Positions 1-64,000 are shown, counted from the stretch's first letter. The stretch is DNA of 64,000 nt from an uncultured Actinomycetes bacterium (GCA_903873715.1 CAIQPS010000094.1:40-64039), one strand, 5' to 3'. Notes: a model not told the origin generated them from the sequence alone. Program-made: numbers and translations.

Positions 1-297
1 GAAGAGGCCTGTCCCGAGGGCGCCATCGAACGGCTCGCCATCGAGGTGACGGTGCCCGGTTCGGACCCGGTCGCGGGATACGTGCTCAAGGTCAACGAAG
101 CCCTGTGCACCAACTGCGGCGCCTGCTACGAGGCTTGCCCGTACGACATGATCCACGAGCACCCGGACCGCCCCGTGGCCTTCAAGTGCGACCTCTGCGA
201 CGGCGCGCCGCAATGCGTCACGTTCTGCCAGAACCCGCACGTGCTCGCCATCTCGCTGAAGACCAGCAAGATCGAGAAGTCGGCCGCGGTGGTCTGA
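1..297 (+). CDS. 4Fe-4S dicluster (ferredoxin-like) electron-transfer subunit, 5' end outside window
   Basis: Frame +1 open from base 1 (EEACPEGAI...); CTNCGACYEACP and KCDLCDGAPQCVTFC motifs of DmsB/HydN-type Fe-S proteins. Confidence 0.85.
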   Translation, partial: EEACPEGAIERLAIEVTVPGSDPVAGYVLKVNEALCTNCGACYEACPYDMIHEHPDRPVAFKCDLCDGAPQCVTFCQNPHVLAISLKTSKIEKSAAVV

Positions 298-308
298 GGG
301 GAGCCGGC

Positions 309-578
309 GTGGCGACGGCGGTGATGAAGCTGCCTCCGGGCATCTCCGGCAAGGACGGTCCCCGCACGATGCAGTGCGAGGGCCGGGACGTCGCCGAGGC
401 TCTCGCCGATTGTGTCGCCAGGGAGCCCCGCTTCAAGGAACGGATCTTCCGCGAGGACGGCTCCGTGTGGGTGGGCATCTTCGTCAACGGGCGCAACGTG
501 CGTCAGTTGGGCGGGATGCAGACCCTGTTGGCCGATGGCGACGAGATCCGTCTGCTGCCGCCCATCGCCGGCGGGTAG
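309..578 (+). CDS. MoaD/ThiS family sulfur-carrier (ubiquitin-like) protein
   Basis: GTG at 309; IFVNGRNVR..LADGDEIRLLPPIAGG with C-terminal GG. Confidence 0.9.
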   Translation: MATAVMKLPPGISGKDGPRTMQCEGRDVAEALADCVAREPRFKERIFREDGSVWVGIFVNGRNVRQLGGMQTLLADGDEIRLLPPIAGG

Positions 579-619
579 CCTGCCGGTGCGCCCGGCCGCG
601 GTGCCTGACTGACGCCGAG

Positions 620-1441
620 ATGGACTGCGACCTCTACCAGCAGCCGGCCTTCCGCAGGGCGGCCGGAGACGGCTTCCGCCCTGGTGGCCTTGCCCTCACC
701 GATGAACTCGCCGCCGCCTGTGGCCTGCGGCCGGGCGAGCGGGTCCTCGACCTGGCCTGCGGGGCCGGAGTCACGGCGGCACACCTGAGGGACTCTTACG
801 GCGCGGTCGTCACCGGTGTCGACGCGTCGCCGGCGTTCCTCGAAGAGGCGCGCCTGCGCGACCCCGGCATCGAGTGGGTCCTCGGCTCCGCCGCCACCCT
901 GCCGTTCGCGGCCGCTTCGTTCGATGCTGTCTTCGCGGAGTGTTTCCTATCGTCCCTTGCGGACCCTGCCCCGGTGCTCCGTGAGGTCCGCCGGGTCCTG
1001 CGCCCCGGCGGCCGCCTTGCGGTGACCGACATGTACCTCCGGGGACCGGGAGCCGCAGCGCCCGGCGCGGCGGCCCCAGAGGGCGCGGCCGCCCCAAGCG
1101 CCGCCGCCCCGCATCCCTCCACGTGTCTCACGGGCGCTCGAGGCAAGGAAGCCACCCTGGCCGCCTACGAGACGGCCGGCCTGCGGCCGCTCGTCTGGCG
1201 CGACCGCTCCGACACGCTGAAGGTGCTGCTTGCCTCCCTCATCATGGAATACGGCTCTGCGGCCGCGTTCTGGGAGGCGGCGGCCGGTGGGGGCGCGGGC
1301 TGCGCCGGCGCTCCGCCCGGCATGGCGGCTCCGGCGGCGCCCTCTCACAGTGGGCCCGCTGCCGCCGGCGCGGCGCTCGGGGCCGCCCGGCCGGGCTACT
1401 ATCTCCTGGTCGCTGAAGCCGTGGAGGTCGGGAGTGTCTGA
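620..1441 (+). CDS. trsM: Class I SAM methyltransferase, DVU_1556/TrsM-like
   Basis: N-terminal RPGGLALT, VLDLACGAG SAM motif, FDAVFAEC, TCLTGA, C-terminal PGYYLLVA; directly upstream of a TrsS-like radical SAM gene. Confidence 0.75.
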   Translation: MDCDLYQQPAFRRAAGDGFRPGGLALTDELAAACGLRPGERVLDLACGAGVTAAHLRDSYGAVVTGVDASPAFLEEARLRDPGIEWVLGSAATLPFAAASFDAVFAECFLSSLADPAPVLREVRRVLRPGGRLAVTDMYLRGPGAAAPGAAAPEGAAAPSAAAPHPSTCLTGARGKEATLAAYETAGLRPLVWRDRSDTLKVLLASLIMEYGSAAAFWEAAAGGGAGCAGAPPGMAAPAAPSHSGPAAAGAALGAARPGYYLLVAEAVEVGSV

Positions 1442-2792
1442 GTTCATCCGTGCCACCGGGAGCCTGTGCCCAACGTGCCTCGAGCGCGTGCCTGCGCGGC
1501 TGGTGGCCGAAGGGGAGGACGTGACCCTCGAAGGCGAGTGCCTCAACCACGGTCCCTGGCGGACCACGGTCTGGTCGGGACCGCCCTCGTTCCGCTCGTG
1601 GTGCGGTGACGAGCCGGCGCCCGCGGCCCGGCAGGTCTGCACGGCGGTGGTCGAGGTCACGCGCGCCTGCGACTTGGGCTGCCCGGTCTGCTTCGCGGAG
1701 TCACCGGGGGAGCCGGCGGACGGAGCGGCCGCCGACCCGGCGGTGGCAGGGCTCGCCGAACGCTTCCGCCGCCTGTTCGCCTCCGAAGGCCAGGTGAACG
1801 TACAGCTTTCCGGGGGTGAACCGACCACCCGGGACGATCTCCCCGAGATAGTCGCCGCCGCATGTGCGGCCGGCTTCAGCTTCGTGCAACTCAACACGAA
1901 CGGTCTGCGCATCGCGGCCGAGGGCGGCTACGCCGAGGCTCTCCGCGACGCGGGTCTGGCGTCGGTGTTCCTCCAGTTCGACGGTCTCTCCGACGATTCG
2001 TACGCAGCCATACGCGGGCGTCCGCTGCTGGCAGAGAAGCTCCGCGCGGTCGAGCGCTGCGCCGAAGCGGGCCTCGCCGTGGTGCTGGTACCGACGGTGG
2101 TACCCGGCGTCAACGACTCCGAACTCGGCGCCCTCGTGGACTTCGCCGCGTCGCGGCCTGGAGTCGTGCGGGGCCTTCACCTCCAGCCCATAAGCTACTT
2201 CGGACGGTACCCGGGCGGCGCGGCGGATGCCGCCGGCGCCATCCCCGCCTCGCCGCCACACCTGACCCTTCCGGATCTGCTCCGCGCGCTCGAAGACCAG
2301 ACCGGTGGCGCGGTCCGCGCCGCGGACTTCTCGGGGAGTTGCTGCGAACACGTCCGCTGTTCGTTCAGGGCCCGCTACTGGGTGCGGGATGGGGGGACAA
2401 TCATGCCGCTGCGGGCCGCCTCGTCCTGTTGCGGATCCGACGCGGCCCCGAGCGTCCCCGCGGGCGAAGCGCCGCGCCGGGCCGTGGCCGCCACCTCCCG
2501 GCAGTGGAGCCGGCGGGACCGGCCGCCCGCGCCGGCCTGCGCGTGCTCGGGGGAGGGCGCCGCGCCGCCTGCGGTCCCCGACGGGCTCACCCGGTTCCTC
2601 GAGGACGCCGACCGCATCCTCGCCATCTCCGGGATGCTGTTCCAGGATGCCTGGAGCATCGACATGGAGCGCATCGACCGCTGCTGTGTGCAGGTGGTGA
2701 CCGAGCCGGGCGACCACAGCCCGGACGGCCTCGTGCCCTTCTGTCTGTGGAACCTGACCAGCGCGACCGGCGAGCGGCTGTACCCGCGATGA
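1434..2792 (+). CDS. trsS: Radical SAM protein, TrsS-like (Tes / 7,8-dihydro-6-hydroxymethylpterin dimethyltransferase superfamily)
   Basis: N-terminal SLCPTC...ECLNHG metal site, CDLGCPVC radical SAM motif, QLSGGEP, QLNTNG, FLQFDG, FQDAW..D.ER..RCC, LVPFCLWNLT; GTG start overlaps the upstream gene end. Confidence 0.8.
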   Translation: MSEFIRATGSLCPTCLERVPARLVAEGEDVTLEGECLNHGPWRTTVWSGPPSFRSWCGDEPAPAARQVCTAVVEVTRACDLGCPVCFAESPGEPADGAAADPAVAGLAERFRRLFASEGQVNVQLSGGEPTTRDDLPEIVAAACAAGFSFVQLNTNGLRIAAEGGYAEALRDAGLASVFLQFDGLSDDSYAAIRGRPLLAEKLRAVERCAEAGLAVVLVPTVVPGVNDSELGALVDFAASRPGVVRGLHLQPISYFGRYPGGAADAAGAIPASPPHLTLPDLLRALEDQTGGAVRAADFSGSCCEHVRCSFRARYWVRDGGTIMPLRAASSCCGSDAAPSVPAGEAPRRAVAATSRQWSRRDRPPAPACACSGEGAAPPAVPDGLTRFLEDADRILAISGMLFQDAWSIDMERIDRCCVQVVTEPGDHSPDGLVPFCLWNLTSATGERLYPR

Positions 2793-4156
2793 GTCCCCGC
2801 GGCGACCCCTCGGTCCCCATCAGCCCGCTCGAGGAGTGGACTGCCCGGCGCCTGGGGGTCGACCGGCTCACGCGCGAAGAGGTAGGGCGCTGGCAACTCG
2901 AGCGGCTGCGCGAGGTCGTCGGATGGGCGCGCGAGCGCAGCCCGTACTACCGCCGGCTCTACGAGTCTCTGCCGGACGGTGCCCCCGCCGGCTTCGATCG
3001 GATCGCCTTGCTGCCGCTGCTGGACAACTCCGTGGTCCGCGAACGCGGGCAGGAGTTGGTGTGCGTCTCCCTGAGCGACATCTCCCGGGTGGTGACGATG
3101 CCCACCTCGGGGAGCACCGGGGCTCCCAAGCGGCTGTACTTCACCACCGACGACCTGAGGCTCACCGCCGACCACTTCCGCCACGGCATGCGCGCCCTGG
3201 TGGGCCCGGGAGACCGGCTGGTGGTCCTGATGCCCGGTCAGACGCCGGGGAGCGTAGGCGCCCTGCTGCGTGACGGCCTCGGCCAGGACGGCGTCGACGT
3301 CCACTCCTACGGTTTCGTGGACGACTGCGCCGACGTGGCGGCCTGCATCGTCGGGTTCGAGGCCACCGCCCTGGTGGGGGTACCCGGCCAGGTGGTGCGG
3401 CTGGCCCGCTCCGCCGCGGGCAGGCGCGCGGGGAAGGGCCGTATCAGGAACGTGTTGCTCTCCGGCGACCACGTCACTCCGGCCATGCGCGCCGCCATCG
3501 AGGATGCGTGGGACTGCCGGGTGTTCGAGCACTACGGGTCCACCGAGATAGGCCTGGGCGGCGCGGTTCAATGCCGCGCCCACGCCGGGCTGCACGTCCG
3601 CGAGGCCGACCTCCTCTTCGAGGTGGTCGACCCGGTGACAGGCCGCCCGCTCCCCGACGGCTCCGAGGGAGAGCTCGTGGTCACCACCCTCACCCGCCGT
3701 GGCATGCCGATGATCCGCCTGCGCACCGGCGACCTCGTCCGCATGGCGGCCGAGCCCTGTCCCTGCGGCAGCGTGCTGCGCAGCATAGGGACGGTGGTGG
3801 GGCGGATGGGAGAACGCCTACCCTTGAAGGGCGGCGGCACTCCGACCGTGGCCGATCTAGACGAGGCGGTCTTCGGGGTGGATGCCGTGATGGGGTTCGT
3901 CGCGACGCTCGAAGCCGATGCGGACGACCCGGCTGCGGCGCCCGGCGCGGGCGATCGCCTCACGGTCAAGGTCGAGCTGCGGTCGGAAGAGCCGGTGCCG
4001 GCGCGAGAGGCCGCAGCGGCGGACGTGGCCGGAAGGGTCGCAACCATCCCGGCGGTGCGGTCGTCAGGGCTGCAGGTGAGGGTGGAGGAGTCCGCCGAAG
4101 CCGCCGATGTGGCCCCATCCGCCAAACAGCGCATCGTCGACAGGCGAGGGACCTAG
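2789..4156 (+). CDS. AMP-dependent ligase, phenylacetate-CoA ligase / DVU_1553-like
   Basis: ATGA-coupled start; SPLEEW..WQLERLRE..SPYYR, TSGSTGAPKR P-loop, HYGSTE, RTGD. Confidence 0.85.
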   Translation: MSPRGDPSVPISPLEEWTARRLGVDRLTREEVGRWQLERLREVVGWARERSPYYRRLYESLPDGAPAGFDRIALLPLLDNSVVRERGQELVCVSLSDISRVVTMPTSGSTGAPKRLYFTTDDLRLTADHFRHGMRALVGPGDRLVVLMPGQTPGSVGALLRDGLGQDGVDVHSYGFVDDCADVAACIVGFEATALVGVPGQVVRLARSAAGRRAGKGRIRNVLLSGDHVTPAMRAAIEDAWDCRVFEHYGSTEIGLGGAVQCRAHAGLHVREADLLFEVVDPVTGRPLPDGSEGELVVTTLTRRGMPMIRLRTGDLVRMAAEPCPCGSVLRSIGTVVGRMGERLPLKGGGTPTVADLDEAVFGVDAVMGFVATLEADADDPAAAPGAGDRLTVKVELRSEEPVPAREAAAADVAGRVATIPAVRSSGLQVRVEESAEAADVAPSAKQRIVDRRGT

Positions 4157-4189
4157 AGGTCGTCACACCTGTCCCGCGGGCATACGACT

Positions 4190-4227
4190 GGTACCGGATC
4201 CGATACCCCCGGCACCAGATCCGATAC
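4190..4227. repeat. Degenerate 21-bp-period direct repeat (GGYACCRGATCCGATAC x2)
   Basis: Copies at 4190-4206 and 4211-4227. Confidence 0.7.
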
Positions 4228-4316
4228 GGTCCATATGTCGGCGCGAGAACTGCGACACACTTCGAATGGCGGCCTCCGGCAGGGCGTCACGCTCCGCTCC
4301 GCGCCTCTGCGGTCCA

Positions 4317-4363
4317 GCGACCGCGCGACTCCGCGACCGCGCGACTCCGCGCCCGCGCGCCCC
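4317..4363. repeat. 16-bp tandem repeat GCGACCGCGCGACTCC x2 plus one degenerate copy
   Basis: Copies at 4317-4332, 4333-4348 and 4349-4363. Confidence 0.75.
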
Positions 4364-4367
4364 GGCC

Positions 4368-6278
4368 CTAGACCGACCGGCTGGCCTTCTTGCGCTCCTC
4401 GTTGTCGAGGATCGCCTTGCGCACCCGCACCGTCTTCGGCGTCACTTCCACGAGTTCGTCGGCCGCGATCCACTCGAGGGCCTGGTCCAGGGTCATCTCC
4501 CGCGGCACCTTGAGGCCCACATCGACCTCTTTGGTCTCGGACCGGTAGTTGCCCAGCTTCTTGGTCTTGGTGGGGTTGCAGGCCATGTCGCCCGCGCGGG
4601 AATGCTCGCCCACGATCATCCCGGCGTAGACCGGGTCCATCGGCGAGACGAACAGGGTGCCGCGCTGCTGCAGGTTCTCCAGGGAGTACCCGGTGGCCGG
4701 GCCGGTGTCCATGCTCACGAGCGATCCGCGGTCGCGGTGGGTGACCTCACCCCGCCACGGCTCGTAACCCGTGAAGCGGGAGGCCATGATACCCAGCCCC
4801 CGCGTGTCGGTGAGGAAGTCGCTGCGGTAGCCTATGAGGCCCCGCGTGGGGATGTTGAACTCCAGACGGACGATCCCCGTGCCGGCGTCGTGCATCGCGG
4901 TGATCTCGCCCTTGCGCTGGGCGAGCTTCTCGATGACGATGCCCTGATACTCGTTGGGCACGTCGACGGTGAGCTGCTCCATCGGCTCCAGGATGTGGCC
5001 CTTGGCATCGGTGTGGGTGATGACCTCTGGCCGCGACACGCACAGTTCCATGCCCTCGCGCCGCATCTCCTCGATGAGGATGCCCAGGTGCAGTTCGCCG
5101 CGCCCCGACACCTTGACGCCGTCGGGCCGGCCAAGGTCTTCCACACGCAGCGCGACGTTCACCCTCAGTTCGCGGTCGAGACGGTCCTTGATCTGGCGCA
5201 GGGTGGCCGCGTTGCCGTCCCGGCCGGAGAACGGGCCGTTGTTGGTGAGGAAGAACATGGACACGGTCGGCTCTTCGATCTCGAGCGGCGGCAGCGCCGG
5301 GTCGGCGAGGTCGGGAGCGGACAGCGTGTCGCCGATGGTGACGTCGAACGGCCCGTTGAGCCAGACGATGTCGCCGGCCTGGACCTCGTCCACCTCTTCG
5401 CGCTCGAGCCCGCGGGTGACCCACAGGTGGGCGGTCCGCACCGACTCGGTGCCCGTCACCGACCAATCGCCGGCGTCGCCGTCGGCGTCATGGTCCAGGC
5501 TGTTCCAGACCGTGGAGGTGCGGACCAGCTCCTCGCCCCTGCGATGCGTCCCCTCCAGCACCCGGCCGCAGCCGATGCGGCCCAGGTAGTCGCTCCAGGC
5601 GAGCGTGGAGACCTGCATGCGGAACGGCGCGTCCAGCTTGGCCTTCGGCGGCGGCACCTCGGCGATGATGGTCTCGAAGAGGGCGTCCATGCCCTCGTGT
5701 TCGTCGGTATCGGGATCGCGGACGATCCAGCCCTCGAGGGCGGAGCCGTACACCACGGCGAAATCGGCCTGGTCATCGGTGGCGCCGAGCTCGAGGAAGA
5801 GGTCGAAGGTCTTGTCGAGGGCGCCGTGCGGGTCGGCGTGGGGGCGGTCCACCTTGTTGACCACCACGATCGGCCGCAGGCCAAGGCGCAGCGCCCGCAT
5901 GAGCACGTAGCGGGTCTGGGGCATGGGACCCTCGTTGGCGTCCACGAGGAGCAGCACGGAGTCGACCATCGACAGGACGCGCTCCACCTCGCCGGAGAAG
6001 TCGGCGTGTCCGGGCGTGTCCACGATGTTGATGAGGTAGCCGCCCCACTCGACCGTGCAGTGCTTGGAGCGGATGGTGATGCCCCGCTCGCGCTCCAGGT
6101 CGTTCGAGTCCATGACCCGCTCCTCGACGCGCTGATGGTCGCGGAACACGCGGGCGGCGCGGAAGATCGAGTCGATCAGCGTCGTCTTGCCGTGATCGAT
6201 GTGGGCGATGATGGCGACGTTGCGGATCCTCTGCGCGCCTTCGGCGGCAACGTTCTCCGGTTTATGGCCAGGGTGCAT
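4368..6278 (-). CDS. typA: Translational GTPase TypA/BipA
   Basis: [51 protein letters not shown]. Confidence 0.97.
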
Positions 6279-6453
6279 GAAGCAGAGGACTCCTTGGTGT
6301 CATTTCGAGGACCTACCACCCCTCATAGGGGCGCTCACCGAGGGGCGGCGCCGGCAAGGGCACGAGATTATACCTTCTTGGAAACCCTCTTGGCCGCTTC
6401 ATGCGGATAGTGAGCGCTTACTCGCTCTTGCGCCCGCGCGCTTTCGGTGCTTC

Positions 6454-6479
6454 AATGGAACGACATTCTATTTAGAATG
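6454..6479. promoter_or_regulatory. Putative TetR operator upstream of tetR
   Basis: AATGGAACGACATTCTATTT (6454-6473) plus inverted repeat CATTCTA-TT-TAGAATG (6464-6479); near-copy at 7163-7182. Confidence 0.65.
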
Positions 6480-6501
6480 ACCTCAGGGGGATCGGGGAGA
6501 A

Positions 6502-7164
6502 GTGAGCAGGCCTTCCTTGGCCTTCAAGCCGCCCAGGCAGCGGCGCAGCCACGAGACACTCGAGCGCGTCCTCGACGCGGCCGAGTCCCTCATCCGCGAG
6601 CGCGGCTTCGAGAGCATGACCATCGCAGAGGTCGTCCAGCTCTCCGGGTCGTCCGTCGGCAGCATCTACGCGCGGTTCAACAACAAGATCGGCCTGCTGC
6701 AGGCGGTCCAGGTCCGCTACCACGCTCGCGTTCAAAACGCCATTTTTGCTGCATTCAGCGGTGATCATGGCAAGGATGAGTCTCTCGATGAGGCGGTGGC
6801 CCGAATCGTGCGCGAGATGTCCCGGCACGTGCTCAGCGATCCCCAGTTGTTCCGCGCATTCGTGGTCCAGGCGGTCTTCGACCCCGGGGTACGGGCGCGC
6901 GGCGAGCGGGTCAACGCCGAGCGGCGCGACAAGGTGACAGAGATCCTGCTGACGCATCGGGACGAGATCAGGCATCCCGACCCCGAGAAAGCCGCCCGCT
7001 GGGTGTACTCCATGCTCATGGCCGCCCTTCGGGAGCGGGTCACCTACGGGGAGCGGGGTGAACTGTCCGGAGAGTTCTCCGACGAGGAGATCGTAACGGA
7101 AATGACCCGCGTAGCGGCAAGTTATCTGACGATGGCGCCGAGTGCGCCGGATGTCGGTGACTAA
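6502..7164 (+). CDS. TetR/AcrR family transcriptional regulator
   Basis: PRQRRSHETLERVLDAA..GFESMTIAEVV..SSVGSIYARF N-terminal HTH; GGGGAG RBS. Confidence 0.92.
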   Translation: MSRPSLAFKPPRQRRSHETLERVLDAAESLIRERGFESMTIAEVVQLSGSSVGSIYARFNNKIGLLQAVQVRYHARVQNAIFAAFSGDHGKDESLDEAVARIVREMSRHVLSDPQLFRAFVVQAVFDPGVRARGERVNAERRDKVTEILLTHRDEIRHPDPEKAARWVYSMLMAALRERVTYGERGELSGEFSDEEIVTEMTRVAASYLTMAPSAPDVGD

Positions 7165-7182
7165 TAGAACAGCATTTTAGTT
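7163..7182. promoter_or_regulatory. Second copy of putative TetR operator, upstream of the SBP gene
   Basis: AATAGAACAGCATTTTAGTT, 15/20 identical to 6454-6473. Confidence 0.6.
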
Positions 7183-7265
7183 CTGATTTTACCGGGAGGT
7201 GAGCGAGGACAGGGGATTCGTGGAGAAGTCGAGTCACGGTGTTTCTAAAGAGAGGGGTCGAATCA

Positions 7266-8711
7266 ATGGAAGAGCGCACTGTAAGCCGTAGGGAATTCCT
7301 GAAGTATGCTGGGATCACCGGCGCCACTATCGGCGCAGCCGGTGGCCTGGGCGGTCTGCTTGCCGCCTGCGGAGGAACGGAAGAGACCACCACGACCGCT
7401 GCCGCCCCGGCGACTACCGCCACGACCGCGGCTGCGGCCAGCACCGACACCACGGCCGCTCCGGCCGAGACCACCACGACCGCGGCTTCTGTCGAGATGG
7501 GCCGCGAGATCAAGATCGGCGCAGTCTCCCCGATCACCGGCGGTCTGGCCTCGTTCGGGGGCCCGGACAAGTGGATCGTCAGCTACGTGGCCAAAGCCAT
7601 CGGCGACGGCGTCGTCTGCGGCGACGGCAAGAAGCACCCCGTCACCATCGTCCAGTTGGACAGCCAGTCCAGCCCGAACCGCGTGGCGGAAGTCACCCAG
7701 GACCTGATCTTCAACCAGAAGGTCGACATGATGGTGGCCTCGTCCAGCCCGGACACGGTCAACCCGGCCGCCGACCAGTGCGAAGCCAACGGCATCCCGT
7801 TCCTGGCGAACTTCGTGCCGTGGCAGCCGTTCTACATGGGCCGCGGTGCCACCCCCGACAAGCCCTTCAAGTGGACCTACATGTACCACTTCGGTGTCGA
7901 GGACGCAGCGGACTGCCGTCTCAAGATGTGGGACCAGATCCAGACCAACAAGACCGTCGCCTACCTGTTCCCGAACGACGCGGACGGCCAGGCCTGGTTC
8001 AACCCGGAAAAAGGCCTCGAGCCCTTCCTGGTCAAGGGTGGATACAAGACCGGCGCCAAACCGGACATGTACCAGCCGCCGTCGGAAGACTTCACCCAGC
8101 AGATCTCCCTGTTCAAGAAGACGGGCTGCGAAGTCTTCACCGGTAACCAGACTCCTCCGGACTTCACCAACTTCTGGAAACAGGCTCTGCAGCAGGGCTT
8201 CAAGCCGAAGATCGCCAGCATGAGCAAGGCGACCCTGTTCCATCAGACCATCGAGGCTCTGGGCGACATCGCCATCGGCCTGTCCGACCACATGGTGTGG
8301 CACCCGAAATTCCCGTACAAGAGCTACCTCACCGGCCAGACCTGCGAGGAATACGCGGCGCAGTGGTCGCAGGAATCCGGCAAGCAGTGGACCCAGCCGC
8401 TCGGCCAGCTCGGCAAATATGAGTGGGCTGTCGACGTCCTCAAGCGCACCAAGGACATCGAGAACAAAGAGACCTACGTCGACGCCATCGTGAACACCAA
8501 GTTCGAAGGCATCAACGGCCCGGTGGACTACACCCTGCCCGCGAAACTCGGCACCTCCAAGCCGGTCCCGAACGTGTTCAAGATCAAGATCGCCGGTGGC
8601 CAGTGGGGCAAATCCGAAGATCCGAAGTACAAGTACGACATCTTCATCATCTACGGCCAGGACCCGAACATGCCGGTCCAGACGAAGTTCCAGCCCATCA
8701 CCTACGCCTAA
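7266..8711 (+). CDS. ABC transporter substrate-binding protein (HAAT/LivJ-like, PBP type 1), Tat-exported lipoprotein
   Basis: SRREFLK Tat motif, LAAC lipobox, Thr/Ala linker, IKIGAVSPITGGLASFG. Confidence 0.88.
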   Translation: MEERTVSRREFLKYAGITGATIGAAGGLGGLLAACGGTEETTTTAAAPATTATTAAAASTDTTAAPAETTTTAASVEMGREIKIGAVSPITGGLASFGGPDKWIVSYVAKAIGDGVVCGDGKKHPVTIVQLDSQSSPNRVAEVTQDLIFNQKVDMMVASSSPDTVNPAADQCEANGIPFLANFVPWQPFYMGRGATPDKPFKWTYMYHFGVEDAADCRLKMWDQIQTNKTVAYLFPNDADGQAWFNPEKGLEPFLVKGGYKTGAKPDMYQPPSEDFTQQISLFKKTGCEVFTGNQTPPDFTNFWKQALQQGFKPKIASMSKATLFHQTIEALGDIAIGLSDHMVWHPKFPYKSYLTGQTCEEYAAQWSQESGKQWTQPLGQLGKYEWAVDVLKRTKDIENKETYVDAIVNTKFEGINGPVDYTLPAKLGTSKPVPNVFKIKIAGGQWGKSEDPKYKYDIFIIYGQDPNMPVQTKFQPITYA

Positions 8712-8755
8712 CGGCACGGTGAGTTCGAAACGAACCGGATGACTGAATGAGTGCG

Positions 8756-8782
8756 GGGGGCGGCCCACACCGGGCCGCCCCC
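8756..8782 (+). terminator. GC-rich stem-loop after the SBP gene (terminator or mRNA stabiliser)
   Basis: GGGGGCGGCCC-ACACC-GGGCCGCCCCC perfect 11-bp stem. Confidence 0.6.
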
Positions 8783-8804
8783 ATCCTTGAAAGTGAGTCT
8801 GCGC

Positions 8805-9815
8805 GTGAAGACGATCGATCTAGAGAACCATTTCCTCACCCCCACCTGGCAGCAGGCGCTCGCCGCCAACACGAGCGGGTATCCGCGCGTCGGCGAACGC
8901 GGCCTGGGGTTCACCGAGGAAGCCTGGATGCCTCTCGGGGCTACCGGGGTCGATAAGAAGCTGCCCGACATGGGTGAGTACCGCCTCAGCTTGATGGACG
9001 AGGCGGGCGTCGATTTCGCCGTCTTGTCGCTCACGTCGCCAGGCGCGGAGCAGTTCGAGGTCGAGGTGGGCAAGAAGGTGGCGCGCGACGCCAACGACGT
9101 ACTCGCCGCCGTGACGAAGAAGTACCCCGACCGCATCGGGGGGTTCGCCTCGCTGGCGCCCAAGGACCCCGAGTGGTCTGCCGCCGAGCTAGAGCGTTGC
9201 GTCAAAGAACTGGGCTTCAAAGGGTGGAACACCCACTCCAACTTCGGCGATTCCTACCTGGACGATCCCAAGTACTGGCCGATCCTGGCCATGGCGGAGA
9301 AGCTCGACGTCCCCATCTACCTGCATCCGGCCGTCTCCATGATCAAGGAACTCAACGAGTTCGGGATCGTGCTCGGCGGACCGACGATGGGCTTCGGTGT
9401 GGACGTCACGTACTGCTTCATGCGGATGATCGTGCGCGGGGTCTTCGACGAATATCCCAACCTCAAGATCGTCATGGGCCATCTCGGCGAAGCCCTGCCG
9501 TTCCTTCTCGACCGCGTCGACCGTGCCTGGATGCAGTTGCACGAGAAACCGAATCCTGGGATGGGCCCGGGCTCCAAGGAGCGCGCGGGCTACTACCTCA
9601 GGAAGAACCTGTGGGTCACCACGAGCGGCAACTATCTGCCGGCGGCGCTGTACTGCACCCGTGACTCGCTGGGCATGGACAAGATCCTGCTCGGCACCGA
9701 CTTCCCGTACGAGAGCATGAAGGACTGCATGGACTACCTGCGCAGCCTGCCGCTCACCACCGAGGAAGCGTACGCACTGTACGAAGGCAACGCGAAGGCC
9801 CTGTTAAAGATTTGA
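8805..9815 (+). CDS. Amidohydrolase_2 family protein (LigW/ACMSD-like non-oxidative decarboxylase/hydratase)
   Basis: IDLENHF, IYLHP, GHLGEALP, TTSG, GTDFPYE. Confidence 0.88.
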   Translation: MKTIDLENHFLTPTWQQALAANTSGYPRVGERGLGFTEEAWMPLGATGVDKKLPDMGEYRLSLMDEAGVDFAVLSLTSPGAEQFEVEVGKKVARDANDVLAAVTKKYPDRIGGFASLAPKDPEWSAAELERCVKELGFKGWNTHSNFGDSYLDDPKYWPILAMAEKLDVPIYLHPAVSMIKELNEFGIVLGGPTMGFGVDVTYCFMRMIVRGVFDEYPNLKIVMGHLGEALPFLLDRVDRAWMQLHEKPNPGMGPGSKERAGYYLRKNLWVTTSGNYLPAALYCTRDSLGMDKILLGTDFPYESMKDCMDYLRSLPLTTEEAYALYEGNAKALLKI

Positions 9816-9882
9816 CGGCTGCAGATGTGACGGAGCGGCGGTCTGCCGCGACGCACGTCTGATCTCTCAGAAGCCTGCGGGG

Positions 9883-9915
9883 CGGCGCGGAGGGACCCGG
9901 AACCCTTCCGCGCCG
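9883..9915. terminator. Stem-loop between convergent genes
   Basis: CGGCGCGGA...TCCGCGCCG inverted repeat. Confidence 0.5.
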
Positions 9916-9970
9916 TACCCGGGGTCGATACTCCTCCCGTTGTGGCGCCGCCTCCCCCCGGCGGCGCCGC

Positions 9971-11323
9971 TCAACGTGAGCTCAAGAACTGATCCAGCGC
10001 CGCCAACCCGGCGGCGAGATCCTCTCTACCCAGCCCCAGCCGGAAGAGCGAATCGCCGTAGCCGTACACGGTGGAGGGCAGGAGCAGCGCTCCGGTCCCT
10101 TCGAGGACGGCCGCGCAGAAAGCTTCGGCGCCGCCCGCCCGCCCGGCCGCTCGGTCATCCGCCGCCTCGGGCTGCCCGCCCGGTCCGTCATCGAGCAGCC
10201 GCGGGAAGCACACGGTGCCGGCCTGCGGCGGCACCCACCTGAACGTGTCGCGGTGCCGCTCGAAGAACTCGCCTGCGATCCCGGCGTTCCGCGCGATCCG
10301 CGCCCGGTTGGCGGCCAGGATGGGCTCCGGCGAGCGCAGGGCCATGAGAGCCAGAACCTCGCTGGGTCCCGCCGAGCAGATGGTGGTGTAGTCCTTGAGG
10401 GCTTTCATCCTCTCGAGGAGAGCCGCATCCCGGGTGGCCACCCACCCTATCCGCAGCCCGGCCAGTCCGTACGCCTTCGACATCCCCGACAGGGAGAGCG
10501 CGCGCTCGTACAGGTCGACGGCTGCAGGCAGCCGCGACTCGGCGTCCGGCTCCAGCAGCCGGTACATCTCGTCGGAGAAGAGCCAGGCGCCGCTCCGGGC
10601 GACCGCTCCGACCATGCGCGCGAAGTCTGCCGCCGCCGGCAGGGCGCCGGTGGGATTGTGCGGGAAGTTCCAGACGACCAGCTTGGTGGTGGGCCGCAGC
10701 AGCGCTTCCAGGTGCGCGGGGTCGAACCGCCAGCCGGGGGCCCCCGCCGCACCGCCGCCGCGTTGAGCGCCGCCCTGAACGGCGCTCGGCGCCTCGCCGG
10801 GTCCAGGCGCGCCGCCTGCCGCGTCCACCGCGCCGGCGCCCACGGTCTCGACCGGCTCCCAGAGGTCCACCTCGCACCCGATGCTCCGCGCCAGTTCGTA
10901 GAGCGACTGGTACCCCGGGAAGGTGCAGACCACGTGGTCGCCCGGGGAGAGCAGGGCGTGCATCGCCAGGAATATCAGTTCCTCGGGGGCGGCGGTCAGG
11001 ACCTGGTCCGCGGTCGGCGGGCCGGCCGTGCCGGCGGCCGCGCCGCCGCTTGGCCCCGCGTTCCCGCCGGGCGCTGCGGCGCCTGCCCCGGCTCCGCCAG
11101 GCCCTCCATACGTCGCCGCGATCGCCTCCCGCAACTCGGGCAGGCCCTGCGACTCGGTGTAGCCCAGGGTGAGCGTCTCCCAGCGGCGGCGCAGGTCGGG
11201 GTCGGCGCCGGCGACCAGTCCGGCCATCCCAGGGCCCTGGCAGTCGGAGGCCGACAGCAGATAGCGGGCCGAGAACTCGTGCCGGGCGAAGAAGCGCTCG
11301 AGCGCAAAGGGCGCTGGATACAT
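9971..11323 (-). CDS. PLP-dependent aminotransferase class I/II fold (capreomycidine synthase-like subgroup)
   Basis: MYPAPFALERFF, LGYTESQG, NFPHNPTG, SDEMYR, SKAYGLAGLRIGW. Confidence 0.88.
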   Translation of the reverse strand: MYPAPFALERFFARHEFSARYLLSASDCQGPGMAGLVAGADPDLRRRWETLTLGYTESQGLPELREAIAATYGGPGGAGAGAAAPGGNAGPSGGAAAGTAGPPTADQVLTAAPEELIFLAMHALLSPGDHVVCTFPGYQSLYELARSIGCEVDLWEPVETVGAGAVDAAGGAPGPGEAPSAVQGGAQRGGGAAGAPGWRFDPAHLEALLRPTTKLVVWNFPHNPTGALPAAADFARMVGAVARSGAWLFSDEMYRLLEPDAESRLPAAVDLYERALSLSGMSKAYGLAGLRIGWVATRDAALLERMKALKDYTTICSAGPSEVLALMALRSPEPILAANRARIARNAGIAGEFFERHRDTFRWVPPQAGTVCFPRLLDDGPGGQPEAADDRAAGRAGGAEAFCAAVLEGTGALLLPSTVYGYGDSLFRLGLGREDLAAGLAALDQFLSSR

Positions 11324-11395
11324 ATGGGCCTCCGGGGCGGGTAGGGGCGCGCCGACGGTCGGCAGCCACCGGTCAAAGATTGTACTCTCGTCGGT

Positions 11396-12640
11396 ATGTC
11401 TGCCAGAGAGTCCAAGGGGCCCGCCGCCGAGCGGGCCGGCCGCCCGCGGCGCCCCCATCCGGGCGGCGGGTCGCGCTCTGCGGCCGTCATCTATCCCAGC
11501 CAGGTGTTCGTCGGGGCGATGCTCATCACGCTGGGCCCCCTGCTGGACCCCATCCTGCGAGACCTGCGTCTGCCTCTCACCGATGGCGGGTTGCTGTCCT
11601 TCGGGTTCTTCCTCGGCAGGTTGTTCGGGGTACTGCTCGTGAACTTCGGGCTCGCCCGGGTGCCGGTGAAGACCATCATGGTCGCGTGCGCATCGCTCCT
11701 CGCCCTCGGCTCCGTGGGCGCAGCCCTGCTGGGCGTGGGTCTCTGGCCGCTCATGGTGGCTCTCTTCCTCACCGGGATGGCAGGGGTCATCCCCAACACC
11801 CTGTCCGGGGTCTGGGTGGCCGCGCACGTGCGCAAGGGCCTGGAGAAGGCGATGTTGGGCATCGGCGCCTACTTCGCGGTGGGGGTGGTGGTCGCCCCTC
11901 TGGTCGTCGGGGCCGCGCTCGACCTGGGCGCCACCTGGCGCTGGGTGTTCATCGGGCAGGCGGCCATCTCGGCGGCCATGGCGGTGGTCCTCTGGCTGCT
12001 CCCGATAGCCGACGTCCCGGAGCGCGAGAACCTTCGGGCCCGGCAACTCAAGGCCGTGGCGTCGTCGCACCCGACGCTGCTGGCCGTCATCATCGCGGCC
12101 ACCTTCTTCTACGTCTTCATAGAGGGCACGCTCTACGTCTGGCTGGCGAAGCTTCACGTGGACGTCTACTCGGCCGGTCACGAGACGGCCGCGCTCAGCG
12201 TGACCCTCCTGTGGGCCGGCATAACCGTGGGCCGCTACCTGGCAGGGCCGCTCACCCGGCTGGCCTCACCGGCCAGGCTGCTCACGATATTCGCGTCGAT
12301 ACTCGCGGTGTTCGTCGTCGGCATCGCCGTGGCGCCGAACCTGGCGGTGTCCGAGGCGTTCGCGTTCCTGGCCGGGTTCGGGGCGTCGGCCTGCTGGCCG
12401 CTGATCTCCTGCTACACGCCGCGCTTCCCGGGTTGGCAGGCGGGGGTCGTGTTCTCGGGGATGATGCTGGCCGGCACCGCCGCCAACACGCTCTCGGGGT
12501 ACGTGTTCGCCCCTACCGTCGCCGCTCTGGGCTATCGCGAGGCCATGGGGATCTGGGTGATCCCCGTCCTGCTGCTCATCGCACTGGCGTTCCCGCTGGA
12601 AAAGGCGGCCAGGCGGATCGAGCGGGAGCAGGTGGTGTGA
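11396..12640 (+). CDS. MFS transporter (TsgA/FucP-like)
   Basis: About 12 hydrophobic helices; paralogue of 17408-18646. Confidence 0.85.
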   Translation: MSARESKGPAAERAGRPRRPHPGGGSRSAAVIYPSQVFVGAMLITLGPLLDPILRDLRLPLTDGGLLSFGFFLGRLFGVLLVNFGLARVPVKTIMVACASLLALGSVGAALLGVGLWPLMVALFLTGMAGVIPNTLSGVWVAAHVRKGLEKAMLGIGAYFAVGVVVAPLVVGAALDLGATWRWVFIGQAAISAAMAVVLWLLPIADVPERENLRARQLKAVASSHPTLLAVIIAATFFYVFIEGTLYVWLAKLHVDVYSAGHETAALSVTLLWAGITVGRYLAGPLTRLASPARLLTIFASILAVFVVGIAVAPNLAVSEAFAFLAGFGASACWPLISCYTPRFPGWQAGVVFSGMMLAGTAANTLSGYVFAPTVAALGYREAMGIWVIPVLLLIALAFPLEKAARRIEREQVV

Positions 12641-12725
12641 CCGGAGCGTGACTCACGGTTGCGGCCCCCTCCGCCGAGGACTATTGTTGAAGGCGTCCGC
12701 AGAGCGATACACACGGGGGTGGGCC

Positions 12726-15700
12726 ATGATGACCGGTCTGGACCACGGCATGCGACTGCACGGGCGGGGCGCGATCGTAGCCGCCGCTGCTGCGCTGCTG
12801 GTCCTGCTGCTCTTGACCGGCACGGTGGCCGTCGCCGCGCCTGGCGGCTCGCAGGGCTCCTCCGCTCCCCTGGCCCCCGCATTCGAGGCCGCGCAGAGCG
12901 CACCCAACTCGGCCACCACTCCTGACGGACGTCCACTGGGTTTCGTGCAGGGTCCGCAACAGCTCCCGCACTCGGCGAGCCCCTCGCCGGCGCTGGGGTC
13001 TCTCGGTGTCTTCGCTTCGTCGTTCGACCTGCGGACCTCGGGGGAGGTCACCAGCGTCAAGGACCAGGGCAATACCGGCACATGCTGGGCCTTCGCCACC
13101 TTCGGTTCGCTCGAATCCTACCTGCTGCCGGGGCAGAACCTGGACTTCTCCGAGGACCACATGGCCCTCACCCACGGCTTCGACTATACGGGCGACATCT
13201 ACATGCGCGGCGGGAACTACTTCATGTCCACCGCATATCTGGCCCGCTGGAGCGGCCCCATCTACGAGTCTGACGACGACGGCTTCGGCAACGGCACCAC
13301 GCCGGTCTCACCGACCGTCCGCAAGCACGTCCAGAACGTCGACTGGCTGCCGCTCCGCACCTCGGCCACCGACAACGACGCCATCAAGAGCGCCCTCACG
13401 CAGTCGGGAGCTGTGGCCGTGGCCATGAGGTTCGAGGGGAGCAGTTCGGGCTCCCAGTACTACAGCGCGGCCAACCATGCGTACTACTTCAACATCCCCT
13501 ATGACGACTCTGAGTCCACCGACGCGAACCACGGGGTGCTGATCGTGGGGTGGGACGACAGCTATCCTGCGTCGAACTTCGCCATCAACCCCGGCGCGAA
13601 CGGCGCGTTCATAGTCAAGAACAGCTGGGGGAGCGGCTGGGGCGACTCCGGCTACTTCTATATTTCGTACTACGACACGATCCTCGGCAGGGTGCTGACG
13701 TCCGCGGTGTTCAACAGCGCCGTTTCCACGACCAACTACTCGAAGATCTACCAGTACGATCCGCTCGGCTGGGTGGACAGCTGGGGGTCCGGCACGAGCG
13801 GGACCCCGTGGTGGGGCGCCAACGTGTTCACTGCCACTTCCTCGGCGCCCTTGGCGGCCGTGGGCCTCTACACGCTTGTCCCCAACTCCACCTACGAAGT
13901 CTGGGCCGGGGCGAGCCTGGCGACGATCACCCAGCGCACGACCGGATCGTTCACGTCCAGTGGGTTCCACACCGTCTCTCTGCCCACGCCGATGGCCTTG
14001 ACCAACGGGCAGCCGTTCGCGGTGGCGATCAAGATCACCTCCCCGGGTTACGGATGGCCCCTCGCGACAGAGTCTCCGCTGGCCGGCTACTCGTCGACCG
14101 CCACGGCGTCCGCCGGGCAGAGCTACCAAGGTCCCAACGGGACTACCTGGTATGACATGACCACCGGATCGTCCAACACCAACGTCTGCCTAAAGGCCTA
14201 TGCCGCCCCGGTGAGCGCCACCACGGTCACGGCCGTCAGCCCCACCTACGGGTCGACCTCCGGCGGCACCGCGGTGACCATCACCGGCACCAACCTGACC
14301 GGCGCATCGGCGGTCAAGTTCGGCGGCGTAGCCGCGACGAACGTGACGGTCGTCAACTCCACCAGGATCACATGCACGTCTCCGGCCCACGCGGGCGGGC
14401 AGGTGGATGTCACGGTGACCACACCGCTCGGCACCTCGTCCGCCACGGGCACGGGCAACGACTACACCTACGTCGCGTACTACGAACAGACGAGCAGCAT
14501 GCTCGCCTACGGCGGGTCCTGGGTGGTCGACACCGCCTCCGGCTACAGCGGTGGCAGTCAGAAGCGCACGTACGGCGGCTGGGTGAGCGGGAAGTTCTAC
14601 GGCACCGGCATCAAGTTCATCGGCGCGAAGGCGGCCGGATACGGGAAGGTCAATATCTACATCGACGGGGTGCTCGACGGCACGTACGACCTGTACAGCG
14701 CGACCGCGGTCAACAAGTACGTCATCCGGACGAAGACCGGTCTCACCAAGGCCACCCACACCTTCCGGCTCGAGTCGACCGGGCAGAAGAACGCCTCCTC
14801 GGCAGGGACGACCGTCAGCATCGACGCCGTGCAGGTGTGGGGCACACTGTCCTCCACCACGGCCGTCCAGCGCTCCCAGGAGACGAACTCGTATCTCGCA
14901 TACATCGGCGGCAGCTCGTGGAGCTCGCAGTCATCCAGCAACTACTCCGGCAGCGCCATGAAGACCCTGGTGTCCACCGGTTCGGTCACCGCCAAGTTCA
15001 GCGGGACGGCGGTGGCCCTCATCGGCACGAAGGGCCCAGCTTTCGGCAAGGTCAAGGTGACGCTCGACAATGCGCTGATCGGCTACTACGACGAGTACCG
15101 CAGCGCCCCGGCCTACCAGCAGATGATCTTCATGAAGACCGGTCTCTCGAATGCTTCCCACACGCTCAAGCTCGAGTTCGCCAACCAGATGAACGCGAAC
15201 GCCACAAGCCCCAAGATCAATATCGACGCCCTCGACGTGGAGGGCACTCTGACCTCAGCGGCTGTCGTGAGCGTGTTCTTCACCGACGGCTTCGAGAGCG
15301 GCCTCGGCAAGTGGACGGTGCCCACCGCCTCCCCGAGTTGGGCGGTCACCACATACCGGCATTCGGGCACCTCCGGTACCCATAGCGCCTACTGCATCGG
15401 GAGCAGTATCGCCGCTCCGGGCCCCTATCCGGACGACGTCTACTCCAAGATGTACACGCCGACCGCGATCGACCTCACCTCCACCACCGTGGCCTTCCTG
15501 GACTTCGACATGTGGCTCGATTCGGAGTACGGGTATGACACCCTCGCCTACCTCGTCTCCACGGACGGCATCAACTTCTACGGCGATGGGTGGTGGGGAT
15601 ACAGCAGCGGCTGGGTGCATCAGAGCATCGACCTGAAGGCCGTGGCCGACGGCGCCGGAGGGACGCGGAACGTGACGGGCCGGCCGATCTGGGTGATGTT

Positions 15701-15872
15701 CATGTTCGAGAGCGACTACCTCAACCTCGAATCGTACGAGGGCGCCTACGTCGACAACGTGCGGGTCGCCAAGACCGCGACCACCCTGGCCACCGCGCCG
15801 GCACTGCAGGGCGGCGCAGCGGGCATTCATAGGACCGGCCCGGTGACCGTCACGCTGAGCGGCGGGCAATGA
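12726..15872 (+). CDS. Secreted papain-like C1A cysteine peptidase with lectin-like, IPT/TIG, two beta-sandwich repeats and a C-terminal MAM-like domain
   Basis: Signal peptide; QGNTGTCWAF (Cys), NHGVLIVGWDD (His), KNSWG (Asn); IYQYDPLGW lectin-like start; VSPTYGSTSGGTAVTITG IPT; FTDGFESG..AYVDNV. Start could be 12750. Confidence 0.88.
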   Translation: MMTGLDHGMRLHGRGAIVAAAAALLVLLLLTGTVAVAAPGGSQGSSAPLAPAFEAAQSAPNSATTPDGRPLGFVQGPQQLPHSASPSPALGSLGVFASSFDLRTSGEVTSVKDQGNTGTCWAFATFGSLESYLLPGQNLDFSEDHMALTHGFDYTGDIYMRGGNYFMSTAYLARWSGPIYESDDDGFGNGTTPVSPTVRKHVQNVDWLPLRTSATDNDAIKSALTQSGAVAVAMRFEGSSSGSQYYSAANHAYYFNIPYDDSESTDANHGVLIVGWDDSYPASNFAINPGANGAFIVKNSWGSGWGDSGYFYISYYDTILGRVLTSAVFNSAVSTTNYSKIYQYDPLGWVDSWGSGTSGTPWWGANVFTATSSAPLAAVGLYTLVPNSTYEVWAGASLATITQRTTGSFTSSGFHTVSLPTPMALTNGQPFAVAIKITSPGYGWPLATESPLAGYSSTATASAGQSYQGPNGTTWYDMTTGSSNTNVCLKAYAAPVSATTVTAVSPTYGSTSGGTAVTITGTNLTGASAVKFGGVAATNVTVVNSTRITCTSPAHAGGQVDVTVTTPLGTSSATGTGNDYTYVAYYEQTSSMLAYGGSWVVDTASGYSGGSQKRTYGGWVSGKFYGTGIKFIGAKAAGYGKVNIYIDGVLDGTYDLYSATAVNKYVIRTKTGLTKATHTFRLESTGQKNASSAGTTVSIDAVQVWGTLSSTTAVQRSQETNSYLAYIGGSSWSSQSSSNYSGSAMKTLVSTGSVTAKFSGTAVALIGTKGPAFGKVKVTLDNALIGYYDEYRSAPAYQQMIFMKTGLSNASHTLKLEFANQMNANATSPKINIDALDVEGTLTSAAVVSVFFTDGFESGLGKWTVPTASPSWAVTTYRHSGTSGTHSAYCIGSSIAAPGPYPDDVYSKMYTPTAIDLTSTTVAFLDFDMWLDSEYGYDTLAYLVSTDGINFYGDGWWGYSSGWVHQSIDLKAVADGAGGTRNVTGRPIWVMFMFESDYLNLESYEGAYVDNVRVAKTATTLATAPALQGGAAGIHRTGPVTVTLSGGQ

Positions 15873-15920
15873 CGGAGCGACGCCCGGACCGTCCGGGCAG
15901 CAGGTGAGAGTGATGTGAAA

Positions 15921-15942
15921 AGGGGCGGCTTCGGCCGCCCCT
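15921..15942. terminator. Probable bidirectional intrinsic terminator
   Basis: AGGGGCGGC-TTCG-GCCGCCCCT with UUCG loop, preceded by an A-run, between convergent genes. Confidence 0.8.
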
Positions 15943-15991
15943 CTCATTCTGCCGGCCGCGCCCGTCCCGCGCCGGCCGCACGCCGGGTGGG

Positions 15992-17383
15992 TCAGTGGCC
16001 CTCCGGCTCGCCGGTGCCGGCGCGCGGCCCCACCAGCGCCCCCGCCATCCCGACGATGCAGAGCACCGTGAAGATGGCGAACGTGATGCGGATCGCGGTC
16101 AGCAGGCTGTGCAGGTCCTGCGTGGTTATCTCGTGCGGTCCCACGACGACCGCCAGCACGAGGGTCGCCAGACCGATGCTGATGCTCTGTCCGGTGAGCC
16201 GCGTCGTCCCGATGGCCGCCGAGGCCAGGCCCGTGTCCCGCCGGGGCACGCTGGCCAGGATGGAGTGGACGATGGGCGTCGCGAAGAACCCGAAGCCGAG
16301 GCCGAGCACCGCGAGGGTGGTGATGATGTACCAGTACGGCGAATGCGGCCCCAGGAAGACGAAGGCCGCCAGCCCCAGCACGCAGACCCCCATGCCCGCT
16401 GTGGCCACGTAGCGGGCCGGGAGCCGGTCGGTGAGGCGGCCGGAGAACGGCGAGACGACGGTCTGAGCCACCGCCGCCGTGATGAGCACGAAGGCCGCAT
16501 GCTCGGGGCTGAGGCCCATGTTGAAGCGCAGGTAGAGGCTCATCAGGAAGGTCATGGCGTAGGTGGCCGCGTAGTTGATGAACGAGGCCATGCTCGAGAA
16601 GGCGAACACCCGGTTGTACCGGAACAGATCGACACCGAGGACGGGTTCGGCGGTCTTGGTCTCCATCCACAGGAACCCCGCCAGCCCCACCACGCCGGCC
16701 ACGATCATCGCCCATCCGGTCACCGTGGGCAGCAGCGAGAACCCGACCAGCATCACCGAGAGCGACACCGCCCAGGCGACCGACCCGCGGACGTCGAACG
16801 ACGCCTTCCTCGGCTCCTTCCAGTCGGTGCCGGTGAGGCGCCACGCGGTGAGGACGATGTCGATGACCCCGATGATCCCCACCAGGACGAAGATGTAGCG
16901 CCACCCGAAGGCGCTCGTGATGAGCCCGCCGAGCACCGGTCCCAGCGTGAGCCCCAGGTAGACGCCGGCCACCTGCATGCCCAGCGCCTTGCCCCGTTCC
17001 TCGGCGGGGTAGGCGAGGCTCACCATCGCGGTGGTGCACGAGAACAGGGCAGCGGTGGCGAAGCCCTGGAGCAGCCGCAGGGCTATCAGCACCGGGGCCG
17101 AGGGAGCCAGCGCCGCGGCGAGCACGAACAGGGAGAACGTCGAGATGCCGATGAGGAACACCCGCTTGCGCCCGCTGAAGTCGGCGATGCGCCCCACGGG
17201 CATGAGCAGTGCCGCCGCCCCCAGGATGTAGGCGAGCTGCACCCACCCGAGCGTGACGGCGTTGAAGCCCAGTTGGTCCTGGATCTCGGGTAGTGCGACG
17301 TTCAGCGCCGATGCCATGAAGGTGCTCAGGAACCCGGCCGTGGTCACGACCAGGAGCACCAGTCTCTGCTTTGACCGTTCCAT
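15992..17383 (-). CDS. MFS drug:H+ antiporter-2 (14-TM, EmrB/QacA-like)
   Basis: FMASALNVALP, GRIADFSGRKR, ERGKALG, GPVLGGLI. Confidence 0.9.
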   Translation of the reverse strand: MERSKQRLVLLVVTTAGFLSTFMASALNVALPEIQDQLGFNAVTLGWVQLAYILGAAALLMPVGRIADFSGRKRVFLIGISTFSLFVLAAALAPSAPVLIALRLLQGFATAALFSCTTAMVSLAYPAEERGKALGMQVAGVYLGLTLGPVLGGLITSAFGWRYIFVLVGIIGVIDIVLTAWRLTGTDWKEPRKASFDVRGSVAWAVSLSVMLVGFSLLPTVTGWAMIVAGVVGLAGFLWMETKTAEPVLGVDLFRYNRVFAFSSMASFINYAATYAMTFLMSLYLRFNMGLSPEHAAFVLITAAVAQTVVSPFSGRLTDRLPARYVATAGMGVCVLGLAAFVFLGPHSPYWYIITTLAVLGLGFGFFATPIVHSILASVPRRDTGLASAAIGTTRLTGQSISIGLATLVLAVVVGPHEITTQDLHSLLTAIRITFAIFTVLCIVGMAGALVGPRAGTGEPEGH

Positions 17384-17407
17384 GAGGCTCCAGCGTATAC
17401 TAAACCG

Positions 17408-18646
17408 GTGCACCACGATACCTCCAAGACAAGTCTGGCCTCGTACCTGCCTCTGTACGCCACCCTGTTCATGGTGGGCGTCGTGGTCATCACCCTGGGG
17501 CCGGTCCTCGACCCGCTCACCAAGCAACTCGGCATCCCGCTGCAGCAGGCCGGGCTCATCTCGGTGGCGTTCGCCGTCGGGATGCTCGTCGGGGTGACGG
17601 CTCTCAACCTTCTCCTGGCCCGCGTGCCGGTCAAGTGGGCGCTCATCGGGGCCACGTGGCTGCAGGCGGTCGCTCTGGCCGTATCCGCGACCCTCACCCG
17701 GGGGCTCGCCTCCATGTTCGTCTCGTACTTCTTCGTAGGGCTCGGGTGCGTGATCCTCAACAGTCTGCCCAGCATGTGGGTGGGCTCGCACGTGAAGGTG
17801 GACACGCACCGGACGATGGTCATCGTGCTGCTGTTCTTCGCCATCGGGATGACCGTGGCGCCCATCTTCATCGGCATCGCCCTCGGGCTGGGCGCCACCT
17901 GGCGCTGGGTCTACGGGGCGGAGGCGGTCCTCTCGGCGGTGCTGGCCCTCTTCCTCACCTGGCGGCCGGTCAGCGACATCCCTGGGCGGAAGAACCTCAC
18001 CTGGGGCAGGTTGCGTGAGGTGGTCGGCTTCAGCCCCGCGCTCTTCTGGGCGGTGGTGGCGGCGTCCATCTTCTACATCGGGTCGGAGTTCATCTTCAAC
18101 GTGTGGCTGCCCAAGTTCGCCATCGACACGTTCGACGTCAGCAAGACCACGGCCAGCATCGCGGTGGCGCTGTTCTGGCTGGGGCTCATCTTCGGGCGGC
18201 TGATAGTGGCCCGGCTCACCAAGCGCTTCGCCGCTTCCCGCATCCTGATGGGAGGGATGGCCGTGATGGCCGTCTTCGCGGGTGGGGTGGCCCTTTCGAC
18301 ATCCATCGCCTTGGTCATGGTCCTGGCGTTCATCGCCGGACTGGGCGCCGCGGCGGGCTTCCCGCTCATCATGGGCTTTGCCGGCAAGTTCCCGGCGTGG
18401 CATGCGGGAGTGGTGGTGTCGGCAGTGGTGTTCGCAGGCGCCGTAGGACGGATCGTCTTCCCCTACCTGGTCGGGCCCATCGCCCATTCGGCGGGGTTCC
18501 GCATAGCCATGGGTCTCGCGTTCATCCTCGCCGCCGCCGGGGCGGTGCTCGCGTTCTTCCTGCACGGGATATCTGGAGAAGGGGCAGCCGGAGAGGCGGT
18601 GGCGGAACATGCCGCTGCTATGCCGGCCGCCTCAGAAGAGGGCTGA
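17408..18646 (+). CDS. MFS transporter, paralogue of 11396-12640
   Basis: About 12 TM; shared ITLGP.LDP, LARVPVK, LGATWRWV, FP.W.AGVV. Confidence 0.85.
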   Translation: MHHDTSKTSLASYLPLYATLFMVGVVVITLGPVLDPLTKQLGIPLQQAGLISVAFAVGMLVGVTALNLLLARVPVKWALIGATWLQAVALAVSATLTRGLASMFVSYFFVGLGCVILNSLPSMWVGSHVKVDTHRTMVIVLLFFAIGMTVAPIFIGIALGLGATWRWVYGAEAVLSAVLALFLTWRPVSDIPGRKNLTWGRLREVVGFSPALFWAVVAASIFYIGSEFIFNVWLPKFAIDTFDVSKTTASIAVALFWLGLIFGRLIVARLTKRFAASRILMGGMAVMAVFAGGVALSTSIALVMVLAFIAGLGAAAGFPLIMGFAGKFPAWHAGVVVSAVVFAGAVGRIVFPYLVGPIAHSAGFRIAMGLAFILAAAGAVLAFFLHGISGEGAAGEAVAEHAAAMPAASEEG

Positions 18647-18756
18647 GGCGGCCGGGTGAATCGGAGCCTCGTTCGGCGCGGCCGCACGGCGGCCGGCCGA
18701 GTTTAGTCCTGTATACTCCACTATTCCGTTTTCGGAAGAACAGCGAGGGATGAGTG

Positions 18757-20064
18757 ATGAGGGCCAACCTTGTAAGCCCGTCATCTTCACAGTTGTCGTA
18801 CGCCATCCGCGAGATCGTCGCGTTCGGTGAGGTCGTCCGCCGCCACGGCGTGGATGTCACCTGGGAGAACATCGGAGACCCCATAGCCAAGGGCGAGAAG
18901 GTCGTCCCCTGGATCCGCGACATCGTGCACGAGGTCGTCGAGCTCGAGGACTCCTGGGGCTACTGCCCCACCGAGGGCTTCATGGCCGCCCGCGAGGCGC
19001 TGGCCGAGCATGTCAACAACCGGTCTGGCGCCCGGGTGGAACCCAAGGACATCATCTTCTTCAACGGCGTCGCGGATGCGGTGGCCAAGGTCTACGGCTT
19101 CCTGAGCGCCCACGCTCGGGTGATCGGCCCGTCGCCGGCGTACAGCACTCATTCCTCGGCCGAGTCGGCGCACTGCGCCCTGCCGCACATCACCTACGAC
19201 CTCGACCCCGAGAACGGCTGGATGCCCGACATCGCCGACCTGCGGCGCAAGATCGAGAGCTATCCGTCCATCGCCGGGATCCTGATCATCAACCCCAACA
19301 ACCCCACCGGCGCCGTCTACCCGCCCGAGATCCTCGAGCAGATCGTGGCGCTGGCCCGGGAGTTCGGGCTGTTCATCATCGCGGACGAGATCTACATCCA
19401 CATGGTTTTCCCGGGCTGCAACACGGTGCATCTCTCCGAGATAGCCACCGATGTGCCGGCCCTGGTCATGCGCGGCATCTCCAAGGAACTGCCCTGGCCG
19501 GGGTCGCGCTGCGGCTGGCTGGAAGTGCTCAACCGCGACTGCGACCAGAACTTCTCAGCCTACGTGGACACAGTCGTGGCGGCCAAGCGCCTCGAGGTGT
19601 GCTCCACCAGCGGCCCGCAGCTGACCGTGCCCCGTATCTTCGGCGACCCGCGCTACAGCGGCCACCTGGAGCAGCGCGCGGCCATGTTCGCCGCCCGTGG
19701 GGAGGAGGCCTATCAGGCACTGAGCGCGGTCCCGGGTCTCAAGATCAACCGGGCCCAGGGCGCCTTCTACATGACGGCCGTGTTCGAGCCGGGCGTGCTG
19801 GACGGCGTCAACCGGCTGCCCGTCGCGAACCCGGAACTGAGCGACATCGTGGAGCGGCAGTGCGTGGGCGCGGCCCTCGACTACCGCTTCGTCTACCACC
19901 TGCTGGCCTCCACCGGCATCTGCGTGGTGCCGCTGAGCGGCTTCTGCTCGCCGCACCCGGGCTTCCGCTTCACCCTGCTGGAGACGGACGACGAGAAGCG
20001 GCGGTGGATCTTCAAGACGATGGCCGAGGCGGTCACGGCCTACATCGAGAGCGGCTCCAAGTAG
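18757..20064 (+). CDS. PLP-dependent aminotransferase class I (AlaA/AlaT-like)
   Basis: LSYAIREIV, ENIGDP, INPNNPTG, ADEIY, SKELPWPGSRCGW. Confidence 0.88.
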   Translation: MRANLVSPSSSQLSYAIREIVAFGEVVRRHGVDVTWENIGDPIAKGEKVVPWIRDIVHEVVELEDSWGYCPTEGFMAAREALAEHVNNRSGARVEPKDIIFFNGVADAVAKVYGFLSAHARVIGPSPAYSTHSSAESAHCALPHITYDLDPENGWMPDIADLRRKIESYPSIAGILIINPNNPTGAVYPPEILEQIVALAREFGLFIIADEIYIHMVFPGCNTVHLSEIATDVPALVMRGISKELPWPGSRCGWLEVLNRDCDQNFSAYVDTVVAAKRLEVCSTSGPQLTVPRIFGDPRYSGHLEQRAAMFAARGEEAYQALSAVPGLKINRAQGAFYMTAVFEPGVLDGVNRLPVANPELSDIVERQCVGAALDYRFVYHLLASTGICVVPLSGFCSPHPGFRFTLLETDDEKRRWIFKTMAEAVTAYIESGSK

Positions 20065-20101
20065 ACGGACGGGCCCGGCGGCGCGGCGCAGCCGGGCGGC
20101 C

Positions 20102-21361
20102 ATGAGTCTCCGGCCGGCGGGGTGCGGCATGAGGGTCTCTGATAGACCGGACTACAAGTACGCGGTGCTGGTGACGGCCGTCCTGGTCGTCTTCGGCGCG
20201 CTCGGCCTGTCGCAGTTCAGCTATCCGGCCATCCTGCCGGCCATGCAGGCAGGGCTGCACATCGACAACTCGCTCGCGGGGCTCATCGCCACGGCGAACC
20301 TGGCCGGCTACCTCATGATGGCCCTCGCGGCCGGCCCTCTGGCGTCGCGCTTCGGGCCCCGGGCGATCATCACGCTGGGGCTGCTCCTTGCCGCTTGCGG
20401 GATGGTGGTGACCGGTGTGGCGGACGGGTTCGCCGTCGCGGCCGCCGGGCGGTTCGTCACCGGGGTGGGGAGCGCGCTGGCCAGCGTGACGGCCCATCTG
20501 TTGCCCACCTACTGGTTCTCGGCGGAGCGGCGTGGGCTGGCCACCGGGGCGCTGCCTCTGGGTGCGTCGCTGGGGCTGGTGCTGTCCGGTCCGCTGGTAC
20601 CGCGCCTGGTGGCGAGCTACGGCGCTTCGGGGTGGCGGCTGGCGTGGTTCGTCCTGGCGGGGATCAGCGCACTCTTCGCCGTCCTCGCCTTCGCGGTGGT
20701 GCGCAAGCGGGGGCCGTCGCTCCAGCGGCATCTGGCGGCGGCGAAGACCGCGGCGCAGCGCGCCGCCGATCGTCGGGCGATCTACCTGTCACCCCGCATC
20801 TGGCATCTCAACGCTGTGTACTTCGCGTTCGGCTTCGCCTACACGACCTTCATGACCTTCTTCACCAAGCGGCTCATCGCGGATGGCGGATATTCGGCGG
20901 CGGGAGCTGGCCGGCTCTTCATGGTGATGGGCCTGGTGAGCATCGTGTGCGGCGTCCTGTGGGGCTCGATATCCGACCGGGTGGGGCGCCGGCGGGCCCT
21001 CATCATGATCTTCGGCCTGCAGACGGTGGCCTATCTGCTGTTCGGACTGTGGGCGGCGCCGGCGGGCTTCACGCTGTCGGCGGTGCTGTTCGGGCTGACC
21101 GCCTGGGCGACGCCGGCCATCATGGCGACCATCGCCGGCGAGATCGTCGGGACCACGCTGGCTCCGGTGGCCTTCGGCTTCCTGACCGCGTTCCAGGGTC
21201 TGGGGCAGGCGACCGGCCCGTTCGTCGCAGGCAGTCTGGCCGATGGGCTGTCCTCGTTCAGGGTGTCGTACCTGGTGGTGGCGGTGATGGTGTTCCTGGC
21301 GCTGGTGGGGGCCACGTTGCTGCCACGGCGGAGGCCCGGCCCGGCCGCGACCGGACGGTAG
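20102..21361 (+). CDS. MFS transporter (YbfB/YjiJ-like)
   Basis: ILPAM..AGLIATANLAGYL, SDRVGRR; about 12 TM. Confidence 0.85.
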   Translation: MSLRPAGCGMRVSDRPDYKYAVLVTAVLVVFGALGLSQFSYPAILPAMQAGLHIDNSLAGLIATANLAGYLMMALAAGPLASRFGPRAIITLGLLLAACGMVVTGVADGFAVAAAGRFVTGVGSALASVTAHLLPTYWFSAERRGLATGALPLGASLGLVLSGPLVPRLVASYGASGWRLAWFVLAGISALFAVLAFAVVRKRGPSLQRHLAAAKTAAQRAADRRAIYLSPRIWHLNAVYFAFGFAYTTFMTFFTKRLIADGGYSAAGAGRLFMVMGLVSIVCGVLWGSISDRVGRRRALIMIFGLQTVAYLLFGLWAAPAGFTLSAVLFGLTAWATPAIMATIAGEIVGTTLAPVAFGFLTAFQGLGQATGPFVAGSLADGLSSFRVSYLVVAVMVFLALVGATLLPRRRPGPAATGR

Positions 21362-21406
21362 CGCCGGCCCCTGGGCGCGTGGCTGCGGCGCCGCCGGGTG
21401 GCCTGC

Positions 21407-22297
21407 TCAGTAGCGGTAGAGCGCGTCACACTCCTCGCGCAGCACGCCGCCCACCACGTCCACCACCCGCGGCGACTTCTCCGCCATCTCCTTGGCGCTC
21501 ACCAGGATGCGGCTGCGGCCCATGGCCGCCGTGTCCGCGATGGACGAGCCGTACATGATGGTCGTGATGCCCGCCCAGACCGCCAGACCGCTGCACATCG
21601 GACAGGGCTCGCACGTGGACACGAGCAGGGCGCCGGTGAGGTCGGGGCTGCCCCATTCCTGGATGGCCGCGAGGATGGCCGAGTGTTCGGCGTGCAGGCT
21701 GGGGTCGCCTGCGGTCATGCCGGTGTCGTGCGCCCGGGAAAGCTCCCGGCCGCCCATGAGCACCACCGCCCCGTAACCCTTGTTGCCCTCCGCTTTCGCC
21801 ACCCGGGCCTCGGCGATGGCTGCGCGCATCGCCCCCTCCACGTCCACCCGCACGATCGTCTCCCGGCAGTGCGGACCATGCGGCCGGATCGCCTCGTAAT
21901 CGCGGACGAAGCGCAGCCGCGGGTCTAGGCGGCTGAGGAAGGTCTGCACCGGCCGCTCGGAGACCGCCCGGCACACCTCCCGGGTGTCCAGCCCCAGGAT
22001 GCGGCAGGCATCCAGCGTGGGGCACGGGTTCGCGGACAGCCAGACGATGCGGTCCTCGCCCTCTTCCACTACCTGCAACTGCTCGGGCGTGCGGCCCATG
22101 TAGTCGTAGAAGAACAGCTCGAAGGCCTGGCGCGGCGAGACCGGGGTGACCGGCAGCGCGTCGCCCTTGCGCGGCAGGTGGCCATGGGCGGTCAACCAGG
22201 CGAGGCGCCTCTCGTTCCGCCGCTGCTCGACCGGGCCGTAGTCGCCGGTCCGCAGATCGGCGATCTCGCGCTCCAGGGCTTCTTCGAAGGGGCTCAT
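21407..22297 (-). CDS. Nucleoside/nucleobase deaminase (TadA/GuaD-like) fused to an N-terminal Cys-rich domain
   Basis: C-terminal HAE...TCEPCPMC Zn motif; N-terminal NPCPTLDAC..VC..HCRE; ATGA-coupled to the VOC gene. Confidence 0.85.
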   Translation of the reverse strand: MSPFEEALEREIADLRTGDYGPVEQRRNERRLAWLTAHGHLPRKGDALPVTPVSPRQAFELFFYDYMGRTPEQLQVVEEGEDRIVWLSANPCPTLDACRILGLDTREVCRAVSERPVQTFLSRLDPRLRFVRDYEAIRPHGPHCRETIVRVDVEGAMRAAIAEARVAKAEGNKGYGAVVLMGGRELSRAHDTGMTAGDPSLHAEHSAILAAIQEWGSPDLTGALLVSTCEPCPMCSGLAVWAGITTIMYGSSIADTAAMGRSRILVSAKEMAEKSPRVVDVVGGVLREECDALYRY

Positions 22298-22803
22298 GGT
22301 CCGGCCTTCCCGGCCGCCGGGGCTTCGCCCGCGGCTGCCGTCTCGTCGACGCTCTCCACCAGCTCGACGCAGATCCCGTCGGGATCGCGGAAGTAGCACC
22401 AGCGCCATACCGGGCGGCCGGGGTCGCGGACGGTCCTCACCGACGTGTGGAAGCGGACCCCCGCTGCCTGCAGGCGGCGGTACTCGCGCTCGATGTCCCG
22501 GGTCAGGATGGCCAGGTGGCCGGAGCCGGCCACAGATGGGTCGCCATGATAGGGCCGCGACGCCGGGTCGACGTACTGGATGAACTCCACGCGCAGGCCG
22601 CCCAGCGCCATGTCGGCGATGAGGAGCTCGGCGGCGGCTTCCTCTTCAGGCGCAGCCGTGCCGAACAACGCCGTTCCCAGGTCGGCGCTCCGCCGGTGCT
22701 TGCGGCCCACCACGTCCATCCCCAGGACGTCCCGGTAGAACGCCACGGTCCGTTCCAGGTCGGTGACGGTGTAGCTCACATGGTGGACGCCGAGTATCGC
22801 CAC
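22294..22803 (-). CDS. VOC (glyoxalase/epimerase) family protein
   Basis: HHVSYTVTDLERTVAFY, VEFIQY, GHLA, YFRDPDGICVELVE; GGAGG RBS. Confidence 0.9.
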   Translation of the reverse strand: MAILGVHHVSYTVTDLERTVAFYRDVLGMDVVGRKHRRSADLGTALFGTAAPEEEAAAELLIADMALGGLRVEFIQYVDPASRPYHGDPSVAGSGHLAILTRDIEREYRRLQAAGVRFHTSVRTVRDPGRPVWRWCYFRDPDGICVELVESVDETAAAGEAPAAGKAGP

Positions 22804-22851
22804 GCGACGGACCTCCGGATAGGGACTGCGGACCTGATTCTACCGCTCGTC

Positions 22852-23247
22852 TCAGCGTATGCCGGAGTCGTAGTCCACTTTCAGCGAGGTGACGAGGCCG
22901 GGTGAGACGCCGAACTCCTGGGGTGCCGGCGCGCTCAGATTGCTGCCCACCTGCGGTACCAGCCTGTAGCGCCCGGACGGCAGCTCCACCTTGAAGTAGC
23001 CGTTGGCGTCCGAGGTCACGATGGTCACCGTCTTCCCGTCCGCCGCCCGCTCGATCTTGAGGGTGGCCGAGTAGGGTCTGTCGTTGACGACCCCGGGCTG
23101 CTCCACCGGCGACACCGGCCCTATGCGGACGTCGCCCTGCACCCAGCCGGGCGGCGCCGGTGCCTCGCCACAGCCCAGCAGCGCGGCACTCAGCAGCGCG
23201 AGTGCTGCGAGAGCCATCCCCACACATGCCGATCGAAGAGACTTCAT
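22852..23247 (-). CDS. Small lipoprotein, carboxypeptidase-regulatory-like beta-sandwich
   Basis: LLGC lipobox; TSDANGYFKVELPSGRY; YDSGIR end. Confidence 0.7.
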   Translation of the reverse strand: MKSLRSACVGMALAALALLSAALLGCGEAPAPPGWVQGDVRIGPVSPVEQPGVVNDRPYSATLKIERAADGKTVTIVTSDANGYFKVELPSGRYRLVPQVGSNLSAPAPQEFGVSPGLVTSLKVDYDSGIR

Positions 23248-23287
23248 GCTCTATCTTCCCCCCGTCTTGCCGGGTATCCTGGCCCGG

Positions 23288-24196
23288 ATGAACGATAGCA
23301 TCCGTAAGAACAGAGCCGCCGGTGTGGCCATCAGCGTCTCGGCCTACGTGGTCGCCCTGGTCGTCGCCGTCCTCGCGGTCCGGGCCACCGGACTGTCCGG
23401 CGCGCTCGTCCAGACCGCCCTCGGGACCCTCGTGGCCACCGTAGTCATCTTCGTCTTCTCGGTGGCGCTCGACAACTCCAGCATGTACGACCCGTATTGG
23501 AGCGTGCAGCCGGTGGCCATCGCCGGATACTACGTCTGGACCGGCTGGGGCGCCGTCGGCGGCCGCCTCATCCTGGTGACCGTCCTCATGGTGCTCTACT
23601 CCGTCCGCCTGACCGGCAACTTCTACCGCGACTGGCCGGGCCTCTCCAAGGAGGATTTCCGCTACGTCGGCTTCCGTCGCAGTTCAGGACGGTTCTACTG
23701 GCCGGTGAGTTTCCTGGGGATCCACCTGTTCCCGACCATCATGGTGTTCCTCGGCTGCCTGCCGGTGTACGCGGTGTCCCGCGAGGGCGGGGATGGGTTG
23801 GGCTGGCTCGACGCTCTCGGCGCCATCGTGGTGATGGGAGCCGTGGTCCTGGCCTTCGTCGCCGACGAGCAGATGCGGGCGTTCCGCGACGTGCCGGCCA
23901 ACCGGGGCCGCTCCATCCGCAGCGGTCTATGGGCGTACAGCCGCCATCCCAACTATCTCGGCGAGATCTCCACCTGGTGGGGGCTCTGGCTGATCGCGCT
24001 GGCGGCTTCGCCCGGCTACTGGTGGACCGTCGCCGGCGCTGCCGCGATAACGGTGATGTTCGTGTTCATCAGCGTCCCGATGATGGAGAAGCGGGCCCTC
24101 GCCACGAGGGAGGGCTATGCCGAGTACCGGGCCCGGACACCGATGCTCCTGCCCCGGCTGCGCAGCAAGTCTGAGGCAGCCGGCGCCGCGGACTGA
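23288..24196 (+). CDS. DUF1295 (steroid 5-alpha-reductase-like) membrane protein
   Basis: NSSMYDPYWS, EDFRY, ADEQM, GLWAYSRHPNYLGE. Confidence 0.88.
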   Translation: MNDSIRKNRAAGVAISVSAYVVALVVAVLAVRATGLSGALVQTALGTLVATVVIFVFSVALDNSSMYDPYWSVQPVAIAGYYVWTGWGAVGGRLILVTVLMVLYSVRLTGNFYRDWPGLSKEDFRYVGFRRSSGRFYWPVSFLGIHLFPTIMVFLGCLPVYAVSREGGDGLGWLDALGAIVVMGAVVLAFVADEQMRAFRDVPANRGRSIRSGLWAYSRHPNYLGEISTWWGLWLIALAASPGYWWTVAGAAAITVMFVFISVPMMEKRALATREGYAEYRARTPMLLPRLRSKSEAAGAAD

Positions 24197-24260
24197 CGCG
24201 CGGTGCGAGGCGGCGGCCCGCCTTCGCGTAGACGCATCCCGGGCCCAGCGGGGCCGCGGG

Positions 24261-24725
24261 CTACTTCTTCTCCCAGTCCTCTCCCACCTCGACCGTCGTC
24301 GCGTGCAGCGACTTGTTGATGTCGCGCACGAAGAAGAGCAGAGAGGCGATGAGGCACAGCATGCTTATGATGAAGAACGCCACCACCAGCCAGGCGATGG
24401 CGACGTGGAACAGCGCGGTGATGAACAGGGTGATGACCACGAGTGCGTCGAACAGCACGCAGATGCCGGCCAGGAGGATGGCCATCCGGATGAGCCGAGC
24501 CCTGTCCCCGAGGATCTTCAACTGGGTGTGAGCGGCCGCCTCCGCCTGCCCCTCCGCCGTCCGTGCCTGGTGGGCGAGCAGCCGGGACCGGTCGACCACG
24601 CGGCCCAGCCGGTTGGTCATGGTGAGGAGCAGAAGCCCGACCCCGGATATCACTACCACCGGGCCGACGGCGCTCTGCAGCGCGGGGAGCAGCTGGGATG
24701 TCTCCAGAGTGTCGAGCATGTTCAC
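24261..24725 (-). CDS. DUF2721 family membrane protein
   Basis: AVGPVVVISGVGLLLLTMTNRLGRVVDRSR; 3 TM; GTGA overlap with the upstream gene. Confidence 0.8.
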   Translation of the reverse strand: MNMLDTLETSQLLPALQSAVGPVVVISGVGLLLLTMTNRLGRVVDRSRLLAHQARTAEGQAEAAAHTQLKILGDRARLIRMAILLAGICVLFDALVVITLFITALFHVAIAWLVVAFFIISMLCLIASLLFFVRDINKSLHATTVEVGEDWEKK

Positions 24726-25240
24726 TCCACCAGGTCGAGGGCCTTTTTAACCCAGTAGTCCGTGGTCGAGGCCGCCCATTCCCGCACCTGGGTGACGGTG
24801 AGGCCGGTCTGCTGCGGCGCCGGCCGCGACTCGACCTGCATGCCGGGGTGGAGGGCCCACCAGTAGGCGGCCGAGCCGTCCACGGCCGGGTCCCAGTCGC
24901 CGCTGAGCTGGGCCGCCCACGCCTCGCGCTGGGCCCTCATGGCGTCCACCGCGTTCCCGACGATGAGCTGCAGGCGGGTCTCCGCCGGGTTGGTTATGGC
25001 CATGTTGTTGACCTCGGACATGGCGACGGTGAGGGTCTTGCCGAACGCGTCGTAGGCCGCCTCTCCACTGCCGGTAGCCGCCGCCTGGGCCTCGGCCAGG
25101 GCGGCCACGGTGACCGTACCGCCCTTGCCTGGGTCGATGATCCCCGCCTCCTTCTGGTAGCTCGACATGACGAGCGTGACCACGGCGATCAGGATGATCA
25201 CCACGGGGAGCAGGATCCAGCCTAGACGCTTCTTTTGCAT
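24722..25240 (-). CDS. Hypothetical membrane-anchored/exported protein
   Basis: Basic N-terminus plus hydrophobic helix; coupled to the DUF2721 gene. Confidence 0.65.
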   Translation of the reverse strand: MQKKRLGWILLPVVIILIAVVTLVMSSYQKEAGIIDPGKGGTVTVAALAEAQAAATGSGEAAYDAFGKTLTVAMSEVNNMAITNPAETRLQLIVGNAVDAMRAQREAWAAQLSGDWDPAVDGSAAYWWALHPGMQVESRPAPQQTGLTVTQVREWAASTTDYWVKKALDLVE

Positions 25241-25260
25241 ACGGTGCGATAATAGCCCTT

Positions 25261-25917
25261 ATGAGCGATTGGGAACTGGAATCTCCCGCAAATCAGGCTT
25301 CTTCGGAGCAGCGGTCCGCCGGGCGCACCGGCGGCGGTCCGGGGGCGCGGCGTACAGCGGGCTCCCCGCCGCCCGCGAGCCCGGGCGCTACCGCGCCTCA
25401 GACGCCGTCTCCCGCCCGAAAGCGGAAGCCGTTCCCCTTCGCCTGGCTGGGCATAGCGGCCATCGCGCTCCTCATCGGCCTGATGGCAGGGTTCTTCATC
25501 GGCCGGTCGCAGTCTTCGGAATCCACCACCGCGCTGCTCAGCGCGAACGCCCGCATGGCCGAACTACAGTCCGCCCTCACGCGTTCGGAAGACCGCAACG
25601 AGGCCTACTACCGGCAGATATCCGGCCTCAAGACCGAATTGGAGCAGGCCACGGCCTCCACCTCCACCACCATCGGCCCGAGCGGTCACCGCGACAGCTA
25701 CTCGGACGGCGTCTATCTGGTGGGCAAGGACATCCCCGCCGGCACCTACAAGGGCGTGGTCAACGGCGCTCTCGGCTATTGGGCGCGGCTCAAGGGGACC
25801 GACGGCTCGATCTCGTCGATCATCGAGAACGCCATCCCCAAGGGCCCGTTCGTCCTCACCCTCGCCTCGGCCGACATGGCCGTCGAACTGCGCGGGGTCA
25901 CGCTCACCCCGCAATGA
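25261..25917 (+). CDS. Hypothetical single-TM protein with coiled coil and C-terminal beta domain
   Basis: TM helix, coiled coil, DGVYLVGKDIPAGTY..YWARL motif seen in actinobacterial exported proteins. Confidence 0.7.
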   Translation: MSDWELESPANQASSEQRSAGRTGGGPGARRTAGSPPPASPGATAPQTPSPARKRKPFPFAWLGIAAIALLIGLMAGFFIGRSQSSESTTALLSANARMAELQSALTRSEDRNEAYYRQISGLKTELEQATASTSTTIGPSGHRDSYSDGVYLVGKDIPAGTYKGVVNGALGYWARLKGTDGSISSIIENAIPKGPFVLTLASADMAVELRGVTLTPQ

Positions 25918-25952
25918 CCCGCGCGCCCGGCCGCTGAGCAGCCGAGCCGGGG

Positions 25953-26312
25953 CTAGCGGCAGAAGCCTATCGTCGCGGCGTAGAACTTGGCGCCGAGCCC
26001 GCCCAGCAACTCTTTGACTTCCGCGTTCGGGTCGCCGAGCACGATCATCTCCTGCAGGGGCGAGATCGCCAGCATGTCGTGCAGCTTGGGGCCCAGGCCC
26101 TTGAAGTGCAGCAGGAAGTCCTCGGAGCTGCCGTAGTACTCGTTGAGATAGCAGCTGGTACCGGCCTCGTCGACGAACCACTCGTAGCCCAGCGTGGTGG
26201 GCTCGTTCTCTTCCACGCCGCAGGTGAGCGCTTCGGCCAACTTCTTGAACTCGTCGAGCTTGCCCGGCATGATGCCCTGGCGGACGATCAGACGTATCGA
26301 ACCAGCTGCCAT
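25953..26312 (-). CDS. ABM-like (putative quinol monooxygenase) protein
   Basis: PGKLDEFK..NEPTTLGYEWF..E.Y; GAAGGAG RBS. Confidence 0.75.
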   Translation of the reverse strand: MAAGSIRLIVRQGIMPGKLDEFKKLAEALTCGVEENEPTTLGYEWFVDEAGTSCYLNEYYGSSEDFLLHFKGLGPKLHDMLAISPLQEMIVLGDPNAEVKELLGGLGAKFYAATIGFCR

Positions 26313-26476
26313 CGGATGTCTCCTTCAGGTGTGTGGGACACGGCCGGCCAGCGCCGCTCGAAGCGGGCGGCCGGGGCTCTCCATGCTAGCAGCGTGGTGC
26401 GCCGGGGTCGAGAGGGGGTACACTTGCCGCGTGAATGGGCACGGTGGCCTGGGGTGAACGGAGCAGGGAGGACGGA

Positions 26477-27415
26477 GTGGCCGAGCTTATCGACATCGCG
26501 ATCGTGGGCGGGGGACCGGCGGGTCTGACCGCGGCTATCTACGGCGCGAGGGCGAAGATGAACACCGCCGTCTTCGAGACGGCCTTCCCCGGAGGCCAGA
26601 TCGTCTCCGCTTCGTGGGTCGAGAACTATCCCGGCTTCCCGGATGGGGTGAGCGGCGCCGATCTCGGCGACCTCTTCGCCAAGCAGGCCGAGAACGCCGG
26701 AGCCGTGTTCCACAACCTCTCCCCGGTCGAAGCCATCCGCCGGGAGGGCGACCACTTCGTGCTCACCGTCGGCAAGGACGAAGTCCCGTCCCGCGTGGTC
26801 ATCCTGGCCACCGGCGCCATCCCGAAGAAGCTGGGCATCCCCGGCGAGGCCGATTTCACCGGCCGCGGAGTGTCCTGGTGCGCCACCTGCGACGGCCCGC
26901 TCTATCGCGGCAAGACCGTTGCGGTCATCGGCGGCGGTGACTCCGCCACCCAGGAAGCCCTCTATCTCACCAAGATCGCGGACCAGGTGCACCTCATCCA
27001 CCGCCGGGAGGAGCTGCGGGCCACCCAGTGTCTGCAGGACGAGTGCTTCTTCCACCCGCAGATAGAGATGCACCTCAACTACAACATCCTCGAGATCACC
27101 GGCGAGAACGGCAAGGTCGCGGGCGTGCGCCTGCGTTCCAAGGCCGACGATACCGAGAAGCTCATCCCGGTCGACGGCGTGTTCGAGTTCGTCGGGGTGG
27201 ATGCCAAGAGCGAGCTTGTCAAAGACCTCTGCGACCTGGACGCGGCCGGCTTCGTGAAGGTCGACCTGAACGGCGCCACGTCGTGCCCCGGCCTCTATGC
27301 CGCCGGTGACGTCACCATATACGAGCTCAAACAGGTGGTCACCGCCTGCGCCCGCGGGGCGTTCGCGGCGTTCCATGCGGCCCACTGGCTGGAGACGCGC
27401 GGGCGCGGAGCCTGA
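26477..27415 (+). CDS. trxB: Thioredoxin-disulfide reductase
   Basis: GGGPAGLTA, ENYPGF, GVSWCATCDG, VIGGGDSA, AAGDV. Confidence 0.93.
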   Translation: MAELIDIAIVGGGPAGLTAAIYGARAKMNTAVFETAFPGGQIVSASWVENYPGFPDGVSGADLGDLFAKQAENAGAVFHNLSPVEAIRREGDHFVLTVGKDEVPSRVVILATGAIPKKLGIPGEADFTGRGVSWCATCDGPLYRGKTVAVIGGGDSATQEALYLTKIADQVHLIHRREELRATQCLQDECFFHPQIEMHLNYNILEITGENGKVAGVRLRSKADDTEKLIPVDGVFEFVGVDAKSELVKDLCDLDAAGFVKVDLNGATSCPGLYAAGDVTIYELKQVVTACARGAFAAFHAAHWLETRGRGA

Positions 27416-27514
27416 GCCACCCGGCCCGAGCGGCCGGTATAGCGGGACCTCCGGCGCCACCGGGCGGCGAAGCACATCCGACGGCGAAACGCGGCCGACG
27501 GCGCCGCTGCTACG

Positions 27515-28915
27515 CTACTTCGATCGCCCGCGGAGTTCCTCGGCGCACAGCTCGCTGATGTTCTTCACCTTGGCGGTGCTGCCCGCGCGCTTGAGGCCGT
27601 ACGACAGCTGCATCATGCATGACGGGCACTCGGTGGCCACGACTGTGGCGCCGGTGTCCTGGATGAAGCCGGTCTTCCGGTCGATGATGGCTCCGGACGT
27701 CTCCGGGTGCAGTATGCCGTAGGTGCCGGCGGCGCCGCAGCACGAATCCGACTCCATGGCTTCGCGGAACTCGTAGCCGTCGAGCGAGCGCAGGATCTGC
27801 CGGGGCTGGGCGGTGACGTTCTGATAGCGTTTGCCCAGGTGGCAGGACTCGTGGTAGGTGACGATGATCTTGGTGCCGGGGGCGCCGATGCCGCCCGCCG
27901 CTTCGCTGCCGGTTGCCGCCGCGCCGGCCGACAGCCCACCGGTCTCCTGGACGAACTCGCTGAAGCTGCGCATCTTGGCTTTGAGGGCTTCGGCGCGGGC
28001 GAGCCACTCGGGATCGTCGGCCAGAAGTTCCGCGTATTCCTTGAGATGTCCCGAGCAACTCCCGCACTCCGACACGATGGCGGTGAAGCGGTCGACGTCG
28101 CCGATGCGGCGCAGATTCTCCCGGGCGAGTTCTTTCGCGGCTTCGACGTCGCCGTACCCATAGGCGGCCAGGCCGCAGCAGCAGTTGTCGAGGGGCGCCA
28201 CCCTGTTGCCGAGCGCCTCGAGGACGTCGAGCGTGGCGATGCCCACCTCGGGCAGCACGTAGTTGTAGCCGCAGGAGATCCAGTAGCCCACGAGCGGGGC
28301 GTCCGCGGCGGGGGCCGTGCCTGCAGCGGCCTTGCCCCGCTTCTTGATGCGCGAGGTCAGCAGCGCTCCGGGCGTCCCCCCGCCCAGTTCCATGGCCCGC
28401 TGGATCTTCGGGTTGATCATCCCGATGACGCCGGTACGGCGCAGCAGGTCGGGGATGCCGGTGCGGCGCAGTGCCCAGACGGTCCGCACCAGTCCGCGCA
28501 TGAGCCTGGGACGGGGGAGCAGGTGATGGAACACCGCCCGCTGGATCATCCCTCTGCCGAAGCGGCCGGCGTACGCATGGCGGTACGACACCACCACTTT
28601 GTCGGTCTTCACCGCGGAGAAGCAGGCTTCGGTGCAGGCCCGGCAGAGCAGGCAGTTGTCGAAGGCGTCCTTGGTGTCGGGCTCCAGTTCGGTGCGGTCC
28701 TCCAGCATGTTGCGGAAGAGGGCCACCTTGCCCCGGGCCACGTTGGCCTCCCGCCCGGTCGCCCGGAAGATGGGGCACACCGGCTGGCAGAAGCCGCACT
28801 TGCCGCAGGTGATGACGTGGTCGTAGAGGGCCTGGAACTCCTCGGGCGCCGCGTTCTTGGTGGCGCCGCCCGCAACGGCCGGACCGCCCGCGCCGCGCTC
28901 GGTCACGGTGCTCAT
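27515..28915 (-). CDS. glcF: Glycolate/2-hydroxyacid oxidase Fe-S subunit (GlcF-like)
   Basis: CGKCGFCQPVCP, CLLCRACTEAC, two CCG domains. Confidence 0.85.
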   Translation of the reverse strand: MSTVTERGAGGPAVAGGATKNAAPEEFQALYDHVITCGKCGFCQPVCPIFRATGREANVARGKVALFRNMLEDRTELEPDTKDAFDNCLLCRACTEACFSAVKTDKVVVSYRHAYAGRFGRGMIQRAVFHHLLPRPRLMRGLVRTVWALRRTGIPDLLRRTGVIGMINPKIQRAMELGGGTPGALLTSRIKKRGKAAAGTAPAADAPLVGYWISCGYNYVLPEVGIATLDVLEALGNRVAPLDNCCCGLAAYGYGDVEAAKELARENLRRIGDVDRFTAIVSECGSCSGHLKEYAELLADDPEWLARAEALKAKMRSFSEFVQETGGLSAGAAATGSEAAGGIGAPGTKIIVTYHESCHLGKRYQNVTAQPRQILRSLDGYEFREAMESDSCCGAAGTYGILHPETSGAIIDRKTGFIQDTGATVVATECPSCMMQLSYGLKRAGSTAKVKNISELCAEELRGRSK

Positions 28916-30195
28916 CAGATCCCTCCCACGAAGCGGCCGGGTGCCAGTATCCCGTTGGGGTCGAACCGCTCCTTGATGCGTCTCATGATGGCCACGGCCC
29001 CGCCGGCGTCGCCCCAGGCGTCGTAGCCCTCGGGGAGCAGGGCCGCCCCGCCGGTCACGAACAGCGAGCCGCCCATGTCCACGGCCTGCGCACGCAGGTG
29101 AGCCGGGCAGGCGCCGAAGCGCGCCGCGCCGCCGTCTGCGCCGGCCGCGGCATTCGTGCCCTCGCCACGCAGTGTCAGATCCACTCGCCCGCGGGCCGCC
29201 CCGGCCCGGTAGCCGAGGGTCAGCCCGTTCGCGGCGGCATAGGTCTGAGCGGCGGCCAGGACGTCGATGGTGCGGCTGATGGGGACGCTCGCGCGGAGCG
29301 CCAAGGTGCCGCCGCTTGCTGCGGCGCCGTCCGCCAGGTGTCCGTACATCGCCGAGGCTTCCTCTTCGTGCAGGACGCGGGGTGCGGCACCGGGAACGGT
29401 CTCCGTCACCTCCCGCACGGAGCGGTCGACGGCAGCGCGGTGTCCGCCGAACCCGGCCAAGAGTACCGGGGCGCCGGCTGGGCCTGCGCCGGCCGCGTCG
29501 CCGCCAGGCAGCGCATCCGCCGACACCACTTCGAGGGCCAGTGGCTGCAGATAGGAGCCGAGCACCCCGGCGGTGACCCGCTTCGCGTCGTCCAATGAAG
29601 CCAGCGGCAGGATCAGCAGCGCCTGCGAGTCGTAGCGCGGGAGCAGCCGGAACGTGACCTCGGTGATGGCGCCCAGGGCGCCGAACGAGCCCACGAAGAG
29701 CTTGGTCATGTCGTAGCCGGTGACGTTCTTCATCGTCCGGCCTCCGAACTTGACGGCGCTGCCGTCGGCCAGAAGGGCCCGCACGCCGAGGACCACGTCC
29801 CGCAGCCCACCGTATCCGGCGGCGCGCGGGCCGTTGTCGCCGGCCGCCACGACCCCGCCGATGGTGGCCTCTCCGGGCTGCCCCGGGTCGATGGGCAGTA
29901 TCCTCCCGACCGCTTCAGCCTGAGCGCGCGCTTCCGCGACGGTGGTCCCGGCCATGGCGGACAGGGTGAGGTTGTCCGGGTCGACGTCGGTGCAGCCGGA
30001 CAGCGCACCGGTGCGCACGAGCAGGTCCAGGTGGGCCGGGGCCGCGCCCCAGTCCTGCTTGGTCAGCCCGCCCGCGAGGTAGCAGACGTCGCCGTCGGCG
30101 TTCGCCTTCGCCAGGATGTCGGACAGGTCGGCCTCGCCGGCCGGCCGCAGTTCGTCCCTCGGGGCCAGTCCGCGGATCTCCGTGGTACTAGACAC
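28915..30195 (-). CDS. glcE: FAD-binding subunit GlcE-like
   Basis: ATIGGVVA, GGRTMKNVTGYDMTKLFVGSFG, FDPNGILAPGR. Confidence 0.85.
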   Translation of the reverse strand: MSSTTEIRGLAPRDELRPAGEADLSDILAKANADGDVCYLAGGLTKQDWGAAPAHLDLLVRTGALSGCTDVDPDNLTLSAMAGTTVAEARAQAEAVGRILPIDPGQPGEATIGGVVAAGDNGPRAAGYGGLRDVVLGVRALLADGSAVKFGGRTMKNVTGYDMTKLFVGSFGALGAITEVTFRLLPRYDSQALLILPLASLDDAKRVTAGVLGSYLQPLALEVVSADALPGGDAAGAGPAGAPVLLAGFGGHRAAVDRSVREVTETVPGAAPRVLHEEEASAMYGHLADGAAASGGTLALRASVPISRTIDVLAAAQTYAAANGLTLGYRAGAARGRVDLTLRGEGTNAAAGADGGAARFGACPAHLRAQAVDMGGSLFVTGGAALLPEGYDAWGDAGGAVAIMRRIKERFDPNGILAPGRFVGGI

Positions 30196-31657
30196 CAGCC
30201 GTCACCTCCACGTGGTCATCACTGGGCGCGCCCGCGACCGCCTGGGCCCCGCCGTCCGCCGGTGCCGTGCCGGCTGCGTGGCCGCCCGCCCGCAGTGCTT
30301 TGCCCGGGTTCGCCCAGCCCCTCGGGTCGAAGGCCTCTTTGACGAAGCCCTGCGCCCGCAGATCGTCGTCGGTGAACACCAGCGGTAGCGCATCGAGCTT
30401 CTCGATGCCAATGCCGTGCTCCCCGCTCACCGTCCCGCCGAGGTCGGCGCAGACCTTGAGGACTTCCATCCCCGCGGCCATGACCTTCTCCCGGTCCGCC
30501 GGGTCGCGGCTATCGAAGAGTAACAGGGGGTGCAGGTTGCCGTCGCCGGCGTGGAACACGCTCGCGATGGGCAGGTCGTATCTCCGGCCGATGTCGGCCA
30601 CCCTGCGGAGGGCTTCGGGGAGCTTGGTGCGCGGCACCGTGCCGTCGGCCACCATGTAGTTCGGCGCCAGGCGGGACAGGGCCCCGAACGCTCCTTTTCG
30701 CCCCCGCCAGAGCGCTTGGCGCTCCTCCTCGTCCTTGGCGATCCGCACCTCGCGCACCCCGCTCGCTTTGCAGATGGCGGTGATGGCCTCGGCCATCTCC
30801 TCCATGCCGTCGCGGAGGCCGTCCAGTTCTATGAGCAACACTGCCGCCGCGTCCCGGGGGAAGCCGCAGGCCATGCTGTCCTCGATGGCGTTGATGGTCT
30901 TGTTGTCCACCATCTCCAGAGTGGCCGGCACCAGTCCCGCCGCCACGATGGCCGAGACCACGTTACCCCCGTCCTCGAGGGAATCGCACACTGCGAGCAG
31001 GGTCTTGACCGCCTCCGGCTTGCGCAGGATGCGAAGGATGGCGGTGGTCGCTATCCCCAGGGTCCCTTCGCTGCCGACGAACGCGCCGGTGAGGTCCAGG
31101 CCGAGAACATCGGCATCCTTACCCCCCAACCAGACGGTCTCGCCGCCGGCGAGCACCACCTCCAACCCGAGCACGTGATTGGACGTGACCCCGTATTTGA
31201 AGCAGTGCGGCCCGCCCGCGTTCTCGGCGATGTTGCCGCCCAGGGAGCAGGCCTTCTGGCTGGCCGGATCGGGCGCGTAGTAGTAGCCGAGGGGGGAGAG
31301 GATCGTGGAGATGTCGAGGTTGAAGATGCCCACCTGCACTGTCATGCGCTGGTTCGGGATGTCGATGTCGAGCACCTTGTTCATACGGCCCATCTCGAGC
31401 ACCACGGCGCCGTCCAGGGCCAGCGAGCCGCCGCTCAGATTGGTGCCGCACCCCCGGGGGACGAACGGGACCCGCTCTTCGGCCAGGATCCCGAGCACTG
31501 CGGATACCTGGGCCGTCGTTTCCACGAACACCACCGCCCGGGGCATCGCCCGCTCAAGGTAGGCGTCGTATTCGTAGGTCTGGAGTTGGACGGGCCGGTC
31601 GAGCACGTTCTTCGCCCCGACGACCCCTCGCAGCCTCTCCCCTAGTGGTGTGGTCAA
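30188..31657 (-). CDS. glcD: FAD-linked oxidase GlcD-like
   Basis: PRGCGTNLSGG, APDPASQ, ENAGGPHCFKYGVT, HAGDGNLHP, GEHGIG; TTG start inferred. Confidence 0.9.
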   Translation of the reverse strand: MTTPLGERLRGVVGAKNVLDRPVQLQTYEYDAYLERAMPRAVVFVETTAQVSAVLGILAEERVPFVPRGCGTNLSGGSLALDGAVVLEMGRMNKVLDIDIPNQRMTVQVGIFNLDISTILSPLGYYYAPDPASQKACSLGGNIAENAGGPHCFKYGVTSNHVLGLEVVLAGGETVWLGGKDADVLGLDLTGAFVGSEGTLGIATTAILRILRKPEAVKTLLAVCDSLEDGGNVVSAIVAAGLVPATLEMVDNKTINAIEDSMACGFPRDAAAVLLIELDGLRDGMEEMAEAITAICKASGVREVRIAKDEEERQALWRGRKGAFGALSRLAPNYMVADGTVPRTKLPEALRRVADIGRRYDLPIASVFHAGDGNLHPLLLFDSRDPADREKVMAAGMEVLKVCADLGGTVSGEHGIGIEKLDALPLVFTDDDLRAQGFVKEAFDPRGWANPGKALRAGGHAAGTAPADGGAQAVAGAPSDDHVEVTAGV

Positions 31658-31755
31658 CGCAGAAACCCCCGCTCGTTGCCGCAATGGCGTCTCCGCCTGC
31701 TATCTTACCGTAGTGCGTACTCACCGGCGCTCGCCGGCCGTCAGGAGGCCTTGAA

Positions 31756-32949
31756 ATGCCAGGACCAGACATCAGCAGCTACCGCGACCTCGACCCCGTC
31801 ACCCGCATCCTCATGGGGCCCGGTCCCAGCGACGTTCCGCCCCGTGTGCTGCGGGCTATGGCCGCTCCGACGCTCGGTCATCTGGATCCTGATTTCCTCA
31901 CCATCATGTCGGAGACGCAGCAGTTGCTCCGCGACGTCATGCAGACCGAGAACGCGCTGACCATCCCCGTGTCCGGCACCGGCAGCTCCGGTATGGAGGC
32001 CTGCTTCGTCAACCTCGTCGAGCCGGGCGACCAGGTGGCCGTCGTGGTGAACGGGGTCTTCGGCACCCGCATGGTGGACTGCGCCGGGCGCCTCGGGGCC
32101 GACATCATCCAGATCGACGCCGACTGGGGCCGTGCCGTTCAGCCCGAGGCGGTGGAAGCGGCCCTCAAGGGCAAGCAGCCCAAGCTCTTCGCCGTCGTCC
32201 ACGCCGAGACGTCCACCGGGGTCCGGCAGCCGCTCGCCGACATCGTCAAGATCGTCAAGGATTCCGGCGCCCTCATGATGCTCGACTGCGTCACCTCCCT
32301 GGGCGGCGTGGAGGTCAAGCTGGACGCCTGGGGCATCGACGCGGCCTTCAGCGGCACGCAGAAATGCCTGTCCTGCCCGCCCGGGTTGGCGCCGCTGTCG
32401 TTCAACGAGAAGGCCGTCGCCAAGCTCAACGCGCGCTCGAGCAAGGTGCCGTCGTGGTACCTCGACCTCACCATGGTCGGCGACTATTGGGGGTCGGCGC
32501 GCAAGTACCACCACACTGCGCCCATCAACATGATCTATGCGCTCCGCGAGTCGCTGCGCATCATCCTCGAAGAGGGGCTGGAAGGCCGGTTCGCCCGTCA
32601 CCAGCGCAACAGCGAGGCACTCATAGCCGGTCTCGAGACCATGGGCATGAAGATGCTCGTTCCCGCCGAGGAGCGGCTGGCCAGCCTGAACACGGTGCTC
32701 ATCCCCGAAGGCGCGGACGACGTGGCCACCCGCAAGGCGCTGCTCAAGCAGTACGGCTTGGAGATCGGCGCCGGGCTGGGTCCGCTGGCCGGCAAGATGT
32801 GGCGGGTGGGCCTGCAGGGCCATTCCTCCTCGGAGCGCAACGTGCTGCTCTTCCTGACGGCGCTCGAGTCGGTGCTGTCGGCGCAGGGCGTCAAGGTGCA
32901 GCCGGGTGGGGCGGCCGCGGCCGAGGCGGTGTTCGCGAAGGCGAGGTAG
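31756..32949 (+). CDS. Alanine/serine--glyoxylate aminotransferase (class V)
   Basis: [40 protein letters not shown]; AGGAGG RBS. Confidence 0.92.
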
Positions 32950-33034
32950 GCGGCACCGGGCGCGGAAGGCGCAGCAAGCCGGCCGCAGCCGGGCGGCGGC
33001 GCCCAGACCGGCGGCCCGCTGAAAAGGAGGGACC

Positions 33035-33793
33035 GTGTTCCAGGTACGAGCGACGGTCGTCGGCTTCTTGGGGGACCTCTCCGTCTACCCCTGCCATTTC
33101 GGAAGCCAGGTGGGCGACCAGGTGGTCTTCGACGGGGCAGAGCTGCACGGCCGCTTCTGCCCTGCCGTCTGGGCTGTCGTCGTCCCCAAGATGATGACCA
33201 TGCACGCCGCCGGTCCCCGGTACGTCGAGCCTGCCTCCTACTACCCGTTCTGGTATGCGGCCAACAGTGTGGTCGACCCGGGCTGTGCGCCGCGTGACGG
33301 CCAAGGGCTCCGCAACGTGCTCGAGAGCATCGAGCCCCCGCCGTTCGACATGGCCCGCTTGCAGCCGCCGGGCGCGTTCCGGTGGCCGCCGAGCGACAAG
33401 CCGGGCATAGCGGCGGCACCCACGATCATCTGCCCCGATTCGCGATCGTCGATGGTCCTCGCCCTCGAGGCTTTCGACCTGAGCGAGAAAGGCTTCGACA
33501 CGCCGTATTTCCGGCGGCAGATGGCCATCCTGGCGAAGCTGGCCAGGAGCGGGCCGGTGCAGGCAGAGGCGATCATCGGGCTGTTCACGCGGCAAGAGGC
33601 CGAGGAGATCTATCCCCCGCTCTCGCCTGTCATGGTCGCGATGCTCGTGGAGGAGTTGCAGCTGCTGGACTATGTGGGGAAGCCCGGCGCCGACGGCCTG
33701 TCGGCGATCACCCCTGCGGGTGAGGCGAAGCTCGGGTCCTTCAAGGCCGGGCTGCCGCCCGATCACCTCAGGGCGTTCGAGGACTATACGTAG
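33035..33793 (+). CDS. Hypothetical protein: TIGR04076-like Cys domain plus C-terminal winged-helix-like region
   Basis: VRATV..PCHFG..VGD..GRFCP..CPD; C-terminal helical region ending ITPAGE; AGGAGG RBS. Confidence 0.6.
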   Translation: MFQVRATVVGFLGDLSVYPCHFGSQVGDQVVFDGAELHGRFCPAVWAVVVPKMMTMHAAGPRYVEPASYYPFWYAANSVVDPGCAPRDGQGLRNVLESIEPPPFDMARLQPPGAFRWPPSDKPGIAAAPTIICPDSRSSMVLALEAFDLSEKGFDTPYFRRQMAILAKLARSGPVQAEAIIGLFTRQEAEEIYPPLSPVMVAMLVEELQLLDYVGKPGADGLSAITPAGEAKLGSFKAGLPPDHLRAFEDYT

Positions 33794-34658
33794 CCACCGT
33801 CACCGAGAGGGTGGCGGTGAGCGGCCCGCCGAGCGCGGCCAGCCGGGTCCGGAGCTCGTCGGCGCTCAGGTGTCGGGCGCTCGGTCCCATCTCGACCACG
33901 GCTGCCGCCTCCGCCGCGCCGAGTAGCAGCAGCTCTTCATATCCCTCGCTCGACACCGGTGCGAAATCCGCGCCCAGAGCCTGCTCCAGCCTCTCGGCCT
34001 TTCGCTCGTCGACGGTCACGAGGCCCAGGGCGGCGACGAGTTCGCGGAGATGGCCGGCGGTAGGCGTCACGACCAGCAGCCGGCCATCGGGCCGCAGGAT
34101 GCGCCGGAACTCGGCGGGATTGCGCGGCGCGAACACGTCCAGCACCAGATCGGCGGCCCCATCGGTGATGGGTAGGGCCTTCCATGCGTCGCACACCACC
34201 GCGGCCATCCGTTCGTGGGCGCGCGCCGCGCGGCGCGCCGCGAACTTGGATATGTCGAGCGCCAACCCCACTGCGCCCGGGAGATGGTCCAGCACCCCGG
34301 CCAGGTAGTAGCCCGTGCCGGCGCCCACCTCCACGATGCAGCCACCGGCCGCGTCGCTACCGCCTGCGCCCGCGCCCGAGCCGCCGCCCGCTTCAGCCAC
34401 CGCTCTCCCGGCCGCCTCTGCGATGAGTCGCCGCAAACCCGCGAAGTGCCCCGACTCCAGGAAGCCCTCCCTGGCCGCCACCATATCGGCGGTGTCGGCG
34501 GTGCCGGGCCGGGCATCGCCCGGCAGCAGGTTCACGTAGCCCTGGCGGGCGATGTCGTAGCTGTGCCCGGTCTCGCAGCGCAGAGAGTGGTCGGCGACCG
34601 AGAACCCCGTGCCGCACACGGGGCAGCGTAGAAACGAGAGGGCCGCTGCCGGGAACAC
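33768..34658 (-). CDS. rlmA: 23S rRNA m1G745/748 methyltransferase-like (RlmA/MyrA)
   Basis: LRCPVC..CETGHSYDIARQGYVNLL Zn finger; EVGAGTGYY; VFAPRN. Confidence 0.85.
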   Translation of the reverse strand: MFPAAALSFLRCPVCGTGFSVADHSLRCETGHSYDIARQGYVNLLPGDARPGTADTADMVAAREGFLESGHFAGLRRLIAEAAGRAVAEAGGGSGAGAGGSDAAGGCIVEVGAGTGYYLAGVLDHLPGAVGLALDISKFAARRAARAHERMAAVVCDAWKALPITDGAADLVLDVFAPRNPAEFRRILRPDGRLLVVTPTAGHLRELVAALGLVTVDERKAERLEQALGADFAPVSSEGYEELLLLGAAEAAAVVEMGPSARHLSADELRTRLAALGGPLTATLSVTVATYSPRTP

Positions 34659-34667
34659 GCCGCGGCC

Positions 34668-35699
34668 TCAGGCGCGGAAGCGTAGGCGCCGGCGCTCCAC
34701 GCTGACCTTCAACGGCAGGGTGCCGAGCGCATCGCCGTCGACGTCGAGATAGAGCCGGCGCTCCGCCTCGGGGTCTCCCATCCGCAGTTCTAGAGCCGAG
34801 CAGGAGAAATGGTTCACGCTGGGGATGTCGAGATGCTTGCCCTCGTACACGCTCTTGATGTTGCGCAGCAGGTAGGGCTTGGTGGGGGAGGCGACGGTGA
34901 CCACTTCGAGCCGCCCGTCGTCAGGCTCCGCCATCGGCGCGACGTCCATGCCGCCGCCGAACCACCGCCCGTTGCAGACCGCGAAGAGGTACGCGGGGAT
35001 GACTTCCTCGCGGGTCTCGCCGTCCGACAGGATCCGCGCGGTCACCGGCTGCTGGGTGCTTACCGCTGCGGCGCGCAGCGCCGCCATGTGGTATCCGATG
35101 CGGCCCGGCACGAAGGAGGGAGTCGACTCGATGTAGCGATCCACGAGCCCGCCCAGACCGGCCGAGATCACGTTGATGACGTAGCGGCTCACCGGCTGCC
35201 CGTCGTTGCCTCGGAACTCCGCCCGGATGACGTCGAGAAGCCGCTCCCTGCCGGAGGCCATGGTCTCCAGCGACGCCTCTATGCCGGTGCCGATCCCCAG
35301 GGTCCGGCGGAAGTCACCGCCTGTCCCTATGCTCACCAGGCCGACGGCGGGCCCTGCCGGCGCCGGCTCCTCGGAAGACGTCGCTTCTCCGTCCGCGGCC
35401 AGGCCGCCCGGCCGCTCCGCGCCGCCCGTTCCCGTCTCGGCCGTCCGGGCCTCATCCTCCGCCCGCAGCACGCCGTTCACGACCTCGCTGAGGGTCCCGT
35501 CGCCGCCCACCGCTACAATGAGAGGGTGCCCGGCGGCCGCGCCCGCGTGGGCCAGATCCTCGGCGTGACCGCGGCGCTCCGTGTAGACCACGGCCACTTC
35601 CCCGAAGAGGTGGCCCACCCTCGCCAGGAGCTTGGCGATCTCGTCGGCGGCCTTGCTGGTGCCGCATTTCGGGTTTATCACGAAGAGTGGAGGCTGCAT
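34668..35699 (-). CDS. Diacylglycerol/lipid kinase family protein (YegS/BmrU-like)
   Basis: VINP, VGGDGTLSEVVNG, GTGGDF, NGRWFGGG, DGD. Confidence 0.9.
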   Translation of the reverse strand: MQPPLFVINPKCGTSKAADEIAKLLARVGHLFGEVAVVYTERRGHAEDLAHAGAAAGHPLIVAVGGDGTLSEVVNGVLRAEDEARTAETGTGGAERPGGLAADGEATSSEEPAPAGPAVGLVSIGTGGDFRRTLGIGTGIEASLETMASGRERLLDVIRAEFRGNDGQPVSRYVINVISAGLGGLVDRYIESTPSFVPGRIGYHMAALRAAAVSTQQPVTARILSDGETREEVIPAYLFAVCNGRWFGGGMDVAPMAEPDDGRLEVVTVASPTKPYLLRNIKSVYEGKHLDIPSVNHFSCSALELRMGDPEAERRLYLDVDGDALGTLPLKVSVERRRLRFRA

Positions 35700-36690
35700 G
35701 TCCTCAGGCTATCAAGCTTTCGAAGGAGTGAGTTGGCGCCCGCTTCAGGCCGCCGATCTTCACGGCGTGTTCGAGATAGAGGCCGCCAGCGAGGCCTTCG
35801 ACGACGGCGCGGTGGAGGTCTCGGAGTCCGACCTGCAGGGCGACTGGGACCGTCCCGACTTCGACCCGGAGCGCATGAGCCTGGGTGGTCTCGTCGACGG
35901 ACGCTTGGTGGCCTACGTGCAGGTGTTCCAGGGCCGGGCGGAGGGTGCGGTACATCCCGACTACCGTGGCCGCGGCCTCGGCGAGCACCTCGCCCGCTGG
36001 ACCTGGGAGGTGGCCCGCTCCGAAGGCCGGGAACGTGTCGGCCAGACGATCTCCGACAACGAGCGGTCGGCTGCGACCCTGTTCGGATCCCTCGGCTACG
36101 AGCGGGGCCACACTGCCTGGATACTCCGCCGCGACATCTCCGCGCCTCTGCCGGCCCCGGTCTTGCCTGCCGGCTACCGTTTCCGCGAGTACGTTCCCGG
36201 CGCCGACGACCGCTCCGTATACGACCTCATCGACCGCGCCTTCAGCGAGTGGCGCAACGCCGACAGCGAGCCCATGGGCTTCGAGAACTGGTTGTCGTGC
36301 ACGCTGCGCGACGTCCGGGCCGACTTCGTCGTCTTGTTGGAGTACGAGCCGCCGGCCGTCGGCGGTGCGGCGGGCGGTGCTGCCCAGCGGGCCCCGGCCT
36401 CGGGTGCCTCTGTGCCGGCGCCCGGTGCCCACCTCGTCGGCACCCTCGTGGGCCACGACTACGACGAAGAGGACGAAGGCTGGATAGAGCAGGTGGCCGT
36501 GCAGCGCGACCACCGGGGCAAGGGTCTGGGCGGAGCACTGCTGGCCGAGAGTTTCCGCCGTTTCCGGGAAGCCGGGCGCGGGGTGGGCGGCGTCTCCACC
36601 GATTCGCGTACGGGCGCCCTCGGCCTCTACGAGCATGCGGGCATGAAGGTGGTGCGCAGCTACACCAGGTGGGTCAAGACGGGGCTGTGA
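35698..36690 (+). CDS. Tandem GNAT N-acetyltransferase (MshD-like architecture)
   Basis: Two acetyl-CoA motifs VHPDYRGRGLG and VQRDHRGKGLG; ALGLYEHAGM. Start uncertain (35698 or 35728). Confidence 0.82.
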   Translation: MSSGYQAFEGVSWRPLQAADLHGVFEIEAASEAFDDGAVEVSESDLQGDWDRPDFDPERMSLGGLVDGRLVAYVQVFQGRAEGAVHPDYRGRGLGEHLARWTWEVARSEGRERVGQTISDNERSAATLFGSLGYERGHTAWILRRDISAPLPAPVLPAGYRFREYVPGADDRSVYDLIDRAFSEWRNADSEPMGFENWLSCTLRDVRADFVVLLEYEPPAVGGAAGGAAQRAPASGASVPAPGAHLVGTLVGHDYDEEDEGWIEQVAVQRDHRGKGLGGALLAESFRRFREAGRGVGGVSTDSRTGALGLYEHAGMKVVRSYTRWVKTGL

Positions 36691-36801
36691 TCGGGGCAGC
36701 GGCGCCGGTCGCGAGGTCGCTCCGGCGTCTCATCGCGCAGCCGAGCGGCCGCCGCGCGCAGGTCCGGCGCCCGGTCGGGCCGCGGCGCGCCCAACGCCGC
36801 G

Positions 36802-38103
36802 TCAGCTCTTGGCTGCCTCCAGCATCAACATCAGCGGGAGCCTCTGGGCCCACGGCCCGTTCCAGTGCTCCATGATCATGCGGAGGGTGGCCAGTTCCAC
36901 TGTCTGGGCCGCGATGATCGGCACCGACCCGATGGTGGTCTCGTCCTGCAGGAGCTCAAGTTCTCCCAGCAGCTGGCCGGCAGCGACCGGCAACTTCACC
37001 TTCTTGGCGAGCTTCACCTGGGCCGTCACCTCGCCGTCGCCCAAGAGCCGCCGGGCGAACGGCGCGGCAGTCACCAGCCTCACCGTGCGGTCCAGGCAGT
37101 CGGCCACCGGCAACTCCGCCACGATGGCCCCGCCGTCGACGAGATTCTGCATCCGGCAATGCTCGAAGCCGTACTCGAGCAGCGCCCGGCTCTCCATCTC
37201 CCGGGTGTCCTGGTCTTTGGCGCCGAGCACGACGCTGATGAGGGTCAGCCCGTCCTTGGTCGCCGAAGCCACGAGGCAGTAGCCCGCCCAGGGGGTGGAG
37301 CCTGTCTTGATGCCGTTGACCCAGTCGTAGTCCTGAAGCAGTTCGTTGCTGTTCTTGATGACCCGATCGCGCACGCCGCCCACCGTCTTCGCGCCCAGGG
37401 TGAACTCCTTGGTGGAAACGATCTTCCTGAACAGCGGGTCGCGCATGGCCACCGCCGCGATCTTCGTCAGGTCGCTCGCCGAGGAGTAATGGTCCTCCAC
37501 GTGCAGACCCCACGCGTTCTCGAAGTGCGTGTTCTTGAGGCCCATCTCCTGGGCGCGCTCGTTCATCTTGGCCACGAACGCCTTCACGCTGCCCGCCTCG
37601 GCCACCGCCAGGGTGATGGCGGCGTCGTTGGCGCTGGGCACGAGCAGCATGTAGAGGAGCTCCTCGACGGTGAACGACTCGCCCCGCTGCAGCCCCAGGG
37701 CCGACCCGGACGTGCCCACGGCCGCGGCCGGCACTTTGATCACTTTGTCGAGCGGGAGGGATTCGAGGATGAGGATGGCCGTCATCATCTTGGTGGTGGA
37801 GGCCATCTCCAACCGCTTGTCCGCGTTGCGGCTGTAGAGCACGGCCCCCGTCTCCATGTCGACGACGATGGCCGCCTTGGAGGTCACCCGCGGAGTGATG
37901 TCCTGGCCGGGGTCGGCGGCGGGCTTGATGACCACCGGCTCGGAGATGTCGGTGAACATCACCTGGTCCGACGCCCAGGAAGCGTAGGCAGGGCCGGGCA
38001 TGAGGACGAGGAGCGCCGCGGCGATGACCGCGGCGAGCACCACCAGGGCCGGCCAGACCTGATGCCTCGGCAGGCTCGTGGTTGTGCCTCCCCTCGTCCT
38101 CAC
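36802..38103 (-). CDS. D-alanyl-D-alanine carboxypeptidase (peptidase S11)
   Basis: Signal/TM; ASTTK (SxxK), SAN (SxN), KTG; C-terminal PBP5 domain. Confidence 0.92.
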   Translation of the reverse strand: MRTRGGTTTSLPRHQVWPALVVLAAVIAAALLVLMPGPAYASWASDQVMFTDISEPVVIKPAADPGQDITPRVTSKAAIVVDMETGAVLYSRNADKRLEMASTTKMMTAILILESLPLDKVIKVPAAAVGTSGSALGLQRGESFTVEELLYMLLVPSANDAAITLAVAEAGSVKAFVAKMNERAQEMGLKNTHFENAWGLHVEDHYSSASDLTKIAAVAMRDPLFRKIVSTKEFTLGAKTVGGVRDRVIKNSNELLQDYDWVNGIKTGSTPWAGYCLVASATKDGLTLISVVLGAKDQDTREMESRALLEYGFEHCRMQNLVDGGAIVAELPVADCLDRTVRLVTAAPFARRLLGDGEVTAQVKLAKKVKLPVAAGQLLGELELLQDETTIGSVPIIAAQTVELATLRMIMEHWNGPWAQRLPLMLMLEAAKS

Positions 38104-38117
38104 GGCACGGCCTTCGG

Positions 38118-38633
38118 TTACTCCTCGGTGGACGCCTTCGTGATGACGATGGCTTTGACCGGCACGTCGCGGTGCGGCCCGTGGGACCCGGTCTGCGCCT
38201 GGGCGATGGTGTCGACCACGCCCATGCCATCGGTGACCTTGCCGAACACGGCGTAGCCCCAACCCTGCGGGTTCTTGGCGGTGTGGTCGAGGAAGTCGTT
38301 GTCCTTCAGGTTGATGAAGAACTGGGCGGTCGCGCTGTTCGGGTCCATGGTGCGGGCCATGGCGATGGTGCCGCGCAGGTTCTTGAGGCCGTTGTCGGCT
38401 TCGTTCTGGATGGGGGCGCCCGTGGACTTCTGGTCCATGTCGGCGGTGAAACCGCCACCCTGGATCATGAAGTTGGGGATGACCCGGTGGAAGATGGTGC
38501 CGTCGAAGTGGCCCGAGGTGACGTAGGAGATGAAGTTCTCCACCGTCGCGGGAGCTTTGGCTTTGTCGAGTTCGATGGTGATCTTGCCGTACGTCGTATC
38601 CAAGACCACGCTGGGGTTCGTCTGTTCCGCCAT
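38118..38633 (-). CDS. Cyclophilin-type peptidyl-prolyl cis-trans isomerase
   Basis: [42 protein letters not shown]. Confidence 0.96.
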
Positions 38634-38695
38634 CGTCGATCGCCTTTCTGATTTAGTGCGGGAGCGGGTCTATATTCGCACATACCCGGGCAGCA

Positions 38696-38723
38696 GAAAG
38701 GGCAGGAGAGTCCCGGCCCTTTC
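38696..38723 (-). terminator. Stem-loop downstream of the beta-helix lipoprotein gene
   Basis: GAAAGGGC...GCCCTTTC inverted repeat. Confidence 0.5.
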
Positions 38724-38747
38724 CCGTGTTCGGTCCGCGTCAGTGGC

Positions 38748-40226
38748 TCATGCGGCCGGTCGCAGGGTCCCACCTCCTGTGAGCGTGTAGGTCTGGCCTC
38801 CGAGTGCGCTGTTCGCCGAATCGGTCGCGTCGTAGTAGACGGTGTGGCCGTTGCCGGTGATGTTGGCGATGGTCGTGCCTGAGATCCCGCCGGTCAGCGT
38901 GATGCTGGTGAGGTAGGAGTCGGCAGTGACGTTCCAGGTGCTGCTCGCGTCGAGGGTGAGGGTGGCTGCCTTGGCCGCCTTGTCGGCGTTGATGCTGCCG
39001 GACAGGGACGAGCCGTTCTGGAGAGTGACGTTCGCGCTGCTGATGCTGTCGGCCACCACATTGCCGGTGAGGGCCTGGCCGTCGGCCACCAGGCTCGCGG
39101 TGCCGCCGTTGGCGCCGTTGGCGCCCCAGTTGCCGGCCGCGGCCTTGAGCAGGATGCCGGAGGCCACGTTGACGGTCACGCCTTTGAGGGTGATGTCGGC
39201 CGTGGTGTTGGTGACGTAGAAGAGCGGGCCGCCCGCACCCGAGTAGTCGAGCGATCTGCCGGTCATGGTGAACGTGCCCTGGGAGCCCTCGGCGTCGCCC
39301 GACATGCTCTGGTAGATCATGACGCCCCACTTGTCGGCGAAGGTGGAGGAGAGGGTGACATCGTTCAGGATGATGCTGTTGGCGCCCTCGATGACCGCCG
39401 CTTCGGCGCCGGTGGCCTTGTAGGTGCCGCCGTTCACCGTGATGGTGCCGGTCGAGTACAGGGCCGGGGAATCCTGGCCGGTGGCCACGGCGCTGCCACC
39501 GGTGGCCGTGATTGTGCCGCCGCCGCGGTCGGTGGCGAGAGGGGCGGAGTTCTTGCCGGCCGTGGTGATGACCACATCGGTGAGGGTGGCGGTGCCGCCC
39601 TGGGTGGCCATGACACCGTGCCCTCCGCCGCCCGTCGCGTCGATCGTGACGTTCTTGAGGGTCACCGAGGAGCCGTCGCCCGTGGCGAACGCACCGTTGG
39701 CGCCCGACCCGGTGGTGCTGACGGAGCTGTCGCTGAGGCCGACGGTGCTGCCGTCGGTGGCGACGACTGCGGCGTTGAGGCCGTAGAAGCTACTGCTGTC
39801 GTTACTGGAAGTGTCGCCGCTCGTCTTGATGGTGGCGTTGGCGACGGTCAAGGTGCCGCTGCCGCTCACCAGGATCGCCGACTGGTCCTGCTCGGTGGCG
39901 GTGTAGGTCTGGCCGTCCGCCGTCTTGGTGCCGCCGCTCTGGGTGCATGCGGCGGTGGTGGGTTTCACGGCGCTGCTGTCGCTGCCGCCAGGGGCCCCAC
40001 CGGAACTGCTGCCGCTCGGAGGCGCGGCCGGCGCTCCGCTGCTGGATCCACTCGTTGATCCCGACGTCGTCGCGGCCGCTGCCGCAGTTGTCGCGCTCGT
40101 CTGGGCCGTCGCCCCCGCGCTTGCCGCTCCCGTGGTGCCGTTGCCGCAGGCAGCCAACGAGATCCCGGCAAGGAGAATGGCAAGGGCGATGGCCAGCGCG
40201 AAGATGATCTTCCTCCGTCTGCTCAC
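38748..40226 (-). CDS. Ser/Thr/Gly-rich beta-helix surface lipoprotein (autotransporter-passenger-like)
   Basis: RRRK plus hydrophobic stretch plus LAAC lipobox; SSFYGLNAAV, LATDRGGG, SPALYSTG, MIYQSMSGDA, WNVTADSYLT. Confidence 0.75.
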   Translation of the reverse strand: MSRRRKIIFALAIALAILLAGISLAACGNGTTGAASAGATAQTSATTAAAAATTSGSTSGSSSGAPAAPPSGSSSGGAPGGSDSSAVKPTTAACTQSGGTKTADGQTYTATEQDQSAILVSGSGTLTVANATIKTSGDTSSNDSSSFYGLNAAVVATDGSTVGLSDSSVSTTGSGANGAFATGDGSSVTLKNVTIDATGGGGHGVMATQGGTATLTDVVITTAGKNSAPLATDRGGGTITATGGSAVATGQDSPALYSTGTITVNGGTYKATGAEAAVIEGANSIILNDVTLSSTFADKWGVMIYQSMSGDAEGSQGTFTMTGRSLDYSGAGGPLFYVTNTTADITLKGVTVNVASGILLKAAAGNWGANGANGGTASLVADGQALTGNVVADSISSANVTLQNGSSLSGSINADKAAKAATLTLDASSTWNVTADSYLTSITLTGGISGTTIANITGNGHTVYYDATDSANSALGGQTYTLTGGGTLRPAA

Positions 40227-40590
40227 CTCGTCATCTCCTTTCCCTGTCCGTGGCGCCCGGCGGGCGCCTTGCCCTTCGAACATATCCCCGGGGTGATAAG
40301 GAGAGGGTAAATCGCACTAACGGCTAAACCTACTAACCATTCGGTAGGCGGCAACGGCCTCGGTTCCGCTTAGGCGATCACACGCTGGTTGAAGCGTGTG
40401 CGAAAGCCCGGCGGCGGCCGCTTTTCGCCCACAGCACAATACAGCGCTGCTGCTGGAGGCGCGCTGGGAAAGTGAGAACGTCATATCACCTCTGAAATAG
40501 TTCGTTTTTGCTGGGTGGAATTGCGATACAGCCAGTCCGGACAAAGCCGGAAGAACGAAGAAAGACCGCGTCGATTCGGACGGTCCACGC

Positions 40591-40640
40591 TTAAGTTACG
40601 CGATTCTTCTAGGGACAGAAATGTGATATTAGTTAACTAG
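40591..40640 (+). promoter_or_regulatory. Island promoter/operator motif, copy 1
   Basis: TTAAGT-N6-ATTC-N15-TGTGATATTAGT, overlapping palindrome TAGTTAACTA (40630-40639); same motif on - strand at 48848-48890. Confidence 0.65.
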
Positions 40641-40665
40641 CGATCGAGCGGAAAGGGGTATTGGG

Positions 40666-41460
40666 GTGGGCCAGCAACAGATGTCTCTCTCAGCGTTGGG
40701 AAGGCTCTTCGATCTCAGTGGCAAGGTCGCTGTCATCAGCGGTTCGAGCGGGGCGTTTGGCAACGCCATCGCTAGAGGACTGGCTGCCCATGGAGCCGAC
40801 GTGGCGCTGTTGGACCGTGTCGGTCCGGTCTCCGCGACAGTGGGCGAGATCGAGTCGCTCGGCCGCCGGGCCTTGGCGCTCACCTGCGACGTCACCGACG
40901 AGCAGAGCGTGGAGGCCGCCATGGATGCGGTTGCCAAGGACTTGGGCAAGATCGACGCCTTGTTCGCGGTGGCAGGCATCGCGGTGCGCCGGGCCTCGGA
41001 AGAACTATCGCTCCCCGATTGGCAGAGGGTCATGGATGTGAATGTGAAAGGTACCTGGCTTTGCTGCACCGCTGCGGGGAGGCACATGATCCGCCAGGGC
41101 CATGGCGGAAAGATAGTGACGATCGGGTCGGTGCGCGGCTTTCTGGGCCACCCGGCAGGGTATGGGGCCTACGGTACGTCCAAAGGCGCCGTACATCTTT
41201 TGACTAAGCAACTCGCTACGGAATGGGCGAAGTACGGGATCAACGTGAATTCCATCGCGCCCTCCGTCTTCTACACCACGCTCAACACGCCCATCATGGA
41301 GAACCAGGAACTGAGCGATCTTTTCCTCTCGAGGATCCCGATGCACCGTTTCGGCCAGCCGGACGAACTCGTCGGCGCCTCGGTGTTTCTGGCTTCGCCA
41401 GCCTCAGACTACGTCACCGGTCTGATTCTGTCCGTCGACGGTGGCGCGGTCGCCGGGTAG
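40666..41460 (+). CDS. SDR oxidoreductase (gluconate 5-dehydrogenase/KduD-like)
   Basis: FDLSGKVAVISGSSGAFG, YGTSKG, EWAKYGINVNSIAP, VDGG. Confidence 0.9.
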   Translation: MGQQQMSLSALGRLFDLSGKVAVISGSSGAFGNAIARGLAAHGADVALLDRVGPVSATVGEIESLGRRALALTCDVTDEQSVEAAMDAVAKDLGKIDALFAVAGIAVRRASEELSLPDWQRVMDVNVKGTWLCCTAAGRHMIRQGHGGKIVTIGSVRGFLGHPAGYGAYGTSKGAVHLLTKQLATEWAKYGINVNSIAPSVFYTTLNTPIMENQELSDLFLSRIPMHRFGQPDELVGASVFLASPASDYVTGLILSVDGGAVAG

Positions 41461-41520
41461 TCGTCCCATGTCCGTCGTCAGCATCGTTTTGACACTTCTT
41501 GCGCCTACGGAGGTGCGCGG

Positions 41521-42654
41521 ATGAGAGCCATCAGGCTACATGGCAGAGGCGATATCCGTTTGGAGGATGTCCCGGCCCCTGGCAGCCTCGGGCCGCGGGA
41601 CGTTCTTATCAAGCCCCGGTTCTGCGGTATTTGCGGGACCGACCTTCACGAGTACGTGGAGGGGGCGCGCGTAGTGCCGAGCAAGCCCCATCCCATGACC
41701 GGCGCGATGCTTCCCCAGATCCTGGGTCACGAGTTGAGTGCCGATGTCGTGGAGGTCGGCACGGATGTCGTCAACACCAAGCCGGGCGATCGCATAGCAG
41801 TGATGCCCGAGATCTCCTGCGGCCGCTGCTACTACTGCCAGCGCGGCTGGAATCATCTGTGCACTCTCCATGCGTGCGTCGGTCTCAGTTGGGCGTGGGG
41901 AGGCTTTTCGGAATATGCGGTCGTACCCGACTACAGCGCGGTTGTGCTGCCAGACGCAGTCTCGTACGAACAGGGAGCACTTCTCGAACCCACCGCCGTC
42001 GCCGCGTACGCAGTGGAACGGGGCCACCTTCAAGGAGGGGGGTCGATCCTCATCGCCGGTGCGGGCCCCATCGGCATCCTTGCCGCGCTCTACGCTCGGG
42101 CGATCGGGGCGGGTGCGGTCTACATCACGGAGACCAACGTGAAGCGCCTCGATCTGGCACGGTCTCTGGGCGTGTCCGAGGTTTTCAACCCAGCGGCCCC
42201 TGAGCGGGCCGCCGCCCGGAAACAGGGGAGAGACACGGCCACCGGCGTGTTCGACCCGTCGAAGAGTTGGGTGGTGGACGCACTTCGCGAGCGCACCGGA
42301 GGGGTCGGGGTCGATGTGGCTGTCGACTGTACGGGGAACGAGTTCGGGTTGAACACATGCATCAACGCAGTCAGGAGTCGCGGGACGGTCGTCGAGTCGG
42401 CGCTGCACGTTCAGTCGCCTACCGTGGACATGTATGCGCTCGGTCTGAAGGACGCGAGCCTCGAAGCCACTTGGTGCTTCAACGTCTACGACTTCCCCAG
42501 GTACGCCTCTCTCATCGCGGCAGGCCGGCTACCGGTGGAGAAGGCGATCAGCGCGAAGATCCCGCTGGAGGACGTGGACGAAAAGGGTTTCAAGGTGCTC
42601 ACCGACCCGAGCGGCGGCGCGACCAAGATCCTGGTGTACCCGGAGGCACACTAG
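41521..42654 (+). CDS. Zn-dependent alcohol dehydrogenase (2,3-butanediol dehydrogenase-like)
   Basis: CGICGTDLHEY, GHE, CGRCYYCQRG..C, GAGPIG. Confidence 0.9.
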   Translation: MRAIRLHGRGDIRLEDVPAPGSLGPRDVLIKPRFCGICGTDLHEYVEGARVVPSKPHPMTGAMLPQILGHELSADVVEVGTDVVNTKPGDRIAVMPEISCGRCYYCQRGWNHLCTLHACVGLSWAWGGFSEYAVVPDYSAVVLPDAVSYEQGALLEPTAVAAYAVERGHLQGGGSILIAGAGPIGILAALYARAIGAGAVYITETNVKRLDLARSLGVSEVFNPAAPERAAARKQGRDTATGVFDPSKSWVVDALRERTGGVGVDVAVDCTGNEFGLNTCINAVRSRGTVVESALHVQSPTVDMYALGLKDASLEATWCFNVYDFPRYASLIAAGRLPVEKAISAKIPLEDVDEKGFKVLTDPSGGATKILVYPEAH

Positions 42655-42662
42655 ACCCGGCG

Positions 42663-43595
42663 ATGCAGTTCGGCACTGACACCCGGGCGGGCGGTCCACG
42701 TTCTCGTCTGCGCATCTCAGCCGGTAGTCTGGCCTTGGTGGTTCTCCCTCTCGTCTGGGCGTACGGCTGGACCGCGGCGAAGATAGGCGTGGCGTCGGCG
42801 GAACCCTTCATGGTGGGTGCACTACGCAATCTGGGGGCTGCGGTCGTCATCCTCGCCGTCGCCGCCTTCGCCCGGCGACCTCTTCGTCCGAGACCATTGG
42901 GCTGGCTGATCCTGCTTGGAGTCCTCCAGACCAGCGGGATGGTCGGTCTGTCAATGTGGGCTCTGCAACAAGGAGGCGCGGGTAAGGTCTCCGTACTCGC
43001 CTACACGATGCCGTTCTGGCTGCTGCTGCTCGCCGCGGTGTTCCTAGGCGAACGCATCCACGGTGTGCAGTGGGCCGCAGTGGTGTGTGCGCTGGCCGGA
43101 CTCGTGGCGATCATCGCGCCGTGGCGTCTCGCTGGGGTCGGCGGCAGTCTTCTCGCCGTGGGAAGCGGCTTGTTCTGGGCTGCCGGAGCGGTGGTGGTTA
43201 AAGTCATACGGAGCCGCTACGAGTGCGATCTTCTGGCGCTTACCGGCTGGCAGATGCTGTTCGGTGTGATTCCGCTGGCCCTCGTGGCTGCTCTGACCTT
43301 CCGTGAGGCTCCCCACTGGAACGGCTCGTTCATAGCCGCGTTGGGCTATCTCGTGGTGTTCTCCGAGGCGCTCGGTTGGTGCCTGTGGGTGTACGTGCTG
43401 AGGAAGATGCCTGCTTCCACGGCGGGTATAACGGTGCTCGCCACGCCGGTCATCGCGATACTAATGTCCTGGGCACAACTGGGGGAGCGGCCGGGCGGGA
43501 TGGAGGCGGTGGGGATGGCGCTGGTGGTGGTGGCGCTCTTCCTCATAACGGTCGGCGCCGTTATTGCGAGAAGAAGCGATAAAGGCGTGGGCTGA
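42663..43595 (+). CDS. EamA/DMT family transporter
   Basis: About 10 TM; YTMPFW..FLGER, TGWQML, LGERP. Confidence 0.88.
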   Translation: MQFGTDTRAGGPRSRLRISAGSLALVVLPLVWAYGWTAAKIGVASAEPFMVGALRNLGAAVVILAVAAFARRPLRPRPLGWLILLGVLQTSGMVGLSMWALQQGGAGKVSVLAYTMPFWLLLLAAVFLGERIHGVQWAAVVCALAGLVAIIAPWRLAGVGGSLLAVGSGLFWAAGAVVVKVIRSRYECDLLALTGWQMLFGVIPLALVAALTFREAPHWNGSFIAALGYLVVFSEALGWCLWVYVLRKMPASTAGITVLATPVIAILMSWAQLGERPGGMEAVGMALVVVALFLITVGAVIARRSDKGVG

Positions 43596-43598
43596 GAC

Positions 43599-44177
43599 CT
43601 ATCTCGAGGGAACTCCCTCGGGATCGGACGTCGGATAGCCGATGGCAGAAACTCGAGACGCCACACTCTCCATCCGCAGCCGGCGTTTGGACAAGCGCAG
43701 GGCCAACTCGTCTGCGAGAGACCCTGCCCAAGCCATTTCCTTGTCTCGGAGGCTAGCCAGGTACCGGCCGGTGGCCTCGAGGTCGGCGAGGAACCGAGCG
43801 CGGACGTCACCGGGCTCGAAGCCGAGGTCTACTGCATACGTGAAGACCCAACGGTCACCCTTGATGGCGAGTGGCACGTCGAACTCCGCCGAGGGAAGAT
43901 AATTGACAAGGAATCCAGCGGGCATGACGGTCTTGACGTGGAACATGAGTTCCACTCGCGGGTTGACGGCCGACGCGATCTCGAGATGGTCGAGCCAGAT
44001 GCACTCTTCGCACAACTGCGGTACCCCGACGCGGCGTCCAGTCACCAGCGAGACCGCCTGGGCCTGGAGGTCGGCGTCCGGGTGGGGGTCCACCTCGAAC
44101 TGGTCCGCTTCCGCCCTGGCATCGTCCGCGGATCGGGCAAGCAAACCATCCAGCATGACGTTGTTGAATGTCAGCAT
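43599..44177 (-). CDS. Hypothetical protein
   Basis: 192-aa ORF with GGAGG RBS filling the gap between EamA and the divergent ORF; amphipathic C-terminal helices. Confidence 0.6.
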   Translation of the reverse strand: MLTFNNVMLDGLLARSADDARAEADQFEVDPHPDADLQAQAVSLVTGRRVGVPQLCEECIWLDHLEIASAVNPRVELMFHVKTVMPAGFLVNYLPSAEFDVPLAIKGDRWVFTYAVDLGFEPGDVRARFLADLEATGRYLASLRDKEMAWAGSLADELALRLSKRRLRMESVASRVSAIGYPTSDPEGVPSR

Positions 44178-44260
44178 CTCGTGTCCTCCGAACTGTGGTG
44201 CGAAGCGAGCATCGCGGTGACTATGATAGATTGCCGGCCGACAGATAGGGTGGGTCCCCG

Positions 44261-45079
44261 TTGAAACGCAGTCTCTTCAAAGCTCCAGCCCCCCGCTTTC
44301 ACTCCTGGCCCCAGGTCCTTGCCGAACCCGCGTATTGGCGCGCTGACGAGTTCATGGTCGCCAGCACCGCGCTTGAGCACGCGGCCGCATACCTGCTTCG
44401 GCGGTATGTGTCGCGGTCGCCCGCTGGGGCGGATGACACTGCGGGTCTTGGCCGCCACATCATCATGACCGGCGCAGTCGCCGGTCGCTCTATGCAGCAG
44501 GCGGCGCACTCCCGGAACGGCGCTCCGCCGAAGTCGGGTCAGGCAAGCATCGACTCGTCTGCCGTCGACTCGGTGCTCTTCACGCATATGCATGCCCCGC
44601 AGGTCTCCGCTCTTCGCGGGACCGAACGCAGCATGCTGTGCTTGTCCGGCAACGCAGAGCGGCCATCGGGCGGATTCCGGTCCTTCCCATTCGATCCCCT
44701 GTCCTTCGCGGCCCGCCTCGAGGAGTTCGATTTCGAGCGAGCCCCGGAGATGGCGCCACTCGGCCCGTGCATCGACGTCCTGGGTGACGGGAGCCTCTGG
44801 GCCATCTCCACCCCAGGCCCGACGATCGGATGTGTGTCGTACCTGGTGCTGACCGTGGGCGGTCCCCTTCTTGTCGCCGGTCTTCTCGCCGAGGCTCTCA
44901 GGTCCGGCGAGCCCGCTGTGGCCGGGCGTCACAAAGAGTTGGGCCGTTTTAGCCTCCAGCGCCTGCGCGCGTTTCTCGACTTCTATCCCGCCGTCCGCGT
45001 AGCACCTGGGACCGGCTACGAGAGCCCGACTTCGAGGATGGTGGATGGCGAGGAAGTCACCCAGGGTCTGTTCGAGTAG
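44261..45079 (+). CDS. Degenerate metallo-beta-lactamase-fold protein (AHL-lactonase-like)
   Basis: VDSVLFTHMH, DVLGDGSLWAISTPG.T.G, LLVAG; most metal ligands substituted. Confidence 0.6.
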   Translation: MKRSLFKAPAPRFHSWPQVLAEPAYWRADEFMVASTALEHAAAYLLRRYVSRSPAGADDTAGLGRHIIMTGAVAGRSMQQAAHSRNGAPPKSGQASIDSSAVDSVLFTHMHAPQVSALRGTERSMLCLSGNAERPSGGFRSFPFDPLSFAARLEEFDFERAPEMAPLGPCIDVLGDGSLWAISTPGPTIGCVSYLVLTVGGPLLVAGLLAEALRSGEPAVAGRHKELGRFSLQRLRAFLDFYPAVRVAPGTGYESPTSRMVDGEEVTQGLFE

Positions 45080-45111
45080 CGGACCGGGAGGCAGGTCTGC
45101 GGGATCCGTGG

Positions 45112-46176
45112 TCAGAAAACCACCATGACCTTTACCGCCTCGGCCTTATGCGAAACGGCGATGTCTACCGCTCCATGAAGGTCCGCGAACGGCACGCGAT
45201 GCGAGATGAGAGTGGTGAAATCGGCCGTTCTGCGCGCACGGTCCATGAACCGGATCGTGCGCGGGGTGAAGTCCGAGACGCCGCCCTGTCCGTAGATCGA
45301 CATACCTCTCCAAAGGGTCTTGCCGATCTCCACCGGCACTTTGTGGCCCACCGTGTGCCCTATCAGCCGGACTCGGCACTGGAAGCCGGCGACATCGAAG
45401 ACCGAGGCGACCGCACCATCGTTCCCCGATGCCTCCACCACCAGGCTGGGACCTCTTCCCGCAACACACACCTGGGCGATCTGCGGGGCCAACTCCCCGG
45501 CCGGTGGTGGTGTCAGGGTGACATCGGCTCCCAACCGCGTAGCGAGGGCCAGCCGGTTGGGCAGCGGATCGACCACCACCACTCGAGCTCCAGCCGTCTT
45601 GCAGGTAATCAGCGCGCTCAGCCCGATGGGGCCCGCGCCGAAGATCACCACGTCATCGCTCGCGTCCACCCAGCCACCGGGCCCCCATATACCGTAGTAG
45701 CCGACGCCGAACGGCTCCACCAAAGCACCTTCTTCGGCCGTCCAATCATCTGGGAGCCTGTGCAAGTAGCTGTCTTCGATAACCAGATACTCGCCCCACG
45801 CTCCGGGGGAATCCGGCCGGAAACCGGCCTCCCGCATGTTCAGGCAGGCCGCGGGCATCAGGCCCTGCTTGCAGTTGGCGCATCTGAAGCATTTGAGGAC
45901 GCAGTCTCCGGTCACCTTGTCGCCGACGGCGAATCCGGAGACCATATCTCCCAGCGCGGCAACCTGACCGGCCCATTCGTGTCCGGGGGTGTAGGGAGCG
46001 AGGTCGTATCGCCCTTCCTTGGATTCGCCCTCGAAGCATTCGACGTCCGACCCGCAGATGCCGGCCGCCTGAACACGAACGAGCACCTGGCCCGGCCCCG
46101 GGTCGGGGATGGCCAGGTGCTCGATTCTCAAGTCGTGCGGACCATGCAGGAACGCGACTTGTTGTGTTCGGGGCAT
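45112..46176 (-). CDS. Zn-dependent alcohol/polyol dehydrogenase
   Basis: GICGSD, GHEW, CFRCANCKQG..C, GAGPIG. Confidence 0.9.
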   Translation of the reverse strand: MPRTQQVAFLHGPHDLRIEHLAIPDPGPGQVLVRVQAAGICGSDVECFEGESKEGRYDLAPYTPGHEWAGQVAALGDMVSGFAVGDKVTGDCVLKCFRCANCKQGLMPAACLNMREAGFRPDSPGAWGEYLVIEDSYLHRLPDDWTAEEGALVEPFGVGYYGIWGPGGWVDASDDVVIFGAGPIGLSALITCKTAGARVVVVDPLPNRLALATRLGADVTLTPPPAGELAPQIAQVCVAGRGPSLVVEASGNDGAVASVFDVAGFQCRVRLIGHTVGHKVPVEIGKTLWRGMSIYGQGGVSDFTPRTIRFMDRARRTADFTTLISHRVPFADLHGAVDIAVSHKAEAVKVMVVF

Positions 46177-46183
46177 CGTGCTG

Positions 46184-48238
46184 TCAGACCTTGCAGGCGG
46201 TCTCCCGCGCTTCGGTCAGCGCGTTGATTATCAGCGACGAATCCACACCGTTGCCGCAACCGATGCTGTAGACCTCGGGGACGTCCCCGTCTATCTCGTG
46301 CTTGAGCCGGTCGTTCGCGCCCGGAGGAAGCAGGACCATGACAGTGTCGGCCGCTAGGGCGCGCTTCGTGCCGTCTTTCAACGTGATGTCGACGCCGCTG
46401 TCCGTGATCTTGTCATAGGTGACCCCGGTCAGCACTTCGACGCCCTCCTTGGCCAGCCAGGGCAGCGTCCGCTTGATGTAACGCGGAGGCATGCGACCGC
46501 CAAGACTCTCCGACTCCTCGAGGACCGTCACCGTGCGCCCTCTCTTCTTCAGGAAGACCGCGCCCTGCAACCCTTCGATCTGGCCGCCGATGATCACCAC
46601 CCGCTTGCCGACGCCCGGCAGGGCTATGTTCGAGAGCTTGCCGACGGCATTGGCACCCAGCATGCGAAGTGGCCGCTCAGCGGTCCGGGCCAGGCTCGCG
46701 ACTCCTTCGACGTTCCGGTTCAAGATGCCCGGTATGTCCTCGGGCAGCACGTAGTTGCCGCCCACTGCCAGTATCACCACGTCAGGTTTGTTCGCCAGCA
46801 CCACGTGCTTGTCGGCTTCCACGCCTGTCTTGATGGTTATGGGCAGACGCTGGACCTGACGCGACAGGTAGTCGATGACCGTGGTGACGTCGTCGAAGTC
46901 GGTCCCCTTCAGCATCGCGGCAAGGTGCAACTTGCCTCCCAGGTGGCCACTCCTCTCTAGGAGAATCACGTCATGACCACGAAGGGCGGCCACGCGGGCA
47001 GCTTCCATGCCAGCCGGCCCTGCCCCGACCACCAGGACCTTCTTCTTCGTGGGAGCGGGGGTGATAGCCAGTTCTTTTTCACGGCCAAGAGCCGGGTTCA
47101 CGCGGCAGCGGCGAGGCCCGTCTTGCGGGTCTTCGCAGGTGGCGCAGCGGCAGCACCTGACGATGTCTTCCCTGTTCCCCGCCAGCACCTTGTTGGGCAA
47201 CTCGTGGTCGGCCCACAAGCCTCGGCCGAGCAGGATCAGATCGGCCTTGCCATCCTTCAGGATCTCCTCACCCAAGTCCTCATCCAGGCGGCCGACAGCG
47301 ATGACTGGGATGCCGACCGACTTCTTGACGGTCGCGGCACTCGGCACCAGGAGACCCGTCTTGAACTGCTTCACGTACGGTTTCATGAAATCGTCCGGTT
47401 CCGGATACGGCCAGTAATCCGGGACGTACTGGAATGGGGCCTTGCCGTACCCATACCCCGCCAGGCTGATGTAGTGGGCTCCGGCGCGCTCGAACCACGT
47501 CCCGGCCTCGGCGGCCTCCGCCGGCGTCATGGCTTTCGGATGGCCGAACTCCTGCCCGTTGATCCGCACTCCGATGACGAAGTCCTCGCCGCACCGCTCT
47601 TTGATCCCCGCGATGATCTCCCGGTGCAAACGGGTGCGGTTCTCCATGCTTTGCGGCCCGTACTGGTCGGTACGATAGTTCCACGCCCTGCTGAGGAAGC
47701 TCATCAAGAAATAGCCGTTCGCCGAGTGGCACTCGATGCCGTCGAAACCGCATTTCTTCGCACGCACCGCGGCCTCGATGTAGTCGGCCTTCATGGCTTC
47801 GATCTCCTCGGTGGTCACGCCGTGCGTGGGAGCGAGATAGTCGAGAGGCAACTGGTCGACGGTCAGCGTCGTAGAGGCGAGAGGGGTGTAGGTCGTTGAG
47901 ATGGGCGCCGGCCCAGGGTGATGCAGTTGCGCGAGTATGTGGCAGTCGTGTTTGTGCACGGCCGCGGCCAGTTCGGTCATCCCTGGGATGTGGCGGTCTT
48001 GTGAGAGCCCGCCGAAAAGGAAGGGCAGTTCCGGCTCCGCCGGCTGGAACAGGATGGCGCCGACGAGGATCATGCTCGCCCCGCCCTCCGCGATACCTTC
48101 ATACAGATCGATCACCCGGTTGGTGATCATTTGCCCCTCGAGCCAGTACTCGCTCGACTGTGGAGCCTTGACGATGCGGTTCTTCAGCGTCAGGCTTCCG
48201 ACCTGCAAGGGGGAAAAGAGCCTCTCGTAATTCTTCAA
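46184..48238 (-). CDS. NADH:flavin oxidoreductase, OYE TIM barrel plus 4Fe-4S plus FAD domain (FadH/BaiCD/enoate reductase-like)
   Basis: LKNRIV.AP, QLHHPG, GFDGIECHSANGY, RTDQYG, CCRCATC..CRVNP, VVGAGPAGMEAA. Confidence 0.9.
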   Translation of the reverse strand: MKNYERLFSPLQVGSLTLKNRIVKAPQSSEYWLEGQMITNRVIDLYEGIAEGGASMILVGAILFQPAEPELPFLFGGLSQDRHIPGMTELAAAVHKHDCHILAQLHHPGPAPISTTYTPLASTTLTVDQLPLDYLAPTHGVTTEEIEAMKADYIEAAVRAKKCGFDGIECHSANGYFLMSFLSRAWNYRTDQYGPQSMENRTRLHREIIAGIKERCGEDFVIGVRINGQEFGHPKAMTPAEAAEAGTWFERAGAHYISLAGYGYGKAPFQYVPDYWPYPEPDDFMKPYVKQFKTGLLVPSAATVKKSVGIPVIAVGRLDEDLGEEILKDGKADLILLGRGLWADHELPNKVLAGNREDIVRCCRCATCEDPQDGPRRCRVNPALGREKELAITPAPTKKKVLVVGAGPAGMEAARVAALRGHDVILLERSGHLGGKLHLAAMLKGTDFDDVTTVIDYLSRQVQRLPITIKTGVEADKHVVLANKPDVVILAVGGNYVLPEDIPGILNRNVEGVASLARTAERPLRMLGANAVGKLSNIALPGVGKRVVIIGGQIEGLQGAVFLKKRGRTVTVLEESESLGGRMPPRYIKRTLPWLAKEGVEVLTGVTYDKITDSGVDITLKDGTKRALAADTVMVLLPPGANDRLKHEIDGDVPEVYSIGCGNGVDSSLIINALTEARETACKV

Positions 48239-48283
48239 CGTGTTCTCCCTCGTGTTGCTACCCGTGCCAGTACCAGGTCTCGG

Positions 48284-48745
48284 CTAGCCCTCGGACTCGA
48301 CCAGCTCCAGGCAGATGCCGTCGGGGTCTCTGAAGTAGCACCATTTCCAGTCGGGCTTCCCAGTCTCCTTGAAGACATTGATGGGAGAGTGGAACTCGAC
48401 GCCCAGATCTTCAAGACGCTTGCGTTCTGCCGCCACGTCGTCGACTCTGAGAGCCAGGTGGGCCGATCCTGCGATCGAGGGGTTCATATGATAGGGCTGG
48501 CAGGCCGGGTCCTTGTACTGGATGAACTCGATCCGATTGCCGGCCAGTTCCATCACCGCGATCTCGAGTTCCGCATGGGACTGGCTGAGGCCCCACTTCG
48601 TTCCGAAGAGCGCGGTGCCCAGTCCGTCGTACTCGTTGCGGCTGCGGGAGCGCAGCGTCAACCCGAGCACATCCTTGTAGAAGTGCACGGTGTCCTCGAT
48701 ATCCGTGACCGAGAAGCTCATGTGGTGCGCGCCTAGAATTGACAC
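48284..48745 (-). CDS. VOC family protein, paralogue of 22294-22803
   Basis: HHMSFSV, IEFIQY, AHLA, YFRDPDGICLELVE; GGGAG RBS before GTG. Confidence 0.9.
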   Translation of the reverse strand: MSILGAHHMSFSVTDIEDTVHFYKDVLGLTLRSRSRNEYDGLGTALFGTKWGLSQSHAELEIAVMELAGNRIEFIQYKDPACQPYHMNPSIAGSAHLALRVDDVAAERKRLEDLGVEFHSPINVFKETGKPDWKWCYFRDPDGICLELVESEG

Positions 48746-48847
48746 TCGATCTCCCTTCTCGCCGGCGCAGATGTTCGGCGTGTTGATGCCTTGCGCCGGG
48801 TCCTCGGGTGTTCTGCCGCCGATTGTTCTTGCTCTGCCCGGTGTTTT

Positions 48848-48890
48848 ACTAATATCACAGCAATGGCGAAGTGTGAATACCCACACTTAA
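48848..48890 (-). promoter_or_regulatory. Island promoter/operator motif, copy 2
   Basis: Minus strand TTAAGT-GTGGGT-ATTC-N15-TGTGATATTAGT; also contains inverted repeat AAGTGTG..CACACTT (48869-48888). Confidence 0.65.
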
Positions 48891-49099
48891 AGGACGAGAG
48901 GCACGTGCGGTAGGCTGACTCGTCTCCGAATCGCCCGACGTCCGGTAGACCCGAAGCGCCTCTTGCTGCATGAAATTGCTGTAAATCATGGGTTTATTGG
49001 CAGCCGCAAACCCGTGGGTCGCGGTAGACATACCAGGGGGAGCCCGTGCCAGGGAGATTGTTTCCCCAAAGAAAATTCCCGTCTCAGAATTCGCAACTA

Positions 49100-49140
49100 G
49101 TTAAACTCCTCTTGACTTTTGTTTAACCCAGCCCTATGGT
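49100..49140 (+). promoter_or_regulatory. Sigma70-type promoter with flanking inverted repeat
   Basis: TTGACT (49112-49117)-N17-TATGGT (49135-49140); GTTAAAC-N14-GTTTAAC straddles the -35. Confidence 0.7.
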
Positions 49141-49178
49141 GTCCACGGTGGTGAACACCTGACGGAGGGGAATTCCTG

Positions 49179-49979
49179 ATGACCCAAGCGGGTTACAAAG
49201 GCTTGAAGGGCAAAGTCTGCGTCGTCACAGGTGCGGCTCAAGGGATCGGTCGGGGGATCGCCACGCGGCTGGCCCAGGAGGGCTGCTCGGTCATCTTCGC
49301 CGATCTCAAGACTGCGGATGTGGAATCCGCCGCTGAAGCCGCTCGGGCTGCTGGAGGCCGGGCGGCCTCCTTCACCGTCGACGTCACCGAACGCTCGTCC
49401 GTGGCAGGCTTGGTGCAGTATGCAGCAGAGACCTTCGGCGCTCTCGACGTCATGTTCAACAACGCCGGCATCACCCACGGGTGCGACTTCCTTGATCTTC
49501 ACGAACGGGATTTCGACCGGGTGATGAGGGTGAACGGCTTAGGAGTGCTCTTCGGCATCCAGGAAGCCGCCAAACAGATGATCAGCCAAGGGACAGGCGG
49601 CAAGATCGTCAACACCAACTCTCAAGCGGGCAAGACGGCGTGGCCAGACTATGCCGGCTACTGCGCGAGCAAGTTCGTGGTGAGTTCCTTGACGCAATCG
49701 GGTGCCCGAGCACTCGCCAAGCACCGGATAACAGTCAATTCCTTCGCCCCCGGCCTGGCGCGGACTCCCATTTGGGAAGTGCTCGAGGCCGATGCCATGG
49801 CTGCCGGGCAGATCCATGAGCGGGGGGAGATGGTCAAGGAGTTCGAAAAGGGCATCTTGCTGGGACGCGGTCAAGAGCCAGGGGAGTTCGGGGGCATCGC
49901 CTGCTATCTCGCCTCTGAGGATTCCGACTGGATCACGGGGCAGACCATCATGATCGATGGCGGGATGGTCTTCCTGTAG
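49179..49979 (+). CDS. SDR oxidoreductase (acetoin reductase / sorbitol dehydrogenase-like)
   Basis: VTGAAQGIG, NNAG, YCASKF, ITGQTIMIDGG. Confidence 0.92.
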   Translation: MTQAGYKGLKGKVCVVTGAAQGIGRGIATRLAQEGCSVIFADLKTADVESAAEAARAAGGRAASFTVDVTERSSVAGLVQYAAETFGALDVMFNNAGITHGCDFLDLHERDFDRVMRVNGLGVLFGIQEAAKQMISQGTGGKIVNTNSQAGKTAWPDYAGYCASKFVVSSLTQSGARALAKHRITVNSFAPGLARTPIWEVLEADAMAAGQIHERGEMVKEFEKGILLGRGQEPGEFGGIACYLASEDSDWITGQTIMIDGGMVFL

Positions 49980-50076
49980 CGGGTGTTTTCGGGTCGATGT
50001 GATAAGGGGGTGACTTGCAGCCTGTCAGAGGCGAAGGGTTCAGGGCAACTGAGCGATCAACAAGGGAGGGCGAGTT

Positions 50077-51495
50077 GTGAGTGACGAGATCAAGAACGTA
50101 AGTCGTCGAGAGTTCCTGAAACTGGCCGGCATCGCCGGTGCCACGCTCGGCGTGGGTGCCGGAGTCGGTGGTTTCCTTGCTTCGTGCGGCGGCGAGACCA
50201 CTACGACCACCGGTGCCACCACGGCCACTACCGCGGCTGCCACCAGCAGCACCGCGGGTGTTGCCACCACGGCCGTGTCGGCCGGCACCGAGACGACCGC
50301 TGCTGCCGCGCAGCTGGCCATTCCGCTCGGCTCGGGCCAGCATATGGTCAACATCGCCGAGACCGCGGCGAACGACTACTTCAAAGAATGGCAGAGGGGC
50401 GCCCAGCAGGCCTGCGACGCTCTCGGCCTGACCCAGGACTATCTGTCCAGCAATATGGACGCCAACCTTGCTCTGAGCCAGATGGAGACCGCTGGTACTC
50501 AGGGCGTCAAGCTGGCTGTCAGCTGCACCCCCGGCCCCGGCCCGCTCCCGCAGGTCGCCGCCGCTGCCAACAAGTACAAGATCTCCTACTGCAACACCTG
50601 GGACTGCCCGGAGTGGGTGCTTCCCCAGGACATGGGCTTCGAGAACGAGAACAGCTACTTCGTCACCTACTTCTCGCCTCTGGCCTTCAAGATCCATTAC
50701 CTCAAGACCAAGCTGCTGTTCGACAAGATGGGCGGCGAGGGCGGCCTCGTCCACATCTCTGGTCTGCCCGGCGGCTCGGCTGACTGGCACCGCACCGTGG
50801 CCTGCGACATGGCGCTGAAGGAATATCCCAAGATCAAACTGCTGTACCGGGAGGCGGGTTCCTGGGTGCGTGACAAGTCCCAGACCGCCATGGAAGCCGC
50901 CATCGCCCGCTTCGGCAAGGACATCAAGGGCGTCATCGGCCAGAACGACGACGAAGCGGCCGGTTGCATCGCAGCCCTCGACGCCGCGAACATGACCGAC
51001 GTCCCGGTGGTGGGCTCCGACGGTACGTCCGAAGCTCTCAACTTCATCAAGAGCGGTCGCATGCTTGCTACCGTGATGGACATCGCCACCTGGCAGGCCG
51101 GCTACATGGTCGTCCGCGCCTTCGACCGCGCGAATGGCTGGATGCCGTCCCCGGTGGAGCGCATCATGAACTCCGAGGGCATCCTCGCCACCACGGACAA
51201 CGTCCAGCAGATCATGGACAAGTTTATCAACAACAAAGAACCGGCCTTCGACTTCAAACTCATGTCTCAGGTGCTCCATCCGGACGATTGGGATGTCCAG
51301 AACGGTCTGGTGTGCCTGCGTCCGGATGACTGGTGGGGCCCGGGGCCGGTCGCCAAACCGGCCGATTGGGACGCCAAACATCCCGAGTACGTGGCCGCAG
51401 TCAAAGCCGGCGACTACGACAAGTACGACAAGCTGTACGCGGATCACTACAAGAAAAAGACGTACGACGGCATCCCCAAGGCCATCTACGGCTAG
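50077..51495 (+). CDS. Sugar-type (CUT2) ABC substrate-binding Tat lipoprotein
   Basis: SRREFLK, LASC lipobox, Thr/Ala linker, GQNDDEAAG, VVGSDG; long C-terminal extension. Confidence 0.88.
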   Translation: MSDEIKNVSRREFLKLAGIAGATLGVGAGVGGFLASCGGETTTTTGATTATTAAATSSTAGVATTAVSAGTETTAAAAQLAIPLGSGQHMVNIAETAANDYFKEWQRGAQQACDALGLTQDYLSSNMDANLALSQMETAGTQGVKLAVSCTPGPGPLPQVAAAANKYKISYCNTWDCPEWVLPQDMGFENENSYFVTYFSPLAFKIHYLKTKLLFDKMGGEGGLVHISGLPGGSADWHRTVACDMALKEYPKIKLLYREAGSWVRDKSQTAMEAAIARFGKDIKGVIGQNDDEAAGCIAALDAANMTDVPVVGSDGTSEALNFIKSGRMLATVMDIATWQAGYMVVRAFDRANGWMPSPVERIMNSEGILATTDNVQQIMDKFINNKEPAFDFKLMSQVLHPDDWDVQNGLVCLRPDDWWGPGPVAKPADWDAKHPEYVAAVKAGDYDKYDKLYADHYKKKTYDGIPKAIYG

Positions 51496-51508
51496 AACGC
51501 GCCCCGAT

Positions 51509-51541
51509 GGTGCACCCGAGGCCTGGGGCCTCGGGTGCACC
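51509..51541 (+). terminator. 15-bp perfect stem-loop after the SBP gene
   Basis: GGTGCACCCGAGGCC-TGG-GGCCTCGGGTGCACC. Confidence 0.75.
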
Positions 51542-51646
51542 GGCTTGTTAGTATGTTGAAACGACCGTCCACAAACATGTGCTTCCATCCGAAATCTCCG
51601 CTCGGAGATGTTCTGAGAGCACATATTTCTCGGAGGACCGCCGAAG

Positions 51647-53170
51647 ATGGCTGAGATTCATCTGACCGCACGGGGTCTTACCAAGGACTATCCAGGCGTG
51701 CGAGCGCTCGATGATGTCAGCATCGACATCTACGAGAACGAAGTCGTCGGACTCATAGGTGAGAACGGCGCGGGCAAGTCGACGTTCCTCAACGTCGCAA
51801 GCGGCATCACGAAGGCCACTCACGGCGAGATGCTGCTACGTGGCCAGCCATTCCAGCCGATCGGCTATCACAGTTCGATGCTGCAAGGCGTGGACCGCGT
51901 GTTTCAGGAACAGGCCCTCGTCCCGAACCTCAGGGTCTACGAGAACATGTTCCTGTCGCACGAGAAGCACTTCAAGAAATGGGGCGTCCTGCTCGACCAG
52001 CGGAAGATGGCGGACAGCGCGCGCAAGGAACTGTCGCTGCTCGGCCTGGACATCGATCCCACCAGCCTGACCGAGAACTTCAATACCGCCACCCGGCAAC
52101 TTATCGAGATCGCCCGAGCGTGCACGATGTCCGCCTGGCTGGGCATCGACCGGCCACTGATCCTCTTGGACGAGCCGACCGCCTCGCTTCCTGCCGCTGA
52201 CGTGGACATACTGTTCGACGTCGTCCGCAGGCTCAAACAACGGGCGTCCTTCGTGTTCGTCTCACACCGCCTGCCCGAGGTCCTGGCTCTGAGCGACCGG
52301 ATTTATGTGATGAAGGACGGGAGGGTCGTCGCAGAGACGACTCCGGGTGCCGCCTCCGAAGGCACGCTCCACGCACTGATGGTGGGCCGTGAGCGAGTGG
52401 CGGACTACTACAGAGAATCACGACAGACCTGCTCTTTCGGGGATGAGGTCCTACGGGTCGAAGGGCTTTCGATCTCCGGAGTGTTCTCCGATGTGAGTCT
52501 GTCCGTGAGGTCCGGTGAGATCGTGGGTATCGGCGGCGTGCTGGGTTCCGGCAAGACCGAGGTCGGCCGGGCTATCGCCGGTGTGCTCTCTGGCGCGACG
52601 GGCGAGATGACGGTCTGCGGCGACATGCACGTGAGCCGGAGCGTTGCCGATGCCATGGAGCGGGGCGTCGCCTACATGCCTCCCGAGCGTCACACCGAGG
52701 GCGTCATGCTCGGCGAGCCTGTCGATTGGAACATGTCCCTCGCTTGCCTGGCGAAGGGATTCGGCCGCAACGGCTGGCTGGATGTGGGGCATGAGCGCAA
52801 GCAGGTGGAGGAATACATCCACCTGCTGGGCGTGAAGACCCCGAGCCGACGGACCCAACTGCTCAGCTTGAGCGGCGGCAACCAGCAGAAGGTAGTTCTC
52901 GCCAAATGGCTGCTGACCGATCCCAAGGTCTTGATCCTCGACAACCCCACTCATGGGATCGACGCCGGCGCCAAAGAGGAGATCTACGAGTTGCTCCGCA
53001 ACTTGGCCGATCAAGGGGTCGCGATCCTCGTCATCACCGATGACCTGGCCGAACTCATCGGCCTGAGCGATCGCATCCTGGTCATGAGAGACGGAACGAT
53101 CACTTGGCAGGGAGACACTCCCTGCGGAGCCAAGCCGTCCGAGAAAAACGTCATTGCGAACATGGTCTAA
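51647..53170 (+). CDS. Sugar ABC transporter ATP-binding protein (RbsA-like, duplicated NBD)
   Basis: GENGAGKST, LLDEPT, LSGGNQQKV. Confidence 0.95.
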   Translation: MAEIHLTARGLTKDYPGVRALDDVSIDIYENEVVGLIGENGAGKSTFLNVASGITKATHGEMLLRGQPFQPIGYHSSMLQGVDRVFQEQALVPNLRVYENMFLSHEKHFKKWGVLLDQRKMADSARKELSLLGLDIDPTSLTENFNTATRQLIEIARACTMSAWLGIDRPLILLDEPTASLPAADVDILFDVVRRLKQRASFVFVSHRLPEVLALSDRIYVMKDGRVVAETTPGAASEGTLHALMVGRERVADYYRESRQTCSFGDEVLRVEGLSISGVFSDVSLSVRSGEIVGIGGVLGSGKTEVGRAIAGVLSGATGEMTVCGDMHVSRSVADAMERGVAYMPPERHTEGVMLGEPVDWNMSLACLAKGFGRNGWLDVGHERKQVEEYIHLLGVKTPSRRTQLLSLSGGNQQKVVLAKWLLTDPKVLILDNPTHGIDAGAKEEIYELLRNLADQGVAILVITDDLAELIGLSDRILVMRDGTITWQGDTPCGAKPSEKNVIANMV

Positions 53171-53188
53171 GGCGCCGAGGAGGAAACG

Positions 53189-54184
53189 GTGAGTAGTGAA
53201 GTGACGACAACGGCATCAGCCACTGTCGGGTCGACGAAAGCCCGGAGGATCCGGCTCCAGGGACCTGTGTTGGCTCTGATGTCTCTCGTGCTGCTGTTGA
53301 TAGTGTTCTCCGCCTTGAACGCCAGGTTCTTCAGCGTGGACAACCTCTACAACATCTTGAGAGGCACGTCCGTGCTCCTCGTGGCCGCTTCCGGTGCCAC
53401 GTTCATCATCATGATGGGCAGTATCGACCTGTCTGTCGGCGCGGTGGTGGGCGGGGTCGGCATCGTCGCCGGCGTCCTCCTGCGTGACTATGGGACCGGG
53501 GCCTGGACGATCCTGATCGTATTGGTCCTTGGATTGATCATCGGCGCCTTCAACGGCTTTCTCTTCGCCTACATAAAGCTTCCCAGCTTCCTGGTGACAC
53601 TCGGCTCGCTCAGTATCGTCGTCGGCCTCTCGGACGTGCTGGTGAACGGCGTCCCGGTGCAAGTCGATCGGCACCAGGCGTTCGTGAAGATCCTCGGAGG
53701 GACGATCAACAACTTCCCGATCATCGCCCTCTGGGCCATCTTCGTGGTGATCGTCTGCATAATCGTTGCCTTCAGGACCAGGTTCGGCCGCTACATGTTC
53801 GCGCTGGGCGGCGGCGAGAGGGTGGCCGCGCTGGCCGGTCTGCCTGTTCGGCGTTACAAGCTGTACGCCTTCCTGGTGGCCGGCGTACTGGCCGCTTTCG
53901 CGGCTTGCCTGCTGACCGCCCGCCTATCCTCGGGCTCGCCGGGCATGGGCGACTCCTATCTGCTCGACTCGATCGCGGCTGTCGTCATGGGCGGCACGGC
54001 TCTGAGCGGCGGCGTCGGCGGCCCGCACCGGACCATCCTGGGGGCGCTCATCATCGGCGTCCTAAGCAACGGTCTGAACCTGGTCGGCGTGGACCCGTTC
54101 TGGCAGATGGTCGTAAAAGGCTTCGTCGTGATCGTTGCGGTCATCATGAGCATCGACCGGTCGAAGATCCAGATCGTCAAGTAA
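53189..54184 (+). CDS. Sugar ABC transporter permease (RbsC-like)
   Basis: IDLSVG, LPSFLVTLG, TRFGR, IAAVVMGGTALSGG. Confidence 0.95.
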   Translation: MSSEVTTTASATVGSTKARRIRLQGPVLALMSLVLLLIVFSALNARFFSVDNLYNILRGTSVLLVAASGATFIIMMGSIDLSVGAVVGGVGIVAGVLLRDYGTGAWTILIVLVLGLIIGAFNGFLFAYIKLPSFLVTLGSLSIVVGLSDVLVNGVPVQVDRHQAFVKILGGTINNFPIIALWAIFVVIVCIIVAFRTRFGRYMFALGGGERVAALAGLPVRRYKLYAFLVAGVLAAFAACLLTARLSSGSPGMGDSYLLDSIAAVVMGGTALSGGVGGPHRTILGALIIGVLSNGLNLVGVDPFWQMVVKGFVVIVAVIMSIDRSKIQIVK

Positions 54185-54295
54185 GACCGTCGCTCCACCG
54201 GCCGGGCCGGATCAGCGACTTGCTCGAGAGAACACCAGGGGCGGGGGTCCCGCTGCTGGGTCGCTCCACCCAGACACAGATACTAGGAGGACACC

Positions 54296-55318
54296 TTGAA
54301 AGGCTTCGTCATCACCGCCCCGAACGAGTACGCGTACCAGGACTTCCCCGATCCGGTCATCAGCGACGACGAGGTCCTCATCAAGTCCCGGGCGAGTGGT
54401 ATCTGCCATTCGGACTACGAACTGATCTCCGGGCAGTACATCATCCCGTTCACGTACCCCGTGATCCCGGGCCACGAGTGGTCCGGAGAAGTGGTGGACG
54501 TAGGCAGGAACGTCACCCGGTTCAAGGCCGGCGACCGGGTCGTGGGCGAGTGCGTCATCGGTTGCGGAGCGTGCCCCATCTGCCAGAGCGGGAACTTCAC
54601 CAACTGCCCGACTTCCGATCACTTCGGTTTCACCATCAACGGCGCCCATGCTGAATACCTGAAAGCGAAGCCTGAGTGGCTGCACAAGCTGCCGGACGCC
54701 GTCTCCTACAAGCAAGGAGCGCTCATCGAGCCGTTCAGCGTGGCCTACCACGCGATCGTGGCCAACGGGGGAACCGACGCCAGCGAGGTCGTGGCTGTTC
54801 TGGGCGGCGGCCCCATCGGCCAGGCTGCCGTTGCCGCGGCCAGTGGTATGGGTGCACGGGTCGTGCTCATCGAGCCGTTGGCCCATCGTCAGGAGATCGG
54901 CAAGAAACTGGGCGCGACGACGGTCGTCGACCCGACCTCGGCTGACGCGGTAGAAGTGGTCAAGGAGATGACCGGAGGCTTCGGTGCTGACCTCGTGATC
55001 GAATCGGCCGGTGTAGACGCTTCGCTGGCATCGGCGTTCAACCTGCCTAGGAACAACGGGCGCATCTCGTTCGTGGGTATCAATATCGGCAAGGTCATCC
55101 CGGTGGAACTGGGCAAGATCCAGGCAAGAGGCCTACAGGTCAAGGGGATGGTCGGCTCTCCATACGTCTGGGAACGGTGCATCGCTTTCCTCGCGCACAG
55201 CGGCAAAGACATCTCTCCGATCGTTACCCACGAGTTCAAGTTGGACGAGGTGGAGGATGCGTTCACCCTTGCTTCAAAACGTTCCGAGTGCATCAAGGTG
55301 ATGGTGTTCAACGACTAG
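54296..55318 (+). CDS. Zn-dependent alcohol/polyol dehydrogenase
   Basis: GICHSD, GHEW, CGACPICQSG..C, GGGPIG; AGGAGG RBS with TTG start. Confidence 0.9.
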   Translation: MKGFVITAPNEYAYQDFPDPVISDDEVLIKSRASGICHSDYELISGQYIIPFTYPVIPGHEWSGEVVDVGRNVTRFKAGDRVVGECVIGCGACPICQSGNFTNCPTSDHFGFTINGAHAEYLKAKPEWLHKLPDAVSYKQGALIEPFSVAYHAIVANGGTDASEVVAVLGGGPIGQAAVAAASGMGARVVLIEPLAHRQEIGKKLGATTVVDPTSADAVEVVKEMTGGFGADLVIESAGVDASLASAFNLPRNNGRISFVGINIGKVIPVELGKIQARGLQVKGMVGSPYVWERCIAFLAHSGKDISPIVTHEFKLDEVEDAFTLASKRSECIKVMVFND

Positions 55319-55438
55319 AGCCGCCTGCGCTTGCTAACGCGCGGCATGGTGAGTGTGTAAACTAAAGGTTGAAAGCTGAGGCTTGCTCAGGTATGCCAAC
55401 GAAGTTTGTGGACTGAGCGATGGGGTGCGCACGAAGAG

Positions 55439-56128
55439 ATGGCTGAAGATCAAGAAATGCCTGCAGTCGTAGAGCGTCTGACCCAGCTGGGCCTGAAGAT
55501 CCGCGAGGCTCGCCGCATGCGCGGCCTGACTCTCCAGGAGCTTGCAGGGAAGGTCGGCCTCACGGCGAGCCACATCAGCCAGATAGAACGTGGGCTCACG
55601 AGCCCGTCTGTGAGTGCGCTCTTGAGCATCGCAGGTGCGCTCGATCTCCCCATGGAGCACTTTTTCGCCCACGAGCAAGACGCCCCGATGATCGCACGCT
55701 CGGTCCTTTCAGCTCACGCGCTCCTCACCAGACAACCGGCCCCTGGCAACGGCTCGCAGGGTGCCGAGGCCTCGACGCGCTCACGAAGCGGTGAGAAGAG
55801 CCCAGTGGTCATCCCCGAGGACCGGGAGACCATCAACATCATCGGCGGCATCCAGTGGCAGCGGCTGACGCCGACCAACGAGGAGGCAATCGAGTTCCTC
55901 GAGTTGCACTACGCGCCGGGTGCGTCGAGCGGGGAACACGCATATGCTCACCGCGGGAGAGAGTTCGGCCGTGTGCTACAGGGCACGCTGCTCGTCGAGC
56001 TCGGTTTCTCTAGGTACACGCTTCACGAAGGCGATGCCATCACCTTCGATTGCAGCATTCCGCATCGTTTCACCAACATAGGCGACGATCCGTTCATCGG
56101 TGTGTGGGTGATCCTCGATCGGCTGTAG
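55439..56128 (+). CDS. XRE-family HTH plus cupin transcriptional regulator
   Basis: GLTLQELA..SHISQIERG..PS; C-terminal H.G.EF..GDAITFD..PHRF. Confidence 0.9.
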   Translation: MAEDQEMPAVVERLTQLGLKIREARRMRGLTLQELAGKVGLTASHISQIERGLTSPSVSALLSIAGALDLPMEHFFAHEQDAPMIARSVLSAHALLTRQPAPGNGSQGAEASTRSRSGEKSPVVIPEDRETINIIGGIQWQRLTPTNEEAIEFLELHYAPGASSGEHAYAHRGREFGRVLQGTLLVELGFSRYTLHEGDAITFDCSIPHRFTNIGDDPFIGVWVILDRL

Positions 56129-56164
56129 CCCGGGGCCTCACCGGCCCCGAGCTACAGCCGATCG
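56116..56164 (+). terminator. Long stem-loop overlapping the regulator stop codon
   Basis: CGATCGGCTGTAGC..CGGGGCC-TCACC-GGCCCCG..GCTACAGCCGATCG. Confidence 0.7.
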
Positions 56165-56396
56165 TCATACGTCTCTGACCCGAACTGGGTTCTCTTTCTC
56201 CACAATCGTCCTCCGGCGCTTGTAGCTCCTGTGCACGCAACCGTCAGATTGCGCTCCCATGAGTTTGGGTCAGCTGAAATTCATCCTGTCAGTTGAAATG
56301 CTAGTTGAATTATTGGTGGCTACGTTGTAATTTGGCATTCGTACCCAGGTAATGCCGATGTCTCCCGCGATGACGGGGACCGAGGAGGCGATCTGC

Positions 56397-56756
56397 ATGT
56401 CAGGCAAGCTCTGCAAAGTCACCAAGGACAGCACGTGGGTGACCGAAGTGCCCAATCACATCGCGTACCGCTTGACCCCGATGGTGAGCCCCAAGACCTG
56501 CCCTGGCGCGCAGATCGAATTCTATGTAGGGGAGTTCGAACCGGGCAAAGGGGGGGCGATCCCGCATACCCACGCCAAAGAGGACCATGTCTTCTACGTG
56601 CTTTCCGGCCGCGCGACCTCCAAGGTTGGCGACGAGGTCCACATGTGCGAGCCCGGTGACGCCCTATGGGTCCCGGCGGGCGAGATGCACGACTTCGACG
56701 TGGTCGGCGGCGAGACCTTCCGCGTCATCGCCATCTTCTCGCCGCCTCGCGCGTAG
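56397..56756 (+). CDS. Cupin domain protein
   Basis: PHTHAKEDHVFYVLSG..GD.LWVP.GEMH; GAGGAGG RBS. Confidence 0.88.
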   Translation: MSGKLCKVTKDSTWVTEVPNHIAYRLTPMVSPKTCPGAQIEFYVGEFEPGKGGAIPHTHAKEDHVFYVLSGRATSKVGDEVHMCEPGDALWVPAGEMHDFDVVGGETFRVIAIFSPPRA

Positions 56757-56798
56757 GCCACGTATCCCGCATCTCCGGCTGCGAAGGAAAGGATTGAC

Positions 56799-57701
56799 AT
56801 GGGAACGGTAGGTTTCGTTGGCGTCGGCAAGATGGGATCGCGGATGGCCAACAGGCTCATCGACGCCGGACACCAACTCACGGTCTGGAACCGGCAGGAC
56901 CCGTTCTTCGAGGAGAACGTGAGGCCTCTGGCGGCCAAGGGCGCCACGATCGCGTCGAGCCCCGCTGAGGCGGCCGACTCGAAAGACATCTGTTTCGTGA
57001 ACGTCGCCGATGGTCCCAGTCTGAAGGAAGTGTGCCTGGGAGCCGGCGGGATCCTTTCGGCGGTCACTCTGCCCAAGCTGCTCGTCGACATGGCGACAGT
57101 CGGGCCTTGGGAGTCTGAGGAGATCGCGGCCGCGGCGGCTGCCAAGGGTGTGGGGTTCCTGCGCTCACCCGTGAGCGGTAGCACCGTGCTTGCCGAAGCG
57201 GGCAAGCTCACGGTCATCGCGTCGGGCGCGAAGGAAGACTACGATGCGGCGGATCCCTATCTCGCCTCCATCGGTGAGATCCGGTACTACGTGGGCCCGG
57301 GCGAGAACGCCCGCTACCTGAAGCTCATCTTCAATCTGAACATCTTCGCCCAGATGCAGATCCTTGCGGAGAGCGCTGTGCTCGGTGAAAAAGGCGGCCT
57401 CGACTGGAGCGAGATGTTGGAGGTCATCACCTCGAGCGTAGCGGCTTCTCCGTTCGTCAAGTACAAGATCCCGCCGATGCAGAAGAGGGACTACAGCCCG
57501 GCCTTCACCCTCGGTCTGGCGCGGAAGGATGTCAAGCTCGCTCTCGAGGCCGCACGCCGGGCAGGCGTCGACATGCCGGTGACAGAGCTGGTGCTGAACC
57601 TGCAGGAGCAGGCCATGGACGAGGGCCTCGCCGATCTCGACGTGGCTGCCGTGACTCTTTGGTACCAGAAGAAGGCGGGGCTCGAGGCTAACGACCAGTA
57701 G
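56799..57701 (+). CDS. NAD(P)-dependent beta-hydroxyacid dehydrogenase (3-hydroxyisobutyrate/tartronate semialdehyde reductase family)
   Basis: GFVGVGKMG, PVSGS, LKLIFN catalytic Lys, KDVKLAL. Confidence 0.9.
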   Translation: MGTVGFVGVGKMGSRMANRLIDAGHQLTVWNRQDPFFEENVRPLAAKGATIASSPAEAADSKDICFVNVADGPSLKEVCLGAGGILSAVTLPKLLVDMATVGPWESEEIAAAAAAKGVGFLRSPVSGSTVLAEAGKLTVIASGAKEDYDAADPYLASIGEIRYYVGPGENARYLKLIFNLNIFAQMQILAESAVLGEKGGLDWSEMLEVITSSVAASPFVKYKIPPMQKRDYSPAFTLGLARKDVKLALEAARRAGVDMPVTELVLNLQEQAMDEGLADLDVAAVTLWYQKKAGLEANDQ

Positions 57702-57833
57702 ACGGCGGCCGTATTCGTCTCCTCCTTTTGAGCGCCCCGCCTATGTGGAGGCGGCGTGTGCTCTCAGTCAGACCCCTCGCCGCCCGTCCCCTTCCGGCGA
57801 GGGGTCTTCTCCTTCCACGAGAAAGGCGCGACG

Positions 57834-58535
57834 GTGAAACGACCCAGATTGATCGATCTCAGCCAGGAGATCTTCGAAGGCGCCCCGGTGTTCTCCGGCC
57901 ACCCAGAGACCAAGATACGGGTGGCGGATACCTTCGAGCAGACGCGGCTGCGCTATGAAGAAGGCTACGGGTATGTCACCGAGACCATCGACATGAGTAC
58001 CCACGGAACCACTCACGTCGACTCGATAAGTCACATCGATCCGTCCCCGGGCGCCTCCACGATAGACCGGATCCCGCTTGAATGGTTCTACACGGAGGCC
58101 GTCTGCCTCGACATCTCCGGCTCTCCCGCTCGGACCTACTTCACCGTGCCCATGATAGAAGCAGCTCTGCTCAAGGATGATCTCGACATCCGCCCGGGGG
58201 ACACGGTGCTGATCAATTCGGGGCATTACGAACGGCGCTGGGGCACGCCCGCGTGGCTCACCGATTATCCGGGGCTCACCCGAGAAGCTGCCGAGTTCAT
58301 CTTCGGCAAGGGCGCGGTGAACATCGGCCAAGATGCTCCGAGCATAGACTGCGTTCTCACCAGGAGCTTTCCGGCGCATCAGGTCTGCCGCGAGATGCAA
58401 AGGATCAACACTGAGAATCTCGCCGATCTGAGGCCGATCACCGGCCGCCGGTTCATATTCTGCGCGTTCCCGCTCAAGATCCGCGGCGGCAGCGGGTCAC
58501 CCGTGCGCGCGGTGGCCTTCATCGAGGAAGAGTAG
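57834..58535 (+). CDS. Cyclase family metal hydrolase (kynurenine formamidase/isatin hydrolase-like)
   Basis: IDLS, HGTTHVDS..H, GQDAPSID, ENL, PLKI.GGSGSPVRAVA. Confidence 0.9.
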   Translation: MKRPRLIDLSQEIFEGAPVFSGHPETKIRVADTFEQTRLRYEEGYGYVTETIDMSTHGTTHVDSISHIDPSPGASTIDRIPLEWFYTEAVCLDISGSPARTYFTVPMIEAALLKDDLDIRPGDTVLINSGHYERRWGTPAWLTDYPGLTREAAEFIFGKGAVNIGQDAPSIDCVLTRSFPAHQVCREMQRINTENLADLRPITGRRFIFCAFPLKIRGGSGSPVRAVAFIEEE

Positions 58536-58558
58536 ACCCCCTCACCAAGGAGCAGCCG

Positions 58559-59638
58559 ATGGCTGGACCGGGCACAGAAATGAAAGCTGTCGTGTTGGAT
58601 GGACCAGGGAGCTTCCAGGCGCGCCCGCTCCCCATCCCGGAGCCGCGCGGCGACGAAGTGCTTTGCCGGGTGATGTCGGTCGCGATCTGTGGCTCCGACC
58701 CGAAGATCGTCAAAGGAGCCACCCGGCCTACATGGCCGCCGTCCTACCCGTTCGTCATCGGACACGAGTGGGCCGGCGAGGTGGTCGGTGGCTCGGCCGA
58801 TCTCGCTGCCAGTCAGGCCGCGAAGTTCCGCCCCGGGACGAGGGTGGCCGGCGAGGCGCATAAGGGCTGCGGGTCCTGCGAGAACTGCCTGCGGGGTAGA
58901 TACAACCTTTGCCTCGACTATGGGAATGAGGCGGCCGGGCACAGGCACTACGGATTCACGTCTCAGGGCGCGTACGCGGAATACATCGCGGTCTCCATCC
59001 AAGCTCTCCATCTCCTTCCTGACGCGATCTCTTTCGACCAGGCCGCGATGCTCGACACTGCAGGGGTGGCGGTGCATGCGGTCCAGCGGGGCCGCATCGG
59101 CATCGGGGACACCGTAGTGGTCGTCGGGGACGGGCCGATCGGGATCCTGACCATGCAGTACGCGCGCACTGCGGGAGCCGGCGAGGTCATCGTCGTCGGT
59201 TCCGGACCCCGGTTACAGATGGCCCGAGAACTGGGGGCTACCGGCGTCGATTTCACCGACGTCGGCGGGTCGATCGACCGAGTGGTCACACTCACCGGAG
59301 GCATGGGAGCCGACGTGGTGTTCGAGTGCGCGGGTATCCGCTCGTCCTGCGAGCAGTCGGTGATGATGGTGCGAAAGGGCGGCCGGCTGGTGATGGTTGG
59401 CAATCCTATCGAGCCAGCGACGATACCCTGGGGCAAGGTCAGCTTGGACGAGATCGAACTCATAGGCTGCCGGGCGAACCCGAATGTCTCCGACCGCGCG
59501 CTACGGCTGATCTCGACCGGGGTGATACGCGTGGAGGGCCTCATCACACACAACTTCCCTCTGGACGACTTCGGCGAGGCGTTGGCCACCTTTGTCGAGC
59601 AACGGGACGGGGCCATGAAGGTGGTAGTGAACCCATAG
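58559..59638 (+). CDS. Zn-dependent alcohol/polyol dehydrogenase
   Basis: AICGSD, GHEW, CGSCENCLRG..C, GDGPIG. Confidence 0.9.
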   Translation: MAGPGTEMKAVVLDGPGSFQARPLPIPEPRGDEVLCRVMSVAICGSDPKIVKGATRPTWPPSYPFVIGHEWAGEVVGGSADLAASQAAKFRPGTRVAGEAHKGCGSCENCLRGRYNLCLDYGNEAAGHRHYGFTSQGAYAEYIAVSIQALHLLPDAISFDQAAMLDTAGVAVHAVQRGRIGIGDTVVVVGDGPIGILTMQYARTAGAGEVIVVGSGPRLQMARELGATGVDFTDVGGSIDRVVTLTGGMGADVVFECAGIRSSCEQSVMMVRKGGRLVMVGNPIEPATIPWGKVSLDEIELIGCRANPNVSDRALRLISTGVIRVEGLITHNFPLDDFGEALATFVEQRDGAMKVVVNP

Positions 59639-59658
59639 CGCTCGAGGAGCGGATACCG

Positions 59659-60072
59659 ATGGGATCGAGTGCAGAGCGACTTGCGATCATGAACGCACTC
59701 AGCAGTTACGCGTGGGGCAACGACACGCGGGATCTCGCACTTCTGGCCGATTGCTTCACCGAGGATGCGATATGCAGCGGGTACGTGGAGGAGCAGTTGT
59801 GCTGGGGACCGATCGCTGGCCGTGACAACATCGTCAGAGAACTGTCCGCCCGCGTCCCGGCCGAAGGGATACGCCGCCACCACATCGGCAGTATCCGCTT
59901 CGTCAAGGTCGAGGATGGAGAGGCCCATGTGGTCTCCTACATGGTCGTCACGCACGCACAGGATGGGAAGGCGACGCTCGAGACGACCGGCTGGTACAAG
60001 GACACCCTCATAGGTGAAGGAGACAGTTGGCGCTTCAAGGAGAAGGAGTGGCACATCGACTGTGCCGTGTGA
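59659..60072 (+). CDS. NTF2/SnoaL-like protein (LinA/BaiE-type fold)
   Basis: YAWGND.RD..LADCFTEDA, RRHH, G.Y.D..WRF; GAGGAG RBS. Confidence 0.82.
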   Translation: MGSSAERLAIMNALSSYAWGNDTRDLALLADCFTEDAICSGYVEEQLCWGPIAGRDNIVRELSARVPAEGIRRHHIGSIRFVKVEDGEAHVVSYMVVTHAQDGKATLETTGWYKDTLIGEGDSWRFKEKEWHIDCAV

Positions 60073-60590
60073 CCCCGGCGGGAATCGGGAAGTCTTCAGC
60101 TCTCTGAACGCCGGGACCAGGGCCGAACGTCGACCAGAGGGCTTTTCCCATCCCGGAAGCAAATGGGATCGCTACCGCTGCGGCTGTCGCCTGCACCGGG
60201 TCGACGTCCGGGCGCGCCCGTCCCAGCCGTTGCTCGGCCGCGATGTATCTGGCCACCATGGCCACGGGCTCCGGCCGTTCGAAGCCTGCCTGCGCCTGGT
60301 AACCGGCATATCCGTGGAAGCTGCGGCCCGGTTCCGGATCGGCCCATATCGACGCCATCTTGGATGAGAGGCCGGACTGCATCTGCCCGATGAGCGTGAA
60401 GATGTGAGCCGGGTTGTCGCGGAGGGCCAGTTCGGCGCCGATATCCACCACGAGCGAGAAGAACACCCGGCGGAACAACTCGTACTTGTCCGCGAAATGG
60501 CGGTACATCGTGCCCTCGGACAGTCCCGCCCGGCGGGCTATCTCGCGGGTGGTGGCGCGGGCGAAGCCTCGCTCCGGTACTATTGAAGGC
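60035..60590 (-). pseudogene. TetR-family regulator remnant
   Basis: ERGFARATTREIARRAGLSEGTMYRHFADKYELF HTH present, but helix 1 and a plausible start are missing; 3' end runs into the SnoaL gene. Confidence 0.65.
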
Positions 60591-60622
60591 AGGCCGATTG
60601 GATCCCGTTCGAGGGAGGGGCT

Positions 60623-60919
60623 ATGCGTTACCCGTTCGGCGTCCTCTGGGTGGTGTTCGCAGTCCTCTGGATCGCCTCGTCCAGCACCCTCGGCCACATC
60701 TACGACTGGATCGTGGGGCTGCCGCTCGTCCTTGAGGTAATCTTCTGGATAGTGTTCCTGCCGTGGGTGGGGTCGCTGTACATCTGGCATTCCGACTTGT
60801 CTCTGTGGCTCAGGATCATCCTCATCGCCGTCGTCGCAGTGGCGACCACCGGGGGTGTGGGGGCCGGCCGGACCGCCAGGCGGCAGTGGCGCGACTACGC
60901 GCGGGGGACGCGAGTCTAG
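60623..60919 (+). CDS. Small membrane protein (about 3 TM)
   Basis: GGGAGG RBS; Trp/Leu-rich helices. Confidence 0.65.
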   Translation: MRYPFGVLWVVFAVLWIASSSTLGHIYDWIVGLPLVLEVIFWIVFLPWVGSLYIWHSDLSLWLRIILIAVVAVATTGGVGAGRTARRQWRDYARGTRV

Positions 60920-60981
60920 ATGGTCGCCGGGACGTTGCCCCGGCCGCCAGGTACCGACCACCTCCGACCAAGGAGACCGAC

Positions 60982-61764
60982 GTGTCCGAGCACAGGCTGG
61001 ACCCAGACAAGCTGCCCGATCATGCCGCAGCAAACCGCGACGCCTGGAACTCCGACTCGGACACCTACCAGGCCGACCATGGCCCTCAGCTGAAGGCGTC
61101 CGGGGGTATGGCGTGGGGTGTATGGCAGATTCCTGAGAAGAGCCTGCAGGTCCTCGGCGACGTCAAGGGCAAGGACATCCTGGAGTTCGGCTGCGGCGCC
61201 GCCCAGTGGTCCATCGCGCTGGCTCAGGCCGGGGCCCGGCCCGTCGCGCTCGATCTGTCCGAGAAGCAACTGGAGCATGCCCGCAAGCTGATGATCGACG
61301 CCGATGTCGACTTCCCCATCCTGCACGCGAGCGCCGAGATGGTGCCGCTCCCCGATGAAAGTTTCGACATCGTCTTCTGCGACTACGGCGCCATGACCTT
61401 CGCCGACCCGTACGCCACCGTGGCCGAAGCGGCCCGTCTGCTACGGCCGGGCGGCCTGCTCGCGTTCTGCGGAGCCACTCCCATCATCGAGATGTGCTAC
61501 GAGGAGGACAGCGAGCATCCGAGCGACCATCTCCGCGAGGACTACTTCGGCATGTGGTCGCTCCCGTGGGAGGGCTACGTGGAGTTCATGCTGCCCTACG
61601 GCGCCTGGATCCGCCTGTTCCGCGCCCACGGCTTCATGATCGACGACCTCATCGAGCTACGGCCCACTCCCGACGCCGTCAGCAGCTACCGCGACGACGT
61701 CGACCGGGAGTGGTACCGGCGTTGGCCGGGCGAGATGATCTGGAAGGTGCGCAAGGAGCACTAG
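60982..61764 (+). CDS. Class I SAM-dependent methyltransferase
   Basis: ILEFGCGAAQWS, FDIVFCDYGAM, LRPGG; AAGGAG RBS. Confidence 0.9.
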   Translation: MSEHRLDPDKLPDHAAANRDAWNSDSDTYQADHGPQLKASGGMAWGVWQIPEKSLQVLGDVKGKDILEFGCGAAQWSIALAQAGARPVALDLSEKQLEHARKLMIDADVDFPILHASAEMVPLPDESFDIVFCDYGAMTFADPYATVAEAARLLRPGGLLAFCGATPIIEMCYEEDSEHPSDHLREDYFGMWSLPWEGYVEFMLPYGAWIRLFRAHGFMIDDLIELRPTPDAVSSYRDDVDREWYRRWPGEMIWKVRKEH

Positions 61765-62999
61765 TCGCAGGCGGGGTGCTTGCCCTCCAGTTCCGCCACC
61801 AGTTCGTCGAGGAACAACCCCACGTCGGTGACGATGCCTATGGTCTGGAAGCTGCCCCTGTCGGCCAGCTTGGTAACCGCCGCGGGGTTGATGTCCACGC
61901 AGACCGTGTGCACTTCGGCGGCGAGCAGGTTGCCCGTGGCGATGGAGTGCAGCATGCTGCACAGCATCAGGCAGAGGCCCGCGTCGCGAACGTGCTCGCG
62001 CATGGACTGTTGGGCCACCATCGTGTCGGTGATGACGTCCGGCAGCGGGCCGTCGTCGCGGATGGAGCCCGCCAGCACGTAGGGGACGTCTTTCTTGACG
62101 ATGTCGTAGAAGAGGCCCTTGGTCAGCACCCCTTGCTCCACCGCCTGGCGGATGCCTCCGGCCCGGCGGATCTTGTTGATGGCGCGCAGATGATGTTCGT
62201 GCCCGCCCTCCACCGAGTCGCCCTTTTCGAGGTTGATCCCCAGCGAGGTGCCGAAGAAGGCCGATTCGATGTCGTGGGTGGCCACGGCGTTGCCGCCGAA
62301 CACCACGTCGATCCAGCCGGCCTTCACCAGCCGCGCGAACGCCGGCGCCGCGCCGGTGTGGATGATCGCCGGGCCGAGCACCGCCACGATGCGCTTGCCG
62401 GCCGCCCGGTTGTCGCGCATCAGCTTCGCCACCCGGTTGACCACCAGGCGCTTCGGTTTCTCCGAGGACACCTCGGAGTTCATGAACTCGAACGCTCCCG
62501 AGACCCGCTGGTCGCGCCCGAGCGGGATCACCCGGATGCCGCGATGCCCCACGACGATCGGGTCGCCGGCCTTGACCTGGATGAGCGGGATGGTGCGCGC
62601 GGTCCCGGCCGTCGAGTCGAGCAGCACTCCGCAGTCCATCTCCGACCACTGCACCGGGATCCAGCGCCCGTTGAAGCGGACGAACGTGTCCATGTTGGTG
62701 GTGGAGTAGAAGGCCTCGGGGAACACAGCGTCCGCCGGTGCAGGCTCGGTCTGCGCGTCGCCCTGCTCGAGCAGTTCGGCCCCCCTGCGCTGCACGGCTT
62801 TGAGGATCTCGTCGAGCCCGGCTTCATCCGCCGCGGTGACCCGCACGACGGCCAGCGACGGGTCGTCCTTCTCCACGCCTATCGTGAACTGCAGGATGCG
62901 GTATTCGCCGCCCCGCTCAAGGATGTCGTCGAGGACCCGCGGCAGCAGCAGCGAGTCGATGATCTGGCCTTCTAGTCTGATGTCCTCGTAGATGCTCAA
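61761..62999 (-). CDS. TIGR00300 family protein (LOR/SDH-like; ArgZ/AgrE C-terminal ornithine cyclodeaminase-like)
   Basis: LEGQIIDS, FYSTTN, EMDC, FEFMNSEVSSEKP, GNAVATHDIE, LAGSIRDDGPLPD, KLADRGS; TTGA-coupled start. Confidence 0.88.
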   Translation of the reverse strand: MSIYEDIRLEGQIIDSLLLPRVLDDILERGGEYRILQFTIGVEKDDPSLAVVRVTAADEAGLDEILKAVQRRGAELLEQGDAQTEPAPADAVFPEAFYSTTNMDTFVRFNGRWIPVQWSEMDCGVLLDSTAGTARTIPLIQVKAGDPIVVGHRGIRVIPLGRDQRVSGAFEFMNSEVSSEKPKRLVVNRVAKLMRDNRAAGKRIVAVLGPAIIHTGAAPAFARLVKAGWIDVVFGGNAVATHDIESAFFGTSLGINLEKGDSVEGGHEHHLRAINKIRRAGGIRQAVEQGVLTKGLFYDIVKKDVPYVLAGSIRDDGPLPDVITDTMVAQQSMREHVRDAGLCLMLCSMLHSIATGNLLAAEVHTVCVDINPAAVTKLADRGSFQTIGIVTDVGLFLDELVAELEGKHPACD

Positions 63000-63238
63000 C
63001 GGTAGTCCTGATGCTTTCCGTCGCACTGCGGCGCCTTGTCGCTCAACCCGCAGTTGCAGATGGACGTGGTGCCGCGTCCCTTCACCTCGAACGCCAACGG
63101 CTCGATGCCGGTGCCCTTGTGGGCGCCGTCACAGAACGGGACGTTGGCGGTCTTGCCGCATTGGCACCAGTGATAGGTACCCGGCTCCAGCCGGTGCATC
63201 GACGGGAACGTCTGGCCCTTCGCATTCTCGAACTTCAT
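62996..63238 (-). CDS. CDGSH iron-sulfur protein with two motifs (CISD3/MiNT-like)
   Basis: WCQCGKTANVPFCDGAH and ICNCGLSDKAPQCDGKH. Confidence 0.9.
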   Translation of the reverse strand: MKFENAKGQTFPSMHRLEPGTYHWCQCGKTANVPFCDGAHKGTGIEPLAFEVKGRGTTSICNCGLSDKAPQCDGKHQDYR

Positions 63239-63276
63239 AAAGGATCTCCCGGTGTGAGCGGCGCCGCCGCTTGGCT

Positions 63277-63852
63277 CTAGTACGCTTCTACCCAGAGCTC
63301 GTAGTAGGACTGGGCATGTTTGCAGGCCGGGCACACCTTGGGCGCCTCCGGGCCCTCGTGGATGTACCCGCAGTTGCGGCAATGCCACTTGACCGTGGTC
63401 TCGCGCTTGAACACCCTGCCGGCTTCGACGTTGGCGAGCAGCTTGCGGTAGCGCATCTCGTGCTGCTCTTCCACCTCGGCGATCTCGGTGAAGGATTCGG
63501 CCACCTTGTCGAAGCCCTCCTCCTTCGCGATGGCGGCGAAGCCTGGGTAGAGCGTGCCCCATTCCTCCAGTTCGCCGTCGGCGGCGAGGAGCAGGTTGGC
63601 GGCCGTGGATGCCGTCACGCCGGCGGGGTAGGTGGCGGTGATCTCCACCGGGCCGCCTTCGAGATGGTTGAAGAACACCTGGGCGTGTTCCTTCTCGTTG
63701 CCCGCCGTCTCCTCGAAGATGGCGGCTATCTGCTCGAAGCCCTCTTTGCGGGCTTTGCTGGCGAAGAAGGTGTAGCGGTTGCGTGCCTGGCTCTCCCCGG
63801 CGAACGCCTTCAGAAGGTTCTGTTCCGTCCTGGATCCCTTGATGCTGCCCAT
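63277..63852 (-). CDS. rbr: Rubrerythrin
   Basis: TEQNLLKAFAGESQARNRY, NEKEHA, WHCRNCGY..CPAC. Confidence 0.96.
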   Translation of the reverse strand: MGSIKGSRTEQNLLKAFAGESQARNRYTFFASKARKEGFEQIAAIFEETAGNEKEHAQVFFNHLEGGPVEITATYPAGVTASTAANLLLAADGELEEWGTLYPGFAAIAKEEGFDKVAESFTEIAEVEEQHEMRYRKLLANVEAGRVFKRETTVKWHCRNCGYIHEGPEAPKVCPACKHAQSYYELWVEAY

Positions 63853-63898
63853 GGCCTGAGTCTCCTTTCCCAAGCGAAGCCTACCCGGCGATGTGTCT

Positions 63899-63923
63899 GT
63901 GCATAAAAGGATGGCATATGCAC
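63899..63923. promoter_or_regulatory. Inverted repeat upstream of rubrerythrin (candidate operator)
   Basis: GTGCATA-N11-TATGCAC. Confidence 0.4.
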
Positions 63924-64000
63924 GGGAGGTTGTCACACCTTTTTGGGCTGCGCCGCCGGCCGGAGGCGCAGCCCGGGCGGACCGCTCGGCGGTCGTGAGC

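Follow-up and report, generated by a model that had tools for sequence, protein, structure and literature searches.

Introduction

The D- and L-threitol and erythritol utilisation clusters of Mycobacterium smegmatis, reportedly described by Huang et al. in 2015 (JACS), are said to place an SDR (GolD/DthD-type) and Zn-ADH polyol dehydrogenases beside the transporter, as in the locus presented here, and their pathways reportedly finish in ketose kinases and isomerases. These tetritol clusters are not known to contain OYE/Fe-S, VOC, cyclase or SnoaL genes. In Thermotoga maritima, the enzymes IolG, IolM, IolN and IolO oxidise myo-inositol twice to a diketone and open the ring hydrolytically, with the ring unphosphorylated throughout. 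The anaerobic phloroglucinol pathway of Clostridium scatologenes comprises PGR, DPGC, TfD and TAL, of which DPGC is a retro-Claisen C-C hydrolase belonging to the cyclase family (PMC10470551).

Here we describe an acquired island of 19 genes in a 64,000-nucleotide window (the whole stretch of DNA analysed) from an uncultured actinobacterium. We put at about an even chance that its four transcription units work as one regulon for the phosphorylation-free catabolism, by oxidation, dehydration, reduction and hydrolysis, of a neutral polyol or cyclitol.

A Horizontally Acquired Island of Low GC Content

The inserted segment covers approximately window positions 40,284-60,595 (~20.3 kb; Table 1), and the limits of 40,591-60,072 given by an earlier sequence-only reading fall within these slightly wider edges, which were placed by synteny. 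That reading had noticed a visibly lower GC content. At 62.8%, compared with 66.9% for the genome, the island is the minimum of 555 20-kb windows across the whole assembly (0/555 fall below it), and GC3 is 0.76-0.86 in the island and mostly 0.85-0.96 in upstream genes. The PBP5 and LOR/SDH genes on either side are separated by 1.8-4.5 kb in seven of eight sister genomes vs 23.5 kb here, and tblastx detected no island genes in any of the four sister loci compared. The segment, already singled out as a distinct unit by the sequence-only reading, is thus a discrete, horizontally acquired one on the evidence of both GC minimum and synteny. The TetR-family gene at its right edge matches the HTH profile only from position 11, with no start codon ahead. 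Nineteen genes are intact and retain their catalytic motifs, and all intergenic gaps are ≤433 nt. The 3.33-Mb assembly represents an anaerobe-type actinobacterium from lake water.

Table 1. Features of the island, in window coordinates.
Feature	Position	Strand	Basis
Left edge and g01 promoter region	40284-40665	+	Synteny, motifs
g01 SDR	40666-41460	+	Pfam, NCBIfam
g02 Zn-ADH	41521-42654	+	Pfam, NCBIfam
g03 EamA/DMT membrane transporter	42663-43595	+	Pfam, NCBIfam
g04 192 aa, family-less	43599-44177	-	ORF call, L117 conservation
g05 272 aa, divergent MBL-fold-like	44261-45079	+	ESM-Atlas features, L117 conservation
g06 Zn-ADH, last in divergent operon	45112-46176	-	Pfam, NCBIfam
g07 OYE (FMN) + 4Fe-4S + FAD/NAD(P) reductase	46184-48238	-	Pfam, NCBIfam
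g08 VOC (glyoxalase-fold), first in divergent operon	48284-48745	-	Pfam, NCBIfam
Divergent promoter region	48746-49178		Motifs, L117 conservation
g09 SDR	49179-49979	+	Pfam, NCBIfam
g10 CUT2 SBP lipoprotein	50077-51495	+	Pfam
g11 CUT2 ATPase, two fused ABC domains	51647-53170	+	Pfam, NCBIfam
g12 CUT2 permease (BPD_transp_2)	53189-54184	+	Pfam, NCBIfam
g13 Zn-ADH	54296-55318	+	Pfam, NCBIfam
g14 XRE-HTH + cupin regulator	55439-56128	+	Pfam, NCBIfam
g15 small cupin	56352-56756	+	Pfam
g16 beta-hydroxyacid DH	56799-57701	+	Pfam, NCBIfam
g17 cyclase family metal hydrolase	57834-58535	+	Pfam
g18 Zn-ADH	58559-59638	+	Pfam, NCBIfam
g19 SnoaL_4/NTF2-like	59659-60072	+	Pfam
Right edge, 5′-truncated TetR-family gene	60035-60595	-	Synteny, Pfam

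Gene Content

Pfam and NCBIfam profiles run on ORF calls confirmed the gene families listed by the sequence-only reading, which had left out g04 and g05. As that reading had stated, kinase, aldolase, transketolase and glycosidase families are absent from the 19 island genes (Pfam); genome-wide there are matches to one FGGY, two PfkB, no Dak1 and no HpcH/HpaI. None of the island genes reaches an NCBIfam equivalog cut-off, in line with the claim that the locus matches no recognised pathway. The sole NCBIfam model passed is a generic SDR subfamily, NF005559, by g09 (217.1 vs 215 bits).

The seven dehydrogenases comprise, as claimed, four Zn-ADHs, two SDRs and one HIBADH-type enzyme. Among solved structures, sorbitol, ketose, threonine and 2,3-butanediol dehydrogenases are the nearest to them, and all seven are predicted to be of polyol or secondary-alcohol type. 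Each of the four Zn-ADHs retains its catalytic as well as its structural zinc motif, and YxxxK is present in both SDRs. Among the SDRs, g01 is of the gluconate-5-DH/KduD/GolD-DthD type and g09 of the acetoin-reductase/2,3-butanediol/sorbitol DH type; g16 resembles tartronate-semialdehyde, sulfolactaldehyde and L-threonate dehydrogenases, with both g01 and g16 under all of the respective cut-offs. The best solved relatives of g13 are ketose reductase and sorbitol DH, that of g02 is an (R,R)-butanediol DH (6ie0), and g18 is of sorbitol-DH type.

The CUT2 sugar ABC importer recognised earlier consists of the SBP g10, the ATPase g11 and the permease g12. In g10, a Tat-like signal, LASC lipobox and Thr/Ala linker are combined with a C-terminal extension carrying the motif HPDDWD. 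Its best solved matches, 4rs3, 5hko and 4rsm, are partial (93 bits, residues 211-381); these are CUT2 binders of the M. smegmatis tetritol study, with xylitol and threitol as the reported ligands. g10 is thus a predicted CUT2 sugar/polyol-type binder. A word search returned 13 full-length matches as its closest homologues (best 66%). Members of this SBP family lie in very different neighbourhoods (GMC oxidases, MBL/AiiB lactonases, luciferase-like monooxygenases, acetoin-DH-like E1, amidases), so that the ligand class is not set by family.

Several smaller proteins recur on L117, a 15.4-kb metagenome contig discussed below. g04, which has no Pfam or NCBIfam match even at E=5, occupies the same position there at 46-47% identity (44-47% in another figure covering g04 and g05 together). 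g05 (44-46%) has no Pfam match, is MBL-like by ESM-Atlas features only, and is degenerate in both HxHxDH (THMHAPQ) and TPGH (TPGP). The g03 orthologue on L117 is 73% identical, and the cupin g15 has a 50% look-alike there and a 59% identical counterpart in the sister genome G006.

The flavoenzyme g07 falls in the enoate/2,4-dienoyl-CoA/2-naphthoyl-CoA reductase class, with a Cys cluster motif and an HxxNGY motif, and has eight full-length database homologues at 72-83%. The sequence-only reading had likened it to BaiCD, and the NCBIfam score (313 bits vs a cut-off of 825) does not bear this out. The start codon of g08 is confirmed by an L117 orthologue of 153 aa (84%). In g17, the metal motif HxGTHxDxxxH aligns with isatin hydrolase; dozens of metagenome homologues share 60-79% identity, and the named ones (59-65%) belong to MAGs of anaerobe type, e.g., Desulfatiglandales and Anaerolineae. 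The sequence-only reading had pointed to amide-ring opening by this family, of which the C-C hydrolase DPGC is likewise a member (PMC10470551). Near g17-like cyclases of nine other Actinomycetota genomes, an SDR is encoded in 5/9, a Zn-ADH in 3/9 and a HIBADH in 1/9, and a Paracoccus plasmid has a 41% cyclase beside genes for a 30% XRE-cupin, a CUT2 ATPase and a CUT2 permease. The fold of g19 is confidently NTF2, Asp22 and His74 are conserved, and the protein is a singleton, with no relatives >40% among 1.84 billion cluster representatives. Its proposed BaiE-type identity finds no specific support, as the fold search places dioxygenase beta subunits, Rv3472, a putative scytalone dehydratase and LinA ahead of BaiE, which comes only at rank 39.

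Promoters and Transcription Units

The shared promoter motifs noted by the sequence-only reading are present. The 12-mer TGTGATATTAGT has two exact copies in the 3.33-Mb assembly, one upstream of g01 (40622-40633) and one before g08 (48848-48859, minus strand), this second copy within sequence that is conserved as a block on L117. The g01 promoter also contains the palindrome TAGTTAACTA with CTAGTTAA (40633-40640, minus strand). In the divergent promoter region, CTAGTTAA recurs at 49097-49104, next to a TTGACT-17-TATGGT promoter (49112-49140) that is kept on L117, as are the g08 and g09 promoter blocks. The g15 promoter carries CTAGTTGA (56301-56308). CTAGTTRA has 11 copies in the genome, three of them in the window, upstream of g01, g09 and g15. 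The two AT-rich motifs are almost restricted to the island's four promoters, an enrichment that is indicative only, because both patterns were defined post hoc, after inspection of the sequence. A hairpin with 22-nt arms (56116-56164) overlaps the g14 stop codon and continues past the gene, dividing the 11-gene array into two units, and a 16-bp hairpin (51508-51542) follows g10.

Co-occurrence of Modules in Other Genomes

On L117, g03-g13 are found in island layout at 73-92% identity (g04 and g05, 44-47%), in the order g13-g12-g11-g10-g09, divergent from g08-g07-g06, then g05, g04 and g03; the contig ends inside g13. Identities include 79% for g06, 81% for g07, 84% for g08, 80% for g09 and 92% for g13. 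A further locus, L118, repeats the arrangement of SDR, divergent VOC and OYE. A 64% SBP homologue and an 81% OYE homologue are each assigned to an ENA contig of 21,583 bp, presumably one contig given the equal size.

In the sister genome G006 (C10, 601-626 kb), island orthologues surround a CUT2 transporter of its own, whose SBP is only 26-31% identical to g10. Orthologues of g02 (76%), g06 (68%), g14 (51%), g15 (59%), g16 (65%), g17 (76%) and g18 (56%) are present, and that of g02 comes after the CUT2 SBP and an SDR; the region has no orthologues of g03, g04, g05, g07 or g19, and a search of it for the island motifs found none. At the edge of this cluster lies an HpcH/HpaI aldolase, so a missing downstream step may simply lie beyond the island.

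The full 19-gene set was found in no locus compared, L117 stopping inside g13. Across 73 SBP-relative loci from species-representative genomes, g03, g04, g05, g15, g17 and g19 occur in none, and weak matches to g07 and g08 in one each. The modules are unequally spread (SBP in few, OYE in eight proteins, cyclase in dozens, g19 a singleton), which fits a mosaic. The sub-operons co-occur elsewhere, on L117 and in G006, and on this evidence belong together; their never co-occurring, the outcome that the sequence-only reading had named as fatal to it, is thus not what is seen.

A Proposed Catabolic Route and Its Alternatives

The sequence-only reading had proposed a non-phosphorylative pathway that oxidises, dehydrates, reduces and opens a polyhydroxylated, possibly N-containing ring. 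A discrete acquired unit, co-occurring modules, polyol-type dehydrogenases and a CUT2 SBP are supported, and its BaiE and BaiCD identities find no specific support. From the families, motifs, operon layout, acquisition and co-occurrence observed, we infer the substrate class, each reaction and the reaction order as follows. The substrate would be neutral and rich in secondary hydroxyls (an alditol, vicinal diol or cyclitol), imported by the lipoprotein g10 with g11 and g12, and the XRE-cupin g14 may sense it or a product. The SDR g09 and Zn-ADH g13 of the transporter operon would then oxidise secondary hydroxyls to ketones, possibly helped by g01, g02 and g18, with pairs of opposite stereospecificity dealing with epimers. 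Through its Asp/His dyad, the NTF2-fold protein g19 could eliminate a beta-hydroxyl to give an enone. In the divergent operon g08-g07-g06, g07 would reduce the C=C bond, re-using reducing equivalents from the oxidation step, the VOC protein g08 might epimerise or isomerise beside the carbonyl, and g06 might adjust the carbonyl itself. The metallohydrolase g17 would cleave a (di)keto or lactam/lactone-like intermediate, g16 would handle a hydroxy-acid or semialdehyde product, and the EamA protein g03 may transport a product or a second substrate.

Alternatively, though less probably, the pathway may consist only of the transporter and its consistently linked dehydrogenases (g09, g02, g13, perhaps g01, g16 and g18), scavenging small acyclic polyols or vicinal diols such as C4-C6 alditols or 2,3-butanediol-like compounds. 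Dehydrogenases specific for the R and S forms would funnel stereoisomers into a ketose or acyloin, enzymes for entry into central metabolism would be encoded elsewhere, and the OYE/VOC, cyclase and SnoaL genes would be passengers serving other substrates. In agreement with this, g09-type SDRs (46-50% identity) adjoin SBP homologues in five actinobacterial loci (L079, L034, L032, L070, L030) and, together with g02-type Zn-ADHs (42-48% in L079, L032 and L055, besides the G006 orthologue right after an SBP and SDR), are the commonest enzymes beside SBP relatives. The nearest structures to g09 and g02 are meso/L- and (R,R)-2,3-butanediol dehydrogenases, the closest solved SBPs are the tetritol-study binders, and in Rhodococcus and Frankia loci an acetoin-DH-like E1, an XRE-cupin and two SDRs accompany the SBP family. 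Moreover, the host genome encodes 14 full-length OYE paralogues and eight cyclase-family genes, and both families would therefore be generic tools there. However, on L117 the OYE operon (79-84% identity) and the transporter operon are joined divergently and share a conserved promoter region, which argues for selection on the pair, and the 12-mer common to the g01 and g08 promoters is unique to them in the genome. In addition, the genome gives no evident sign of the known tetritol/ketose kinase routes, having no Dak1 and a single FGGY kinase.

It is improbable that the island instead converts a plant-derived hydroaromatic or polyphenol-related compound by reductive chemistry modelled on the equol, bile-acid and phloroglucinol pathways. 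Candidates would be a quinate/shikimate-like acid, a flavonoid/lignan-derived enone or a (dihydro)phloroglucinol-type ring, handled by enone reduction (g07), epimerisation by the VOC protein, and ketone reduction by SDR/ADH enzymes, with the cyclase-family enzyme opening the ring by a retro-Claisen reaction. The host is anaerobe-type, from lake water, and encodes rubrerythrin, a corrinoid-methyltransferase cluster and numerous OYE/Fe-S paralogues, and the named g17 homologues come from anaerobe-type MAGs. The three-part architecture of g07 is that described for daidzein reductase (PMC9164157), and DPGC opens cyclic 1,3-diketones beside an SDR reductase (PMC10470551). Against this, known polyphenol clusters feature neither a CUT2 sugar-type SBP nor four sorbitol-DH-type Zn-ADHs; Pfam finds no BKACE/TAL, thiolase, CoA ligase/transferase or THDR-type flavoprotein in the island; and BaiCD, bilirubin reductase and mycofactocin-OYE equivalogs all score far under cut-off. 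Dihydrodaidzein racemase is probably VOC-like, and no paper among those searched pairs the two terms.

Least probable is a mosaic accreted from oxidoreductase cassettes that share no pathway, its AT-rich motifs being ordinary donor-lineage promoter elements: the four modules differ in phylogenetic spread, G000, L117 and G006 differ in gene order, a truncated TetR and a degenerate MBL-like gene lie inside the island, and G006 is without the motifs, but the modules recur jointly in two independent comparators (L117 and G006), 19/19 genes are intact with catalytic motifs kept, there is one regulator gene and one importer, and the 12-mer is restricted to two island promoters in 3.33 Mb.

Comparison With Known Systems

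Like the island, the M. smegmatis threitol/erythritol clusters are actinobacterial and use a CUT2 importer, and their SBPs are the best solved matches to g10, although the match is partial and g10 bears the HPDDWD extension. Unlike in those clusters, kinase and isomerase genes are missing from the island, and Dak1 from the genome.

The oxidative inositol pathway of T. maritima follows a logic like that proposed here. IolM (NF041097) is the top NCBIfam model for g02, g06 and g13; the four Zn-ADHs score 174-242 bits against it (242 for g13) vs a cut-off of 450, and are therefore ruled out as IolM equivalogs. Unlike T. maritima, the island has no members of the Gfo/Idh/MocA IolG, IolN or IolO families (Pfam), and its ring-opening candidate, if any, would be the cyclase-family enzyme.

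The phloroglucinol pathway shares a cyclase-family metal hydrolase beside NAD(P) dehydrogenases, and resembles the proposed route in its phosphorylation-free redox steps followed by retro-Claisen ring opening (PMC10470551). The island differs in having no BKACE/TAL or thiolase, and by its four polyol Zn-ADHs together with an ABC importer of sugar type.

Compared with the bai and equol (DZNR/DDRC/DHDR) sets, the island has a CUT2 importer and no CoA ligase/transferase, BaiG-type MFS transporter or THDR, and its host comes from lake water, not the gut. Both sets, like the island, combine an OYE/4Fe-4S/FAD enzyme with SDR/ADH enzymes, to which bai adds an NTF2-fold dehydratase and equol a small racemase, and the strategy they would have in common with it is anaerobic deoxygenation by oxidation, elimination and reduction.

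Insertion and boundaries of the island

The 19-gene segment is a horizontally acquired, well-bounded insertion, an ABC-linked catabolic island whose set of enzymes is unusual. Its GC content is 62.8%, against 66.9% for the host genome (169 contigs, 3.33 Mb, 96.9% complete), and none of the 555 20-kb windows of the assembly is lower, in agreement with the visibly lower GC noted in the sequence-only reading. Sister genomes were also compared, as that reading had proposed. The flanking genes, for a PBP5-type carboxypeptidase and a LOR/SDH-like protein, are 23.5 kb apart here and 1.8-4.5 kb apart in seven of eight same-genus genomes, these being the seven with both genes on one contig. In all four sister loci compared by tblastx, the small gene and the methyltransferase gene found to the right of the island come after a cyclophilin gene, either directly or with ~1.1-1.3 kb of unrelated DNA in between, and no island genes are present; this synteny sets the two boundaries (see table). 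A TetR-family gene has its 5′ end cut off exactly at the right boundary and shares 38 nt with the end of g19. The segment therefore has the deviant base composition and the break in synteny with close relatives that are expected of a genomic island. It has no recognizable mobility genes or attachment site: searches of the window gave no integrase or transposase family, tRNA or Rfam element, and the single 12-nt GC-rich repeat at the edges is indistinguishable from chance. The insertion spot is variable even without the island, since the gene for a 511-aa lipoprotein next to it is present in one sister genome (G001) and absent in two others (G002 and G007). The runs listed with this sequence were two, both of DNA from one lake-water study, and none was of RNA; contigs from those runs cover all 30 bins and one spans the right junction, with a data source that is possibly the same as that of the assembly.

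Features of the island, its surroundings and related clusters (positions in the window unless a contig is named)
Feature	Position	Strand	Remarks
Lower-GC stretch	6502-9815		second such stretch, 62-64% GC; TetR regulator, Tat-lipoprotein Peripla_BP_6 SBP, Amidohydro_2 enzyme
1074-aa protein	12648-15872		papain-family C1 peptidase, lectin-like domain and TIG domain
VOC paralogue	22294-22803	minus	native; 54% identity to g08, 26 kb upstream on the same contig
PBP5-type carboxypeptidase	36,802-38,262		left flank
511-aa lipoprotein	38748-40283	minus	Gly/Thr/Val-rich repeats, no Pfam match; possibly beta-helix-like
Island	~40,284 to ~60,595		boundaries from sister-locus synteny
Intact genes g01-g19	40,666-60,072		four units and one pair
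Unit g01-g03		plus	g01 SDR, g02 Zn-ADH, g03 EamA
Pair g04, g05		minus, plus	192 aa and 272 aa
Unit g08-g06		minus	g08 VOC, g07 OYE/4Fe-4S/FAD reductase, g06 Zn-ADH
Unit g09-g14		plus	g09 SDR, g10 SBP, g11 ATPase, g12 permease, g13 Zn-ADH, g14 XRE-cupin
g10	50077-51495	plus	C-terminal extension at residues ~385-472
Hairpin at g14	56,116-56,164		22-nt arms
Unit g15-g19		plus	g15 cupin, g16 beta-hydroxyacid DH, g17 cyclase family, g18 Zn-ADH, g19 SnoaL_4
g19	59659-60072	plus	NTF2-like
TetR-family gene	60035-60595	minus	truncated
Small gene	60,623-60,919		precedes the methyltransferase gene
LOR/SDH-like gene	61,761-63,026		right flank
Native importer cluster	G000:C132:1-14000		host genome
Sister cluster	G006:C10:600001-626000		59-62% GC; genes at 601-626 kb, several seemingly split, possibly by assembly frameshifts

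Gene content and transcription units

Open reading frames were chosen by length and third-position GC and then scanned against Pfam and NCBIfam. The families and counts obtained match the sequence-only inventory, which is therefore correct: four Zn-ADHs, two SDRs, one HIBADH-type dehydrogenase, an OYE/Fe-S/FAD reductase, VOC, cupin, cyclase-family and SnoaL proteins, an EamA protein, an XRE-cupin regulator and a CUT2 importer. As in that inventory, no kinase, aldolase, transketolase or glycosidase family was detected by Pfam among the 19 genes. A hairpin that overlaps the stop codon of g14 and extends 3′ of it separates two units within the run of 11 plus-strand genes. Another hairpin, of 16 bp, lies 3′ of the SBP gene g10, and a TTGACT-17-TATGGT promoter lies 5′ of g09. 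Apart from the g14 terminator hairpin, repeats inside the island are short and of low identity.

Two genes have no match in Pfam or NCBIfam even at E=5. For g04 no family could be assigned, and its structural neighbours are unnamed proteins. The product of g05 is metallo-beta-lactamase (MBL)-like by ESM-Atlas language-model features, with a metal motif that is degenerate in both copies, that of the island and that of a metagenome contig described below. An AlphaFold model from a two-sequence alignment had a pLDDT of 29, too low for use, and so the MBL assignment rests on the ESM-Atlas features and the reading of the motif.

Dehydrogenases and importer

We consider the chances about even that the island was acquired as a single regulon dealing with a neutral, polyhydroxylated compound. 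In their translations, the four Zn-ADHs retain the catalytic Cys/His/Glu and four-Cys structural zinc motifs, and both SDRs retain YxxxK. The best structural matches of all six are polyol or secondary-alcohol dehydrogenases (ketose reductase, sorbitol DH, threonine DH, (R,R)- and meso/L-2,3-butanediol DH, and SDR-type sorbitol DH). No island protein reached an NCBIfam equivalog cut-off, and the only model passed was that of a generic SDR subfamily, NF005559, by g09 (217.1 vs. 215 bits). The IolM model (NF041097, cut-off 450 bits) gave 241.8 bits for g13, 195.6 for g02, 191.3 for g06 and 173.9 for g18, and the tartronate-semialdehyde reductase model gave 178 against a cut-off of 341.

The importer has the three components of a CUT2 system: g10 matches PF13407 (Peripla_BP_4), g11 matches PF00005 twice, as two fused ABC domains, and g12 matches PF02653 (BPD_transp_2). 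The binding protein g10 begins with a Tat-like signal and an LASC lipobox, and its best solved matches are the CUT2 binders 4rs3, 5hko and 4rsm, whose ligands are presumably xylitol or threitol. It ends in an extension of ~85 aa, rich in Trp, Asp, Tyr and Lys, with a conserved HPDDWD motif; this extension defines an SBP subfamily found as 212 stretches in species genomes. In Agrobacterium pAt plasmids, the gene of this subfamily comes after the lactonase gene aiiB. Neighbours in the wider SBP family include a GMC oxidase with an enolase-superfamily gene, an MBL/AiiB lactonase, luciferase-like monooxygenases, a Baeyer-Villiger monooxygenase with SDR and MBL genes, an acetoin-DH-like E1 with SDRs, and an amidase. 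With neighbourhoods this diverse, membership of the family is not enough to fix the ligand. Polyol-type dehydrogenases beside an importer with these matches could also mean that only a core is at work, scavenging a small polyol or vicinal diol, and that the remaining genes are passengers. Several of the supposed passengers accompany the importer again elsewhere (see below), and we regard this reading as possible but doubtful.

Reductase, hydrolase and NTF2-fold protein

The translation of g07 keeps the CxxCxxC...C cluster motif, and its closest solved structures are 2-naphthoyl-CoA reductase and 2,4-dienoyl-CoA reductase. The sequence-only reading had likened it to a BaiCD-type flavoenzyme, which its score does not bear out: 313 bits against a cut-off of 825 for NF041087 (BaiCD/BaiH). 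Scores were similarly low for the long form of bilirubin reductase (321, cut-off 750) and mycofactocin OYE-2 (349, cut-off 793). The BaiE-type dehydratase suggested for g19 in the same reading is not specifically supported. BaiE is not in the 60 best profile matches, and its structure 4l8p ranks 39th by Foldseek (TM 0.71, 15% identity). By sequence, g19 has no match in the PDB at E=0.01, and it is the sole member of its cluster at 50% identity in a set of 1.84 billion representatives, the next relatives being at 37-40%. Its predicted structure is a confident NTF2-like barrel (pLDDT 96.7), in which Asp22 is invariant and His74 kept in at least 90% of 60 relatives. An Asp...His dyad is catalytic in LinA, which is among the nearest solved structures together with dioxygenase beta subunits, Rv3472, a putative scytalone dehydratase and ActVI-ORFA-type proteins. 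A dehydratase or eliminase role for g19 is plausible on this non-specific evidence.

The hydrolase g17 belongs to the cyclase family by its PF04199 match (109.7 bits) and by an HxGTHxDxxxH motif that aligns with isatin hydrolase 5nnb; against the arylformamidase equivalog it reached 45.8 bits (cut-off 223). This family includes dihydrophloroglucinol cyclohydrolase (DPGC, UniProt A0A0E3JZE4), a Mn-dependent retro-Claisen C-C hydrolase (PMC10470551), and ring opening by a family member therefore need not involve an amide. On Paracoccus sp. plasmid p5 (NZ_CP115763.1), a cyclase gene 41% identical to g17 has Rid, M20 peptidase and adenine-deaminase-like genes to one side of it and XRE-cupin, truncated CUT2 ATPase, permease and ribokinase genes to the other; this setting for the same subfamily of cyclases hints at nitrogen metabolism. 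The relatives of g07 and g17 could conceivably suit a plant hydroaromatic or polyphenol-type compound that is reductively transformed; with the dehydrogenases matching polyol enzymes, this is quite unlikely.

The host carries many relatives of these enzymes. Its OYE/4Fe-4S/FAD family is expanded to 14 full-length paralogues (30 matches), with 2-31 matches per same-family genome. The paralogues lie, for example, on contigs C79, C93, C168, C84, C61, C132, C52, C28, C112 and C40 (the expansion extends to genomes G001-G024), and many adjoin Tat-lipoprotein SBPs of Peripla_BP_6 type. SDR genes occur near them in relatives, with no VOC or Zn-ADH neighbours. The 3.3-Mb genome also has three CUT2 SBPs above the Pfam cut-off, eight cyclase-family genes and five SnoaL_4 genes, and its matches to sugar-related enzymes are one FGGY, two PfkB, no Dak1 and no HpcH/HpaI. 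On contig C132, a native cluster brings together genes for a CUT2 SBP, ATPase and permease, a B12-binding domain protein, a URO-D-like (corrinoid methyltransferase-type) protein and a radical SAM protein with those for an OYE/Fe-S/FAD reductase, a cyclase-family protein and a xanthine-dehydrogenase-family molybdoenzyme; its role may be to demethylate and reduce a methylated compound, either sugar-like or aromatic. Since CUT2 importer, OYE/Fe-S and cyclase are combined there too, the island is one more member of a design that recurs in the lineage.

Recurrence of the modules

Scanning JGI metagenome contigs with g07 gave four loci. One of them, L117 (15.4 kb, 61.6% GC), has the island layout again, with g13 (cut by the contig end) at 92% identity, g12 at 85%, g11 at 81%, g10 at 73% and g09 at 80%, the divergent operon of g08 (84%), g07 (81%) and g06 (79%), and then g05 (44%), g04 (47%), a g15-like cupin (50%), two further, non-orthologous Zn-ADHs and g03 (73%). 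A second locus, L118, has an SDR gene with divergent VOC and OYE genes as in the island. A homologue of the SBP (64%) and one of the OYE enzyme (81%) are both given with a single ENA contig of 21,583 bp, from which we infer that the two share it. In the sister genome G006, at a different chromosomal place, orthologues of g02 (76%), g06 (68%), g14 (51%), g15 (59%), g16 (65%), g17 (76%) and g18 (56%) surround a CUT2 transporter belonging to that genome; another cyclase gene and more SDR and Zn-ADH genes are there too, and an HpcH/HpaI aldolase gene lies at the edge. G006 is without g03, g04, g05, g19 and a g07 orthologue. The sub-operons thus do co-occur in other genomes, their failure to do so having been named as grounds for abandoning the sequence-only reading.

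Its shared promoter motifs were also found. TGTGATATTAGT has two copies in the whole genome, upstream of g01 and of g08, and three of the 11 genome copies of CTAGTTRA lie upstream of g01, g09 and g15. The promoter regions of the four units are at 40.55-40.67, 48.75-49.18 (between the divergent g08 and g09) and 56.13-56.40 kb. On L117, two stretches are conserved in an otherwise diverged spacer, the g09 promoter and the block at g08 (GGTGTTTTACTAATAYCACAG and GAATACCCACACTTAAAG); the motifs were not found in the G006 region.

There is real evidence against unity too. Besides the genes and motifs that G006 lacks, the modules differ in how widely they are spread in the databases. The SBP g10 has 13 full-length matches (best 66%) and 212 weaker relatives at ≤41% in species genomes, the OYE g07 has eight full-length proteins at 72-83%, and the cyclase g17 has many homologues at 60-79%, whereas a sample of 400 genomes from a second phylum gave orthologues of no more than 40-45% identity. 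Of the 73 loci that surround relatives of the SBP in species-representative genomes, not one has g03, g04, g05, g15, g17 or g19; one has a 29% match to g07 and one a 32% match to g08, and only g09-type SDRs, Zn-ADHs, HIBADH (6/73) and XRE-cupin (6/73) recur. A mosaic with no common pathway would account for these spreads, but the L117 and L118 layouts, the G006 cluster and the promoter motifs common to the units argue that the island's parts belong together, and a mosaic is likewise quite unlikely.

Proposed route and its implications

Gene families, motifs, layout, acquisition and co-occurrence are observed, whereas for a single regulon the substrate, every reaction and the order given here are inferred. 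The compound would be imported by g10-g12, and its secondary hydroxyls would be oxidized by g09, g13 and others in NAD(P)-linked steps. Beta-elimination by g19 could then yield an enone for reduction by g07, which would keep an anaerobe in redox balance; VOC g08 and ADH g06 might tune stereochemistry and carbonyl state. Hydrolytic cleavage would fall to g17 and the handling of a hydroxy-acid to g16. A more specific version, rather unlikely as a whole, is an undescribed anaerobic route for a cyclitol or alicyclic polyol that is never phosphorylated: dehydrogenase pairs and the NTF2-fold eliminase would strip hydroxyls, the OYE/Fe-S/FAD enzyme would re-use the reducing equivalents on the enone, the cyclase would open the carbocycle by DPGC-like retro-Claisen cleavage, and g04 and g05, conserved and in the latter case degenerate MBL-like, would be new accessory components.

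If true, a compact, transferable gene set would allow a sugar-kinase-poor anaerobic freshwater actinobacterium to use a polyol-like compound by redox and hydrolysis alone. Three large, mostly unassigned families (HPDDWD-tailed CUT2 SBPs, OYE/Fe-S/FAD reductases and cyclase-family hydrolases) would gain a new substrate and reaction, and the two conserved proteins g04 and g05 would gain functions. The island is a bounded 19-gene target with one regulator and one importer, and its SBP is a direct handle on the ligand.

Comparison with known systems

The open-access literature searched contained nothing relevant on this enzyme combination or on an anaerobic inositol diketone route. Sulfoquinovose, non-phosphorylative rhamnose/fucose, levoglucosan and quinate routes were rejected because their defining Pfam families (enolase/ILVD dehydratases, FAH, Gfo/Idh/MocA and xylose-isomerase-like TIM barrels) are absent from the island. 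The classical iol operon, which the sequence-only reading had rightly set aside, encodes IolG (Gfo/Idh/MocA), IolE (xylose-isomerase-like TIM barrel), IolD (ThDP), the kinase IolC and the aldolase IolJ, and none of these Pfam families occurs among the 19 genes. In the Thermotoga IolM/N/O route, IolM requires 450 bits, compared with at most 242 for the island Zn-ADHs. In the bai and equol sets, g07 and g19 fall short of BaiCD and BaiE; the dihydrodaidzein racemase of the equol set may be VOC-like. The M. smegmatis tetritol pathway uses a Dak-family erythrulose kinase and isomerases, whereas the island has neither, and PF02733 has no match in the 96.9% complete host genome. The phloroglucinol cluster (PGR-DPGC-TfD-TAL) differs in having a BKACE-family TAL and a 3-hydroxyacyl-CoA-DH-type TfD by the cyclase (PMC10470551). 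The tetritol, IolM/N/O, phloroglucinol and bai/equol systems are the closest to the island, with which each has logic or single families in common, though not the defining features tested.
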